Shown: piece after piece, positions 1 through 64,000 of the stretch
Position numbering within the stretch: the first letter of the stretch is position 1
How the letters are laid out: each line of letters opens with the position of its first letter
NCBI GenBank assembly: GCA_963823665.1
Contig: CAWGMQ010000006.1
Location: 1,024,001-1,088,000 of the forward strand
Source of the DNA: an uncultured Planctomycetota bacterium
GTDB taxonomy: Bacteria; Planctomycetota; Planctomycetia; Isosphaerales; Isosphaeraceae
Direction of reading: 5' to 3'
DNA: 64,000 bases
Translations under genes and position numbers: made by a program
The notes under the pieces: model-generated
Databases searched by the model: none
The model's input: only the letters and a program-made list of their open reading frames with translations
Told to the model about the DNA's origin: nothing

Positions 1-3000
1 GCCGCCTGCACCGAGATCCCCACGAAGACCTCGCCGGAAGTCGTGGCCTGGATCTCCGACGGCTCGAAGCTGAAGGCATAGCGATTGGTACCGCCGGTCG
101 CCAGCGTGCCGGACTGATCCGAGGCGAGGAACTGTCCCGAGCTGCCCAGGTCGGCCACGATCGGCAATGACGCGGCGGCCGGCGCGTACTGGACGGCGAC
201 GCTGGTGCCGGCCGTGGGCGAGACTGCCTCGATCAGGCGATCCGAGGATGCCGATTCATAGCCATATCGGCTCGACTGGCCCGCGGCCAGGTTGCGGGCC
301 GAGACCAGGTTGCCCGCGGCGTCGTAGGTGTAGACGATGCGCGTGCCGTCCGGCGCGATGGCCGACGTGATGCGGCCCGATGCGTCGTGCGTGAACACGA
401 TGGCCTGCCCGTTCGAGGCGGTGATCCCGCTGTCATTGAAGGTCAGGCTACTGCCGTCGGGGCGGATGATTTCCTGGACGCCGCGGGCAGTGCTCACGTC
501 GTAGGTCGTGCCGTCCGGGGCCGTGATCGTGTATTCGGGGCCGGCGTAGAGGTCGGCCGCCGGGTTATACGCCAGGCCGGTCTTGAGGTCGTCGTAGCGG
601 TTGCCCGCCTGGACGAGCGGACCGCCGGCCGAGGTGAGCGTGTAAGCCACACCCGCGTCCGCCGTGTAGGCCGGCGTGTAATATGTCAGCCCGTTGATCT
701 GGTGCTTGACCGGCGTGAATGTGAAGCCGACGCGCTGTCCTGTGGGCAACGTCAGGTAGACCCGCGTGCCGATCAGGAACGGGTTGTAGATGCCGGACGA
801 CTCGAGGCCCGTCGGCGGCACGGTCGTCTGGATCTCCACGTCCTGGCTGGCCAGCCGCCAGCCATTGCCGAACGTGCCGGACTGGGTCGCGTCCAGCGAG
901 TCATACGAGCGAACGAGGTTGAAGACCGAGCCCGCCAGGCTCACGGAGAGGTCGGTCTCGCCCCGGAGGTACTGCGTCGGCTTGGTTGCGGTGTCGGCCT
1001 CGACGGTGACGGTCGTCTGGCCCGTGCGTCCGGCGATGTCGGTAGCCGTCAGGCGCAGGACATAGGGCCCGTTCGCAATCGCCGTGGGGTCAAGAGTCGC
1101 CAGCGTCGCGTTAGAGACGGGGCTGTTACCGCTGGCAAGGGTCGTGAAGGTCGACGAACCAACCGGGGCGCGATCCAGTACCCAGGAGTCGAGGTTGGTA
1201 TCGCTGACCGTGCCGACGATTGCGGTGCTTGCGGTCAGCCGCGCGTTGGCAAGCTGAGGACTGAACGCAACGGCTGGCGGGGACTGATCGAGAGGATCGA
1301 CGACCTTGATGACCGTCGCAAACTGGCCGACGAGCCCGTCGGCGTCAGTGCCCGTTGCGGATACCGCGATCCGGCCGGGTGCCGTCGGCGTGTACGTCGC
1401 TCGGCCCTGGCTGTCGAGCACGACCGGCTTGCCCGCGATCGTGAGCGTCAGCCCGGTGATCGGCGCCAGGCTCGACGCGGCGACGTGGACGAGGACCGCC
1501 TGGCCCGGCTTGGCCGGGAAGCTGGGCGTCAGCTCAATCAGGAGCTGCGGCGGCACGGGGTTGATCTCGCCGCGGAGCACGACCGTCTGGGTGGTCGTCA
1601 GCTCGCCGTCGGAGACCGCGAACTGGACGTCGTAATCCCCGACCTGCGCCGGCCCGGGAGTCCACGACACCGCGCCGCTATGTGCGTCGAGCGTAGCACC
1701 CTGCGGCAATCCGAGAGCCGAGTAGGTCAGCACCGTGCCCTGGTCGGGATCGCTGCCTTGAAGGGTAAAACTGAGCGGTTGACCCACCGCGGCCTGGTGG
1801 CTGGTCACGACGAGGAAGGGCGGCCGGTCGACGTTGTCGATGTGGACTTTCACATCCGTCTGGTCGGTCAATCCGCCCGGGCCGGTGACGCCGAAGACGA
1901 TCGAGTAATCGCCCGACTGGTCGTAATTCGGGGTCCAGTTGAACTGGCCGGTCTTGGCGTTGAACTGCGCGTCGGCTGGCAGCCCGGAGATCGCACTGTA
2001 GCTCAAGGGACCGCCGCTCGGATCGCCGGCGGCGATCGTGAACTGGAGCGCCGTGCCCTCGCTCCCGTCCTGCTCGACGAGCGGGACGAGCTTCGGCGGC
2101 TGGATGACCGTGATCACGTAGATCGTCAGGGGCTCGGTGGTCGTCAGGTAGCCGTCGCTGGCGCCTACGACGATGCCGCCGTACGTGCCCGACTGGAACA
2201 GGTTGGGCGCCCAGGTGATGACGCCGGAGACCGGGTCAAACGTCGCCCCGGGCGGCAGGCCGGTGGCCGAATACAGCAGTGGGTCGCCGTCCGGGTCGGT
2301 GGCCTCGATCGGCAGCGTGAGCGTCTGTTGCTGGGCGATCGTCTGGGTCGCCATCGGGACCAGCACGGGCGCCTGGTCGTTCTGCCGGACGACGAGATTG
2401 ATCGACTGCTGGTCGCCCAGGACGTCGGCGGGATTGCCGTTGCCGTTGTCCACGACCGTGAAGACGACCGTGCTCCGGCCCAGGTCGCTCGATGTCGGCG
2501 TCCAGTCGAAGACGGTTTCACCATACGTCGAGGAGGGGGTGAGCGTCGCGCCCGGCGGCAGCCCGAGGGCGCCGAAGGTCAGCGGGTCCTGGTCGAGGTC
2601 GGTCGCCACGATCGTGAATTGCAGATCCTTGCCGGCGACCGCGACCTTGTCGCCGATCGCGGCCAGGTGGGGCGGGCGGTTGGGGTTGTTGACCGTGACG
2701 ACGAAGCTCTGCGACGCCGAAAGTGCTGCGGCCGGCCCGCCGCCATCGCCGTTGTCGGTGGCCGAGAGCGTGATGGTGAAGCTGCCGGAGTCGTCCACGG
2801 TGGGCGAGAACGTGAACGTGCCGGTGCCGTCGCCGTTGTCGACGAACGTCGCGTAAGCGGGCAGGCCCAGGCCCGCCGTCCCGGAGGCCGTCAGCACCAT
2901 CGGGTCGCCGTCCGGGTCGACCGCCTGGACGGGGAGGGTCAACGTCGTCGCGTCGTTGACGGTCTGGTTCGCGATGAAGGTGATCTGAGGAGCCCGGTTC

Positions 3001-6000
3001 ACATTGATGATCGTGATCGGCACGCTCACCGTCGCGCTCAGGGGGACGCCCGTGCCGTCGCCGTCGTTGGTGGCGGTGAAGGTGACGAGATACCTGCCGG
3101 CGTCCGTGTAGCCGGTCTGCCAGTTGAAGATGTCCGTCTGCGGGTCGAATGTCGCGCCGGCGGGCAGCCCGCTGACAGTGTAACTGATGGTTGGCGCCGT
3201 ACCCTCCAGGGGTGTCAGGGATCCGTCGGGCAACCGCTCCTGCGGGATGAAGCCGGGGTTGTTGGGATCGAGTGCGAAGGCCCGGAAGTTGATCTGCTGG
3301 CCCTCGTCCATGCTCCACGATCCGAGGTCATTAAAGACGGGCGGCGCGTCCACGTTGAGCACGGTGATCGTGGTGGTCACGGTCGTCGACAGCACGCCGT
3401 CGCCGACCGTGAATGGGACCTGGTAGACCCCGTGCTGGAAGTAGCCGGGCGCCCAGTCGAAGGCGCCGGTCATGGGGTCGAGGGTCGCACCGCCGGGGAG
3501 CGTCGTGCTGGAGTACGTGAGCGGATCGCCGTTGGGATCGCTTGCCAGGAGCGCGATGTGGATCGGCTGGCCCTCGAGGATGGTCTGGTCGGACGGCTGG
3601 ACCAGGGTCGGGGGCAACGGCGCCTGTGCGATCAGCAGCGTGGTGGAGACGCTCGACTGCTTCACACCGTCGCTCACGAAGAACTCGACGTTCGGGTACG
3701 TGCCGGCCTGTAGGGCGCCGGGGAGCCAGGAGAGCGTCTCGCTCGCGGTATCGTAGACCGCCCCCGGCGGGAGGTTCTCGGCCCAGGAAAAGAGCGGCAA
3801 TCCCTGCGGGTCGGTCGCGCCGAGAGCGAATTGGAAGTTCTGACCCTCCTGGCCATCGAGCTCCGTGGGCAGCGGCGGGATCGCCGGCGGGAGGTCCACG
3901 CCCGAGACCGTGATCGTGAACGGCAGGGTGGCGTCGCTGCCGGCGGAGTCGTCAACCCGCAGGACGACCGCCGCCTGGGCCGGACTGGCCACGGTGGGCA
4001 GCCAGGTGACCAGCCCCGTGCTCGGGTCGACGCTCATCCCCGCCGGCCCCCGGACCAGCAGGTAACCGAGGCCGTAGTGGTTCGGGTCGTGGGCGAGCAC
4101 CTGGAAGCGATAGGGCTGGCCGGCTGTCGCAGTGGTCACGGGCGCCGAGTCGATGACCGGGGCGGCGTTGGGCGCGGGGGTCGCGAAGACCCCGCTCTTG
4201 AACGAGAGCCTCAGCCCCGACGGGTTGGAGAACGTGATGGTCGTGGCGGCCGTGGTCTGGCCGGCGAAGAGCTCGCCGTTCGGAAGCAGGGCGCTGAGGT
4301 CGATCCACATCGTGCTGGCGGCGTTGGGCCCCGAGCCGCCCAGGAGCTGGGCGTTATTCGGCTGGAGGCCATCAAACGTCAGGTAGAACGGGGCGAGGAG
4401 TGGTGCCGGCCCGTTATTGGTGACCGTGACGCTGTACGAAGAGGTTTTCTGCGCTGCGTTGGATCTGCCGTTGGAAAACTGGATGTTGACGAGCGCAGAG
4501 ACGTCCTGAATCGCGCTAAAGTGTGCCGAGTAAGGCAAGGCCAGCGCGAGCTCGTCGGTGCTCTGGATCGTCGTGCCGACGTTGATCGTGTAGCCCCCGG
4601 CCGCGATGGCGTCGAATGTCAGCGTGGCGGTCCTCGTCGCCGGGTCATACATGACCGAGTCGATGGTGATCGGCCCGGCGGTGTCGCCGGTCAACTGGTA
4701 ATTCGCCGGGTCGAGGACCGAGCGGGGATCAGTCGGGTCGCCCTGGTCCATGTCGTGGTCGAACGTGATGCTGATGGTGCCCAGCGGCAGGTCGACGATC
4801 GAGCCATCGGGCGGGTTCGAGCCGGCGACGCGGGGCGCCTGGACCGGAGACAGGACGTCGATCTCGTTCGATTGGCTGAGCAGGACCTGGCCGAGCGCGT
4901 TCGTCGTGATCTCGTCGCCGCGCGTGCCGCCGGTGGCGACGGCCACCGTCTGGAGGGTCGCCAGGTCGACCATCGTCAGTTCGGTCCCCTGCCCGCCCTG
5001 GGGCTCGTCGTGGGTGATGAACAGCAACCCGGCGAGCCCGGTGCCGGCCAGCCCGAATGCGATCGAGTCGACGTCGGTCGCGAGCTGGAGCATCAATTGG
5101 GGGCTATAAACCTTCGTGATCGGGTTGGGGCCGGGTGTCTGCTGGACGAACGCGACGATGTCGGTGGTATCCTGGGGCCAGGTCGCGGCCCAGAGCGTGC
5201 CGTCCGGGGCGAAGGCCAGGCTGCCGACGCGCAGACTGCTGAACGGCGTGAAGCCCTCGGTGGCGGGGTTGAAGACCTCGATGCCGCCGCCCGACGAGAC
5301 GTAGATCAGCCCGGTGCCAGGCTGGACGGCCAGGCTCTGGGTGATGCTGTCGCCGTACTGGCCGAGGATGGCGCCGGTCCCGGGGTCGAGCTGGAGCAAG
5401 GGACCGCCACCGGTGGTGGCCCAGAGCCGCCCGGAGGCGTCGACCGCCATGTCGTAGATCGGGTAGGGCTCGGTCGCCAGGGGCGTGGTCGCCTGGCCGC
5501 CCTCCGCGGTAAAGCCGAACAGCTCGTTGCGGTCGGGGCCGCCGCTGACCAGCGTCGAGCCGTCCGGGAGAGTGACGATCGCCACGGGGCCGATGTTCGC
5601 CCCGCTCTGCACGAACCCGGTCGCGAACGACTCGCCGGTGAACGGCCTGAGGATGGTCTGGAACTCGGTCGGCCGGGTGGAGGACGTCGGCGCGGGGATG
5701 GCCTGCTGGGCCTGGGTGAACAGCGGGTTGGTCGACGGCTGAGGGCTCGGCTGCTGCGGCGTACCCAGGTCGGTGGTCGTGCCGGAGACGGTCGGCAGGC
5801 CGCCGAGGTTGACCTGCGAGCCGTCGGAGGGCACCGAGAGGCCCGACGGGGGCGACTCTTGGTTTCCCGCGTTGTCGGTTGCCAGCGCTAGGAACTGGTA
5901 GATATGCCCCGCCTGGCCCTGATAGAGCCCCGAGGTCCCCGTCGTCTGGTCGAGCCAGATCTGCCAGTCGCCGCCGTCCTCGGAGACGTAGACCGTCACC

Positions 6001-8573
6001 CCCTTGACGCCCGACCCGCCAAAGTCGTCGGTGGCAGTCCACTGGACCTGGTAGACGGGGCTGCCAGGCGCGATCGGCGTGGCCAGGAGCGTCGTGGTCG
6101 GCGCGGTCGAGTCGACCGTGCTGGTCACGGTGTTGGTGTCCTGCGGGGCAGCGGAATCGAACAGTACCCGCGCCTGGGCGCTGATCGACGTCCCGGTCGC
6201 CAGGCCCGACATCGGCTCGACGGTGTAGGTGACGAATCCCTCCGTGGAGCCGCCCGGCGCCAGCAGGCCCCGCGTCGGGTCCTGGAGCACCTCGCCGGTG
6301 GCCGGGTCGATCGCCTGGAGCAGCCAGGTGATCGTGCCGGAATGGATGTCGATGCCCGCGCTGACGCGGAGGATGAACCCCTTCGACTGGGTGAAGTCGA
6401 AATCCCCCTGGAACGAGCCGACGGTGTTGGGGATGTGGACCTGGAGGTCGCCGATCTGGAGGTCGCCCAGGCGGAAGCTGCGGGGATCGAGGTTGGGGTC
6501 GAGCTGGCTGACGATCCTGATCTGGCCGGCGCCCGTCGTGGACGACGGGTTTGTGAACTGTATCGTGTAGGGCAGCGGCTCTCCGGTGGGGACGAAGTCC
6601 TGCGACCCGTAGCCGAACGGCCCGATCAACTGCGCCTGGCCCGAATCCGCCCCGCCCGAGAAGAACGGCGAGAAATTGGGTGGCTGGACGGGGACGAAGT
6701 TGGGGTCCTCGGGGTTGCTCGAATCCGTGTCGGCATCCTGGTCGTAGTCGTTGGAGTAATTGACGTAGACGGTGAACGACTCGGTGTGCGTCGGGCTCGA
6801 TTGCTGGAGGTCGAAGGCGCTGGCGGGCGGGGCGTTGCCGGTGACGATGTCGCCCGCCTCGTCTTGATTGTCGACGAAGCGGCTGCCGATATAGGGGCTC
6901 GTCTGGGTCGGGTCGTTACCATACCACTGAGCGACCTGCGAGAAGAACGCGGCGAGGTTGCCGCTAGTGACGATCTGCTGGCCGGCGGGCCCGGCCAGGA
7001 TGCCGGCGGACAGCGTGGCCAGCAGGCTGACGACCTGGGGGTTCTGCTGGACCGCCGGGGGCTCGTCGGCCGGAGCGAGCAGACCGGCCTGGGTGAGCCC
7101 GGCCAGGTAGAGGTCGGCCCAGGTCGCGGCGTCCGACGCCAGGACCTGCAACGAGGCCGACGCATTGGGATCCTGTAGGATCTTCTCGCGCAGGGTCTCC
7201 GCGTATTGTTCCTGTTGGGCGATGAACTGAGCGGTTGTTAAGGCCGTCGCCGAGGCCGTGATGTCGAACTGGAACGCGGTGTCGGAGGGGGGGCTCATTC
7301 CCGCACTCGGGGGCACGCCGTCGGGATAGGTCTGGACCAGCAGGCTGAGCCCGAAGTTCGAGGCGTCGGGCATGTTCAGGGCATAGCCGCTCGCCAGGTC
7401 CTCGCCGCCGACGTCGGCCACGGGGTTGACGCTCGCCCAGGGGACGCCGCTGACCTGCGGGCTGGCGCCGGTGCCCAGGTCGGTCGAGAGGGCCAGATGC
7501 CGGTACTCATCGGGCTGCGGATAAGGCCCCGCGATCCCGTCGAGCTCGGGGACCCCGACCTGGATGAAGACATACGGGATGTCGACGTTGGTGACGCTCT
7601 GCACGGTCACGCCGTAATACGCCTGGTTGCCCGCCGTCAGGACCCGCGTGCCGCCGAGCGCCACCGCGACGTCGGGCGGTAGCGTTGCCTCCACCAGGTA
7701 GCGATAGGGGTCGACCGCCACGGAGCCGTCGGGGTTGATGACTTCGAGGTCGTACAGCCCGTGCGGGGCGCCCGTCAGGTCGAAGATGGCGGTGATGCTG
7801 GTGCTGTTGACCACCTGGCAGCTCACCGGCTCGTACTCGGCGAACCCGGGCCGCACCAGCTTGACGATCGCCTGGGGATCGAACTGGGCGCCGAGGATCG
7901 TGGTGGTCACGTACTTACCGTCGCCCCCCGTATCGGGCAGGACGTCCGTGATCTCGAAGGGCAGCACGTTGGCCACCAGGGTGACCGGAGTGTTGGCCGA
8001 CCCCTCCGACTGCCCCCGGACCAGGATCAGGTATAGGCCCGCCTGGGTCGAGGGCACGACGGCGTACTGGTTCGCCTGGAGCGCCCCCTGGTACAGGGCG
8101 TCGTACTGGAAGGCGGTCGGGACGGCCTGGTAGCGGAGGTAGAGCTCGTTGGAATCGCCCGATTTCGAGTCAGTCAGGTCGACGCGCAGCGTCTCGCCGA
8201 GCCCGACGTTGACCTCGAACAGGCGGACCTGGCCGGTGCTCAGTGTCGTACTGACGGGAACGCCAAGCTGAAGCTCGGGCACGGTCACGTTGATCGCGTC
8301 GGCCGAAGCCGTGGTGTTGTTGCCGTAGTTGCTCTCGACCACGTCGTCGAAGATGTCGGTGCGGACGATGATGCGGTACTGGCCGGCCGCGGCCGCCGGC
8401 AGGTCCGCGGTGAGCGTGGACGTGTACGAGTCGCCGGCGTCGAGCTCGCCGCTGTGCACGACCTGGCCGATCAGCGGGTCGTCGACGCTCCAGGTCGGGC
8501 CGGTCGCGAGGTAGACCGAGTCGGTCCACGTGCCGTCGGCCGGGTAGGCGCCGATGTTCTGCACGGTCCACTG
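1..8573 (-). CDS. C-terminal segment of giant protein 1 (partial): CARDB, FN3-like module, beta-propeller-like region, many putative Ig (He_PIG-like) repeats, RHS/YD-type repeats
   Basis: My translation gives QWTVQNIGAYPADGTWTDSVYL, YQFLALATDNAGNQES, repeated LPPGATFDP..G.F.W.P motifs, YDSLDATQSGTFGNGWRL and THDASGRITSAIAPDGTRIVYTYDAAGNLVS. Confidence 0.8.
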
Positions 8574-11500
8574 CCAGCGGCACCGAATCCCCCGATTGCG
8601 CGGCCCCGGGGGCCGTGATCGTCTGGACGGTGAGGTCCGACGGCGGTGGGACGTCGAAGATCAGCGGGGTGGCCGTGGCCGTCGCGTTGTTGGCCTCGTT
8701 GTCCCCCTCGAACACCGCGCCGCGCGGCTTGTTCGCGGTGGGCGGGTCGGTGATCACGATCACGTACCAGGGGCCCGAGAGCTTTTGCGTCGCCTGGAAG
8801 GTCGCGGTGACCGTGTAGCTCTGGCCGGCCTTCAGGCCGCCGGTGTGCGGCTCGTCGCCGAGGTAAATGTCGCCGCTGTCGAGGATCGGGTCGCGCAACA
8901 GGAAGATCCAGTCATCCCACTGCGACTGCCGGGCGGGCGTGTCGCCGGCGCCGGCGTCCGTGACGGTGTAAGTCACCGTGTAGTCCTGGCCGGTCTGGAC
9001 GTGGCCCGGCTGAGTCGGGTCGGGCCCGGTCGCGGACACCGACGAGAACCTGGAGATCGGGTGGGTTCGTCAGGATGATCGGCAGCGGGGCCGCCGTGAT
9101 GTTGTTCCCCTCGCCCCGGTACTCGCCGACGCGGGCCTGCACCTTGTCGACATTGGCCTCGAAGTAGAGCCCCGGCGACGTGGCCGAGCCGATGAGGTTC
9201 GAGTCGGTGAAGACCAGGATGTAATAGTTGCCCTGGATGCCGTCGGGGATCTGCACGTTGAGCGTGGTATCGTAGTGGTCGCCCGCCTTGAGTACTACGC
9301 CGGCTACGAGTGGGTAGACCGACGCGCCAGAACATAGGACTGGTCGTCAAGAGACGGTGATTGTGAAAGGTAAACGCGGTCGTACCATGAGCCGGGCCGC
9401 GTGTCGCGGTTGCCTGTGTTGGTGACGGTAAAACTCACCGGAATGACGTCGCCCGAGTGGACCGGAGTGGTCGGGAGGGTCAGGCTCGTGACCTGGAGGT
9501 CGGGCTCGCGGTAGATGACCGGGATCGTCTGCGACCCCTGGTTGTTTGCAGCGACATCGTAGCCGTTGGTCGCGTAGTACTTCAGGCTCTGGTCGTTGTC
9601 GCCGAGCTTCGTGCTCGGCTCGCCGTTGGGGTCGGTGATCACGTAGACATAGAACGTCTGGGGATTTGCCGCGGTCCCGCCGATCCCGTCCGGCACGTTG
9701 AACGTGTACGACACGGTGTAGCTCTGGCCGGGTCCCAGCGTCGGGGCATTGCTGTGCGCGACCGAGCCGACCGGCGTGTCGCGCTGGGTGTCCAGGGTCG
9801 GGTAGGCGGAGAAGTAAACGTCGTCCACCCAGTCGGTCGTGCCGGACCAGGTCGTGTTGCCGAAGTTGGTGACCGTCCACTGGATCGTCGTGGGGTCGCC
9901 GGAATAGTTCGGCGCCTGGGTGACGATCGACGTGACGCGGAGGTCGGCCGGCACCAGGGCGTTGACGAGAGTGGGAGCAGATGCGGTGTTGTCGTTTGTG
10001 TAGGGGCCTTCCCACGTGGGCGCGTAGTCGGTGTCGCCGATCGAGCCGCCCGTGTTGGTGTCGACGATCACGAAGCGGCCCGACACCTCGGGCGAAAGCT
10101 GGAACGTCGCCTGGGCGGCGTAGCTCCCGCCCGCGATCACGCCGCCGTCGTGCTCGATGGTCCCGAGCAGCCATTGCGTCGCGCCGGGGGCGTTCAGGGT
10201 CGACTGGTCCGACAGGTAGACCTGGTCGAAGAGGATCGAATCCTCGGTTGGGCTGGTGCCCTGGTTCTGCACAGTCCAGCTTACCGTGTAAGGGTCGCCG
10301 CCCACGGCCGTCGCCTGCGGGGTGACCGACGACACAACCAGGTCAGGCGGCGGCGTGAGCAGAACCGTGATCGGTTGGGCCTTCCAGTTGTCGTTGTTCA
10401 GCTCGTTCGGATCGTCGGGGTTGACGTTGGAACTCAGCGTGCTCTTGAACACCTGGTCGAGCGAGTCGGCCCAGGCGGTGATGAAGAACTGCCCGGAGAT
10501 GTGCGTCGGCAGCGTGACTGTCGCGGTCTGGGTGTAGCTGTCGGTGGGAGTCAGCACGCTGGGATCGTCGCCCAGCGCGCCGAGTGGGGGATGGTCGCCA
10601 GGAGCACGTCGCCCTTGCTGGTCCCGGGGCGCTTCGGGTCGTGGGCCAGCCAGATCGTATCGTTCCAGTTTGAGACGTTGGTGGTATTCAGCCCCTTGTT
10701 GGTGACGGTGTAGCTGACAGTGATCGTGCTACCGTCGTACGCCTGATCGGGCGCCGCGACGTCGCCGGTGACCAGGTCCGCGGCGGGCAGCGGGTTGACG
10801 GTGATCGGCACCGAGTCCGTGTTGTTGCCCTCGTTGGGGGTCTCGTCGACCGCGTTGCCCGAATCGGTGTCGACGATGAGGTAGGCGGGCCCCGAGAACC
10901 GGTCCGGGATAATCATGTCGCCGGTGGTCGTCTGGTAGGTGCCTTGCGGCTGGAGCGCCGACTGGTTGGCGAACGAGCCCAGGAGGGTTGCGGTGCTGTC
11001 CAGAGTGGGCTTCGCCGAAAGATAGACGCTGTCGGTCCAGTGCGGCGTTGCGGTCGCGACGCTGCCCTGATTGACCACGGTAAACTCGACCGAGACCGGC
11101 CCGCCCGCGTTGGCGCTCGGCGGCGACGTCACCGACGAGACCTGCAAGTCCGGGTTGGGCGGCAGGGTGAGCGTGACGAGGCTGGGGTCCGCGTAGGTGT
11201 CGTTGCCGGTGGCCCCGCCTTCGTACAGACCGGTGGCCGTGGTCACCGAGAGCTGGAAGACCCCCTGGACATCGGCGGGGAGCCGGATCAGCTCGTCGCG
11301 GGTGTAGCTCTTGCCGGCCTGGAGCGGCTGGGTATACGTGAACGTTCCGAGATTGTACGGCTTGGCCCCGGCCACCTGGGGCGTCAACAGCAGGGTGTCC
11401 GTCCACGGCGTGTCGGCGTCGCCCGGGCCGAGGTTCTGGACGTTCCAGGAGACGTCCACCGAGGCGCCGGCCGCCGCGGTCGCCGGGCCGTTGAGCTGCG

Positions 11501-14500
11501 TCGGCGTCAGGTCGGGCGCCGGTGTCAGCGAGACGTCCACCGGCCCGCCGACGCTCGTGTTGTTATCGGTGTAGATGAACTCGTAGGGAGTTCCGACGTC
11601 AGTGGCAACAGCGGGATACCCGGTGTGGACGACGACATAGAATGTGCCCTGTAGGCCATTGGGCAGGCTGGGAGTGACCGTGTGTGTGTAGCCGCCGCCT
11701 GGGGCGATGGCGCCGTAGTGATCGATCAGGCCGAGATCCAGGACGACGTTGGAGCCGGCCGGGTCGGTCGCCAGGCTCACGTCATCGCTCCAGGCGCTCG
11801 TGTTCGTCACGCCGATGCCCTGGTTGGCGACAGTCCACGAGACCGAGATCGGCTGTCCGCTGGCCCCGGTTGCAGGCACGGTCACCGAGGAAACCACCAG
11901 GTCGGCATAGGGGATGGGCGTGACGTCGAAGAGGTTCGGCGCTTGGGCGATATCGTTTCCGGTGTTGCCGTTCTCGAACACGGTGTTCGTCGCGTTCGTC
12001 TGCACGAAGAGGTGATAACTGCCCTCGAAATGGGGAGGAAGCAAGAAGGTCTGGGTCTGCGAGTAGCTGGCGCCTACGGCGAGCGAGCCCTGATGAGGAA
12101 ACACAGCGATGGTGGTGCCGTCGGCGGGGTTGTCGTCGGGCGAGGCGATCACGGCGTCGACCCAGCTCCCGACATCGCCCGGGCCGGTGCCCTGGTTGGT
12201 CACGGTCCAGCTCACCGTGACTTGCGCGGGGTCGCCCACTGTCAGACTGGGCGCCGAGACTGCGGAGGCGGCCAGATCGGCGTACGGCGCCAGGGCCGCC
12301 GTGACGCTGGTGCTCGCGCTGTTATTGCTCTCGGCAGTGCTCGTGCCGCCGGGACCAGCCTGGTTCCACTCGAAGACCTGGTTGTAGTAGTCGGTCGTCA
12401 CTGTGACCTGGATCTGGCCCGCGCCCGGCGTGCCTTGCGGAAGCGCGAATGAAAGCTGTCGAGCTCTCGACTGCCCGGCGTCGATCGGCCCGTTGCCGCT
12501 TGCGGTGGGGTTGTATGCGACGTCCTGGGTCGTGAGCACGGCGCCCGTGGTTGTGTTGAGGACGACGACATGATCGACAAATGGGCTGTTGACCGGCGCG
12601 GTTCCGGTATTGGAGTCGCTCCACTGAATCGAAAGATCGGACCCAGATTCCAGGCCCGATGACGGCGACAGGGTCAAAGTCGGAATGACCAGGTCGGGAT
12701 AGGGTGCCAGGGCGGAAGAGACCGTCAAGCTAGAGTTATTATTAGATTCCGCAGTGCTCGAGCCGCCGGGTCCAGACGTGTTGAACTCGGCAATCTGGTT
12801 GTAGATATCAGTCGTGACCGAGTACTGGATCTGGCCAGCGCCCCGGGCCCCGTCCGGCAGGGTCAGTGCGAATTGCTGAACTCGGAATTCACCAGGGGCG
12901 ATTGGGCCATTGCCGCTGGACTGATCGTTATACGGCACCACCGCGGTGTCGATGACCTCGCCCGTGGTCGAATTGGTCACGATGACCGAGTCGTACCACG
13001 AGCCTCGGGTGGCGCCCGTGCCCGTGTTCTGATCGTCCCAGCTCAGGGTGACCGGAGCTCCCGACTGTATTCCGGAGGCGGGGCTCACGGCGATGTTAGT
13101 GACCTGGAGGTCGGGGTACGGTGCCAGCGTCGAGTTTTCCGCCACCATCGCGGTCCTGGCCGGGTCGCCCTGGGGAGTGGAAACCTGGTTGTTCACATCA
13201 GTGGTGACGGTAAAAAGGATCTGGCCCACGCCGGGAGTGTAGTCGGGGATGCGGAAGGCGTATTGCATTGGCGCCGATGCGCCGGCGGCCAGATTCCCCA
13301 GCGTGGTCGCGTTGTACGGGACGGACGCGCTGGCCAGCACCTGGTCGGTCGTGGAGTTGGTAATCGTGACCAGGTCGGTGAAAGAGCCGGCGGCGGGAAG
13401 CGTGCCAGTGTTCGTGTCACTCCACTCGACGACGAGATTGGTCCCGGACATCAGGCCGTTGGGTGGCGACGTGGTCAGCCCGGTGACCGCGAGCGAAACG
13501 GCCTTGAAGACGCCGAAGTTCTCGCCCGAGAACTGTGCGCCGCCCGAGGCGATGATCGATAAGAAACCCGAAGCAGGGGCCGTCTGAACGTATCCCGCCT
13601 GGAGCACGTCCGAGATCGTATACGACCCCGGCGCAACGCCGGTAAAGACATAGCTCCCGTCCGATGCGGTCGTGGTCGAGGCCGCCGTGGTGGTCCCATT
13701 CATGAGGTCGACGGTCCAGCCCGCCAGTCCCGAGCCGGCGCCGATTGTCCCGTCCTCGGCATAATCGTTGTAGACCTCACCGTCTAAGGTCGCCGTAGGC
13801 AGCGATTTCACCGTCTGGGTGATCGCGGTCGACGTGCTGGCGGCGAAATCGGTGCTTCCGCCGTACTGCGCGGTGATCGAATGATCGCCGGCCTCCAAGG
13901 CCGACGTCTTGAACGAGGCCGTGCCACCGGAAAGCGTCTCGGTGTCGATGGGGGTCGTGCCGTCGTAGAAAGTCAACTGGCCGCCCGGGACGCCGCTTCC
14001 CGGTGCGCTGGCCGTCACCGTCGCGGTAAAGGTCACGAACGTGCCCAGGTTCGATGGGTTGAGCGAAGACGCGACGGCCGTCGTGGTTCCGTCCTGGTTC
14101 ACAGTCTGAGTGAAGGCCGTCGAGGTGCTGCCAGTGAAGTTGTTGTCGCCGCCGTACTGCGCGGTGATCGAATGGCCGCCGATGGCGAGGCCCGATGTGG
14201 TGTACGACGCCGCACCGTTCACGATGGTCTCGGTGTCGATCGGGGTGTTGCCGTCGTAGAAGACCACCTCCCCGGTGGGCGTCCCCGTCGCCGGGGGCGT
14301 GGCGGAGACAGTGGCCGTGAAGGTGACGGACTGGCCGAAGACGGTCGGGTTGACTGATGAGCCAACCGTCGTCGTGGCGCTCCCCTGCTTGATGGTCTCG
14401 TTGATCGTCGCCGAGGTGCTGCTCGTGAAGCTGGTGTCACTGCCGTACTGGGCGCTGATCGCGTGGCCGCCCAGGGCTAGCGACGAAGTTGTGAATGTCG

Positions 14501-17500
14501 CCGAGCCGTTCACCAGTGTCTCGGTATCGACGGCGGTCACTCCGTCGTAGAAGGTGACGGTGCCGCCCGGCGTCCCGCTCCCGGGCGCAGCGGCCGTCAC
14601 TGTCGCCTGGAAGCTCACGGACTGGCCGAGGACCGCCGGATTGAGTGAGGTCGAGAGGGCGGTGCCCGTCCCGTCCTGGTTGACGGTCTGAGTGAAGGCG
14701 GTCGACGTGCTGGCGGCGAAGTCGGTGCTGCCGAGATACTGCGCTGTGATGAAGTGGCCGCTCACCGAGAGGGCCGAGGTCGTATACTCGGCCGTGCCGC
14801 CACTGAGAGATTCGGTGTCGATGGGCGTGTTGCCGTCGTAGAAGACCACCTTCCCGGTGGGCGTGCCGCTGCCCGGAGAGACGGTGGCGACGGTCGCGGT
14901 GAACGAGAGCGACTGGCCGTGGACGGTCGGATTGACCGAAGGCGCAGCGCTCGCGGCTGTACTGGCCTGGTTGACTGTGTCGATGAAGGCCGTCGAGGTG
15001 CTGCCGGTGAAGTTACTGTCGCCGCCGTAATGTGCGGTGATCGAATGGCTGCCGATGGCGAGGCCCGATGTCGTGTACGACGCCGCGCCGTTCACGAGCG
15101 TCTCGGTGTCGATCGGGGTGTTGCCGTCGAAGAAGATGACCTGGCCGGCCGGCGTCCCCGCCGCCGGGGGAGTGGCGGAGACACTCGCCGTGAAAGTGAC
15201 GGTCTGGCCGAAGACGGACGGGTTGACCGACGAGCCAACCGTCGTCGTGGCGCTCCCCTGCTTGATGGTCTCGTTGATCGTCGCCGAGGTGCTGCTCGTG
15301 AAGTTGGAGTCACTGCCGTACTGGGCGCTGATCGCGTGGCCGCCCAAGGAAAGCGCCGAAGTCGTGAATGTCGCCGAGCCGTTGACCAGGGTCTCTGTAT
15401 CGACGGCGGTCGCTCCGTCGTAGAAGGTGACGGTGCCGCTCGGCTTCCCGCTCCCGGGCGCGGCGGCCGTCACGGTTGCCTGGAAGCTCACGGCCTGTCC
15501 GAGCACGGCCGGATTGAGTGAGGTCGAGATGGCAGTGCCCGTCCCGTCCCGGTTGACGGTCTGGGTGAAGGCGGTCGAGGTGCTGGCGGCGAAGTCGGTG
15601 CTGCCGAGATACATCGCGGTGATGGAGTGGCCGCTGACGGCGAGGGCCGAGGTCGTATACACGGCCGTGCCGCCACTGAGAGACTCGGTGTCGATGGGCG
15701 TGCTGCCGTCGTAGAACACGACCTGGCCGGTAGGCGTGCCGCTGCCCGGGGAGACGGCGGCGACGGTCGCGGTGAACGAGACCGACTGGCCATGGACGGT
15801 CGGATTGAGCGACGGAGCAGCGCTGGTGGACGTACTGGCCTGGTTGACTGTCTGGACGACGGCCGTGGAGGTGCTGCCGGTGAAGTTGTTGTCGCCGCCG
15901 TATTGCGCGGTGATGGTATGGCCGCCGATGGCGAGGCTCGATGTCGTGTACGACGCCGCGCCGTTCACGAGCGTCCCGGTGTCGATCGGGGTGTTGCCGT
16001 CGAAGAAAATGACATGGCCGGTCGGCATCCCGGCCGCCGGGGGAGTGGCGGAGACACTCGCCGTGAAGGTGACGGTCTGGCCGAAGACAGACGGGTTGAC
16101 CGACGAGCCAATCGTCGTGGTGGCGCTCCCCTGCTTGATGGTCTCGTTGATCGTCGCCGAGGTGCTGCTCGTGAAGTTGGTGTCACTGCCGTACTGGGCG
16201 CTGATCGCGTGGCCGCCCAGGGAAAGCGCCGAGGTCGTGAATGTCGCCGAGCCGTTGACCAGGGTCTCGGTATCGACGGCGGTCGCTCCGTCGTAGAAGG
16301 TGACGGTGCCGCCCGGCGTCCCGCTCCCGGGCGCGGCGGCCGTCACCGTTGCCTGGAAGCTCACGGCCTGGCCGAGCACGGCCGGATTGAGCGAGGTCGA
16401 GATGGCAGTGCCCGTCCCGTCCCGGTTGACGGTCTGGGTGAAGGCGGTCGAAGTGCCGGCGGCGAAATCGGTGCTGCCGAGATACTGCGCGGTGATGGAG
16501 TGGCCGCTGACGGCGAGGGCCGAGGTCGTATACACGGCCGTGCCGCCACTGAGAGACTCGGTGTCGATGGGCGTGCTGCCGTCGTAGAACACGACCTGGC
16601 CGGTAGGCGTGCCGCTGCCCGGGGAGACGGCGGCGACGGTCGCGGTGAACGAGACCGACTGGCCGTGGACGGTCGGATTGAGCGACGGAGCAGCGCTGGT
16701 GGCCGTACTGGCCGGGTTGACTGTCTGGATGAAGGCCTTCGACTTGCTGCCGGTGAAGTTGTTGTCCCCGGAATACTGGGCCGTGATCGAATGGCCGGCC
16801 GCCTCGAGGCTCGACGTTGTGTAGGACGCCGTGCCACCGCTGAGGGTCTCGGTGTCAATGGCGGTGTTGCCATCGTAGAACGTAACCTGCCCGGTCGGTG
16901 TGCCGGCGTCCCGCGCCGCGGATGCGACGGTCGCCGTGAAGGTCTCCGACTGGCCGAAGACGCTCGGGTTGGTCGACGGCGCCACAGCCGTCGTGCTGCC
17001 GACCTGTTTGACGACCTGAGCGAGGTCCGTCGAGTTGCTGCCGCTGAAGTTCATGTCGCCGCTGTACTGGACGACGATCGCGTGCGTGCCCGCCGCGAAG
17101 GCCGACGTCGTGAACGAGGCCGAGCCGTCGGCGAGGGTCTCGGTGTCGATCGGGGTCCCCGCGTCGTAGAAGGTAACGGTGCCGGTCGGAACGAAGCTGG
17201 TCGACACGGCCGGCGTCACGTTCGCGGTGAAGGTGACGGAGTCAGCGTAATTTGAGGGATTCTCCGACGACTGCACCGCGGTCTGCGTCGTCGCTAGCTC
17301 GGACACGGCCACGAGATCCAGCTCGGTGGGGTTGCTGCCCGGGTTGAAGACGGGAGAGAATCCCGCGCACCCCCGAGATACAGGCCAAGCTCCTCGGAGA
17401 AGTCGCCGGCCTCCGAAGCGAACGTGATGACCGGATAGCTGTCTCCAGGCGGTGGCGTATAGCCGTTGATCAGGCTGACGCTGAGCGTTCCGTCGAGCGT

Positions 17501-20500
17501 CGCCACGCCGCTCACAGCGAGCTGGCCGAGCCCGCCCCCGACCGCCAGGCCGCCGACGCCTACCGCGTATGTGCCGCTCGATTCCTGGGTGTAGTTTCCG
17601 GTGACATTCAACGTGCCGGGCGCCAGGTCGATGGTCCCGGCGTTGTCCAGGTCACCGGCCGTGGTGAACGATCCGCCGTCCAGGATGGTCAGGTTTCCGC
17701 CAGGCGCGATCTGCGAAAGCGGCGACAGGCTGCTGAAATCCGCGCCCGCTCCGTCGAGCACAATCGTCGCCGCGTTCGTGGTGATGCTGGCGCCCAGCGA
17801 GATCGAGCTATTAACGTCCACGGTCCACGTCGCGCCGGTCAGCGTGCCGCCCGCGAGGTTCGTCGGCACGGTCGTCATCACCACCGCACCTCCGCCCGTC
17901 GCCTCGACCGTCCCGGCGAAAGTGCTATTACCGACGATCTCGAATGTGCCCCCTTGCACAAGGGTGGTGCCGGTGGACCCCTGGTCGAACACGGCATAGA
18001 CGAGCGAACTGTCGGTAGCCGCGGCGGACTGAACGACGGCACCATCGTTCTGGAAGGTCGTTCCAGTGCCGTCGGAATAGATCCTCGCGTTGGTAAGGAA
18101 AGTGAAGCTGGCACCCGTCTGATTATCGAAGGTGGCGCCGTCGTAGAGCCACAGGCCATAGTAGCTGCTGTTCAGGGTGGCGATGGTGGCGGCGCCCAGG
18201 TTGACCAGGGTGGCGCCGTCGAGAACTTCGACATCGGACTGGTTGGGGTCGCCGAGGGTGAGCGGTCCCTGAGCGGTGAGTGTGCCGCCGCCGGTGATGG
18301 TCCCACCGGTCCAGTCGGTCGAGCCGGTTACGGTGAGGGAGGAGAAGCCGGTCAGCGTGCCACCGCTCATGGAGAGAGCGGCGAAGGTGAAGGACCGGTC
18401 GGCGGCGAGGTTGAGCGACCCGCCGGATACCACGGTGCCCGCGGCGGAGTAGTTTCCGGCATCATTGAAGGTGGCCCTGTTGAAATAGACCGTACCTGCA
18501 CCGCTGATGGTTGATGAGCTGTCGAGGTTGAACGTACCGCCGTCGAACTCGAGGTAGGCGCCTACGTCGGCCGTCATAGTTCCGGTGATCGTACCGCCGC
18601 CCTCGAAGAACACGCCGCCACCCTGCACCTCGGTGCTGCCGGTGGCGCTCTGATTGAATATGGAGTAGATGCCGGAGGCGTTCGTGACCGCGGCCGTCTG
18701 GGTCAACAAACCGTCGTTCTGGAAGGTCGCTCCACTCCCGTCGGAATAGATTCCCGCGCTGGTGAGGTAAGTGAAGCTAGCACCGGTCTGATTGTCGAAG
18801 GTGGCGCCGTCATGGAGCCACAGGCCATAGTAGCTGCTGTTCACGGTGGCGATGGTGGCGGCGCCCGGGTTGACGAGGGTGGCGCCGTCGAGGAGTTCGA
18901 GATCGGACTGGTTGGGGTCGCCGAGAGTGAGGGAACCTCCAGCGGTGAGTGTGCCGCCGCCGGTGATGGTCCCACCGGTCCAGTCGGTCAAACCGGTCAC
19001 GGTGAGGGTGGGGAAGCCGGTGAGCGTGCCGCCGCTCATGGTGAGTGTGGGGATGGTGAAGGACTGGCCAGTGGCTAGATTGAGCGTCCCGCCGGAGATG
19101 TTGAGGCCGGCGCCAAGCTCGGTGATGGTGCCGGTGAGGTTGGCCGTCCCGCCAGAGACGACAGTGCCCGCAGCGGCGCCGTAGCTGCCGGCATCATTGA
19201 CGGTGGCCCTGGTGAAATAGACCGTACCTGCACCGCTGATGGTCGATGAGCTGTCGAGGTTGAACGTACCGCCGTCGAACTGGAGGTAGGCGCCTACGTC
19301 GGCCGTCATAGTTCCGGTGATCGTACCGCCGCCCTCGAAGAACACGCCGCCACCCTGCACCTCGGTGCTGCCGGTGGCGCTCTGATTGAAGATGGCGTAG
19401 ATGCCGGAGCCGTTCGTGACCGCGGCCGTCTGGGTCAACAAGCCGTCGTTCTGGAAGGTCGCTCCACTCCCGTCGGAATAGATTCCCGCGCTGGTGAGGT
19501 AAGTGAAGCTAGCACCGGTCTGATTGTCGAAGGTGGCGCCGTCATGGAGCCACAGGCCATAGTAGCTGCTGTTCACGGTGGCGATGGTGGCGGCGCCCGG
19601 GTTGACGAGGGTGGCGCCGTCGAGGAGTTCGAGATCGGATTGGTTGGGGTCGCCGAGAGTGAGGGAACCTCCAGCGGTGAGTGTGCCGCCGCCGGTGATG
19701 GTCCCGCCGGTCCAGTCGGTCAAACCGGTCACGGTGAGGGTGGGGAAGCCGGTGAGCGTGCCGCCGCTCATGGTGAGTGTGGGGATGGTGAAGGACTGGC
19801 CAGTGGCTAGATTGAGCGTCCCGCCGGAGATGTTGAGGCCGGCGCCAAGCTCGGTGATGGTGCCGGTGAGGTTGGCCGTCCCGCCAGAGACGACAGTGCC
19901 CGCAGCGGCGCCGTAGCTGCCGGCATCATTGACGGTGGCCCTGGTGAAATAGACCGTACCTGCACCGCTGATGGTCGATGAGCTGTCGAGGTTGAACGTA
20001 CCGCCGTCGAACTGGAGGTAGGCGCCTACGTCGGCCGTCATAGTTCCGGTGATCGTACCGCCGCCCTCGAAGAACACGCCGCCACCCTGCACCTCGGTGC
20101 TGCCGGTGGCGCTCTGATTGAAGATGGCGTAGATGCCGGAGCCGTTCGTGACCGCGGCCGTCTGGGTCAACAAGCCGTCGTTCTGGAAGGTCGCTCCACT
20201 CCCGTCGGAATAGATTCCCGCGCTGGTGAGGTAAGTGAAGCTAGCACCGGTCTGATTGTCGAAGGTGGCGCCGTCATGGAGCCACAGGCCATAGTAGCTG
20301 CTGTTCACGGTGGCGATGGTGGCGGCGCCCGGGTTGACGAGGGTGGCGCCGTCGAGGAGTTCGAGATCGGATTGGTTGGGGTCGCCGAGAGTGAGGGAAC
20401 CTCCAGCGGTGAGTGTGCCGCCGCCGGTGATGGTCCCGCCGGTCCAGTCGGTCAAACCGGTCACGGTGAGGGTGGGGAAGCCGGTGAGCGTGCCGCCGCT

Positions 20501-23500
20501 CATGGTGAGTGTGGGGATGGTGAAGGACTGGCCAGTGGCTAGATTGAGCGTCCCGCCGGAGATGTTGAGGCCGGCGCCAAGCTCGGTGATGGTGCCGGTG
20601 AGGTTGGCCGTCCCGCCAGAGACGACAGTGCCCGCGGCGGCGCCGTAGCTGCCGGCATCGTTGACGGTGGCCCTGGTGAAATAGACCGTACCTGCACCGC
20701 TGATGGTCGATGAGCTGTCGAGGTTGAACGTACCGCCGTCGAACTGGAGGTAGGCGCCTAGGTCGGCTGTCATGGTTCCGGTGATCGTACCGCCGCCCTC
20801 GAAGAACACGCCGCCGCCCTTCACTTCGGTGCTGCCGGTGGCGCTCTGATTGAAGATGGCGTAGATGCCGGAGGCGTTCGTGACCGCGGCCGTCTGGGTC
20901 AACAAGCCGTCGTTCTGGAAGGTCGCTCCACTCCCGTCGGAATAGATTCCCGCGCTGGTGAGGTAAGTGAAGCTAGCACCGGTCTGATTGTCGAAGGTGG
21001 CGCCGTCATGGAGCCACAGGCCATAGTAGCTGCTGTTCACGGTGGCGATGGTGGCGGCGCCCGGGTTGACGAGGGTGGCGCCGTCGAGGAGTTCGAGATC
21101 GGATTGGTTGGGGTCGCCGAGAGTGAGGGAACCTCCAGCGGTGAGTGTGCCGCCGCCGGTGATGGTCCCGCCGGTCCAGTCGGTCAAACCGGTCACGGTG
21201 AGGGTGGGGAAGCCGGTGAGCGTGCCGCCGCTCATGGTGAGTGTGGGGATGGTGAAGGACTGGCCAGTGGCTAGATTGAGCGTCCCGCCGGAGATGTTGA
21301 GGCCGGCGCCAAGCTCGGTGATGGTGCCGGTGAGGTTGGCCGTCCCGCCAGAGACGACAGTGCTCGCGGCGGCGCCGTAGCTGCCGGCATCGTTGACGGT
21401 GGCCCTGGTGAAATAGACCGTACCTGCACCGCTGATGGTCGATGAGCTGTCGAGGTTGAACGTACCGCCGTCGAACTGGAGGTAGGCGCTCAGGTCGGCT
21501 GTCATGGTTCCGGTGATCGTACCGCCGCCCTCGAAGAACACGCCGCCGCCCTTCACTTCGGTGCTGCCGGTGGCGCTCTGATTGAAGATGGGGTAGATGC
21601 CGGAAGATTGCGTGACTGCGGCCGCCTGAGTCAACAAACCGCTGTTCTGGAATGTTGCTCCATTCCCGTCGGAATAGATTCGCGCTGGTGAGGAAAGTGA
21701 AGCTGGCACCGGTCTGATTGTCGAAGGTGGCGCCGTCGTAGAGGAACAGGCCGTAGTAGCCGCCGTTCAGGGTGGCGATGGTGGCGGCGCCCGGGTTGAC
21801 GAGAGTGGCGCCGTCGAGTTCCTCGATGTCGTACTGGTTGGGGTCGCCGAGGGTGAGGGAACCCTGAGTAGTGAATGTGCCGCCGCCGGTGATCGTCCCG
21901 CCCGTCCAGTCCGTATGCCCCGAGATCGTCAGGCCGGCGGCCAGGGAGAGCGTCCCGCCGCTCATTGTCAGGTTGCCTGAGTCGGTCGAGTTCGTGGCGA
22001 TCGCCAGCGAGCCGTTCGAGAAGCTCAAGGTTGTCCCGATCGCGACCGTCAGGCTGTAGACCGAGTCTGCCGTATTCGCACCATGCGTGACCGTGATGCC
22101 GCTGATGTTGATCTGCGCACGGTCGTAGTCCGTCGGCACGTGGTGGTCGGTCGGGTCGGCGGCATTGACCCAGTTGCTCGCGGTATCCCAGTCGCCGCTG
22201 CCGGCGTTCGTCCAGATGATGACCTCTGGGGTCACCACCTGGTTGATGACCGGCGACTGGCTCCCGGTGAAATTCGAGTCGCCTGCATACACGACGCTGA
22301 TCGCATGGCCGCCGCCGGCGAGCAAAGAGGTCGTGTACGAAGCCGTGCCCCCGGCCAGGGTCTCGGTGTCGATGGCGGTGGTGCCGTCGTAGAACGTGAC
22401 CGTCCCTCCCGGTGTGCCGTGGGCCGGTGCCGCCGGTGAGAGGGTCGCCTTGAACGTCACCGACCGGCCGCCGATCGAGGGATCAAGCGAGCTCGCGAGG
22501 GACGTCGTGCTCCCGACCCGGTTGACGACCTGATGAAGTGCCGTCGAATTGCTGCTGCTGAAGTTGGAGTCGCCGTTGTACTGGACGATGATCGACTGCT
22601 GGCCGCCCATGAGGACCGACGTCGCGAACGAGGCCGCCCCGTTGACCAGCTTCTCGGTGTCGATTGCGGTCCCGCCGTCGTAGAAGGTGACGGTCCCCGT
22701 CGGGACCAGGCTCGTCGATCCGACCGGGCTCACGTCCGCGGTAAGCGTCACGACATCGCTGTAGTTCGACGGGTTCTCGGACGACTGGACGGTCGTGTTC
22801 GTGCCCGCCGGCTCGGAGACGACCGCCAGGTCGAGCTCCGTAGGGTTTATGCCGGGGTTGAAGATCGGCGTGAAGCCCGAGCCGTCCTCGAATGCGAGGC
22901 CGAAAAGGGCGGAAAAGTCGCCGGCCACCGAGGCGAATGTGAGGATCGGGTAGCTTGCTCCCTGCGCCGGGGCATAGCCATCGATCAGGCTCGCACTGAG
23001 GATCCCATCGAGCGTCGCCTGGCCCGACACGTCGAGTAGGCCGAACTGACTGCCGGCTGCCGGGCCGCCGAAGCTCGAGTCAAATTCGCCCGAGTTCTCC
23101 TCCGTAAAGTTGCCTTGGACGGTCAAGGTGCCTGGCGCCAGGTCGATCGTCCCGGCATTGTCGAGATCCCCGGCGGTCGTGAACGATCCGCCCTCAAGCA
23201 CCTCCAGGCGATCGCCCAATGCGATCTGAGCAAGCGGCGACAAGCTGCTAAAATCGGCGCCAGTCCCGTCAAGCGTGATGGAGGCTGCGTCGGTCGTGAT
23301 GCCCGCTCCGAGCGACATCGAGCAGTTGGCGCCGACAATCCAGATGCCTCCCGTGAGCGTCCCGCCCGCAAGGTTCGTCGGCGGAGACGTCATCACGAGG
23401 GAACCGCCCGACGTTGCCTCGACGATTCCGGCGACCGTAACTGCGCCGCTGAGCTGAAGCGTGCCCGAGGAAACCGCGACCGTGCCGGTGTCAGTGAGCG

Positions 23501-26500
23501 TGATTCCGCCGCCGATGATGCTGTTCCCGGTGCCGCCGGTCTTGCTCAGGGTGCCCTCGTTGAGGAAGGTGCCGCCCGAGGGGCTGCCGCCGTTGCTGTT
23601 GATCGAGGCGTCGGTGATGAAGGCGAAGCTGCCACCTGCCTGGTTGTCGAAGGTGGCGCCCGATGAGAGGTTCAGGCCGTAGCTGGAGCTGTAGCCGGCC
23701 AGAGTGGCGGCCCCGGCGTTCTCGAGAGTGCGCTGGTCGAGGAACTCCTGGTCGCCCGCCTGGTCGCCGAGGGTCATGCCGCCCTCGGCGACGGTCGTCC
23801 CCGTGCCCGACTCGTATCCGCCGACCCAGGTGATCGGTCCGGTGACCGTCAGCGTGCCGGCGCCGGCGAGCGTGCCGCCCGTCTGCGTCAGAGCCCCGGT
23901 ACAGGAGGCGACGCTAAAGTCGACCTCACCGCCGCCGACGAACGTCGTGCCGGAGACGCTGTAGGTGCCGGCCACGGTGACCGTGGCGCCGCTGAAGCTG
24001 ACGGTCCCCGTGCCCGTGCCGGTGATCGACGAGCCGGCCACGGCGGCGAAGGTACCCCCGCCGAAATCGAGGTCGGCGCCGGGGTCGGCCGTCAGCGTGG
24101 AGGCGCCCGAGATGGTCCCGCCCCCGCGGAGGCTAAGGGTGCCCGAGAGGGCCTGGAGCGTGCCGGTGTCAGTGAACGTGATTCCGCCGCCGATGATGCT
24201 GGTCCCGGTGCCGCCGGTCTTGGACAAGGTTCCGTCGTTGACGAACGTGCCGCGATCAGGAGTACCACCTGCATCGCCGATCTCGGCGTCGGTGACGAAG
24301 GCGAAGCTGCCCCCGGCCTGGTTGTCGAAGGTGGCGCCCGATGAGAGGTTCAGGCCGTAGCTGGAGCTGTAGCCGGCCAGAGTAGCGGCCCCGGCGTTCT
24401 CGAGAGTGCGCTGGTCGAGGAACTCCTGGTCGCCCGCCTGGTCGCCGAGGGTCATGCCGCCCTCGGCGACGGTCGTCCCCGTGCCCGACTCGGATCCGCC
24501 GACCCAGGTGATCGGTCCGGTGACCGTCAGCGTGCCGGCGCCGGCGAGCGTGCCGCCCGTCTGCGTCAGCGCCCCGGTAGAGGAGGCGACGCTAAAGTCG
24601 ACCTCACCGCCGCCGACGAACGTCGTGCCGGCGACGCTGTAGGTGCCGGCCACGGTGACCGTGGCGCCGCTGAAGCTGACGGTCCCCGTGCCCGTGCCGG
24701 TGATCGACGAGCCGGCCACGGCGGCGAAGGTACCCCCGCCGAAATCGAGGTCGGCGCCGGGGTCGGCCGTCAGCGTGGAGGCGCCCGAGATGGTCCCGCC
24801 CCCGCGGAGGCTAAGGGTGCCCGTGAGGGCCTGGAGCGTGCCGGTGTCAGTGAACGTGATTCCGCCGCCGATGATGCTGATCCCGGTGCCGCCGGTCTTG
24901 GACAAGGTCCCGTCGTTGACGAACGTGCCGCCATCAGGAGTACCACCTGCATCGCCGATCTCGGCGTCGGTGACGAAGGCGAAGCTGCCCCCGGCCTGGT
25001 TGTCGAAGGTGGCGCCCGATGAGAGGTTCAGGCCGTAGCTGGAGCTGTAGCCGGCCAGAGTAGCGGCCCCGGCGTTCTCGAGAGTGCGCTGGTCGAGGAG
25101 CTCCTGATCGCCCACCTGATCGCCGATGGCCATTCCACCAAGGGCGTCGGTCGTGCCGCTTCCCGCCATCTCGCCGCTCATCCAGGTGGTCAGCCCAGTG
25201 ACGGTCAGCGTGCCGTTGCCGGTGATTGTTCCACCCGTCTGCGTGAGATTCGGCAGGGTCGCGGCGCCGGCGACCGTTGCCGTTCCGCCGGTCAGTCCCA
25301 CCGTGCCCGTGCCGATGACATCGAGCCCGTCCTCCAGCACGAAGGCGCCGGCATCCAGGCTGACGGCGCCGGTGACCGTGACCGTTCCTCCCAGCGCGCC
25401 GCCCCCGCGGAGGCTAAGGATGCCCGAGAGGGCCTGGAGCGAGCCGGTGTCGGTGAACGTGATTCCGCCGCCGATGATGCTGGTCCCGGTGCCGCCGGTC
25501 TTGGAGAAGGTCCCGTCGTTGACGAACGTGCCGCCATCAGGAGTACCACCCGCATCGCCGATCTCGGCGTCGGTGACGAAGGCGAAGCTGCCCCCGGCCT
25601 GGTTGTCGAAGGTGGCGCCCGATGAGAGGTTCAGGCCGTAGCTGGAGCTGTAGCCGGCCAGAGTAGCGGCCCCGGCGTTCTCGAGAGTGCGCTGGTCGAG
25701 GAACTCCTGGTCGCCCACCTGATCGCCGACGGTCATGCCGCCGTCGGCGACGGTCGTCCCCGTGCCCGACTCGGATCCGCCGGCCCAGGTGATCGGTCCG
25801 GTGACCGTCAGCGTGCCGGCCCCGGTGAGCGTGCCGCCCGTCTGCACCAGATCGGGCAAGGTCGCGGCGCCGGCGACGGTCACCGTCCCGCCGGTCAGCC
25901 CCATCGTGCCCGCGCCGCTGACGTCCAGCCCGTCCGCCAGCGTGAAGTCGCCCGCGTCGAGGCTGACGGTGCCAGTGACCGTGTACGTGCCGCCCAGGCT
26001 GCCGCCTCCCCGGAGGCTGAGCGTACCCGTGCCGGCGTTGATCGCGCCCGTGCTGGTCAGCGTGACGCCGCTGCTGATGGTGCTGGTCCCGGTGCCGCCG
26101 GTCTTGCTGAGGGTGCCGGCGTTGATGAAGGTGCCGCCGTCGGGCGTGCCGCCGAAGTCCTGGATCACGGCGTCGGTGATGAAGGCGAAGCTGGCCCCCG
26201 CCTCGTTGTCGATGGTGGCGCCCGAGGAGAGATACAGGCCGTAGCCGGAGCTGTAGCCGGCCAGGGTGGCGGCGCCGGCGTTGTCGAGTGTGCGCTGGTC
26301 GAGGAACTCCTGGTTGCCTAGCTGGTCACCGACGGTCATGCCGCCGTCGGCGACGGTCGTCCCCGTGCCCGACTCGGATCCGCCGGCCCAGGTGATCGGT
26401 CCGGTGACCGTCAGCGTGCCGGCCCCGGTGAGCGTGCCGCCCGTCTGCACCAGATCGGGCAAGGTCGCGGCGCCGGCGACGGTCACCGTCCCGCCGGTCA

Positions 26501-27431
26501 GCCCCATCGTGCCCGCGCCGCTGACGTCCAGCCCGTCCGCCAGCGTGAAGTCGCCCGCGTCGAGGCTGACGGTGCCAGTGACCGTGTACGTGCCGCCCAG
26601 GCTGCCGCCTCCCCGGAGGCTGAGCGTACCCGTGCCGGCGTTGATCGCGCCCGTGCTGGTCAGCGTGACGCCGCTGCTGATGGTGCTGGTGCCGGTGCCG
26701 CCGGTCTTGGAGAGGGTGCCGGCGTTGATGAAGGTGCCGCCGTCGGGCGTGCCGCCGTGGTCCTGGATCACGGCGTCGGTGATGAAGGCGAAGCTGGCCC
26801 CCGTCTCGTTGTCAATGGTGGCGCCCGAGGAAACGTACAGGCCGTAGCCGGAGCTGTAGCCGGCCAGGGTGGCGGCGCCGGCGTTGTCGAGTGTGCGCTG
26901 GTCCAGGAACTCCTGGTCGCCCACCGGATCGCCGATGGCCATTCCGCCAAGGGCGTCGGTCACGCCACTTCCCGCCATCTCGCCGCCCATCCAGGTGGTC
27001 AGCCCGTTGACAGTCACCGTGCCGGTGCCGGTCAGCGTTCCGCCAGAGAGCGTCAGGCTGCCGGAGATGACCGATGTTGACGCCACAGATAGAGTGCCAC
27101 TAGAAATAATCAAATTGGCACTGCTCATGAGGCTGTTGACCGCGTCGGATGCCGAGGACGCGTGCGTGACCGTGATGTCGCTCATATTGATCTGAGCGTC
27201 GTCAGATGCACTCGGCACCTGGTGGTTGCTCGAGTCGGCTGAGTTGACCCAGTTGCTCGCAATATCCCAGTCGCCACCTGCCGCGTTGGTCCAGACGTAC
27301 GTCGCCAGCAGCGTCCGGGCCTCGAGCGACTCGAGCGAAGCTCGAAATCCGCGGCCGCGGGGCGGGGAGGTGGCGCGCCGGCTCGGGCGCATTTTCTTCA
27401 ACTTGCGGTTCTGCTCAGGGCTGCCGTTCAT
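1..27431 (-). CDS. Giant secreted/surface adhesin-like protein (>9,000 aa, runs off the left edge), split by six frame breaks. Order: planctomycete extracellular signal, two beta-helix passenger-like modules, Big_3-like Ig repeats, SdrD-B-like domain, CARDB repeats, putative Ig (He_PIG-like) repeats, short RHS/YD segment
   Basis: ATG at 27431 is preceded by AGGAAGGTGAG, and the N-terminus reads FRASLESLEARTLLA. ORFs 21006..27434, 17294..21709, 10551..17312, 9304..10557, 8912..9256 and 8170..9039 join seamlessly if 1-2 nt indels are repaired at about 21681, 17370, 10580, 9327, 9047 and 8574. The final frame from 8573 to the window edge is not in the ORF track (no stop) and was spot-checked in frame at about 7200, 3845 and 3-26. 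Confidence 0.85.
9304..10557 (-). CDS. CARDB-repeat segment of giant protein 1 (frameshift fragment)
   Basis: Repeated PDLVVSSV...VSWTVQNQG...DQVYLS motifs. Continuous with the neighbouring segments after single-base repair. Confidence 0.7.
   Translation of the reverse strand: MLTPTDSYTQTATVTLPTHISGQFFITAWADSLDQVFKSTLSSNVNPDDPNELNNDNWKAQPITVLLTPPPDLVVSSVTPQATAVGGDPYTVSWTVQNQGTSPTEDSILFDQVYLSDQSTLNAPGATQWLLGTIEHDGGVIAGGSYAAQATFQLSPEVSGRFVIVDTNTGGSIGDTDYAPTWEGPYTNDNTASAPTLVNALVPADLRVTSIVTQAPNYSGDPTTIQWTVTNFGNTTWSGTTDWVDDVYFSAYPTLDTQRDTPVGSVAHSNAPTLGPGQSYTVSYTFNVPDGIGGTAANPQTFYVYVITDPNGEPSTKLGDNDQSLKYYATNGYDVAANNQGSQTIPVIYREPDLQVTSLTLPTTPVHSGDVIPVSFTVTNTGNRDTRPGSWYDRVYLSQSPSLDDQSYVLARRSTHS
10551..17369 (-). 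CDS. Big_3-like Ig repeat, SdrD-B-like and CARDB segment of giant protein 1 (frameshift fragment)
   Basis: About 12 repeats of SxNPSxxGQxVTFTATV...PTGxVxFYDG...GxHxITAQYxGDxNF, then GEVYND...GLAGWTVDL (SdrD-B-like), then PDLxVxxV CARDB units. Confidence 0.75.
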   Translation of the reverse strand, partial: CAGFSPVFNPGSNPTELDLVAVSELATTQTAVQSSENPSNYADSVTFTANVTPAVSTSFVPTGTVTFYDAGTPIDTETLADGSASFTTSAFAAGTHAIVVQYSGDMNFSGSNSTDLAQVVKQVGSTTAVAPSTNPSVFGQSETFTATVASAARDAGTPTGQVTFYDGNTAIDTETLSGGTASYTTSSLEAAGHSITAQYSGDNNFTGSKSKAFIQTVNPASTATSAAPSLNPTVHGQSVSFTATVAAVSPGSGTPTGQVVFYDGSTPIDTESLSGGTAVYTTSALAVSGHSITAQYLGSTDFAAGTSTAFTQTVNRDGTGTAISTSLNPAVLGQAVSFQATVTAAAPGSGTPGGTVTFYDGATAVDTETLVNGSATFTTSALSLGGHAISAQYGSDTNFTSSTSATINETIKQGSATTTIGSSVNPSVFGQTVTFTASVSATPPAAGMPTGHVIFFDGNTPIDTGTLVNGAASYTTSSLAIGGHTITAQYGGDNNFTGSTSTAVVQTVNQASTSTSAAPSLNPTVHGQSVSFTATVAAVSPGSGTPTGQVVFYDGSTPIDTESLSGGTAVYTTSALAVSGHSITAMYLGSTDFAASTSTAFTQTVNRDGTGTAISTSLNPAVLGQAVSFQATVTAAAPGSGKPSGTVTFYDGATAVDTETLVNGSATFTTSALSLGGHAISAQYGSDSNFTSSTSATINETIKQGSATTTVGSSVNPSVFGQTVTFTASVSATPPAAGTPAGQVIFFDGNTPIDTETLVNGAASYTTSGLAIGSHSITAHYGGDSNFTGSTSTAFIDTVNQASTAASAAPSVNPTVHGQSLSFTATVATVSPGSGTPTGKVVFYDGNTPIDTESLSGGTAEYTTSALSVSGHFITAQYLGSTDFAASTSTAFTQTVNQDGTGTALSTSLNPAVLGQSVSFQATVTAAAPGSGTPGGTVTFYDGVTAVDTETLVNGSATFTTSSLALGGHAISAQYGSDTSFTSSTSATINETIKQGSATTTVGSSVNPTVFGQSVTFTATVSATPPATGTPTGEVVFYDGNTPIDTETIVNGAASYTTSGLAIGGHSITAQYGGDNNFTGSTSTAFTQTVNQDGTTTAVASSLNPSNLGTFVTFTATVTASAPGSGVPGGQLTFYDGTTPIDTETLSGGTASFKTSALEAGDHSITAQYGGSTDFAASTSTAITQTVKSLPTATLDGEVYNDYAEDGTIGAGSGLAGWTVDLMNGTTTAASTTTASDGSYVFTGVAPGSYTISDVLQAGYVQTAPASGFLSIIASGGAQFSGENFGVFKAVSLAVTGLTTSPPNGLMSGTNLVVEWSDTNTGTLPAAGSFTDLVTITNSTTDQVLASASVPYNATTLGNLAAGASAPMQYAFRIPDYTPGVGQILFTVTTDVNNQVSTPQGDPARTAMVAENSTLAPYPDLQVTNIAVSPASGIQSGAPVTLSWDDQNTGTGATRGSWYDSVIVTNSTTGEVIDTAVVPYNDQSSGNGPIAPGEFRVQQFALTLPDGARGAGQIQYSVTTDIYNQIAEFNTSGPGGSSTAESNNNSSLTVSSALAPYPDLVIPTLTLSPSSGLESGSDLSIQWSDSNTGTAPVNSPFVDHVVVLNTTTGAVLTTQDVAYNPTASGNGPIDAGQSRARQLSFALPQGTPGAGQIQVTVTTDYYNQVFEWNQAGPGGTSTAESNNSASTSVTAALAPYADLAASAVSAPSLTVGDPAQVTVSWTVTNQGTGPGDVGSWVDAVIASPDDNPADGTTIAVFPHQGSLAVGASYSQTQTFLLPPHFEGSYHLFVQTNATNTVFENGNTGNDIAQAPNLFDVTPIPYADLVVSSVTVPATGASGQPISVSWTVANQGIGVTNTSAWSDDVSLATDPAGSNVVLDLGLIDHYGAIAPGGGYTHTVTPSLPNGLQGTFYVVVHTGYPAVATDVGTPYEFIYTDNNTSVGGPVDVSLTPAPDLTPTQLNGPATAAAGASVDVSWNVQNLGPGDADTPWTDTLLLTPQVAGAKPYNLGTFTYTQPLQAGKSYTRDELIRLPADVQGVFQLSVTTATGLYEGGATGNDTYADPSLVTLTLPPNPDLQVSSVTSPPSANAGGPVSVEFTVVNQGSVATATPHWTDSVYLSAKPTLDSTATLLGSFANQSALQPQGTYQTTTGDMIIPDRFSGPAYLIVDTDSGNAVDETPNEGNNTDSVPITVNPLPAADLVTGDVAAPDQAYDGSTITVSYTVTNKGLNTTNVSNWNDTIWLAHDPKRPGTSKGDVLLATIPHSARWATIPAC
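14100..16800 (-). repeat. Intragenic tandem repeat, 873-bp period (291 aa = three Ig-like domains), about 3 units
   Basis: Near-identical shadow ORFs recur at 14219, 15092 and 15965 (spacing 873). Confidence 0.85.
17370..21680 (-). CDS. Second Gly/Thr-rich beta-helix passenger-like segment of giant protein 1 (frameshift fragment)
   Basis: ORF 17294..21709 is built from 244-aa repeats and ends in an LAVSGVATLDGTLSVSLI junction-like motif. Confidence 0.7.
18050..21900 (-). repeat. Intragenic tandem repeat, 732-bp period (244 aa), about 4 near-identical units plus degenerate flanks
   Basis: Near-identical shadow ORFs start at 18812, 19544, 20276 and 21008 (spacing 732). Confidence 0.95.
23640..25100 (-). 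repeat. Intragenic tandem repeat, 678-bp period (226 aa), about 2 units
   Basis: Shadow ORFs at 23965/24643 and 24092/24770 (spacing 678). Confidence 0.85.
25660..26940 (-). repeat. Intragenic tandem repeat, 603-bp period (201 aa), about 2 near-identical units plus related flanks
   Basis: Shadow ORFs at 26266 and 26869 (spacing 603). The QEFLDQRTLDNAGAATLAGYSSGYGL motif repeats. Confidence 0.85.
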
Positions 27432-27700
27432 CACGGAGTTCTCACCTTCCTGGAATTCCTCGGACGGATCTCAAAGTTGTGTGACCAGGGCGGTGCCGAA
27501 CGAGTGGCGCGAGCGCGGCCGCACCGCGGGGCGCGATGTCCCGATCCGCGCACGTCAAATCGTTTCTCTCGTCGGTTCCGGCTCAAGCCGTAGTTGCCCC
27601 GCTCACAGCGCAGCGCCGAACGACGCACCACCGAGTCGCAGCATGTCGCCCCATCCCGTTGCCACGTTCGTCGCTGATTCTTCTCGGCCTATGAGCGAAC

Positions 27701-27727
27701 TCCTGCGGTCTGTAAAGAAACGTTACA
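27701..27727 (-). promoter_or_regulatory. Putative ECF promoter TGTAAC-N15-GCAGGA driving giant protein 1
   Basis: Minus strand reads gccTGTAACgtttctttacagaccGCAGGAg. It is intergenic and about 270 nt upstream of ATG 27431. Confidence 0.75.
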
Positions 27728-27872
27728 GGCTGAACGCGAATTTTCGGGCTCGCGTCAAATGCACGGGCACCATCCGGGGCCGCGCCACCCAGACGCTCTG
27801 TGGACGTGTGTGCGCCCACGGCGACTCGAAAAATGCGCATTTTTGAAAGAATCTCGTTAGAGTAAATGAGCC

Positions 27873-27900
27873 TGTAACCTGGGCGAGGTGTTTCGCAGGA
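27873..27900 (+). promoter_or_regulatory. Putative autoregulatory ECF promoter TGTAAC-N16-GCAGGA
   Basis: Reads gccTGTAACctgggcgaggtgtttcGCAGGAag, directly upstream of the ECF sigma gene. Confidence 0.75.
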
Positions 27901-27920
27901 AGAGTAGCAGCGGGTCGCTC

Positions 27921-28568
27921 GTGGCGCAGCCGTTCGAAGATGCCGAAACCGAGGAACTGCTACGATGCGCGAGCGCGAGCGGAGCCGGCGAAGTTGCGCT
28001 TGAGCAGTTGCTCACGCGCCATCGAGACCGCCTTCGGCGGATGGTGGCCGTTCGCCTCGACCGCCGCCTCGCACCCCTGGTCGACCCTTCGGACGTGGTC
28101 CAGGAAGCCCTGGCCGACGCCAGCCGCAAGCTCGATGACTTCATCCGTGACCGCCCCCTGCCGTTCTATCCGTGGCTTCGCCGGCTCACCAGCGAGCGCA
28201 TCATCCAGTGCCATCGCCGCCACCTGGGCACCCAGAAGCGCGACGTCTCTCGCACCGATCGGCTGGATCGCCCCTTGCCCGACGAATCCGCAGCGGTTCT
28301 GGCGGACCGGCTGGCTGCGAGCGGAACATCGCCCAGCCAGCGCGTGGTGCGCGACGAACAAGCCGTTCGACTCCGCGAGGTGCTCGACCGCCTGGGCCGG
28401 AACGACCGCGAGGTCCTCGTGATGTGTTACCTGGAGGAGCTTTCGTTCGCCGAGATCGCCGTCGCGCTCGGCATCACCGAGAATGCCGCCAAGGTCCGCC
28501 ATTTCCGGGCCATGGAGCGAATCAGGAAGCTGATCGAATCCCAGGACTCGGGCGAGCTCGAACGATGA
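27921..28568 (+). CDS. ECF RNA polymerase sigma-70 factor, planctomycete kinase-associated type
   Basis: Region 2 reads LLTRHRDRLRRMVAVRL..DPSDVVQEAL..FYPWLRRL and region 4 reads DREVLVMCYLEELSFAEIAVALGITENAAKVRHFRA. The ORF track starts at 27888, but in-frame GTG 27921 is preferred because the promoter -10 lies at 27895-27900. The stop overlaps the next ATG (ATGA). Confidence 0.95.
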   Translation: MAQPFEDAETEELLRCASASGAGEVALEQLLTRHRDRLRRMVAVRLDRRLAPLVDPSDVVQEALADASRKLDDFIRDRPLPFYPWLRRLTSERIIQCHRRHLGTQKRDVSRTDRLDRPLPDESAAVLADRLAASGTSPSQRVVRDEQAVRLREVLDRLGRNDREVLVMCYLEELSFAEIAVALGITENAAKVRHFRAMERIRKLIESQDSGELER

Positions 28569-31500
28569 GCAATGGCTTCGAGACCGGCCGCGTGGACGAG
28601 CCCGATAGCGAAGACGAAGCGCTCCTGGTCGAGTGGGCCGCTGATTTGGCCGTGCGCATCCGGCAGGGCCAGCCCGTCGACTGGACCGAGCTCGGTAAAC
28701 AACATCCAGAGCAGGCCGACGCGCTCCGTCGGATGCTCCCTGCTTTTTCCTTGATGGCCCGCATGGGCGGCTCGGCGCATCGTGATGCAGTCCGCCGTTT
28801 TCCGGCCACCGATCCGTTCGTCGAATTCGGCTGTCTAGGCGACTACGAGCTCGGCCAGGAAGTCGGGCGCGGCGGCATGGGTGTTGTCTACGAGGGCTAC
28901 CAGATCTCGCTCAAGCGCCGGGTTGCACTCAAGATCTTGCCGGCGGCAGGTGCCCTCGACGCACGCCAGCTCCAGAGGTTCCAGATCGAGGCCCAGGCCG
29001 CCGCCGCGCTCCATCATCCCAATATCGTCCCGGTCTTCGCTGTCGGCACCGAGCGCGGCGTCCCTTTTTATGCGATGCAGTTCATCGAAGGGCACACGCT
29101 GGCCCAGGTAATCCGCGAAATGCGGCATCTGGAGGGCTTGGACACCGCCAAACCAACGAAGGCGTCCGATCTGACACGCGCCATTTTATGCGAGCAGTTC
29201 TCCGCGGAGCCCGAGCCGCGCGACAACACAGGGACCCCTCGCGAGCCACCCGAGCTGCCGGCTTTCACGGCACCAGGGTGGCGACGAGATTCCGACAGCT
29301 CCTCGGCCGGCCGGCAGAGCTTCATCCGCACAATCGCTCGTTTTGGAATCCAGACTGCCGACGCGCTCGAGCACGCCCACGGCCGCGGTATCTTGCACCG
29401 CGACATCAAGCCCTCCAACCTGATGATCGATCGCTCGGGCCACCTCTGGGTGACCGACTTTGGCCTGGCTCGCGTTCCCGGCGAGAGCAGCCTGACCTTG
29501 ACCGGTGACGTGCTCGGCACGCTGCGCTACATGAGCCCGGAGCAAGCCCTGGGCAAACGCCGCATACTCGATGAATCGAGCGACGTTTATTCGCTCGGAG
29601 CCACGCTCTACGAGCTCTTGACCTTGCGTCCCGCGTTTGCCGGTGACGATCGCCAGGAGGTGTTGCGGCGCATCGCTCAGGAGGAGCCGCGCCCTCCGCG
29701 CAAGCTGAACCGGGCGATTCCCGCTGCCCTTGAGACGATTGTCTTGAAGGCGATGGCCCGCGAACCGTCCGGTCGCTACGCGACGGCCGCCGCGCTGGGC
29801 GATGATCTTGCACGGTTCCTCGACGGCCGCCCGATTCTCGGCCGGCCGGTGCCACTCTGGCAACGCTCATTTGCCTGGGCCCGCCGCCGTCCGGCCGTGG
29901 CGGCGTTACTCTCGCTCGTGATCCTGCTGGCGTGCGGCCTGGTCGGCGGCGTCGCCGCGTGGGCGAGCTGGCTCTCCGGGCACAACCGCGAGCTCGAGAT
30001 CCAGATCGCCCGCGCCGACGCAAAGGAGCGCGAGGCTGACCGGCAGCAAAAGGTCGCCCAGGATCGCCAGCTACACGCAGACCGGCACCGCTACGCCGCG
30101 AGCCTTCGTCGCGCCCGTGAGGCGCTCGACGCCCGCCAGATCGAGCTGGCCCAGGATATCCTTCACGAGATCGAGCCCGGCACCGCGGCTGGCGGTGCCG
30201 ACTTCGCCTGGGGTTACCTCTGGCGGTATGCCAATCGCGAGTTCACCCAGCTTTGGGGCCACGAAGCCAGAGTGGCTAATTCGTTGATTTCCGACGACGG
30301 AAGCACGCTGGTCACTCGCGACATCACTGGCAAGATCCTCATGTGGACGCTCCGGCCCGGCATGGAGCCCGACCGTCCGCGCGCCCTGATCGCCGCTTCC
30401 AGAAGTAGAGACGGTGAGCTCGTCCCGAGCCTCTCGCCCGATGGCCGATACCTGGCAGTTGCTCAACCGGGCTTGCCGGTCCTCCACGTCGACCTTTTTG
30501 AAACAGCCTCCGGCCAGCGCGTGACCCGATTCCAGAGCGAGGCGTCCGGAAAACTCATCGCGTGTGCGTTCGACCCGGAGAGCCGACGGATGTTGTTGTT
30601 CGCGTCGCGTCCGGACGGGACGCAGGTGATCAGGTCGTGGACGATCGCCGAGCCCCAGAGCCAAGCTCACGTCTGGACGATCGAGAAAGGCACGTACGTC
30701 ATCCACGATACGCCCGCGCTCGGTCGATCGATCGCGGCGTGGAATGGCAAAACATTCAGGCTGTTCGACCCGTGGACCGGTGCACTCAAAGGTGCCTTGG
30801 ACGGATCACCGATCGGTAGCACCGAGTCGGTGAATCTCTTCGCCTTTTCCGACGACGCGCGTGTGCTTGCTGCGCACACCAGTGCCAATCGGGTGCAGTG
30901 GTGGGAACCGGGCTCGGGGCGTGCCCTGGCCGGCTTGCCGTCCTCTGGCGGCGTGCGGATGATGTGTATCAGCCCCCGCGGGACTTTTCTCGCGGTGCTG
31001 GACGACCGCGCACATGTGACCGTATTCAATCCATCGCGCAAGGAAAAAACGACTCTGGATCGGGGAACCGGAGACTACTCGTTACGTGGTGGTTCGCTCG
31101 CCTTCGCTACAGACGAAACTCTGCTGGCGATCGTGATCGACCCGATCCCGGGCGGGATTCAGCCGGCTGAGGTCTGGGATCTTGGCTCGATGCGAAGGGT
31201 CAATGTCTTCCCCGGCCGGAACGATACTGACAGCGTGACGTTCATTCCCGGCAGTCGATCGCTGGTTGCCACCGGCGGAACCAAGCCGAGAATCTGGCGT
31301 CTGGACCCTCCTCAATTGCCAGACGCCTTGCGCGGCCATACCGACGAGGCGTGGTCCGCGGCCTTCTCCCCCGACAGCAAGGTGCTCGCCACCGGCAGTG
31401 ACGACACTGACGAGCGCGAAACGATCAAGCTCTGGGATCCCGCTTCCGGCAGCCTTCTGGCCGGCTGGGTAGCCCATACGGCCACCGTCGCCTCTCTGGC

Positions 31501-32242
31501 GTTCAGCCCCGATGGGCGCTTTCTCGCATCGTCGAGCCTCGATTCGGGAAAGCCCGAGAACCCCAATGTGCAGATATGGGAGGTTGCATCGCGATCGCTG
31601 CTGGCGACCCTCTTGGGCCATGAAGGCTCGGTTCGCTCGCTGGCGTTCAGCCCCGACGGCAAACTGCTGGCCACCGCATGCGATGATGGATCAGTTCGCC
31701 TCTGGAACATGGCCGATCGATCGATCCGCGCAGTGCTGAAGGGGCACGCCACGTACGCTATCTCCGTCGCCTTCAGCCCCGACTCCGCTCGACTGGCTTC
31801 AGGGTCGAACGATGCGACGGTGAAGGTGTGGAGCGTCTCGAGCGGCGAGCTGCTTTCCACCCTCCAGCACGGCGCGAATGCCAACGCCGTCGCATTTTCG
31901 CCCGACGGATCGCTGCTGGCGGCGGCAGGCGACGACGGCCAGATCAAGCTGTGGAATCACGAAACAAAAGAATTGACGTCAACGATCTTCTCCGCGGCCG
32001 ATCAGCTCCGCTGCCTGGCGTTCACTCGCGACGGCCGTTACCTGACGGCCTCCGGTCGCGACAAAGTGATCCGCCTCTGGGATGTCACCACCGGTCAAGA
32101 ATCGCTGAGCCTGGCCGGCCACGAGGCGCAAGTGAACGCCCTGGCATTTTCGCCTGATGGCCGGATCCTGGCCTCATGCAGCCACGACGGAGCCGTCAAG
32201 CTCTGGCGTGCCGAGCCGATCGAGATGGTGCCGAGCCGCTGA
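28565..32242 (+). CDS. Hanks-type Ser/Thr protein kinase with transmembrane helix and WD40 repeats (1225 aa)
   Basis: Kinase motifs GRGGMGVVY, VALKIL, HRDIKPSN, DFGLAR, GTLRYMSPEQ. TM segment AVAALLSLVILLACGLVGGV. GH...AFSPDG...D.TVKLW repeats. Start at ATG 28565 overlaps the sigma stop. Confidence 0.95.
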   Translation: MSNGFETGRVDEPDSEDEALLVEWAADLAVRIRQGQPVDWTELGKQHPEQADALRRMLPAFSLMARMGGSAHRDAVRRFPATDPFVEFGCLGDYELGQEVGRGGMGVVYEGYQISLKRRVALKILPAAGALDARQLQRFQIEAQAAAALHHPNIVPVFAVGTERGVPFYAMQFIEGHTLAQVIREMRHLEGLDTAKPTKASDLTRAILCEQFSAEPEPRDNTGTPREPPELPAFTAPGWRRDSDSSSAGRQSFIRTIARFGIQTADALEHAHGRGILHRDIKPSNLMIDRSGHLWVTDFGLARVPGESSLTLTGDVLGTLRYMSPEQALGKRRILDESSDVYSLGATLYELLTLRPAFAGDDRQEVLRRIAQEEPRPPRKLNRAIPAALETIVLKAMAREPSGRYATAAALGDDLARFLDGRPILGRPVPLWQRSFAWARRRPAVAALLSLVILLACGLVGGVAAWASWLSGHNRELEIQIARADAKEREADRQQKVAQDRQLHADRHRYAASLRRAREALDARQIELAQDILHEIEPGTAAGGADFAWGYLWRYANREFTQLWGHEARVANSLISDDGSTLVTRDITGKILMWTLRPGMEPDRPRALIAASRSRDGELVPSLSPDGRYLAVAQPGLPVLHVDLFETASGQRVTRFQSEASGKLIACAFDPESRRMLLFASRPDGTQVIRSWTIAEPQSQAHVWTIEKGTYVIHDTPALGRSIAAWNGKTFRLFDPWTGALKGALDGSPIGSTESVNLFAFSDDARVLAAHTSANRVQWWEPGSGRALAGLPSSGGVRMMCISPRGTFLAVLDDRAHVTVFNPSRKEKTTLDRGTGDYSLRGGSLAFATDETLLAIVIDPIPGGIQPAEVWDLGSMRRVNVFPGRNDTDSVTFIPGSRSLVATGGTKPRIWRLDPPQLPDALRGHTDEAWSAAFSPDSKVLATGSDDTDERETIKLWDPASGSLLAGWVAHTATVASLAFSPDGRFLASSSLDSGKPENPNVQIWEVASRSLLATLLGHEGSVRSLAFSPDGKLLATACDDGSVRLWNMADRSIRAVLKGHATYAISVAFSPDSARLASGSNDATVKVWSVSSGELLSTLQHGANANAVAFSPDGSLLAAAGDDGQIKLWNHETKELTSTIFSAADQLRCLAFTRDGRYLTASGRDKVIRLWDVTTGQESLSLAGHEAQVNALAFSPDGRILASCSHDGAVKLWRAEPIEMVPSR

Positions 32243-32282
32243 ATCACAGAGGAATGGGAACGCACGAGGCCGGTGGGTTTGA

Positions 32283-35200
32283 ATGATGGACGCATTGTTC
32301 GAGACCGATGGCGAAGACGACGCGGCGGAGGCCGACTCGCTCCTGGTCGAGTGGGCCGCCGAGCTGGCCGTCCGGATTCGGGACGGTCAGTCCGTCGACT
32401 GGGAAGCGCTCGCCAGAGAGCACCCCGAGCGGGCCGAGGCCATCCGCCGCATGCGGCCGGCGTTCGGGCTCATGGCCCGCATGGGAAGCTCGGTCCAACG
32501 TGAGGCGCAAGATCGCGATCCAATCCCCGATCCCGTTGCCGGGCTCGGCTGCCTGGGCGACTACAAGCTGTTGCGCGAAGTCGGCCGGGGTGGCATGGGC
32601 GTCGTCTACGAAGCGCACCAGATCTCGCTCAATCGCCGCGTCGCCCTCAAGGTCCTTCCGTTCGCAATGGCGCTCGATTCTCGCCACCTTCAGCGATTCC
32701 AGATCGAGGCCCAGGCTGCCGCCGCACTGAACCACAGGAATATCGTGCCGGTATTCACTGTCAGTACCGAAGCCGGCGTGCCCTTCTATGCGATGCAGTT
32801 CATCGAAGGCCGCAGCCTGGCTGCGGTGATCAAGGAGCTGCGCCAGCTAGACGGCCTGGAGCCGGCGCGCCCGGGGCCGGCGTGCGCGCTCACGCGCTCG
32901 CTCGTCTCGGGACAATTTGCCCGGGCGCCCGAGAGCGACGGCTCCGTCGATCGCGACCCTTCCGTGGACGAGACCACCACGTCCACGCCCTCCGGGCCGG
33001 CGCCCGTCCCGGTCACATCCTCGGCCCGTGGCCGCAGCTTCATCCGCACCGTCGCCGCGTTCGGAGTTCAAGCTTCCGAGGCTCTGGAGCATGCTCATCA
33101 GCGCGGCATTTTACACCGCGACATCAAACCATCGAATCTGCTCGTCGATCCCGGCGGCCACCTCTGGGTCGCCGATTTCGGCCTGGCCCGCATCCCGGGC
33201 GAGACCAACCTGACCGTAACCGGCGACGTGATGGGCACTCCGCGCTACATGAGCCCCGAGCAGGCGCTCGGAAAGCGGCTCCTGCTCGACGGCCGGACTG
33301 ACATCTATTCGTTGGGAGCGACCCTCTACGAGCTCTTGACCTTGCGCCCGCCCTTCCCCGGCGATGATCGCCAGGAGGTCTTGCGGCTCATCGCCCAGGA
33401 GGAGCCGCGACCCCCGAGCCGCTTGAATCCAGCCATCCCGGCCCCACTCGAGACGATCGTCCTGAAGGCGATGGCCAAGGAGCCGGCGCGGCGCTACGCC
33501 GGGGCAGCCGCGCTGCGCGATGACCTCGAGCGCTTCCTCGAGAACCGGCCGGTCCTGGCGCGGCGCACGAGCCCCGCGGAGCGGTTCCGTCGCTGGTGCC
33601 GTCGCAACCCGCTGGTCGCGGGCTTGACGGGCAGCATCATGCTCCTGCTGGTGCTCGGCACGCTCGTCTCGAGCTACTTCGCCCTCCGGGCTGGCCGGAA
33701 AGCCGGCGAATCGGAGGCCAATGCCCGTCGCGCAAATCAGGAGACGTTGCGCGCCAATCATGCGGCCCGCAATGCCCGCGTCGAAGCCGAGCGCGCCGCG
33801 GAGGAAGCCGGGCGAGCGACCGAAGAAAAGCGGCGAGCAGACTACCGCCTCTACCTCTCGGAGATGAGCCTCGGTCAGCAAGCCTGGCAAGAGGGCCTGA
33901 CCGAACTGGCCCGCCAGCACCTCGACGCGCATATTCCAAAGGCCGCCGGAGACACCGATCCCCGCGGCTTCGAATGGTACTATCTCGAGCGGCTCTGCCG
34001 CCCCGAGCTCCGTACGTTTCGGGGACACCCGGCCTCGGTTCGCGCAGTGGCATTTTCCCCGGGCAGGCGCTTGATCGCCTCCGCGGGCAACGACGGCGCC
34101 GTGAGACTCTGGGATGTCGCCGGTGGTCGCGAGGTGCTCTGCCTGCAAGGACACACCGATCGAGCCAAGAGCGTGGCGTTTTCCCCGGATGGCCGCCGCA
34201 TCGCCTCCGCGAGCGAGGACGGTACCGTTCGGCTCTGGGATATCGCGGGCGGCACGGAGGTCCTGGTTTTTCGCCACCACCTCGACCAGGTCTACGGCGT
34301 GGCGTTTTCCCCGGACGGCCTCCGCATCGCCTCCGCCAGCGAAGACGGCACGGTCAGGCTCTGGAATGCGGCCACGGGAGTGACACTCTTCACTTTGCGC
34401 GGCCATGCCGACGAGGTCCGCAGCACCGAGTTCCGTCAGGGACGATCCCAGCACCGTGATGGCCTCGGGCGTGTCCACTCGGACCGAGCCGGCGGCGTGG
34501 CGTTTTCTCCCGACGGCCGCCAGGTCGCCGCCGCGGCCCGGGACGGCAGCGTGAAGGTCTGGGACGCAACGACCGGGGCGGAGGTGCTCACCCTGCGCGG
34601 ACACACGCAGGAAGTTCACGGCGTCACCTGGAGCCCGACCGGCGGCAAACTAGCCTCCGCCAGTCGAGACGGCACCGTGAAGCTCTGGAACATACAGACC
34701 GGCCGCGAGATCCTGACCCTCAAGGGACACTCGGGCGCGGTCTGGGAAGCGGCGTGGAGCCCGGACGGCCGTGCCGTTGGCTCCGCCAGCGCAGACCGTA
34801 CGCTCAAGATATGGGACGCCGTCACAGGCCAGGAGCTTCTCTCGCTACGGGGACACGCCGCCGGAGTGTGGAGCGTCGCGTTTTCGGCCGACGGCCGCTG
34901 TCTCGCGTCTGGCAGCGACGACCATACGGTCAAGCTCTGGGACACAGCTCTGGACCAGCAGGTGCTGACCGTTCGTGGTCACCTCGCCGGGGTCTTGAGT
35001 GTGGTGTTTTCCCCCGACGGCCGCCATGTCGCCTCCGTCGGCGAAGATCGCTGCGTGCGGCTCTGGGAGGTCACTACGGGCCGGGAAGTACGAGCGTTCC
35101 GCGGTCATGCAGCGCCGGTCGAAAGCGTCGCGATTTCCCCCGACGGCCGCCGGATCGCCTCCGCCGGTTGGGACCGAACTATCCGGCAATGGGAGACCAC

Positions 35201-36590
35201 CACGGGCCGCGAGCTGCCGATCCAGGACGGTCACTCCCCCTGGCTGCGGGGTGTCGCATTCTCCCCGGACGGCCTCCGCATTGCCTCGGTTCAGGATGAC
35301 TTGAGCGTGAGCCTCCGGCGCGCCGACACCGGACAGGAGCTCACCAACCTGCGCGGACACATTCTCGAAATCACGGGCATCGCCTTCAGCCGCGACGGCC
35401 GCCACGTTGCTGCCGCCGGATCGAGCGGCTCGGTGAAGCTGTGGGATGCCGCCACCGGAAAGGAGATCCTGACGCTGCGCGGCCGTGCCGGCGGAGCCAA
35501 CGGCGTGGCGTTTTCCCCCGACGGCCACCGCATCGCCACTCCGCACGAGGACGGCACCGTCGGGCTCTGGGACATAGCGACTCGCACCGAGATCCTGACG
35601 CTGCGCGGTCACGCCAGCTCGGTCAACGGCGTGGACTGGAGCCCCGACGGCCGCCGCATCGCCTCCGCGAGCGGCGATGGCACGGTGAAGCTCTGGGACA
35701 CGTCCACCGGGCAGGAAATCCTCACCCTCCGAGGGCACACCGACGAGGTCCATGCCGTGGCGTTTTCCCCCGACGGCCATCGCATCGCCTCCGCCAGTGC
35801 GGACCACACCGTGAAGCTCTGGGATGCAACGCCGCCGAACGCGGAGGATCAGGTGCTTCGCGAGGCCAGGAGCGTCGTCGAGTTCCTCTTCAAGAATGGC
35901 TGGCCCATGCCCGAGCTGCTCGCCCGCATTCGAGATGATCTCACGATCGGCGACCCGGTTCGCCAGCGCGCACTGGTGCTGGCTGAATCTCACGCGCGAA
36001 ACCTGGTATCGCACCAGGCCGAGCACGTGGTGGACGCGCTGTTCGCGAAGCCGATGCTGCGTTCAGATGTGCTCGCGAGTCTACGGACCAACCTCTCGCT
36101 CACGGAACCCGCCCGGCAGCAGGCCCTGGCCCTGGCGGAGCGCTGCTCGGAAGACGCCTGGCGGCTCAATGGTGCCAGTTGGCTCGTGGTCCGCCAGCCG
36201 GGGTCCGAGCCGGCGGCCGTGAGCCTGGCGGTTCGTCAGGCGGAGGCCGCCTGCCGGCTGATTCCGATGCACGGCGGCTTGCTCCGAACGCTCGGGGTGG
36301 CTCAGTATCGAATGGGGAAGTATGCCGAGTCCGTCGTCACGCTGAAATCCGCCGACCGGCTCAACGCTCGCGCCCACGGCGGTTTTTCAACTCCGCAGGA
36401 TTCGGCCGTTCGGGCGCTGGCGCACCGCCGCCTCGGCCAGCTCGAAGATGCCCGAGCCGCCCTGAGCCGCTTGCGCGAGTCGATGAAAAAACCCAAGTGG
36501 CAGAAGAACGACGAGGCCCAGGCCTTCCTGCGTGAGGCCGAGCTGCTGGAACAGGACCTGAACTTCCCCGCCGATCCATTTGGGCGCTGA
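32283..36590 (+). CDS. Hanks-type Ser/Thr protein kinase with TM helix, about 14 WD40 repeats and C-terminal TPR-like domain (1435 aa)
   Basis: Same kinase motifs as the upstream gene. TM segment LVAGLTGSIMLLLVLGTLV. RGFEWYYL linker, regular WD40 repeats, and a TLGVAQYRMGKYAES TPR-like tail. Confidence 0.95.
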   Translation: MMDALFETDGEDDAAEADSLLVEWAAELAVRIRDGQSVDWEALAREHPERAEAIRRMRPAFGLMARMGSSVQREAQDRDPIPDPVAGLGCLGDYKLLREVGRGGMGVVYEAHQISLNRRVALKVLPFAMALDSRHLQRFQIEAQAAAALNHRNIVPVFTVSTEAGVPFYAMQFIEGRSLAAVIKELRQLDGLEPARPGPACALTRSLVSGQFARAPESDGSVDRDPSVDETTTSTPSGPAPVPVTSSARGRSFIRTVAAFGVQASEALEHAHQRGILHRDIKPSNLLVDPGGHLWVADFGLARIPGETNLTVTGDVMGTPRYMSPEQALGKRLLLDGRTDIYSLGATLYELLTLRPPFPGDDRQEVLRLIAQEEPRPPSRLNPAIPAPLETIVLKAMAKEPARRYAGAAALRDDLERFLENRPVLARRTSPAERFRRWCRRNPLVAGLTGSIMLLLVLGTLVSSYFALRAGRKAGESEANARRANQETLRANHAARNARVEAERAAEEAGRATEEKRRADYRLYLSEMSLGQQAWQEGLTELARQHLDAHIPKAAGDTDPRGFEWYYLERLCRPELRTFRGHPASVRAVAFSPGRRLIASAGNDGAVRLWDVAGGREVLCLQGHTDRAKSVAFSPDGRRIASASEDGTVRLWDIAGGTEVLVFRHHLDQVYGVAFSPDGLRIASASEDGTVRLWNAATGVTLFTLRGHADEVRSTEFRQGRSQHRDGLGRVHSDRAGGVAFSPDGRQVAAAARDGSVKVWDATTGAEVLTLRGHTQEVHGVTWSPTGGKLASASRDGTVKLWNIQTGREILTLKGHSGAVWEAAWSPDGRAVGSASADRTLKIWDAVTGQELLSLRGHAAGVWSVAFSADGRCLASGSDDHTVKLWDTALDQQVLTVRGHLAGVLSVVFSPDGRHVASVGEDRCVRLWEVTTGREVRAFRGHAAPVESVAISPDGRRIASAGWDRTIRQWETTTGRELPIQDGHSPWLRGVAFSPDGLRIASVQDDLSVSLRRADTGQELTNLRGHILEITGIAFSRDGRHVAAAGSSGSVKLWDAATGKEILTLRGRAGGANGVAFSPDGHRIATPHEDGTVGLWDIATRTEILTLRGHASSVNGVDWSPDGRRIASASGDGTVKLWDTSTGQEILTLRGHTDEVHAVAFSPDGHRIASASADHTVKLWDATPPNAEDQVLREARSVVEFLFKNGWPMPELLARIRDDLTIGDPVRQRALVLAESHARNLVSHQAEHVVDALFAKPMLRSDVLASLRTNLSLTEPARQQALALAERCSEDAWRLNGASWLVVRQPGSEPAAVSLAVRQAEAACRLIPMHGGLLRTLGVAQYRMGKYAESVVTLKSADRLNARAHGGFSTPQDSAVRALAHRRLGQLEDARAALSRLRESMKKPKWQKNDEAQAFLREAELLEQDLNFPADPFGR

Positions 36591-36611
36591 CTGAGAGCGA
36601 CTCGGTTCGGA

Positions 36612-37193
36612 TCAATGTCCTTGCTTGAACGTGAGCGTCCCCTCACCGGTCCACCAGTATGCCGTGGGATTGGTGGATCCCAGCACGAAAGGTGCCGTCG
36701 CCGCGTACATGGTCCAGCTCCCGGTCACACCGGCGAATTTCCCCGTGCATGCGGGCAGGTACGGAACGAATTCGGCGAGAAACTGGGCGACATAGACGCC
36801 TTCACCCAGGTGGGGCATGGGGATGAGCTCGAACGTTCCCGGCTGGCTGGCACCGAATTGCGTGTTGCCGTAATAGCAGGCCAGGACATCCCCTTGCACG
36901 TCGATAAACTTGTACGGAACTGGGCTTCCAAACTCACCGGTGATGTCTCCGTTCTGCTCGAAATTCGCCGTATCGGTCGCGACTTCCCCTTCTCCGTAGT
37001 AGCCGAAGAGATCCGTCGCCAGGCCGATAGACCAGTGAGGTCGTGGTGCCTGGCCAGGCAACGGCAGGCCTTGGGGCGCGATTCCCTGACCGATGATCAC
37101 GAAAGGTACGGTCTGTGCTTGTGTCTGGTTCTGTGCAAGAGCCAGGGCGAGCGTGCAAGCGGCCAGGATGGCGAATCGTGGATTGCGAATCAT
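36612..37193 (-). CDS. Secreted hypothetical protein (193 aa), possibly a small beta-barrel
   Basis: ATG 37193 has GGAGG upstream. Signal peptide MIRNPRFAILAACTLALALA...QAQ. The mature part is beta-strand-rich with a TGKFAGVTG motif. Confidence 0.8.
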   Translation of the reverse strand: MIRNPRFAILAACTLALALAQNQTQAQTVPFVIIGQGIAPQGLPLPGQAPRPHWSIGLATDLFGYYGEGEVATDTANFEQNGDITGEFGSPVPYKFIDVQGDVLACYYGNTQFGASQPGTFELIPMPHLGEGVYVAQFLAEFVPYLPACTGKFAGVTGSWTMYAATAPFVLGSTNPTAYWWTGEGTLTFKQGH

Positions 37194-37291
37194 GCTGCGT
37201 CCTCCAGGTTGGTTCAGGGTATCGCGTCGAGCCACAAGAACGTTCCGGTGGCGCCGCCTTTACCGAGATTGAATCAGGGTGTGCAGTAGAA

Positions 37292-37318
37292 TCCTGCCAA
37301 CCGGCGGAAAAGGTTACA
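37292..37318 (-). promoter_or_regulatory. Putative ECF promoter TGTAAC-N15-GCAGGA for the secreted protein
   Basis: Minus strand reads cgTGTAACcttttccgccggttgGCAGGAt. The -35 element contains the TAA stop of the upstream kinase gene. Confidence 0.75.
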
Positions 37319-40300
37319 CGGATTCTCGAATTTGCGGTTGATCGCCGTCCATCCGCTCTGCCTCCGGAACGACAGCTCCCAGCTCGTTAAGCAACTGCTG
37401 GCCGCGGCGGCGGTATTCCTCGGCCCGATCGGGAATGACGCGAGAGGCGTCGAGCAGGGCGCGGGCGAGTTCGTGCTTCGCTCCGTGCTTCTCGGCCGCG
37501 ACGATGGCGCGCTCGAAGTACCTTGCGGCCTCCTTGGCCTTCCCCATCGCGAACGCCGCTCGGCCGCTCACGCGGAAGGCGTGAGGGGCGATGTTCGGAA
37601 ACGTCCAGCCGAAGAAGCGGGCGACTCGGGCGACTCGCCACGCTTTCCTCGCGGTTGATCGGGTGGGGCCGCCCTCCGGCTTCGCCCAGTGAGGGCCGAC
37701 GAGGGATTCGGCCCAAATGGGATAGAGAGGGGTGCTGAACTCCATGAAGAACAGGTTCGTTCGTAACAACCGCTCCATCCCCTGGAGCAAGACGCTTGCC
37801 CCTTCGTAATCAGACGCCTGCAACCGAACAAACCCCGCCACTTGCCCTGCGACGACGACGGTCAGAGACTCGCGACCCCGCAGCAATTCGATTGCCCGCG
37901 AGACGAGCGCCTGGGCCTCGTCGGTTCGACCCAAACGGGCGAGCGCGTCCGCCTTGCCGTAAAGCCCCCAAGCCAGAACTTCGTCATCGCCGCGAGTCGT
38001 GCCGAGCAGGATTTCGGCTTCTGCCTCGATCAGTTCCTTGCCGATGTCGCCCCGCACCATGTGACTGTGCCGCAGCCAGTGATGCGTCCAGGTCGTGTAA
38101 TAGTCGGAGACTTTGTCGAGGATTTGCATCGACTCGCGGGAAAGGGTTTCGCCCTCATCGAGCCGCCCTGCGAAATAAAGGGTCGCTCCGACCTGCGCCA
38201 GCACCCGTCCCCAGGTCACGTCATGGGAACGCATCTCGACTTCGCTCAAGGCGGCGCGGCTGTAGACCCGGGCCAGCCGATGGAGACCGAAGCCTCCGCA
38301 GTTCAGTGCGAATTTCGCATGCGCCACGGCCACATGTTCAGTCCTTCCGCTCCTCTTGGCGATCGCACCAACAAGATATGATCCATGGAGGTAGGTGAGC
38401 ATGCTGCGAAGTGGAGCGATTTGAAGACACTCATAGGCGGCCGCGAATGCGATGTCCAACCCGCGCTCGCTGTCGGGGCCCTTGTACCACTGAGCGAGAC
38501 GTCGCGGTAGGCAGTGGACGAAGAGGGCGTTTCTCCAGGTGCCCAGCATCCTTCCCACGAGGCTGGTTGGACGCTGGTATCCGACCTCCTTCAGGGCAAT
38601 GTCCAGGTGGCGCAAGGCTTCGTCGAACAGCCCCTTGCGATGGTGGTTCTCGCCGATCCCGACTTCGGCCGTGGCCCGCGCGATTGGATCTTCGGCGTGC
38701 GCAAGGGCCTGAGTGTAGGCGGAGATGGCGTCGTCGAGCCGGCCCGCGCAGCCGCAGGCCCTGCCCATCATCTTCCATAGATTGTAGCGCGTCGCGGCGT
38801 CGGCATGTTCGGGCAGGAGCTTCTGGGCTTCGGTCAACTGGCCGATCGCGTTATTGAAGGCATAAGCCTCGAGCGCAGCCTCGGCCGCCTCGACCGTGTA
38901 GGCGAGCCCCTTGGACTGGTCTGCCGCGCTGCGGAAATGATCGGCCAGAACGGCCGCGGCGACGGCCTGGCCCTTCGCTCGCCGCTGTTCCAGCAGCTCT
39001 CCCACGCGCCGGTGCAAGCTCCGTCGCCGCGCTGCGGTCAAATCGGCGTAGGGCAGCTCCCGGAGCAGGTCATGCACGAACTCGACTCGGCCGGCGTTGC
39101 CCGTATCGCGGAAAACTCGGCGCGGCAAGAGCGCGTCGATCGCGTCGAGCACGTCGGTCTCGGTCAAATCGGACAGGACATCCCGCAACAGGTCAATATC
39201 AATCACGGCACCGATGACCGCGGCGGCACCCAGCACCTGCTGCGCCTTGGCCGGCAGTCCCTCGATCCGTAGCCGCATCGCGTCGCGAACGGTTTGGGGC
39301 AAGTCCGAGGCGTCGCCGGCTACGGTCGCCAGCACCCAGCCGTCGTCGCTCCGCGTGATCGCGGCTTTCTCGAACCATTCGCGCACTGTTTCCGACACAA
39401 AGAAAGGATTGCCGCCACATAGGTTGTGGAGGCGAGAGACAAGCTCGTCGGATAGCTCCTCGGGCCGGCAGTTGAGCCGCAAAGCGATCAGCTCGCGCGT
39501 CTCGCCTTGGGCCAGCGCGGCCAGCCGCAGTTCCATGACCTGGCGCCGTTCACGCAACGGGGCCATCAAGGGGTCGAGCTGCGTGTAGCCGCTCCGGGCC
39601 GAGGCGACAATCACCAGCCGGGGCCCGCCCACCGAACCGTAGGCGCCGCCCCGGCGGGCCTCGGCCAGTGCCCCCGCGAGGTGCCGCAGCAGATCGAGCG
39701 ACGACTTGTCGGCCCACTGCAGGTCTTCAAAGCTCAGACAGACCGGCTGGAGCGTGGCGATCTCGATGAAGAAAGCGGACAGGGCGCGAAAGATATAATC
39801 GGGGTCGCGGGTGAGCTCGTCGTAACGGTATGCATCGCCAGGCAGGTACTTCCGAAGTTCGGGCGCGATGCGGAGCAGCTCGCCGCTGTAGTCGCTCACG
39901 ATGGAGAGCAGCCGCATCGCCGACTCGGCCGGCAGACCGGCGACGTGCGTGCCCGTCAGGTCGAGATCGGGCGCTGCCGCCTCTCGACGCTCCTGCAAAC
40001 GCAGCTCGGCGATCAACTGGCGGATGATCTCGACAAATGGCTGAAACGGTGCGAGGTTGCCATCGAAGCAGCGCCCCTCGTAAACCTGGCAGCCATGGCC
40101 ACGGGCGATGCGCTCAGCCTCTTGCACGACGCTGCTCTTGCCGATGCCCGGCTCGCCGCTCACGACGACGAGCGACGGAGTTGCTTCGCCACCTGACTCG
40201 GGCGCTTCCGCGTCCGCGGGGCTCAGGCACGCGCGGAGAACGTCGTCGAGCGCCGCGAGCTCCTCCGCCCTGCAGACGAATCCGATCACGGACAGCATCG

Positions 40301-41366
40301 GCCGGGCGTGGCCGAGCGCCCCGGCGTAGACGGCGGTCTGGTCATCAATTCCCAGGTATGCGGTGATCGCGTTCCGCAGCAAGGCAGCCGAGTCGGGCCG
40401 GCGACGCGGCTCCTTGCGGAGGTAGCGCATCACCGCGTCGGCAATCGGGCCGGGCACGTCGGGGCTGACCTCGGCTAACGGCCGCGGCTTGTCGTTCAAC
40501 TGCGCCCGCATCAAGGCGCGCATCCCGTCCAGCCGCGCCTGCGGAAACGGATAGCGGCCCGAGAGCAGCTCGTAGCTGACCAGGCCCAGGCAGTAAAGAT
40601 CGGCGCGGTGGTCGAGCTCATCGTTGTTGAGCTGCTCCGGCGCGCAATAGGCGACCGTGCCAACGAATCCGGCCTCGGCCGACAGCGACGATTTCACGCC
40701 ATAATACTTTGCCAGGCCAAAGTCCATGAGCTTGGCCTCGAAGCCGGGCGAACCGTCGCGCCGGGTCGCGGGGCGGACCAGGATGTTGGATGGCTTGACG
40801 TCGCGGTGGACGATCCCCTGGTTGTGGATGTAGTCAAGCGCCAGCGTCACTTGCAAGAGGGGCTCGAGCACGGCGTCTACGCCTCGGCCCGCCAGGCTCG
40901 TGATGGGGCGCCCCTGGAACAGCTCCATGGTGAAAAAGGGCCCGCGGTCCAGCTCGCCGTAGTCGAATACGTTGAGACAATGCGGGTGATGCAACGTCGC
41001 CAGCGATCGAAACTCTCGCTCAAACCGGCGACGCGCTGTCCCGGCCAGCGTGCCTTTCATGAGCTTGAGCGCGATCTCGCGCCCGTCGCGCGTATCGCGA
41101 GCACGGTACACGACTCCCATGCCTCCCTCGCCGAGCACGTCCCCGATCTGAAATCGCTCGTGCCGCAGTTCATGGGCGCCGGCGATGGCTGGTGTTGAGT
41201 CCACCTGGTCGGTGGTCGCATCCGTCGGCGAGCCAGAGCCGTTCGGCCCTGGTGGCACGCCGGCGAATTCACGGGGCCTGTCGTCGAACTTGTGAAACCG
41301 TGGGTCAAGGGGCGCTGTCTCGTTCGTGGCGTGGCTTGTCGTCGGTTCGGCCCTGGAAATCGGCAT
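37314..41366 (-). CDS. Ser/Thr kinase - STAND/AAA_16-type ATPase - TPR protein, paralogue 3 (most divergent)
   Basis: GEGGMGVVY, HRDVKPSN, DFGLAK, Walker A SGEPGIGKS, Walker B LSFEDLQWAD, GGNPFF, and a helical repeat C-terminus. Probable start MPISRA at 41366 (ORF track: 41420). Confidence 0.93.
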   Translation of the reverse strand: MPISRAEPTTSHATNETAPLDPRFHKFDDRPREFAGVPPGPNGSGSPTDATTDQVDSTPAIAGAHELRHERFQIGDVLGEGGMGVVYRARDTRDGREIALKLMKGTLAGTARRRFEREFRSLATLHHPHCLNVFDYGELDRGPFFTMELFQGRPITSLAGRGVDAVLEPLLQVTLALDYIHNQGIVHRDVKPSNILVRPATRRDGSPGFEAKLMDFGLAKYYGVKSSLSAEAGFVGTVAYCAPEQLNNDELDHRADLYCLGLVSYELLSGRYPFPQARLDGMRALMRAQLNDKPRPLAEVSPDVPGPIADAVMRYLRKEPRRRPDSAALLRNAITAYLGIDDQTAVYAGALGHARPMLSVIGFVCRAEELAALDDVLRACLSPADAEAPESGGEATPSLVVVSGEPGIGKSSVVQEAERIARGHGCQVYEGRCFDGNLAPFQPFVEIIRQLIAELRLQERREAAAPDLDLTGTHVAGLPAESAMRLLSIVSDYSGELLRIAPELRKYLPGDAYRYDELTRDPDYIFRALSAFFIEIATLQPVCLSFEDLQWADKSSLDLLRHLAGALAEARRGGAYGSVGGPRLVIVASARSGYTQLDPLMAPLRERRQVMELRLAALAQGETRELIALRLNCRPEELSDELVSRLHNLCGGNPFFVSETVREWFEKAAITRSDDGWVLATVAGDASDLPQTVRDAMRLRIEGLPAKAQQVLGAAAVIGAVIDIDLLRDVLSDLTETDVLDAIDALLPRRVFRDTGNAGRVEFVHDLLRELPYADLTAARRRSLHRRVGELLEQRRAKGQAVAAAVLADHFRSAADQSKGLAYTVEAAEAALEAYAFNNAIGQLTEAQKLLPEHADAATRYNLWKMMGRACGCAGRLDDAISAYTQALAHAEDPIARATAEVGIGENHHRKGLFDEALRHLDIALKEVGYQRPTSLVGRMLGTWRNALFVHCLPRRLAQWYKGPDSERGLDIAFAAAYECLQIAPLRSMLTYLHGSYLVGAIAKRSGRTEHVAVAHAKFALNCGGFGLHRLARVYSRAALSEVEMRSHDVTWGRVLAQVGATLYFAGRLDEGETLSRESMQILDKVSDYYTTWTHHWLRHSHMVRGDIGKELIEAEAEILLGTTRGDDEVLAWGLYGKADALARLGRTDEAQALVSRAIELLRGRESLTVVVAGQVAGFVRLQASDYEGASVLLQGMERLLRTNLFFMEFSTPLYPIWAESLVGPHWAKPEGGPTRSTARKAWRVARVARFFGWTFPNIAPHAFRVSGRAAFAMGKAKEAARYFERAIVAAEKHGAKHELARALLDASRVIPDRAEEYRRRGQQLLNELGAVVPEAERMDGDQPQIRESV

Positions 41367-41449
41367 TGGCTTGCCTCGGTTCATGTTGCCTTCGATACGA
41401 CGGGCCTGAGAAGACCTCACGCCCCTGTTTTCTGCTCCGGCCAGTTCAG

Positions 41450-44400
41450 TTATGTGAAAGAGAGCCGTTCGGCCTCCGGAACGACCGCCCCGAGGTCGTC
41501 AAGCAGTTGCTGGCCGCGATGGCGGTATTCGTCGGCTTTTTCGGGGATGACGCAGGAGGCGTCGAGAAAGGCACGGGCCAACTCGTAGCGGGCGCCGTGC
41601 TTTCCGGCCGCGACGATCGATTGCTCGAAGTAGCGAGCCGCTCTCTTGGTCTTGCCGAGGGCGCAGGCGGCGCGGCCGCTCACACGAAGGGCGTGGGCCC
41701 CGTAGTTGGGGTACCGCCAGCCGAAGAAGCGAGCAACCCGAGCTTCGCGCCAAGCTTTAATGGCAATGGCTCGGCTCGGCCCGCCATCGGCAAGAGCCCA
41801 GCGGGGACCGAGCAGGCTCTCGACGAGCAATGGATAAGTCGGCGCCGCAAACTCAAAAGGGCAGTACGTTCGAATCGTCCGAGCCCTTGATTTCTCAAGC
41901 GCGGCACCAGCGCCGGAGTAGTCCGACGCCTGGAGGCGGACGAAGCCGAGATGGCCGTACGCGATCAGAAGCGCGAGTGAATCGCGGGTGATGAGCACGT
42001 CGACCGCGCGAGTCATCAGTTCGTTCGCTTCTTCGACCCGGCCGGCCCTCGCCAGGGCGTCGGCCTTGCCGTATTGCCCGTAAGCCAATGCCTCCGCGTC
42101 GCCACGCGCCTTGCCGGTTTGGATCTCGACCTCAGCCTCGACCAGCTCCATCGGGATGTCGCCACGCACCGCATAGAGATGTCGCAGCGTGTGGTGGGAG
42201 AAGAACCCCATCCAGTCGCCGACTTTGTCGAGAGTTCCGACCGCGTCGCGCAGCACCGTCTCGGCCTCGTTCAGCCGGGCGCTGAAGTAATGAACGCCGC
42301 CAACATGTCCTCTGGTCACTGCCTTCACGTCGACTCGATGGCAGGATTCCGCCGCTTTTTCGGCCCGGCGCATGCAGCCCTTCATGAACCAGCCGAGTGA
42401 GAACCAGCTCCAGCTATAGAAAATCTTCGAATAGCCCACGGCGACGACTTCGGGCTTCCCCGACTGTTTCGCCAGGGCCGCCGTCCGGTACAAAACGTAA
42501 CAAAAACTGAGTACGCTGGGCGGCACCAGGCCCATGCGGTAGTAAGTCGCGGTCGCGATCGCGACCCGCCGGTCGAAATCGGCCCGGCGCCTGTTAAAAG
42601 AGAGCCAGGATGGCATCATGTGGAAGTAAACGAACGATCGCCAGAGGCCGAAAAAGAGCCCCATCGGGCCACGAGGGCGAGGATATCCGAGCTCAGACAA
42701 CGCAAGACTGAAATGGCCCTTGGAGTCGCGGTAGTCGCCTTGCCGGTGAAATGCCGAACCGATGCCGTGGTGAGCGCTGGCTCGATCAAGATGGTCGCAG
42801 GCGTGCTCGAGGGCGCGTGTGTAAGCCCCGATCGCGTCGTCGAGCTGGCCCGACGAGCCGAACGCAGTGCCGAGCATGTCCCAGAGTTGATATCTCTTCG
42901 CCGCGTCGGCGTCCGAGGGCAAGAGCTGCTGGGCTTCTTTCAAATGGACGATTGCGTTGTTGAAGGCATAGGCATCGAGCGCCGCTTGGGCCGCTTCCAT
43001 TGTGTACGCGAATGCCTTGGACCGCTCGTCGCTTTCGCGGAAATGCTCGGCGAGCATGGCGGGAGCGACAGCCCGCCCCTGCGCCCGGCGCTGTTCCAGC
43101 AACTCGCCGACTCGCCGGTGCAGGCTCCGCCGGCGAGTGGCTGAGAGGTCGGCATAAGGCAACTCGTGCAGCAGGTCATGCACGAACTCGACGTGTCCCG
43201 GGTTTCCTGTCTCGCGAAACACGCGGCGCGGCAACAGCAGGTCAACGGCGTCGAGCACATCGGCCTCGCTAAGCTCGTGCAAGACGTCGCGGAGCAGGTC
43301 GATATCGACCACCGCCCCGATTACCGCCGCCGCGCCCACCACCTGCTGGACCTTCGCTGGCAGACCTTGCAAACGGAGTCGCATCACGTCGCGTACCGTC
43401 TCGGGTAGGTCCGTGGAATCGCCCGCCTCGGTCGACAGCACCCAGCCGCTCTCACCGTGGGTGATCGCCTGCTTGTCGTACCAGTCTCGAACGGTCTCGG
43501 CGACGAAGAAGGGGTTCCCGCCGCACAATGTGTAGACCCGGCCGACCAGGTCGACGGCCAGTTCCTCGGGCTGACAGTTCAAGCGCAACGCGATCAATTC
43601 ACGGGTCTCGCTCTCGGTCAATGGCGCCAGCACAAGCTCGAGAAGTTGACGTTGCTCGCGGAGCTGCGTCAGCAGGGCTTCGAGCGGCGCATAGCCGGTT
43701 CGGGCCGACGCTACGATCACCAGCTTTGGGGCCCTTGTCGACCCATCGGCTGAGCGCCGTGTGGTGGCCAATGCCGCGGCCAGGTGCCGCAACAGGTCGA
43801 GCGAGCTCTTGTCGGCCCATTGCAGATCTTCGAAGCTCAGGCAGACCGGCTGGAAGGTGGCGATTTCGAGGAAGAAAGCGGTCAGTGCGCGGTAGATGTA
43901 GTCGGCCTCGCGGCCGAAATCAACCTGCTGGTAAGCCTCGCCCGGCAGATACTTGCGGAGCTCAGGCGCGATGCGAAGGAGCTCGCCACGATAGTCGTTG
44001 ACGACGCCTAGCAGGCGCACCAGCGATGCTGCGGGGAGCCCGGCGACGTGGGTGCCGGTGAGGTCCGCGTCGGCGGCCGTGACCTCGCGTCGCTCCTGGA
44101 GTTTCAGCTCGGCGATGAGCTGTCTGATGATCTCGACGAAGGGCTGGAAGGGGGACAAGTCGCCGTCGAAGCACCTTCCCTCATAGACCTGGCAGCCGTG
44201 GCCGCGCGCGATGCGTTCGGCCTCCTGGACCACGCTGCTCTTGCCGATTCCGGGCTCGCCGCTGACGACGAGCAACGAGGCCGGGATCTCGTCGCGAGTC
44301 TCGGCCAAGCCCCTCCTGAGGCAGCGGCGCAGGACGTCGTTGATCAACTCCTGCTCGCTGGCGCGGCAGACGAAGCCGGTGACCGACAATCCTGGCCTTA

Positions 44401-45406
44401 GCGCCGGGATTGAGACTCCCGACACGGCGGTTTTGTCGTCGATGCCGAGGAATGCAGCGATCGCCGAGCGAAGAAGGCCGGCGGATTCCGGGCGGCGCCT
44501 GGGCTCCTTGCGGAGATACTTCATCACCACGTCGGCGATCGGTGCCGGTAATTCGGGGTTAACCTCGAAAAGCGGCTTCGGCTTTTCATTGAGCTGGGCC
44601 TGCATCAAGGGACGCATGCCGCCCAGCCGCGCCTCTGGAAATGCGTAGCGTCCGCTCAGGACCTCGTAGACAACGAGCCCCAGACAGTAAAGGTCTGCGC
44701 GGTGATCAAGCTCATCGAGGTTGATCTGCTCCGGCGCACAGTATGCGACTGTCCCCACGAACCCGGCCTCGGCGGAGAGCGACGACTTGACGCCGTAGTA
44801 CTTTGCCAGGCCGAAGTCCATCAGCCGCGTCTCGAAGTGGCGCGAGCCGTCATCTCGAGTGGCGGGGCGGACCAGAATGTTCGACGGCTTGACGTCACGA
44901 TGCACGATGCCGTGCCCGTGGATGTAATCCAGAGCGTGGGTCAGTTGCAGAAGCGGGTCGAGTCGTTCGAGTAGTGGCCGGCTCGAGATGCTGGTGATGG
45001 GCTGTCCCAAGAACAGCTCCATCGTGAAGAAGGGACCGCCGCCGAGGTCACCGTAATCGTAGACGCCCAGGCAATGTGGATGCCGCAATGCCGAGAGCGA
45101 ACGAAACTCGCGTTCGAAGCGACGGCGAGCAGTCCCGGCTATGGTTCCCTTCATGAGCTTGAGGGCAACGTCCCGTCCGTCGCGTGAGTCGCGCGCGCGA
45201 TAGACGACGCCCATGCCCCCCTCGCCGAGCTTCGCTCCAATCTGGAACCGCTCGTGCCGGAGCCCGGCGAAGTCCTCGCTCGGCGAATGTTCCTCGGGTT
45301 CGCTGTCATGCCCAGACGTCGCCGAAACGTCGAGCGCGATCGACGGTCCCTGGAACGATCTCGTGCCGTCGAGCTGCGGGTCAACGACAGTTTGGGCTCG
45401 TGTCAT
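41450..45406 (-). CDS. Ser/Thr kinase - STAND/AAA_16-type ATPase - TPR protein, paralogue 2
   Basis: Same motifs as paralogue 3. Probable start MTRAQ at 45406, overlapping the end of paralogue 1 (ORF track: 45493). Confidence 0.93.
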   Translation of the reverse strand: MTRAQTVVDPQLDGTRSFQGPSIALDVSATSGHDSEPEEHSPSEDFAGLRHERFQIGAKLGEGGMGVVYRARDSRDGRDVALKLMKGTIAGTARRRFEREFRSLSALRHPHCLGVYDYGDLGGGPFFTMELFLGQPITSISSRPLLERLDPLLQLTHALDYIHGHGIVHRDVKPSNILVRPATRDDGSRHFETRLMDFGLAKYYGVKSSLSAEAGFVGTVAYCAPEQINLDELDHRADLYCLGLVVYEVLSGRYAFPEARLGGMRPLMQAQLNEKPKPLFEVNPELPAPIADVVMKYLRKEPRRRPESAGLLRSAIAAFLGIDDKTAVSGVSIPALRPGLSVTGFVCRASEQELINDVLRRCLRRGLAETRDEIPASLLVVSGEPGIGKSSVVQEAERIARGHGCQVYEGRCFDGDLSPFQPFVEIIRQLIAELKLQERREVTAADADLTGTHVAGLPAASLVRLLGVVNDYRGELLRIAPELRKYLPGEAYQQVDFGREADYIYRALTAFFLEIATFQPVCLSFEDLQWADKSSLDLLRHLAAALATTRRSADGSTRAPKLVIVASARTGYAPLEALLTQLREQRQLLELVLAPLTESETRELIALRLNCQPEELAVDLVGRVYTLCGGNPFFVAETVRDWYDKQAITHGESGWVLSTEAGDSTDLPETVRDVMRLRLQGLPAKVQQVVGAAAVIGAVVDIDLLRDVLHELSEADVLDAVDLLLPRRVFRETGNPGHVEFVHDLLHELPYADLSATRRRSLHRRVGELLEQRRAQGRAVAPAMLAEHFRESDERSKAFAYTMEAAQAALDAYAFNNAIVHLKEAQQLLPSDADAAKRYQLWDMLGTAFGSSGQLDDAIGAYTRALEHACDHLDRASAHHGIGSAFHRQGDYRDSKGHFSLALSELGYPRPRGPMGLFFGLWRSFVYFHMMPSWLSFNRRRADFDRRVAIATATYYRMGLVPPSVLSFCYVLYRTAALAKQSGKPEVVAVGYSKIFYSWSWFSLGWFMKGCMRRAEKAAESCHRVDVKAVTRGHVGGVHYFSARLNEAETVLRDAVGTLDKVGDWMGFFSHHTLRHLYAVRGDIPMELVEAEVEIQTGKARGDAEALAYGQYGKADALARAGRVEEANELMTRAVDVLITRDSLALLIAYGHLGFVRLQASDYSGAGAALEKSRARTIRTYCPFEFAAPTYPLLVESLLGPRWALADGGPSRAIAIKAWREARVARFFGWRYPNYGAHALRVSGRAACALGKTKRAARYFEQSIVAAGKHGARYELARAFLDASCVIPEKADEYRHRGQQLLDDLGAVVPEAERLSFT

Positions 45407-48400
45407 CGGCTCGCCTCGGCGGGGGTGCGGCACGCTTGAGTGCTTGGTTTGTGATACGTTCCGCTTCGGGCACGACGGCCCCGAGCTCGTCAAGCAGTTG
45501 CTGGCCGCGATGGCGGTATTCGTCGGCTTTTTCGGGGATCACGCGGGATGCGTCGAGAAAAGCACGGGCCAGATCGTAGCGGGCGCCGAGCTTTCCGGCC
45601 GCGACGATCGATTGCTCGAAGTAGCGAGCCGCTCTCTTGGTCTTGCCGAGGGCGCAGGCGGCGCGGCCGCTCACGCGAAGGGCGTGGGCCCCGTAGTTGG
45701 GGTATCGCCAACCGACGAAGCGGGCAACGCGAGCCTCACGCCAGGCTTTACGGGCAACGGCTCGGCTTGGTCCGTCATCCGCGTCGGCCCAGCGGGGGCC
45801 CAGCAGGCTCTCGACGAGCAAAGGAAAAGTGGAGCCTGCCCACTCAAACGGGCAGTATCTCCGTATGGTTCGATCCCTTGATTTCTCGAGTGCGGCACGA
45901 GCTCCGGAGTAGTCAGACGCCTGGAGGCGGACGAAGCCCAGATGGCCGTACGCGATATTGAGCGCGAATGAATCGCGGGCGATGAGCACTGCGACCGCGG
46001 GAATCATCAGTTCGTGCGCCTCTTCGACACGGCCGGCCCTGGCGAGTGCGTCGGCCTTGCCGTACTGTCCATAAGCCAATGCTTCCGCGTCGCCGCGCGC
46101 TGTGCCGGTTTCGATCTCCAGTTCAGCCTCCGCGAGCTCCATCGGGATGTCGCCACGGACGGCATAGAGGTGTCTCAGTGTGTGGTGGGAGAACAAACCA
46201 AACCAGTCACCGACCTTGTCGAGAGTTCCGATCGCTTCGCGTAGATCCGCCTCGCCCTGATCCAGCCGGCCGCTGTAGTAATGCACGCCACCAATGTGCG
46301 CTTTCGTCAGCGCCATCACCTCGACCCGACGACAGGATTCCGCAGCCTTCTCGGCCCGACGCATAAAATCGTTCATGAACGAGCCGAGAGAGAACATGCC
46401 GTAGCTCCAGAAAATCTTTGAGTAGCCCGCGGCGATGAGTTCTGGCTTCCCAGACTTCTTCGCCAGGGCGGCGATCCGGTATGAGCTGTAACAATAACTC
46501 AGGACGCTCTTCGTGCAGCTAGTAGCCAAGCGGTGGTAGGTCGTGGTCGCGATCGCGACCCGTCGGTCGAAATCGGGCCGGGTCCTGTCAAGAGCGAGCC
46601 CGGATGGGATCAAGTGGAAGTAAACAAACGAGCGCCAGAGCCCGGAAACGAGTCCCATCGCACTATGAGGAAGAGGATATCCGACCTCAGACAAGGCAAG
46701 GCTGAAATGGCGGCCGGAGTCGTCGTAGGCGCCTTTCCGCTGAAACGCCGAACCGATGCCGTGGTGAGCGCTGGCTCGATCAAGATGGTTGCCGGCGTGC
46801 TCGAGAGCGTGTGTGTAAGCCCCGATCGCGTCGTCGAGCTGGCCCGACGAGCCGAATGCGGTGGCGAGCATGTCCCAGATGCGATATTTCGTGGCCGCGT
46901 CGGCGTCGGCGGGCAAAAGCTGCTGGGCGTCTTTCAACTGGACGACCGCGTTGTTGAAGGCATAGGCGTTGAGCGCCGCTCCGGCCGCTTCCATCGTGTA
47001 CGCGAAGGCCTTGGACCGCTCGTCGCTATGGCGGAAATGGTCGGCGAGGACGGCGGGCGCGACGGCTCGCCCCTGCGCCCGGCGCTGTTCCAGCAACTCA
47101 CCGACTCGCCGGTGCAAACTCCGCCGACGAGTCGCTGAGAGGTCGGCATAGGGCAACTCGTGCAGCAGGTCGTGCACGAACTCGACGTGTCCCGGGTTTC
47201 CGGTCTCGCGAAACACGCGGCGCGGCAACAGCAGGTCAACGGCGTCGAGCACATCGGCTTCGCCAAGCTCCTTCAAGACGTCGCTGAGCAGGTCGATATC
47301 GACCACCGCCCCGATCACAGCCGCCGCGCCCACCACCTGCTGGACCTTCGTTGGCAGACCCTGCAAACGCAGTCGCATCACGTCGCGCACGGTCTCGGGC
47401 AGGTCGGTGGAATCGCCCGCCTCGGTCGACAGCACCCAGCCGCTCTCGCCGCGGGTGATTGCCTGCTTGTCGTACCACTCCCGAACGGTCTCGGCGACGA
47501 AGAACGGGTTCCCGCCGCACAACGTGTTGACGCGGCCGACCAGGTCGGCAGTCAGTTCCTCGGGCGGACAGTTCAAGCGCAACGCGATCAATTCACGGGT
47601 CTCGCTCTCGGTCAACGGTGCCAGCAGAAGCTCGAGAAGTTGACGTTGCTCGCGGAGCTGTACGAGTAGAGCTTCCAGCGACGCATGGCCGGTTCGGGCC
47701 GACGCTACGATCACCAGCCTTGGGGCCCTTGTCGACCCATCGGCTGAGCGCCGTGCGGTGGCCAATGCGGCAGCCAGATGCCGCAGCAGGTCGAGCGAGC
47801 TCTTGTCGGCCCATTGCAGATCTTCGAAGCTCAGGCAGACCGGCTGGAAGGTGGCGATTTCGAGGAAGAAAGCGGTCAGCGCGCGGTAGATGTAGTCGGC
47901 CTCGCGGCCGAAATCAACCTGCTGGTACGCCTCGCCCGGCAGATACTTGCGGAGCTCAGGCGCGATGCGGAGGAGCTCGCCGCGATAGTCGTTGACGATG
48001 CCCAGCAGGCGCACCAGCGATGCTGCGGGGAGCCCGGCGACGTGGGTGCCGGTGAGGTCCGCGTCGGCGGCCGTGACCTCGCGTCGCTCCTGGAGTTTCA
48101 GCTCGGCGATGAGCTGTCTGATGATCTCGACGAAGGGCTGGAAGGGGGACAAGTTGCCGTCGAAGCACCTACCCTCATAGACCTGGCAGCCGTGGCCGCG
48201 CGCGATGCGTTCGGCCTCCTGGACCACGCTGCTCTTGCCGATTCCGGGCTCGCCGCTGACCACGATCAACGAGGCCGGGATCTCGTCGCGAGTCTCGGCC
48301 AAGCCAGGCCGGAGGCAGCGGCGCAGGACGTCGTTGATCAACTCCTGCTCGCTGGCGCGGCAGACGAAGCCGGTGACCGACAATCCTGGCCGCAGCGCCG

Positions 48401-49403
48401 GGATTGATACTCCCGAGACGGCGGTTTTGTCGTCGATGCCGAGGAATGCAGCGATCGCCGAGCGGAGAAGGCCGGCGGATTCCGGGCGGCGCCTGGGCTC
48501 CTTGCGGAGATACTTCATCACCACGTCGGCGATCGGTGCCGGTAATTCGGGGTTAACCTCGAAAAGCGGCTTCGGCTTTTCATTGAGCTGGGCCTGCATC
48601 AAGGGACGCATGCCGCCCAGCCGCGCCTCTGGAAATGCGTAGCGTCCGCTCAGGACCTCGTAGACGACGAGCCCCAGGCAGTACAGATCAGCGCGGTGAT
48701 CAAGCTCGTCGAGGTTGATCTGCTCGGGGGCACAGTATGCGACTGTCCCCACGAAACCGGCCTCGGCCGAGAGCGACGACTTGACGCCGTAATACTTTGC
48801 CAGTCCGAAGTCCATTAGCCGCGTCTCGAAGTGACGCGAGCCGTCATCTCGAGTGGCGGGGCGGACCAGAATGTTCGACGGCTTGACGTCGCGGTGCACG
48901 ATGCCGTGCCCGTGGATGTAGTCGAGGGCGTGTGTGAGCTGCAGCAATGGGTCGAAACGTTCGAGAAGCGGCCGGCTCGAGATGCTGGTGATGGGTTGTC
49001 CCAAGAACAGCTCCATCGTGAAGAAGGGACCGCCGCCCAGGTCACCGTAGTCGTAAACGCCCAGGCAATGGGGATGCTTGAGCGCCGAGAGCGAACGAAA
49101 CTCGCGTTCGAAGCGGCGGCGAGCAGTCCCGGCGATGGTTCCCTTCATGAGCTTGAGGGCGACGTCCCGTCCGTCGCGCGCATCGCGCGCGCGATAGACG
49201 ACACCCATGCCCCCCTCGCCGAGCTTCGCTCCAATCTGGAACCGCTCGTGCCTCAAGTCGGCGACGGCGTTTTCTTGAGGAGCGGATTCCTCCCAATCGG
49301 AGCTCGCCTGGGACGACAACAAAACAAGGGATTCACGAGCCGCGACGGACCTCGTCTCGTCCGGGGATTGGTCAATCGTCGCCGCGGCGCGCGAGAATGG
49401 CAT
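45381..49403 (-). CDS. Ser/Thr kinase - STAND/AAA_16-type ATPase - TPR protein, paralogue 1 (1340 aa)
   Basis: Same motifs as paralogues 2 and 3. Starts 30 nt after the DUF1559 stop. Confidence 0.93.
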   Translation of the reverse strand: MPFSRAAATIDQSPDETRSVAARESLVLLSSQASSDWEESAPQENAVADLRHERFQIGAKLGEGGMGVVYRARDARDGRDVALKLMKGTIAGTARRRFEREFRSLSALKHPHCLGVYDYGDLGGGPFFTMELFLGQPITSISSRPLLERFDPLLQLTHALDYIHGHGIVHRDVKPSNILVRPATRDDGSRHFETRLMDFGLAKYYGVKSSLSAEAGFVGTVAYCAPEQINLDELDHRADLYCLGLVVYEVLSGRYAFPEARLGGMRPLMQAQLNEKPKPLFEVNPELPAPIADVVMKYLRKEPRRRPESAGLLRSAIAAFLGIDDKTAVSGVSIPALRPGLSVTGFVCRASEQELINDVLRRCLRPGLAETRDEIPASLIVVSGEPGIGKSSVVQEAERIARGHGCQVYEGRCFDGNLSPFQPFVEIIRQLIAELKLQERREVTAADADLTGTHVAGLPAASLVRLLGIVNDYRGELLRIAPELRKYLPGEAYQQVDFGREADYIYRALTAFFLEIATFQPVCLSFEDLQWADKSSLDLLRHLAAALATARRSADGSTRAPRLVIVASARTGHASLEALLVQLREQRQLLELLLAPLTESETRELIALRLNCPPEELTADLVGRVNTLCGGNPFFVAETVREWYDKQAITRGESGWVLSTEAGDSTDLPETVRDVMRLRLQGLPTKVQQVVGAAAVIGAVVDIDLLSDVLKELGEADVLDAVDLLLPRRVFRETGNPGHVEFVHDLLHELPYADLSATRRRSLHRRVGELLEQRRAQGRAVAPAVLADHFRHSDERSKAFAYTMEAAGAALNAYAFNNAVVQLKDAQQLLPADADAATKYRIWDMLATAFGSSGQLDDAIGAYTHALEHAGNHLDRASAHHGIGSAFQRKGAYDDSGRHFSLALSEVGYPLPHSAMGLVSGLWRSFVYFHLIPSGLALDRTRPDFDRRVAIATTTYHRLATSCTKSVLSYCYSSYRIAALAKKSGKPELIAAGYSKIFWSYGMFSLGSFMNDFMRRAEKAAESCRRVEVMALTKAHIGGVHYYSGRLDQGEADLREAIGTLDKVGDWFGLFSHHTLRHLYAVRGDIPMELAEAELEIETGTARGDAEALAYGQYGKADALARAGRVEEAHELMIPAVAVLIARDSFALNIAYGHLGFVRLQASDYSGARAALEKSRDRTIRRYCPFEWAGSTFPLLVESLLGPRWADADDGPSRAVARKAWREARVARFVGWRYPNYGAHALRVSGRAACALGKTKRAARYFEQSIVAAGKLGARYDLARAFLDASRVIPEKADEYRHRGQQLLDELGAVVPEAERITNQALKRAAPPPRRADDTSPNCR

Positions 49404-49433
49404 CGATGTACCTGGATTAGTTCTGGCTCGACA

Positions 49434-50471
49434 TCAGTACGAATCCGACGACAGGACCTCGCCCCCCTGGATCGAAGAAAGGCTGACCCACACGTTGGGA
49501 TCGACCGCGTTTTTGACGAATCGCACCGAGCCGTCACCAAAGCCGGAGTTAACCCCGCCGGGGTGGCGGCTGCGTGAGCCGGCGTAGAAGTCGTAGTAGG
49601 GGAACGCCACGTTGATGCACGGAAGGCCATGGCCGGGGTCGTTCACGCAGAAACCAACCCCGATTCGGTCCCCGCCACCGCCGGGAGGATCGGCGACGCC
49701 GTAATAGTCCCGCAGCCCGTTCGGGGTAAACCGCGTTGAAAAAGCGCCCGCCAGTGTCCAGATCGCTCCCCGCGCATCGTTCGTCTCACCTTGCATGACC
49801 TCGCTCGTGAAGATCGTGGAGCTCGTGCCGTCGGTGACCGCGGCAAGCCGGACGGGCTGATGACCGAAGGCAGAGAGCCGGTAGACGACCGGGAGGTTCA
49901 GGGTGGCGGTGTTGCCCGCGCCTGGCGAATTCAGTTGGCTCCAGATGGTGTTTCCCCAGCTCACTACGTAATTGCCTCGAGGCGAAGTGATCAAAGCGCC
50001 GTTGGTCGGCCAGGTCACCAAGAGTACGTTCGAATTGTCGCTGGGGCACTGCATCGTCGCGATCTTTGTGCCGAAAACCGTGGAATTGATGCTGAACCCC
50101 AAGGGCATCCCGGTACTGTCGGGAACCCCTTCCAGGCCGATCGAGAAATTGAAAGCGTTGGACAAGGCTTGCTGCTCGAGTTGTGGCAGCAGCTCGGTGA
50201 GCCAGTTGGTGTTCTGGCAGCCCTCGAAGAACCCGGGCAAGGGGAGGCCGGGCAATGGAGTCCAGACTCGACCAATCGGCAGTGAGCCGAAGACCGACTC
50301 ATAATTATGGATCGCCAGCCCAAGTTGCTTTACGTTGTTGACGCACTGCGCCCGCCGAGCCGCCTCGCGAGCGGCCTGGACGGCAGGAAGCAGCAAGGCG
50401 ATCAAGACCGCGATAATCGCGATCACCACCAGAAGCTCAATCAGCGTGAAACCTTGACGTCGTTTCCACAT
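49434..50471 (-). CDS. DUF1559 family prepilin-type N-terminal cleavage/methylation protein with H-X9-DG motif (345 aa)
   Basis: N-terminus MWKRRQG^FTLIELLVVIAIIAVLIALLLPAVQAAREAARRAQCVNNVKQLGLAIHNY, plus AVTDGTSSTI and SRHPGGVNSGFGDGSVRF. The true start is ATG 50471, not 50720. Confidence 0.95.
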   Translation of the reverse strand: MWKRRQGFTLIELLVVIAIIAVLIALLLPAVQAAREAARRAQCVNNVKQLGLAIHNYESVFGSLPIGRVWTPLPGLPLPGFFEGCQNTNWLTELLPQLEQQALSNAFNFSIGLEGVPDSTGMPLGFSINSTVFGTKIATMQCPSDNSNVLLVTWPTNGALITSPRGNYVVSWGNTIWSQLNSPGAGNTATLNLPVVYRLSAFGHQPVRLAAVTDGTSSTIFTSEVMQGETNDARGAIWTLAGAFSTRFTPNGLRDYYGVADPPGGGGDRIGVGFCVNDPGHGLPCINVAFPYYDFYAGSRSRHPGGVNSGFGDGSVRFVKNAVDPNVWVSLSSIQGGEVLSSDSY

Positions 50472-50601
50472 CGAATTGCCTCGATTCTTATCTCCAATCA
50501 TTACCCCCGCTCCGCAACGAGCGAGATCACACCGATTTGCGGCTCGTCTCGCTCGCGGGCCGCCGTTTTCATCAACGCCGCCGCTCGCCCTCTCAGGCAA
50601 C

Positions 50602-50628
50602 TCCTGCAAATCGCGGCAAGAGGTTACA
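50602..50628 (-). promoter_or_regulatory. Putative ECF promoter TGTAAC-N15-GCAGGA for the DUF1559 - triple kinase operon
   Basis: Minus strand reads ccTGTAACctcttgccgcgatttGCAGGAg, about 130 nt upstream of ATG 50471. Confidence 0.75.
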
Positions 50629-50741
50629 GGTCGCCGGGAAATTATTTTCCCCTCGCCACCGGAACCGAGGGTTCGCCTATCCGAAGACATTCGGCGGGAC
50701 CGTAAATCCGAGCGGCACACTCACCGGAGCTCAAACACCCT

Positions 50742-51110
50742 TCAATAATCGTCGGCAGAGACGAGCTTGGGATTGGCGAGCGGGGGAGGAGCCGGATCCG
50801 AACAAACCGGATACCACGGCCGCGCCGCCGCGGCCTGATACTTCACGCTCAGCACACGGTGATACTCCGCCGCACTCAACTGAAGATTCCTCTCCGCTGC
50901 CCGCTCAGGCGCGATTCGCTCGGCTCTGATGAAGCCGCAAAGACAGAAACTGGCGTCCATTTCGAGCTGATGGCCCGCGGCCGCGTGATAGGACGCTTTC
51001 TCACGAAATGCTTGGGCCCGCCGTTGGTTCAGAACGCCACCGCCGGACAGAACGGCAACGACCGCGACGGCGGCCATCAGCGCTCGAATGTCGACCCGAA
51101 AGCGAGGCAC
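50742..51110 (-). CDS. Small membrane-anchored hypothetical protein (122 aa)
   Basis: GTG start, then PRFRVDIRALMAAVAVVAVL (basic plus hydrophobic) and a C-terminal KYQAAAARPWYPVCSDPAPP. I recall this pattern from multicopy Isosphaeraceae hypothetical proteins. Confidence 0.7.
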   Translation of the reverse strand: MPRFRVDIRALMAAVAVVAVLSGGGVLNQRRAQAFREKASYHAAAGHQLEMDASFCLCGFIRAERIAPERAAERNLQLSAAEYHRVLSVKYQAAAARPWYPVCSDPAPPPLANPKLVSADDY

Positions 51111-51168
51111 CGACCATCCCCCGAAAATTCCCGTGAACGGAACCGCTGTCAATTCAATCAATTTTAGC

Positions 51169-51231
51169 TCAATTGGACCCGCTTCCGTCTCCGTAGGGCT
51201 AATCCAGGAGCACAACATCGCCGCGTTTCAT
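51169..51231 (-). pseudogene. Truncated MazF/PemK-like toxin remnant
   Basis: ATG 51231 overlaps the upstream stop (ATGA) and reads M K R G D V V L L D * P Y G D G S G S N *. This matches the MazF/PemK N-terminal pattern RGD(V/I)V.....P......K.RP. Confidence 0.7.
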
Positions 51232-51461
51232 GGCGACCGGTCGTAGTGGCTAAGATCCTCCCAGTCATCCGGCTCGATATCCGCGAGAAGCGGATACATC
51301 GCCTCGACGTCATCTCCCCCGGCGATTGCTTTGATCTTCTCGAACTCTTCGGCTCGAATCAGCACGTAATGGGCACCGGTCGTCGCGTCAACGACGTATA
51401 CGGGCGCGCCGCCTTGATCCTTTAGCGCCTGCCGGAGATCGTCGGCAAGATTCGTTGTCAT
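51228..51461 (-). CDS. Small acidic protein, putative type II antitoxin (77 aa)
   Basis: MTTNLADDLRQALKDQGGAPVYVVDATTGAHYVLIRAEEFEK... with an acidic tail DDWEDLSHYD. GAGGA is upstream of the ATG, and the gene is coupled to the MazF-like stub. Confidence 0.7.
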   Translation of the reverse strand: MTTNLADDLRQALKDQGGAPVYVVDATTGAHYVLIRAEEFEKIKAIAGGDDVEAMYPLLADIEPDDWEDLSHYDRSP

Positions 51462-51703
51462 AGGATCCTCTGTTCCAGAATGACGGATGACTGTGTTCAA
51501 TATAGCCCGGCCGATTGATTGCTGCTAGCGATTCGCAGCTCGAACACAATCGATTCGAAACGCGCCCGAATGTCAACGAATCGGTTTGTGAAGCGCGCTG
51601 TGAACACACATATGCACCACGTGTGCTCAAGTCTGCCGCAAGAGCGCCCGTCGGCGCAAATCCCTTGCCCACGATCGGCTCTGCCTGGGGCGCTGGATAT
51701 CGA

Positions 51704-54700
51704 TCAGCCCAAGAAAAGACCTGACTTCAGCTTGTGACCTTTCGCTCGGGTTGCCAGCGCCAGGTCAACCGCCGATACTACGCCGTCGCCGTTCACGTCC
51801 GCTCCCAGCGGCGCGAGGCCTGTCGGGTTCGACAGGCTGATTTCGGCGGCGATTTCATTCAGGTCATTTTCGTCAACTGTTCCATCACCGGTCACGTCGC
51901 CAAGCAGCCGGTAGAAGTGGTGCACCGCGGTCGTTCCACTCGGCAGTGTGATATCGAGTTCGTAATAGCCATCCGCGCTCGTCGTGTTGGGGCTGCCGCC
52001 GATGCCGTTTGCACCGAAGTCCAGCTCGATCGCGTGGTCGATGACCGAGACGTTCACCCCCGAGAGAGAGACGGCTGACTTGCTCGACGCGTCGTCGTTC
52101 AAGTCGTACTGGTAAAGCTGGATCTCGGGCGATGCGCTCTTGAGTGAATTCACGATCTGGGTCAGCTCGCCGCCGGACTGGCTGTCCGACTCGTTGAAAT
52201 CGACTTGCAGGTAACGGATGTACGACCGCTCAACCGCGCCGTCCTCCACGATCAGGCTAGTCGTCTGGAGCTGCGCCGGCGTCGCATTCGCGAACGTCTC
52301 TGTGAGCGTCAGATTGGCGTTCGTTGGTGCCGCCTGCGTGTTGCCCGCACTGTCGAGCCCGATGCTGTAAAACGCGTAAGTGTGCGGGACGCCGTCTGTG
52401 AGCCCTTGGTAGGGATCGGTCGCCTGGACAATCCCCGCGCTATTTGCCGGTCCGGCGGGAATCGCCGGTGCGGCCAGCTTGTACGGCGCGGAATCGACCG
52501 ACACGAAGACCTCGAAATACGTCACGACACCACCGCCGGGATCACTTCCCGTGAGGTTGAGCGTGAACGTACCTGTGGCGGCGTTCAGCGTGCTGGGATT
52601 GGTGCCCGTCGTTCCGTCGACCGAGGTCACAGGCGGTGTCAGGTCTGGGAGATACGTGCTCGCTTCGATTGCCGGTGTCTTGACCTCGGTGTTGCCGGCG
52701 AGGTCGTGGGCGATGCTGTAGAAGGCGTAGGTCGTGTTGCTCTGGCCGGTGAAGCTGGCCGTCGGGTTGGAAGCCGGGACTGTCGTCCACAGCGCCCATG
52801 GTCCACCGTTCGTCGAGGAATAGACGTCGTACGACGTCACTCCGGAGGGAGGCGAGCCGCCGTCGGAGCCGGTGACGGAGACCGCGAACGTGAGGCTCGT
52901 GCCGCGTTTGGGAAGCGGGTTGACCGTGCTCGTCGGGGGCGTCGTGTCCATCAACCACGAGGTCGAGAGGGTTCCCGAACCGGGGTTGCCGGTCTGGTCG
53001 TCGATGCCGGCGGCGTTCACGGTCAAGGTGTAATTGCCGTTATTTGTGGTTAGCGTTCCCAGGCCGTTGATCTGGTAAGTCGATCCCGTCACCAATGCGA
53101 AGGTCACCGCGCTCGTGATGAGGTTTGCGCCGCCGTGATCGGTGAGCGTGACGCTCGAATCCGTGAATGAGCTGAGCGTGATCGGCTCGCTGAACGTGAC
53201 GTCGATGCTTGAGACAGTGGTGTTCCTCGGATTGGGCGAGACCGCCGCGATCGACGTGATACTCACGGGCGAAACGATCTGCACGGTTTGCTGGGCCGTG
53301 GTCGACGTGGGCTGCACGTTGCCCGCATTGTCGGTCGCAACGCTGTAGAACCCGTAAGTGTGACCGGCCTGGCCGTTGAATGGGGCAGAGGGACTTCCTG
53401 GCGTCACTGTGGTGAAGAGCATGTACGGCCCGCCGTCCTCCGAATCGTAAATCGCGATCGAGTCGACGCCCGAGGGTGTGCTCCCGTTCGACCCCGTTGG
53501 GTCAGTGCTGGTCACCGATACGGTAAAGCTCGTGGACGTGGTCTGCGCCGGCAACGAGTTGACGGTGCTGGTCGGTGGGGTCGTGTCCATGAGCCAAGAG
53601 GTTGATAGCGAGCCCGCGCCTGGGTTGCCGGATGTGTCGTCGATGTCTGATGCGTTGACGGTCAGGCTGTAAGTCCCCTCGGCTGTGGTCAGCCCAGCGA
53701 GGCCATCGATGTCATACGTGCTGCCCGAGGCGAGGCTGAGAGAGACGGCACTGCTGATCGTGACCGGATTGCCGTTGTCGGTCAGAGTGAGCGTGCTGGC
53801 GCTGAAGCTGCTGGTATTGACCGGCATGCTGAACGTGACGGCAACGGTCGAGACCGGCGTGTTTCGCGGGTTGGGTGTGACTGCGGCGATCGAGGTCACG
53901 GACAGAGAATTGAGGATCTGGACGGTTTCCTGCGCCGCCGCCGGCGTTGGCTGCACGTTCCCGGCGTTGTCAGTCGCGACGCTATAGAAGCCGTAGGTAT
54001 GCCCGGCCTGTCCCGTGAACGTGGTCGAGGGACTTCCGGGCGTCACCGTTGCCAACAGCGCGTACGCCCCACCGTCCTCCGAGTCGTAGATTGCGATCGA
54101 GTCGACGCCCGAGGGTGTGCTCCCGTTCGACCCCGTTGGGTCAGTGCTGGTCACCGATACGGTAAAGCTCGTGGACGTGGTCTGCGCCGGCAACGAGTTG
54201 ACGGTGCTGGTCGGTGGGGTCGTGTCCATGAGCCAAGAGGTCGATAGCGAGCCCGCGCCGGGGTTGCCGGATGTGTCGTCGATGTCTGATGCGTTGACGG
54301 TCAGGCTGTAAGTCCCCTCGGCTGTGGTCAGCCCAGCGAGGCCATCGATGTCATACGTGCTGCCCGACACCAGGCTGAGAGAGACGGCACTCGTGATCAG
54401 ATTGGGTCCGTTATTGTCGGTCAGCGCCAGCGCCCCCGCGCTCAGGCTGCTTATGTTGATCGGCTCGTTGAAGGCGACTTCGACGGATGGCACGGGCGAG
54501 TTGCGCGGATTGGGCAAGATCGTAGAAAATGATGAGACCGACAAGACGCTGAAGACGTCGATCGTCGCCGAACCGGTTGCATTCGTGTAATCCGTGGAGT
54601 CAGCTGGTGTAAAGACCGCCGACAAGACCTGGTTGTTACCAATCGGAAGAACGGTGCCGGCAGGCGGTGTGTAAGTGAAGCTACCGAGCACGCTGCCGGC

Positions 54701-57700
54701 GACTCCCGCAACCGTCCAGGAAGCCTGTGCATCAAGCTGGGTACTGGAGAGCGCCGTGCCAAACGGGATCGCCGCTGGATTGGTCCAAGAAGTCGTCGGC
54801 GTTGCTTGCTTGACGTTGATCGTGACCGTGGCCGAAGCGTCGGTGTAATCAGTGGCGTCGTTCGGAGCGAAGCTGACCGAAAGCGTCTGATCAGCGCCTG
54901 CTCCCAGAACGGTCCCCTGCGGGGGCGAGTACGTGAATGTCCCCTGCACGTCGGCCGTGGCGTCGAGCTGGGTTTTGCTCAGAGCCGTGCCGTAGGTGAT
55001 ATCGGCGGGAGTGGGCCATGTGATGCTGGGTGTTTGCAGCGCGGTGTATGTGAAGAGATCGGCAGACGACTTCATGGATACGCCGGCGGCGGTGGTGACG
55101 GTGACGTCCACCGCGCCGGCTGAGCCCGCTGGACTCGTCACCACGATCTGTGTGCCCGTGTCGCTCGCTATGGTCGCGGGGTTGATTCCGAAGTCCACCA
55201 CCACGTTGCCGCCGGCCAGGTTTGTGCCGGTTATGGTGACGCTCGTTCCGCCCCCGATCGGGCCCTGGCTCACGGAAAGACCGCTAACCGAGGGCGCTGT
55301 GATGAATGTATATAGATCATCCGGTGCAGTGACTGAGATCCCGCCGGGCGTCGTCACGGTGACATCAACTCTGGTCCCGGCCGTCCCGGATGGGCTCGTG
55401 GCCGTGATCTGCGTGCCGGTGTCCTGCGTGATCATCGCGGCAACGTCGCCGAAATCAACCGCCGTGGCGCCCTGGAGATTCGTCCCGGTGATGATCACCG
55501 TTGTGCCTCCGGCCGTTGTGCCCAGGCCCGGAGAAACACTGGTCACCGCCGGTGCGGCTTGATAGGTGAACTGATCGGCGGACGACTTCGCCGAGACGCC
55601 GCCGTCGGTGGTGACGGTGACGTCAACTGTGCCGGCGGCTCCAATTGGGCTAGTGACTGTGATCTGTGTGCCCGTGTCGGTGACGATCGTGGCGGCGGTT
55701 GTGCCAAAATCGACGGCGGATGCGCCCAGAAGGTTGGTGCCCTCGATTGCGACTGTCGTGCCCCCGGAGATTGGGCCGGCTGCCGGGGTAATTCCGCTGA
55801 CGGTTGGCGCGACCAGGTAGGTGAATTGATCGGCGGGCGTTCTGGCGGAGGTGCCGCCCGTCGCGACGAGCAGAACGTCAGCAGGGCCGCCTGATCCGGC
55901 GGGGCTGGTCGCCGTGATCTGCGTACCGGTGTCAGACTGAACTGGCACTGTGTTCGATCCGAATTCGACGGCCGTGACGGCGGAGAGATTCGTGCCGGTG
56001 ATCGTGACCGAAGTACCGCCGGAGACCGGGCCGGAGGCTGGAGAGACCCCCGTGACGATCGGTTGGGCGCCGGTGAGGGTAAACGTGCGTACGAAGTTGC
56101 CGCCGGCAGTCCCGTTTTCATCGCCGTCCAGGGCGTTGCCGCTCAAGTCATGGATGGTGTCGGTCGCCGTGCTGAAGACCGTGAGCTGATAGTCGCCCGC
56201 CGGCAGTGAGCCGCCATTCAATCCAGTCACCGTCAAGGTGACTTTGTTGCTGGTCGAGTTGTACTGCGGCGTGAGCGGATAGATGACGTCGTTCGGACTG
56301 CCGAAGCCGCTCGAGCCCGCCTGGACGAGCTGGTAGACGGCAGTTGAATCAGCGTCGATCGCATTGACTGGCTCGCTGAAGGTGAGCTGGAGCTGAGTGA
56401 AGGAGAACCCGGTGCCGCCGGTTTCGACAAACGCTGGAGTGACACTCGTGATCGAGGGCGGCGTCAAATTCAGGCTCGAGCCCTGGAACTCGTATGCTCC
56501 CAGATCGACGATGCCGGGCTCGAGCGTGTAAAGCACGGATGCGGCGCTCGTCAGATTGGTCCGGCCTGAGTATCCGGAGAGCAGTTGATAGGCCCATCCA
56601 TTGCCGGCCGAGAGGCCGATGGTCGGTGTGAGGTTCGTGTTGCCGGCACCGTAGTAGAACTGGATGTTGCCGCCGGAGTAGAGCGTGACAGCGAAATTGG
56701 CCTGACTTTGATCGACCGTGTTGGTGGCCACCCAGCGGAACGTCACCTGATTGGCAACTGAGCTATCAACGTAGATATTATCGCCAGTCTGATTGGTTTC
56801 GAGGCTCGCCCAGAGAGGGGCAATGCGGGCGTCAGCGAGAAGCTCAGCCGCGGGGTTCGAGCCGGTGCCGGGGGAATCAGGACCGGCAAATTGCAGGAAC
56901 CCGTCCGTTGATACGCTTACCTTGGTATATGATTGTCCATAGTAAGTGAATGAGAACGGGAGCGTGTAATTGAAGTAGGTATTGACGCCCTGCCAGTTCT
57001 GGGCGGTGCCGCCGGAGGGATAAACCGGCTCAGCAGTAACCGTGGCAGGGAAGTACTCGGGCGAGCCCTGGTTGGGTGTGCCCGGGTCATCCAGTCGGGG
57101 GGTGCCGAGGATGTCAGTGGAGGGGGCGATCCAGGAGTAACCGCGGTCGATGGCGGGTGAGCCGGCCGAAAGCGCGAAGTTGTCGTCCTGGCCAAAGTCG
57201 GCATACACTCCGTTGACGTCCGTGTAGCCCAGCAGGCCGTCGGCACCCGTGATATTCACAAAATCCGGGTTGGCACTCTCGGAATGCACTTCCTGGCCTG
57301 TCGCCGCCTGCCAGGCGCTCAAGTTGCTCTCCACGCCGCTGGTCGAGGAGCTATACCAGAATCCGACGCTGACAGCCGAGGCGCCGCCGGTATAAAGATC
57401 GTTATAGTCGCTGTTGAACCCGGTCTCGCTGCCCTGGGCAACGTAGATGTCAAAGCCGGCCAGGACCTCGATGATGTTGTTGCGGAGTAGAACGTTGTAG
57501 GCGCCCGAATCGAGCCGCACTGCATTTCCCGATATCTGGTAGATGGTGTTATTGACAATCTGGCCGCCGCCGCCGGAGCTGTTCTCGACCAGGATGCCGT
57601 CGGTTGTGTTGGCATAGACCAGGTTGTCATCGACGTGCCCGTTAAAGTTGTAGTCGAGGTAGATGCCGATGTTGTTCGAGTAAGCGTCGTTGCCGGCAAC

Positions 57701-60700
57701 GGGGGAGCTTCCCTCGCTAAAGATTCCGACATCGCTGTTGTTGTACAGGCGATTGTCGAGGATCGGCTCTCCGGTGTAATCGGTTTCGATGCCGATGTAG
57801 TTGCCGTAGAGCACGTTATTTTCGACAACGCCGCCGCCGCCAAAATCAGAGACGGAGATGCCGATCGCTCCGCTGGCCGATTGGCCATACACCGCGTTGC
57901 CGGAGACCACGAAGTCTTTCTCGGAAAAGATGCCGATGCTCGTGTTGTTGCGCACGATGTTGTTGCTGATGGTGTTGGTCGCGGAGGTCGTAGATTCGGT
58001 TGAGACGGTGATGCCGGTGGCGTTGCCGTAGACCACGTTGCCGCTGATCAGGATGCCGCCGTTTGATCCGTCGTCAAAATCACGGATGCCGTCGCCGGAG
58101 TGATCGAAAACGGTGTTATTTGTGATCGTATTCGAGTCTGTATTCAGGTAGATGCCATTGGGCTGCTTGGTGCCGTCGGCCGCCAGATCGCCGTAGACGG
58201 TGTTGCCGGTGAAGGTGGCGTCGTCATTCGAGCTGTCGAGGAACACGCCGTAGTCGGCATTCCCGTAGATGGTGGAATCGCTGACGGTGAGTCCGGTGCT
58301 GTCTGCGGTGCTGGAGCCATAAATTCCTGCGTAAGCGCCCGTGATGGTCAAATGGCTCAAGGTGATGTTTGTGCCGCCTTCCATCTGGAAGTCGTAGTCG
58401 CCGGTATTGAGATCGCCGCGGGTCAAGACCGCGCCGGGGCCGGTGGTCGGGCCGACGATCGTCACGCCGCTGTGCAGCAGGTCGAGGTCAACATTGCGCA
58501 GCAGCGTGTAGTCGCCCGTATCGACGTAGACCGTATCACCCGGCCCGAGCGGATAGGCTTGCAAGAGTGCGGCCAAGGTCGCCATGGGATCCGCGGGGTC
58601 CTTGCCGCTGTTGGCATCGTTGCCCGGGGCGGTGGTGTAAACTGCGCCGGTCGTCGCACCGGGGTTGATGTAGTAGTTGTCGCCGTTGTTTGCGATCAGG
58701 AACTGCTGCTGTGATAGGCCGCTGGGGTCGGTTCCATTGTTGGCGGTGACCTCGACCTGGTAGCCTGAGCCAAGCGTCACGCCGGTCGGGATTGTCCAGA
58801 GGAAGCTGCCGCTGTCAGGTACGCCAGTCGCGATGTTTTGAACGATCGAGCCGTTTTGCAGCAAGTTAATGTTCACGGTGCCGTAGATTCGCTGCGCGTA
58901 GTGGGCTGCGACCTTCGCCGCCGAGAGGGCCGACGTGTAGAACGCAGCCTCCTGAAGCGCGCCGGAGTAGGAAGTGTAGCCATAAGCGGCCAAGTCGTTC
59001 TTGCCGAGGTAGTTCTCGGTGCGCACGATCCCCGATCGCGGCACGCTGGTTGTCCCCGTTGCAATAGGCTGGCCGTTCTTGTAGATCGTGACGTCCCCCT
59101 TGGAATCCATTGTCACGGCGAAGTATTGCCACTGGTTGAGCGAGATGGCGTTCTGCGCCACGACTTGGCCGCCCTGGTTGTAGCCCTGGTAGACCTGGAA
59201 GGCGAGGTTGTTGGTCGTACCCACGCGGTAGAGGAGAATGCTGTCGGAAAAGGCACCATTGCCGAGATCGAAGAACTCCTGGTTATTGCTGACCGCTGTC
59301 GGGTCGGCCCAGAACTCGGCGCTGAAACCGCTGGTGAAGTCGTTCGTGATCGTCGGGAGCTGGATGTAGCTGGTGCTGCCGTTCAAGCCGACGGCGGTAC
59401 CTTTGTCGAACGGCAATGCGCCCGACAGGCCGAGCTGCACGCCGCCGACGTAAGTCGCATTATTGCCGTTGCCGGATGCATCCGTGGCGGTGGTGCCGAC
59501 GGTGTCGCCCAGCGGGTAGTAAGCGATCGGGTTGTCGGCGAGCACGGCGCTGGAATAGTAAGCGGCGGGGGCGTAGAGCGAGCCGGTCTGCCAGGTGATG
59601 TTTTCCTGCTGGCCGATCTGGAGCTTGTCGAGCGGGCCTGGTGTGAGGACGGAGACCTGGGCACCCTGACTGCCCGTCGCCAGCGCGGTGCCGCCGTAGG
59701 CGCCAAGGTCAATGCGGCCGCCGCTGTCCGTCGGCTCGAGGCCGAGCGTCTCGACGGGATCACCCGCGTCGACTGCAGGCGAGCCCGAAGCGAGCCGAAA
59801 ATCATCGTCTCCGCCGCCGTTGCCCTGCACCTGCTGGATCATGACGGCGTCGGCGGCCACGTTGCCGGAAGCCAGATTGCTGAGCTGCACCGTGAGTGTG
59901 CCGCCAGAGCTCACAAAGTATCCCAGCGTTTGCCACGGCGGCGTGCCCGATCCACTGGGGGCATTGATCTGCGACTCACCAGCCAGAAAGATGACTTGGG
60001 AGCCATCGATGACCGTGAAAGGCGCGCTGGCGGCACCGCTATACGAAAGCGACGGCCACGTCGCTGCGACCGCGTAGGTTGCCCCCTTCTTAAGCCCCGT
60101 GAAGCTCCAGGTCGCCACGTCATTGCCTGGACCGGGGGCGGCCAGGAGATATTCACCGTTCTCGGCGGCAGCCGCAGTGGTCTGCGTCCAGCTTCCGGTT
60201 GTGCTGAAGCCGGTCGGGCTGCTGTCGTCGATCACCTGCGCGGCGCCGATCGGAGTCGTACTGAATCCGAGAATGCCGTCTGGCCCCGCGGCGTTCACAA
60301 AGCCTGGATTCACACTCAGGCTGTGCTGGTCTTGCCCAAGGAGGTAGAACCAGCTCGCCTGAGTGCGGATCGTCTGGCCCTGCCACGAGCCGAGCTGACC
60401 GGTGCCGGTCGTATACAGGTCGTTGTAGTCGCTATGGAATCCGACCTCACTGGTGGCGTCAACGTTCAGGTCGAAACCGCCCTGGGTCCAGAGGATGTTG
60501 TTCTCGAGTGAGAGATAGCTGGAGCTTGTGTTGATGTCGACGGCATCGCCCGCGAGCTGGTAAACCGTGTTGCCGGTAATCGACAGGTTGATTCCACCGC
60601 TGACCAGAATGCCTGCGATCGTATTCTCATAGACCAGGTTGTTGGTCACCGGACGCTGCGAATTGGAGTCAAGCGCGATGCCAGTGGCATTCGCGTAGAC

Positions 60701-63700
60701 AGTGTTGCCGATGACGGGCGTGGTGCCCTGAGCCTCAATGCCGATGCCCGTGTTGTGGTAGACCGTATTTCCTGAGATCGGCGCATTGGAATTATCCGAG
60801 TAGATGCCGGTCGCGTTGTCATGGACGATGTTGCCGGTGAGCTCGTCGAAGGTCGATGTGCTGATGCCGGTGCCGGACTGAGCGTAGACAGAATTGTCGG
60901 TTATGTTCACATTGTCGTTGGCGTTTATTCCCGTACCGTTGTCGAAGACGGTATTGCCGCTGATGGTCGAGGCGTTAGCCGCGCCCGACGTGTCGCCGTA
61001 GACCGTGATGCCGGTTCCACAGGCGTAGACTTGGTTGTCGATGACGTTTGGCCCGGTGCCGGAGGCATAGAGGACAATTCCGTAATAGCGGCTGTCGAAA
61101 ACAGTGTTTCCCATCACGGTCACCGCGCCGGAAAAGCCCGGACTGTCGTTGGTCGCCGCGATTCCGTACGGCTGGTTCTGGGTCGTATTGCCGGAGTACG
61201 TGAGGCCGTAGACGGTGTTATCGATGATCTGCGCAGAGCTGTCGGCGGCGCCAATGTAAATGCCGTCGTTGTCATTAGCAAAAACGCTGCAGTGGCTGAC
61301 GGTGACGTTCAAGCTATTGGTGTCGTCTTTGAGATCGACACCGATCGCGCCGCCCGTGAGCGAGAGATACTCGATGGTGAGACCGGCTGCGCCTGCGATG
61401 TCGACGGCGTCCGATACGTTGTTGTTCCTGTTGAAGACCGCGGGCGCCCCGGAGGTTGGGCCGGTGATCACCAGGCCGCTGTGACTTGCACCGATCACCA
61501 CGGGTTGAACGAGCGTGTAGTCGCCCGGTCCGATGTAGACGGTGTTGCCCGAGCCCAGGTTCGGATAGGCATTTAGCAAGGCCGAAAGGCTGGCCATTGC
61601 ATCGGCGGGATCAGTGCCGGAGTTCGAGTCGTTGCCGTTGGCCGCGACGTAGTAATTGGTGGTGGCAGCGTCGATCTGGAGCGAGGAGGGTGATGCACCG
61701 CTCGTTTGGGTTTGGTTGTTGACGGTCACACGCACCGCAAAATCCCCGCCGGTGGGAGCGTTTGCCGGCACCGTCCAGTTGAAGCTGCCGTTGTCCGGAA
61801 CGTTGCTGGCGATGTTCTGCACAACCGAGCCGTTTTGCAGCAGGTCGATGTTGACTGTCCCGTAGACTCGCTGCGCGTAGTGGGCCGCGACCTGCGCCGC
61901 CGAGAGGGCCGACGTGTAGAACGCAGCGTCCTGAAGCGCGCCTGCGTACGAAGTGTAGGCATAAGCGGCCAGGTCGTTCTTGCCGAGGTAGTTCTCGGTG
62001 CGCACGATCCCCGATCGCGGCACGCTGGTCGTCCCGGTTGCAATCGGCTGGCCGTTCTTGTAGATCGCGACGTCCCCCTTGGAATCCATCGTCACGGCGA
62101 AGTATTGCCACTGGTTGAGCGAGATGGCATTCTGCGCCACGACTTGCCCGCCTTGAGTGCCCCCCTGGTAGACCTGGAAGGCGAGGTTGTTGGAGGTACC
62201 CAGGCGGTAGAGGAGGATGCTGTCGGAAAAGGCACCATTGCCGAGATCGAAGAACTCCTGGTTATTGCTGACCGCTGTCGGGTCGGCCCAGAACTCGGCA
62301 CTGAAACCGCTGGTGAAGTCGTTCGTGATCGTGGGGAGCTGAACGTAGCCGGTGCTGCCGTTCAGGGTCGCGGACGTGCCGGGGTCGAAGGGCAATGCGC
62401 CCGGAGTCCCGAGCTGCACGCCGCCGACGTATGTGGCATTATTGCCGTTGCCGGATGCATCCGTCGCAGTCGTGCCGGAGGTTTCGCCCAACGGGTAGTA
62501 CGCCAGTGGATCATCGGCCAGGACGGCGTTCGCATAGTAGCCGGACGGGGCATAGATGCCGTTGGTCTGCCAGGTGATCGTTGTTTGCTGGCCTTGCTGC
62601 AAGCGATTCAAGTTCCCTGGTGTGAGCACCTGAACGAGTTGTCCTGAGCTGATCGTCGCTTGCGCCGTGCCGCCGTCGCTGCCCAGGTTGATCCGGTTGC
62701 CATTGGGCTCGGGCTCAAGCCCCACTGGCAAAACGGGGTTGCCGGCGTCGATGGTCGGCGAAGCGGGACTGACGTGGAGATCATCGTCACCGCCGCCGTT
62801 GCCGACGATCTGCTGGAGGTAGACGGAGCCGGCGGCCACCGGGCCACCGGCGTAGTTTGTGAGCGTGACGGTGACGGAAGTGCCGGCGACGGTGACGTAG
62901 CCGAGCTCCTGGAAGAAGGCTTCGCCGCCACCCGTCCCCCCGCTTCCCTTCGGGCCCTTATCATTCGCCAGTACGTTCACCTCAGCTTCGAGCACGCCCG
63001 GAACGCTCGGCGCGGCGAGCGCGCTCAGATTCAAAGAGCTTGTGGTGTCGGAATTGGTCGGCCAGTTGTAGGTGAGCACCACTGGATCGCCGTTGGGCCA
63101 CGTCGGGTTGGTCGCGACGACGGCATTCAGCGCGTCCTGCGAGCCCGTCGTGCCGGGAACGATCTGAATCGACTGGACGGGGGAAGCGATCCCGTTCCCG
63201 GACTGGTTGGCTTTCTGGTACAGCACGACGTTGCCGTTGTCGTTCACTTCAAACGCGGCATCGCTTGCCGCCCCGCTCTGCGCCTGAAAGCCCGTGGTTA
63301 CCAGGTAACTGGCTCCTGAGGTCAAGCCGGTGAAAGTCCAGGTGACGGAAGACGACCCGTTTCCGGCTGATATCGTGTAGCCGCCATTGCCATAGGATGT
63401 CCACGGCCCGCTTACACTCTCGCTTCCGGCGCTCTGGAATGGGCCGGCTGGAGCCGCGCTGAAAACCGAGCACGCCGTCGGGGCCGGCAGCATTCACGAA
63501 TTGCGGGTTCGCGCTGATGCTGTGCTGATCGAGGTTCAGCTCGAGAATCCAGCTCGCGAGCGAATTGAAGGCCTGGCCTTCCCACAAGCCGATCGCACCG
63601 TTGCCGGTAGCGTAAAGATCGTTGTAGTCGCTCTGGAGACCGGCTTCGCCCGTGGGCGCGACGTTCATGTCATAGCCGGCTTGAGTCCAGAGGATGTTGT

Positions 63701-64000
63701 TCTGGAGGTATTCCTGGGTGGATTCGTAGCCGACGTCGATGGCATCGCCCTGCGGCTGGTAGATGGTGTTGTTCGTGGCGGTGCAGTCGGGGTCTTCGTA
63801 GAACAGGATGCCCTGGTTGCTGTTCTCATAAATCAGGTTGTTCTGGATCGTGGCGCCTGAACCGTAGTTTGCCACGATGCCGCTCGCGTTGCCGTAGACA
63901 GTGTTTCCCCTGGCTACGCTCTCGTACTGGAGGACGATGCCTGCACCCGCATTTCCGTATACGGTGTTGTTTGCGATCAGATTGGTCGAATAACTATCAC
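51704..64000 (-). CDS. Giant secreted protein 2 (>4,000 aa, start outside window): right-handed beta-helix modules, golvesin/CBD-like domains, two LamG-like jellyrolls, four IPT/TIG domains, MBG-like and Ig/FN3-like repeats, C-terminal dockerin-like domain; one frameshift at about 63463
   Basis: ORF 51704..63493 joins ORF 63249..63875 at GGTTTTCAGC; the internal paralogous module reads GILGFS. Contains NNLVYEN/GNTVY beta-helix repeats, LNQWQYFAVT LamG, GGTSVTITGTNL IPT, and GDVTGDGTVDENDL...ADVNGDGVVSAVDL. Confidence 0.9.
53290..54400 (-). repeat. Intragenic tandem duplication, 639-bp period (213 aa)
   Basis: Identical shadow ORFs at 53478 and 54117. Confidence 0.85.
58860..62540 (-). repeat. 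Two near-identical LamG-domain coding copies (about 58860-59560 and 61840-62540), 2979 bp apart
   Basis: PTITNDFTSGFSAEFWADPTAVSNNQEFFDLGNGAFSDSILLYR...VAAHYAQR occurs twice with near-identical DNA. Confidence 0.85.

Follow-up and report, generated by a model that had tools for sequence, protein, structure and literature searches.

The 64,000-nt stretch of planctomycete DNA analysed here (the window) contains four exact copies, and no more, of a bipartite motif, TGTAAC-N15/16-GCAGGA. Judged from sequence, each copy is most likely (a probability of roughly 85%) the −35 and −10 box pair of a promoter recognised by the ECF sigma factor of 27921–28568, which would thereby drive its own operon together with three neighbouring units. 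The predicted system, in which an ECF promoter is autoregulated and serves a local regulon, is of the kinase-linked ECF62 type and is both well-defined and new; it is also an ordinary bacterial switch that follows the standard logic of ECF autoregulation and introduces no new regulatory principle.

The Motif in the Window and in the Genome

The four copies are found at the places and on the strands given in the first-pass annotation, and each lies upstream of, and is oriented into, a transcription unit, as had been described there:

27701..27727, minus strand: motif copy 1 (N15), exact match; predicted to serve giant exoprotein gene 1 as a divergent promoter, leaving a leader of 266 nt
27873..27900, plus strand: motif copy 2 (TGTAAC-N16-GCAGGA), exact match; predicted autoregulated promoter of the sigma-kinase-kinase operon
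37292..37318, minus strand: motif copy 3 (N15), exact match; predicted promoter of the gene for a 193-aa secreted protein
50602..50628, minus strand: motif copy 4 (N15), exact match; predicted to drive the DUF1559 gene and, following it, the three STAND kinases

None of 100 dinucleotide-preserving shuffles of the window contains any copy, and base composition predicts 0.0085 copies per window and 2.2 per genome. The left hexamer, TGTAAC, occurs six times in the window (shuffle mean 6.7), four times within motif copies and twice on its own, at 3179 and 46487, the two lone sites already listed by the annotation. Its extended consensus TGTAACcT holds for three of the four copies, which continue with CT, while the fourth continues with GT. 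The spacer is N15 in three copies and N16 in the copy preceding the sigma gene. From the last base of GCAGGA it is 20 nt to the GTG start codon of the sigma gene (27921), 98 nt to the start of the secreted 193-aa protein (37193), 130 nt to that of the DUF1559 gene (50471) and 266 nt to that of giant gene 1 (27434); leaders of 98–266 nt leave space for further promoters. The stop codon of the STAND kinase gene upstream of motif copy 3 is the TAA within the TGTAAC of that copy.

A scan of the whole genome (16.46 Mb) yields seven copies versus two of the reversed control motif. Four are those of the window, a second divergent pair accounts for two more and is located on the same contig at a distance of 346 kb, and the seventh lies on another contig, antisense within a long open reading frame. 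Six of the seven copies thus fall into two clusters, and the lone antisense copy is the number predicted by chance. In relatives, to which the annotation had proposed to extend the scan, the strict motif shows no overall enrichment: across 100 of them it has 67 hits versus about 94 for the reversed control (hand sums), so most isolated hits there are chance. The start of giant gene 2, for which a further copy had been considered, lies about 21.4 kb beyond the window and carries no copy.

Genes of the Island

The genes adjoining the four copies encode the sigma factor, five kinases and exported proteins:

3..27434, minus strand: giant exoprotein gene 1, in five overlapping frames; it extends 5.7 kb beyond the window start, about 33 kb in total
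27921..28568, plus strand: ECF sigma factor, 215 aa, GTG start; Pfam Sigma70_r2, r4 and r4_2
28565..32242, plus strand: receptor Ser/Thr kinase 1; Pkinase and WD40 propellers, one hydrophobic segment (residues 444–472), N-terminal head of ~55 aa
32283..36590, plus strand: receptor Ser/Thr kinase 2, paralogous to kinase 1 and built alike, but with a larger number of WD40 blades
36612..37193, minus strand: sec193, the secreted 193-aa protein, with a signal peptide
37314..49403, minus strand: three tandem cytoplasmic STAND kinases (Pkinase, AAA_16 NTPase and TPR), with no hydrophobic segment
49434..50471, minus strand: DUF1559 protein whose N-terminus bears a methylation motif of the prepilin type; PF07596 (SBP_bac_10, E 1.8e-43), PF07963 (N_methyl) and TIGR04294 (H-X9-DG)

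The nearest curated model for the sigma factor is TIGR02984 (Sig-70_plancto1), which it matches with 173 bits, below the cutoff of 183.75. The start codon of kinase 1 overlaps the sigma stop codon as ATGA, and kinase 2, whose single hydrophobic segment spans residues 444–464, begins 40 nt past kinase 1. Since the gaps between neighbours are only −26 to +30 nt, the STAND kinases are probably co-transcribed with the DUF1559 gene; the operon structure of both units (DUF1559 with three STAND kinases, sigma with two kinases) is deduced solely from gaps of −26 to +40 nt. In the head of the kinases (about 90 aa) there is neither a Cys/His cluster nor a Pfam match, hence an N-terminal zinc finger is absent; an N-terminal head of about 55 residues that belongs to no family is conserved in every kinase linked to this sigma clade.

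Giant exoprotein 1 begins with an Arg-rich stretch followed by LESLEARTLL and contains Ig-like, He_PIG, cadherin-like, CARDB, dockerin and RHS-repeat domains; its gene, being read in five frames, may be broken or mis-assembled. No family in Pfam or NCBIfam accommodates sec193, and its 199 homologous clusters are all unnamed. Its structure model (pLDDT 91.4) has 2q03_B as the best structural match (Z 12.0, rmsd 2.5 over 121 residues), and a beta-barrel of the allene-oxide-cyclase/dirigent/DUF3224 type is predicted on this basis.

Conservation in Relatives

In seven relatives (G035, G055, G011, G073, G012, G014 and G040), an exact motif ends 18–25 nt before the sigma orthologue (51–88% identity). 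Two more orthologues are preceded by a motif with one mismatch (TGTAAT in G096, GGTAAC in G025), so that 9 of the 11 orthologues in the fetched regions carry it; the motif is degenerate in G045, and none was seen before the orthologue in G010. As the G045 orthologue has lost its own copy yet kept copies at target genes, autoregulation is not obligatory. Among 30 loci picked by sigma similarity alone, GCAGGA stands behind a TGTAAC-like box (at most one mismatch) in 10, and in six of the seven with a sigma identity of at least 66%; the chance of such a box pair is about 5e-6 per gene. Of 120 relatives, seven have divergent pairs (minus then plus, less than 200 bp apart), and this genome has two such pairs; in relatives the partner copy commonly lies 60–180 bp from that on the sigma side.

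Copies also precede the same kinds of target genes elsewhere: sec193 homologues in five relatives (G035, G014, G045, G025 and G019), DUF1559 genes in four (directly in G073, and ahead of an operon holding such a gene in G055, G011 and G045), giant or LExLExR-type exoproteins in three, and members of the PEP-CTERM family in four, although the regions scored were chosen for clustered or consensus-like hits, which biases the count of copies lying upstream of a gene. In the same-genus relative G035, an orthologous copy with its leader stands before a giant-protein N-terminus (L050 10223–10249), and in G045 the DUF1559-STAND kinase pair also occurs after sec193. The conserved target set consists almost wholly of exported proteins.

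The second locus of this genome comprises a copy of the divergent promoter pair together with the first ~52 sigma codons, which run in frame into the 5' end of a large gene for a secreted protein, an arrangement suggesting promoter duplication as the way in which the regulon expands. A duplication that took 52 sigma codons along could also mean that the copies are functionless leftovers of duplicated intergenic DNA, the more so as copy 3 and the promoters of paralogues have part of the spacer in common. Across genera, however, nearly only the boxes stay constant. In an alignment of 13 upstream regions, nine of the ten invariant or nearly invariant columns fall within TGTAA and GCAGGA, the tenth being G102, 12 nt beyond the right box, whereas mean column identity, spacers and flanks included, is down to 42%; this conservation persists to about 51% sigma protein identity. 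An origin as leftover DNA is, hence, the most improbable of the explanations considered, and the boxes are better read as promoter elements.

The Right-Hand Box and the Sigma Phylogeny

The two closest sigma paralogues of this genome (53% identity) keep TGTAAC but are preceded by TGTAACCTTTTCCGCCGTTTG-GGAAGG, a sequence that occurs only twice in 16.46 Mb, before precisely those two genes (control 0). On a tree of 37 sigma factors, the label GCAGGA takes 4 changes versus 11.0 when shuffled, and none of 500 shuffles is as low; it marks five of the six rows of the clade of the window's sigma and none of the 14 rows in the clade that holds three other sigma paralogues of this genome. All 12 scored GCAGGA promoters pair with the sigma-2 sequence YPWL[RH]R and all seven GGAAGG-like ones with AWLRQ, a covariation that draws on few independent clades; many sigma factors with YPWL[RH]R lack GCAGGA upstream.

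These observations bear on whether the promoters are read by another ECF paralogue, the adjacency to this sigma gene being coincidental or part of a cascade. The genome offers 65 ECF matches at E<=1e-10, and since related paralogues have the same −35 box, TGTAAC(C)TTT, some cross-recognition at −35 is plausible. Against this, the motif is fixed 18–25 nt before the orthologues of this very sigma factor across genera, and the right box tracks its clade, while the box of the nearest paralogues is found only at their own genes. Control by another paralogue is accordingly unlikely, and the sigma factor encoded at 27921–28568 is favoured as the reader. The claim of the annotation that the local sigma controls nearly the whole island thus finds support of a comparative kind: fixed distance to the sigma orthologues, the same targets in other genera, clustering, and a box that follows phylogeny.

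Comparison with Known Systems

The annotation correctly set GCAGGA apart from the usual CGT-type −10. It was found as an ECF −10 neither in the part of the ECF-classification supplement covered here nor by literature searches, and its −10 role rests, consequently, on position and covariation. The left box is familiar: Bacillus subtilis SigX has the identical −35 hexamer (TGTAAC), combined with another −10 (CGWC), in an unrelated organism and with an unrelated regulon (PMC12153292, in part).

The closest parallel in layout is BcrS/AbcS of Brucella melitensis (ECF16), described, in the sections of the report used here (PMC8315932), as a divergent autoregulated ECF promoter pair with a −35 of TGTAACCTTT, one promoter serving the sigma gene, its counterpart an adjacent secreted or envelope unit. 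The second box lies at the same distance, with (T/C)GTAAC-N17-CGAA there and TGTAAC-N16/17-CAGGA here. The −10 differs (GCGAA(A/T) versus GCAGGA), as do the regulator, which is a membrane anti-sigma factor there and kinases here, and the phylum, Proteobacteria in the case of Brucella; the transcription start sites of BcrS/AbcS have been mapped, whereas the promoters here are predicted from sequence.

All 33 exact sites collected have the form TGTAAC(C)(T)TT, with GCAGGA(T) as the second box after N15/16. A non-sigma transcription factor, e.g., a kinase-controlled regulator, might instead bind these boxes near promoters of another type, as GCAGGA is not a −10 element described in the sources covered and the five kinases of the locus could feed another regulator. 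Such a factor is, however, hard to reconcile with a site that is asymmetric (neither palindrome nor direct repeat) and always oriented toward the downstream gene, whose left half is a classic ECF −35 with a T-tract and whose spacing equals that of the mapped ECF16 promoters, as far as the report on these was used. Moreover, a Pfam scan of ten window genes returned the sigma as the sole DNA-binding regulator, and a search around motif copy 3 found no sigma-70-type promoter. We regard a non-sigma factor as very unlikely, slightly more so than another paralogue, and retain the ECF promoter reading.

ECF62 (ECFSTK4) is the kinase-linked ECF group of Planctomycetes, for which, according to the portions of the reference classification used here, no conserved promoter motif was predictable (Casas-Pastor et al. 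2021, PMC7826278). The present locus resembles it, by kinase architecture and gene order rather than by the ECF Hub group HMM, in its planctomycete-type sigma, the Ser/Thr kinase at position +1 with one membrane segment and WD40 repeats, the latter a trait of the main ECF62 subgroups, and the lack of an obvious anti-sigma gene. It differs in that the present analysis delimits a conserved motif and a set of targets for one clade, and in that the s1–s3 kinases are described, within the same portions, as carrying an N-terminal zinc finger that is missing from the kinases here.

A sigma gene adjoining the gene of a membrane Hanks-type kinase, whose activation of the sigma is either presumed or demonstrated, is also found in EcfK/PknS of Xanthomonas citri and EcfP/PknT of Vibrio parahaemolyticus (ECF43; PMC13147305, in part). 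In ECF43 sigma factors, according to the same part of that source, the acidic DxxD of region 2.2 is replaced by uncharged residues and a phospho-Thr (QTTA). The sigma factor of the window retains the canonical sigma-2.2 motif DPSDVVQE, with D55 (at least 90%), D58 and Q61 conserved among 29 sequences; since this motif is intact and conserved, the ECF43 mechanism is not indicated. Assignment to the ECF43 type was rejected, the exchange of DxxDxxQE for uncharged residues with a conserved Thr being absent. By analogy with T106 of EcfK, the conserved linker ASGTSPSQ is a candidate phosphorylation site.

A Predicted Surface-Remodelling Circuit

In the proposed mechanism, two membrane kinases with outward WD40 propellers would activate the sigma factor, probably via phosphorylation at a site other than that used in ECF43. 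RNA polymerase carrying this sigma would then begin transcription a few bases past GCAGGA, driving the sigma-kinase-kinase operon itself, giant exoprotein 1, the sec193 barrel protein, and the DUF1559 pseudopilin with the three STAND kinases. The circuit would act as a positive-feedback switch remodelling the set of secreted and surface proteins.

A more detailed version is tentative and, in our estimation, rather doubtful. The ~55-residue kinase head might be a sigma-docking (anti-sigma-like) domain by which the WD40 receptor kinase holds and phosphorylates the sigma, perhaps at the linker ASGTSPSQ. The locus might then be a positive-feedback surface-sensing switch deploying an exoprotein of >10,000 residues, a pseudopilin, a secreted dirigent-like barrel and three cytoplasmic STAND kinases, and it might recruit new genes through duplications covering both its promoter and the sigma gene's 5' end.

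Significance

Planctomycetes abound in kinase-linked ECF sigma factors, and we know of none from this phylum with a defined promoter or regulon. For a group without a known promoter, the locus and its relatives yield a concrete predicted one, TGTAAC(C)TTT-N11/12-GCAGGA(T), and point to two sigma-2 residues showing covariation with the −10 box. GCAGGA and GGAAGG constitute a natural pair of closely related, apparently orthogonal promoters, and reporter assays in a heterologous host offer a direct test of the system.

Motif Copies in the Window and in the Genome

The bipartite motif TGTAAC-N15/16-GCAGGA, whose left and right boxes are the predicted −35 and −10 elements of an ECF sigma factor, has four exact matches in the 64 kb window, at the positions and on the strands claimed in the first-pass annotation, while 0 of 100 dinucleotide-preserving shuffles contained any. 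At the base composition of this DNA (65.2% G+C), chance would give 0.0085 copies in a window and 2.2 in the genome. TGTAAC alone is found six times in the window (shuffle mean 6.7), a count in line with the earlier remark that two lone hexamers, at 3179 and 46487, lack the second box.

Features of the putative regulon in the window
27701-27727, minus strand, motif copy 1, exact match
27873-27900, plus strand, motif copy 2, exact match
37292-37318, minus strand, motif copy 3, exact match
50602-50628, minus strand, motif copy 4, exact match
27921-28568, plus strand, ECF sigma factor with Sigma70_r2 and r4
28565-28850 and 32283-32570, plus strand, kinase heads, LLVEWAAELAxRxxxGxxVDxxxLxxxHPExAExLRRLLPA

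The genome-wide scan proposed in the first-pass annotation, run on the assembly of 16.46 Mb in 12 contigs, returned seven copies versus two for the reversed control: four in the window, two that form a further divergent pair elsewhere on the window's contig, at a distance of 346 kb, and one on another contig, lying antisense inside a long ORF, as chance predicts. The extended consensus is cc-TGTAAC(C/G)(T)TT ... tt(c)-GCAGGA-t(t). Relaxing the pattern to KGTAAY-N15/16-RCAGGA gave 22 matches versus 11 in the control; since none of the 15 extra ones resembles the extended consensus, no further sites are claimed, and the predicted regulon in this genome thus comprises six promoters at two loci.

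Genes Downstream of the Motif Copies

All four copies lie upstream of a putative transcription unit and are oriented into it, as had been proposed, with leaders of 20 nt (sigma gene), 266 nt (giant gene 1), 98 nt (a gene for a 193-aa secreted protein) and 130 nt (the DUF1559 gene). The best curated model for the sigma factor is TIGR02984 ("Planctomycetaceae-specific subfamily 1"), at 173 bits just below the cutoff of 183.75. The stop codon of the sigma gene overlaps the start codon of the first kinase gene (ATGA), and the two genes that follow the sigma gene encode paralogous Ser/Thr kinases, each with a conserved head at the N-terminus, then the kinase domain, a single hydrophobic segment and a set of WD40 propellers. 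Convergent with these receptor kinases is the gene of the 193-aa protein, for which there is no named family. Tightly packed upstream of that gene on the minus strand, with gaps of −26 to +30 nt, are the genes of a prepilin-like DUF1559 protein and of three STAND-type kinases (Pkinase-AAA_16-TPR); the last of these kinases ends with the TAA that lies within motif copy 3. Around this copy, scans revealed no site resembling a sigma-70 promoter and one resembling a terminator, a result within shuffle expectation. The window has no Rfam match at gathering thresholds.

Just upstream of copy 4, a 158-aa ORF (50742-51218, minus strand) encodes a hydrophobic segment and has neither a family nor a motif copy of its own. 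A 77-aa ORF (51228-51461, minus strand) without a Pfam match precedes a remnant of 10 codons, MKRGDVVLLD-stop (about 51200-51232, minus strand), that resembles the start of a MazF/PemK-type toxin; together they may represent the decay of a toxin-antitoxin pair lying between giant gene 2 and the predicted DUF1559 promoter.

Giant gene 1 (3-27434, minus strand) is divergent from the sigma gene, spans about 33 kb in five overlapping frames and extends 5.7 kb beyond the window start. Its product contains Ig-like, He_PIG, cadherin-like, CARDB and dockerin domains along with a few RHS-repeat matches. A reading as an Rhs toxin was dropped, given only one RHS_repeat match and a weak DUF6531 match; no toxin domain was found in the last 1,894 residues. 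Giant gene 2 (51704-64000, minus strand, and on past the window) covers about 34 kb in six overlapping frames and starts about 21.4 kb past the window end. In both giant genes, the frame breaks reflect either true frameshifts or misassembly of repeats. The start of giant gene 2 had also been named as a place to scan for the motif: across 40 kb (window coordinates 64001-104000) there is neither a GTAAC-N14-18-CAGGA pattern nor a position-weight-matrix match of at least 16 bits.

Large exported proteins share an N-terminus made up of an Arg-rich stretch followed by L-E-x-L-E-x-R-x-(L/V)-L, encoded at 27300-27434 (minus strand), at about 85300-85430 (minus strand) beyond the window, and in the fetched loci L060, L062 and L063. 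It occurs on genes behind the motif, but also on genes lacking it, such as giant gene 2.

Conservation of the Predicted Sigma Promoter in Relatives

In a scan of 100 genomes from this family, matches to the strict motif show no overall enrichment (67, in 42 genomes, versus about 94 for the reversed control). The matches are, however, clustered, with minus-then-plus pairs less than 200 bp apart in G055, G011, G073, G012, G014 and G040; a scan of 20 further genomes added one divergent pair in G109, so that 7 of 120 relatives carry such pairs. Same-strand clusters are found in G035 (of the same genus), G045, G096 and G025. In 20 kb regions fetched around each clustered place, an exact copy ends 18–25 nt before the start of a sigma orthologue (51–88% identity to the window sigma) in G035, G055, G011, G073, G012, G014 and G040. 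The scan of relatives suggested earlier revealed the motif to be kept before these sigma orthologues. One-mismatch elements precede the sigma gene in G096 (TGTAAT) and G025 (GGTAAC), the element is degenerate in G045, and none was seen in the fetched region of G010.

To avoid selecting loci by the motif itself, the 30 closest matches to the sigma within the family were sampled. Of these 30 loci, 10 carry, no more than 75 nt from the start, GCAGGA preceded by a TGTAAC-like box with one mismatch or none; where the sigma has at least 66% identity, six of seven do. The chance of this arrangement at one gene is about 5e-6. When 13 upstream regions were aligned (mean column identity 42%), nine of the ten invariant or nearly invariant columns fell within TGTAA and GCAGGA, the tenth being G102, 12 nt past GCAGGA. 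The alignment shows a clean two-box footprint.

Between the predicted divergent promoters lies a semi-conserved block (27825-27845), aaaaatgcgcat in the window and GAAAGATCGCGCAC in the relatives G035, G045, G011 and G055, which precedes the −35 box ahead of the sigma gene by 27–45 nt, the window's value being 27 nt.

Recurrent Predicted Targets and a Second Locus

The predicted targets recur in relatives. Homologues of the 193-aa secreted protein have the motif in front of them in G035, G014, G045, G025 and G019. A copy stands directly before a DUF1559 homologue in G073, and DUF1559 is found inside an operon downstream of a copy in G055, G011 and G045, in the last of these followed by a STAND kinase as in the window. 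Copies also stand before giant or otherwise exported proteins that bear the Arg-rich LExLExR N-terminus (G035, G025 and G096) and before PEP-CTERM proteins (G011, G055, G096 and G021); the PEP-CTERM proteins of the first three genomes form one family of about 230 aa, with no member in the window. At 23 of the 27 exact sites in these regions, homology or Pfam gave an identity for the next gene in the direction of the motif (the other four are ORF-level calls), a count biased by the choice of regions with clustered or consensus-like matches.

In the genome under study, the second divergent pair lies at C6:1397413-1397503 (L063:9840-10104), 346 kb from the pair in the window. Past its minus copy, at an identical 21-nt offset, stands a GTG, and then come about 52 codons with homology to the N-terminus of the sigma; they continue in frame into an exported protein of 1,192 aa, at its N-terminus. 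The plus copy faces a Kelch/ricin-lectin protein. The locus looks like a promoter that was duplicated and captured.

Form of the Predicted Promoter and Specificity of the Right Box

The left box equals the −35 of Bacillus subtilis SigX as quoted in PMC12153292, and likewise that of BcrS, an ECF16 sigma factor of Brucella, for which PMC8315932 gives two divergent promoters with mapped transcription starts (TGTAACCTTTTT...GCGAA(A/T)) and the consensus (T/C)GTAAC-N17-CGAA. By the spacing of these mapped promoters, GCAGGA occupies exactly the position of a mapped ECF −10. In several relatives, a GGAGG ribosome-binding sequence begins 7–12 nt past GCAGGA, which fits a transcription start a few bases past the box. 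GCAGGA as an ECF element was not found in the searched part of the ECF-classification supplement (PMC7826278). Among the matches listed by a literature search for GCAGGA, ECF and sigma, none was on Planctomycetes and all were apparently unrelated, as the hexamer is common in primer sequences.

The genome holds 65 ECF matches at E ≤ 1e-10, of which the nearest to the window sigma are only 53–54% identical. The two nearest paralogues (contig 5; loci L009, L010, L121 and L122) have TGTAACCTTTTCCGCCGTTTG-GGAAGG upstream, a sequence found exactly twice in the genome, at these two genes (control 0); its −35 box is identical to that of the motif, but the second box is different. The spacer of these paralogue promoters is partly identical to that of motif copy 3. 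On a maximum-likelihood tree of 37 sigma factors, the GCAGGA label requires four changes versus 11.0 when shuffled, and 0 of 500 shuffles were as low: GCAGGA is present in five of six rows of the window's clade (support 100/99) and in 0 of 14 rows of the clade with three of the genome's other paralogues. Within sigma region 2, YPWL[RH]R accompanies all 12 scored GCAGGA promoters and AWLRQ all seven promoters with GGAAGG-like boxes. This covariation with the −10 box is suggestive only, because the AWLRQ sigmas all fall into a single clade and GCAGGA is absent upstream of many sigmas with YPWL[RH]R.

Possible Control of the Sigma Factor and Overall Reading

By gene architecture, the sigma module is a candidate member of ECF62, for which the literature describes a planctomycete sigma followed at +1 by a kinase that has one membrane helix and WD40 repeats. 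In ECF43, according to PMC13147305, the acidic DxxD of region 2.2 is lost and a phospho-Thr serves instead, whereas DPSDVVQE is conserved in the window sigma and its group; the ECF43 mechanism is, therefore, not indicated. The conserved linker ASGTSPSQ, in which P138 is invariant, is a candidate phosphorylation site by analogy with T106 of the ECF43 sigma EcfK. Every kinase beside this sigma group (30 loci) carries, before the kinase domain, a conserved head of about 55 residues with no Pfam match, which may serve to dock the sigma.

The 193-aa protein has relatives in at least 199 clusters, which make up an unnamed family, and is predicted to be a secreted beta-barrel (pLDDT 91.4). Foldseek against the PDB returned weak matches only (best 6ooc, TM about 0.3). 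A VIA wide search gave as best match the DUF3224-like 2q03_B (Z 12.0, rmsd 2.5 over 121 residues), followed by allene oxide cyclase (Z 10.1) and dirigent proteins (Z 9.2–9.5), with outer-membrane barrels in a similar Z range; the fold by itself does not point to a function.

Taken as a whole, comparative genomics (the sigma-promoter footprint, the recurrent targets and the clade-specific box) gives good support to the local ECF regulon first proposed: the predicted ECF promoter would be autoregulated, and the regulon, local and conserved, would consist of exported proteins and kinases.
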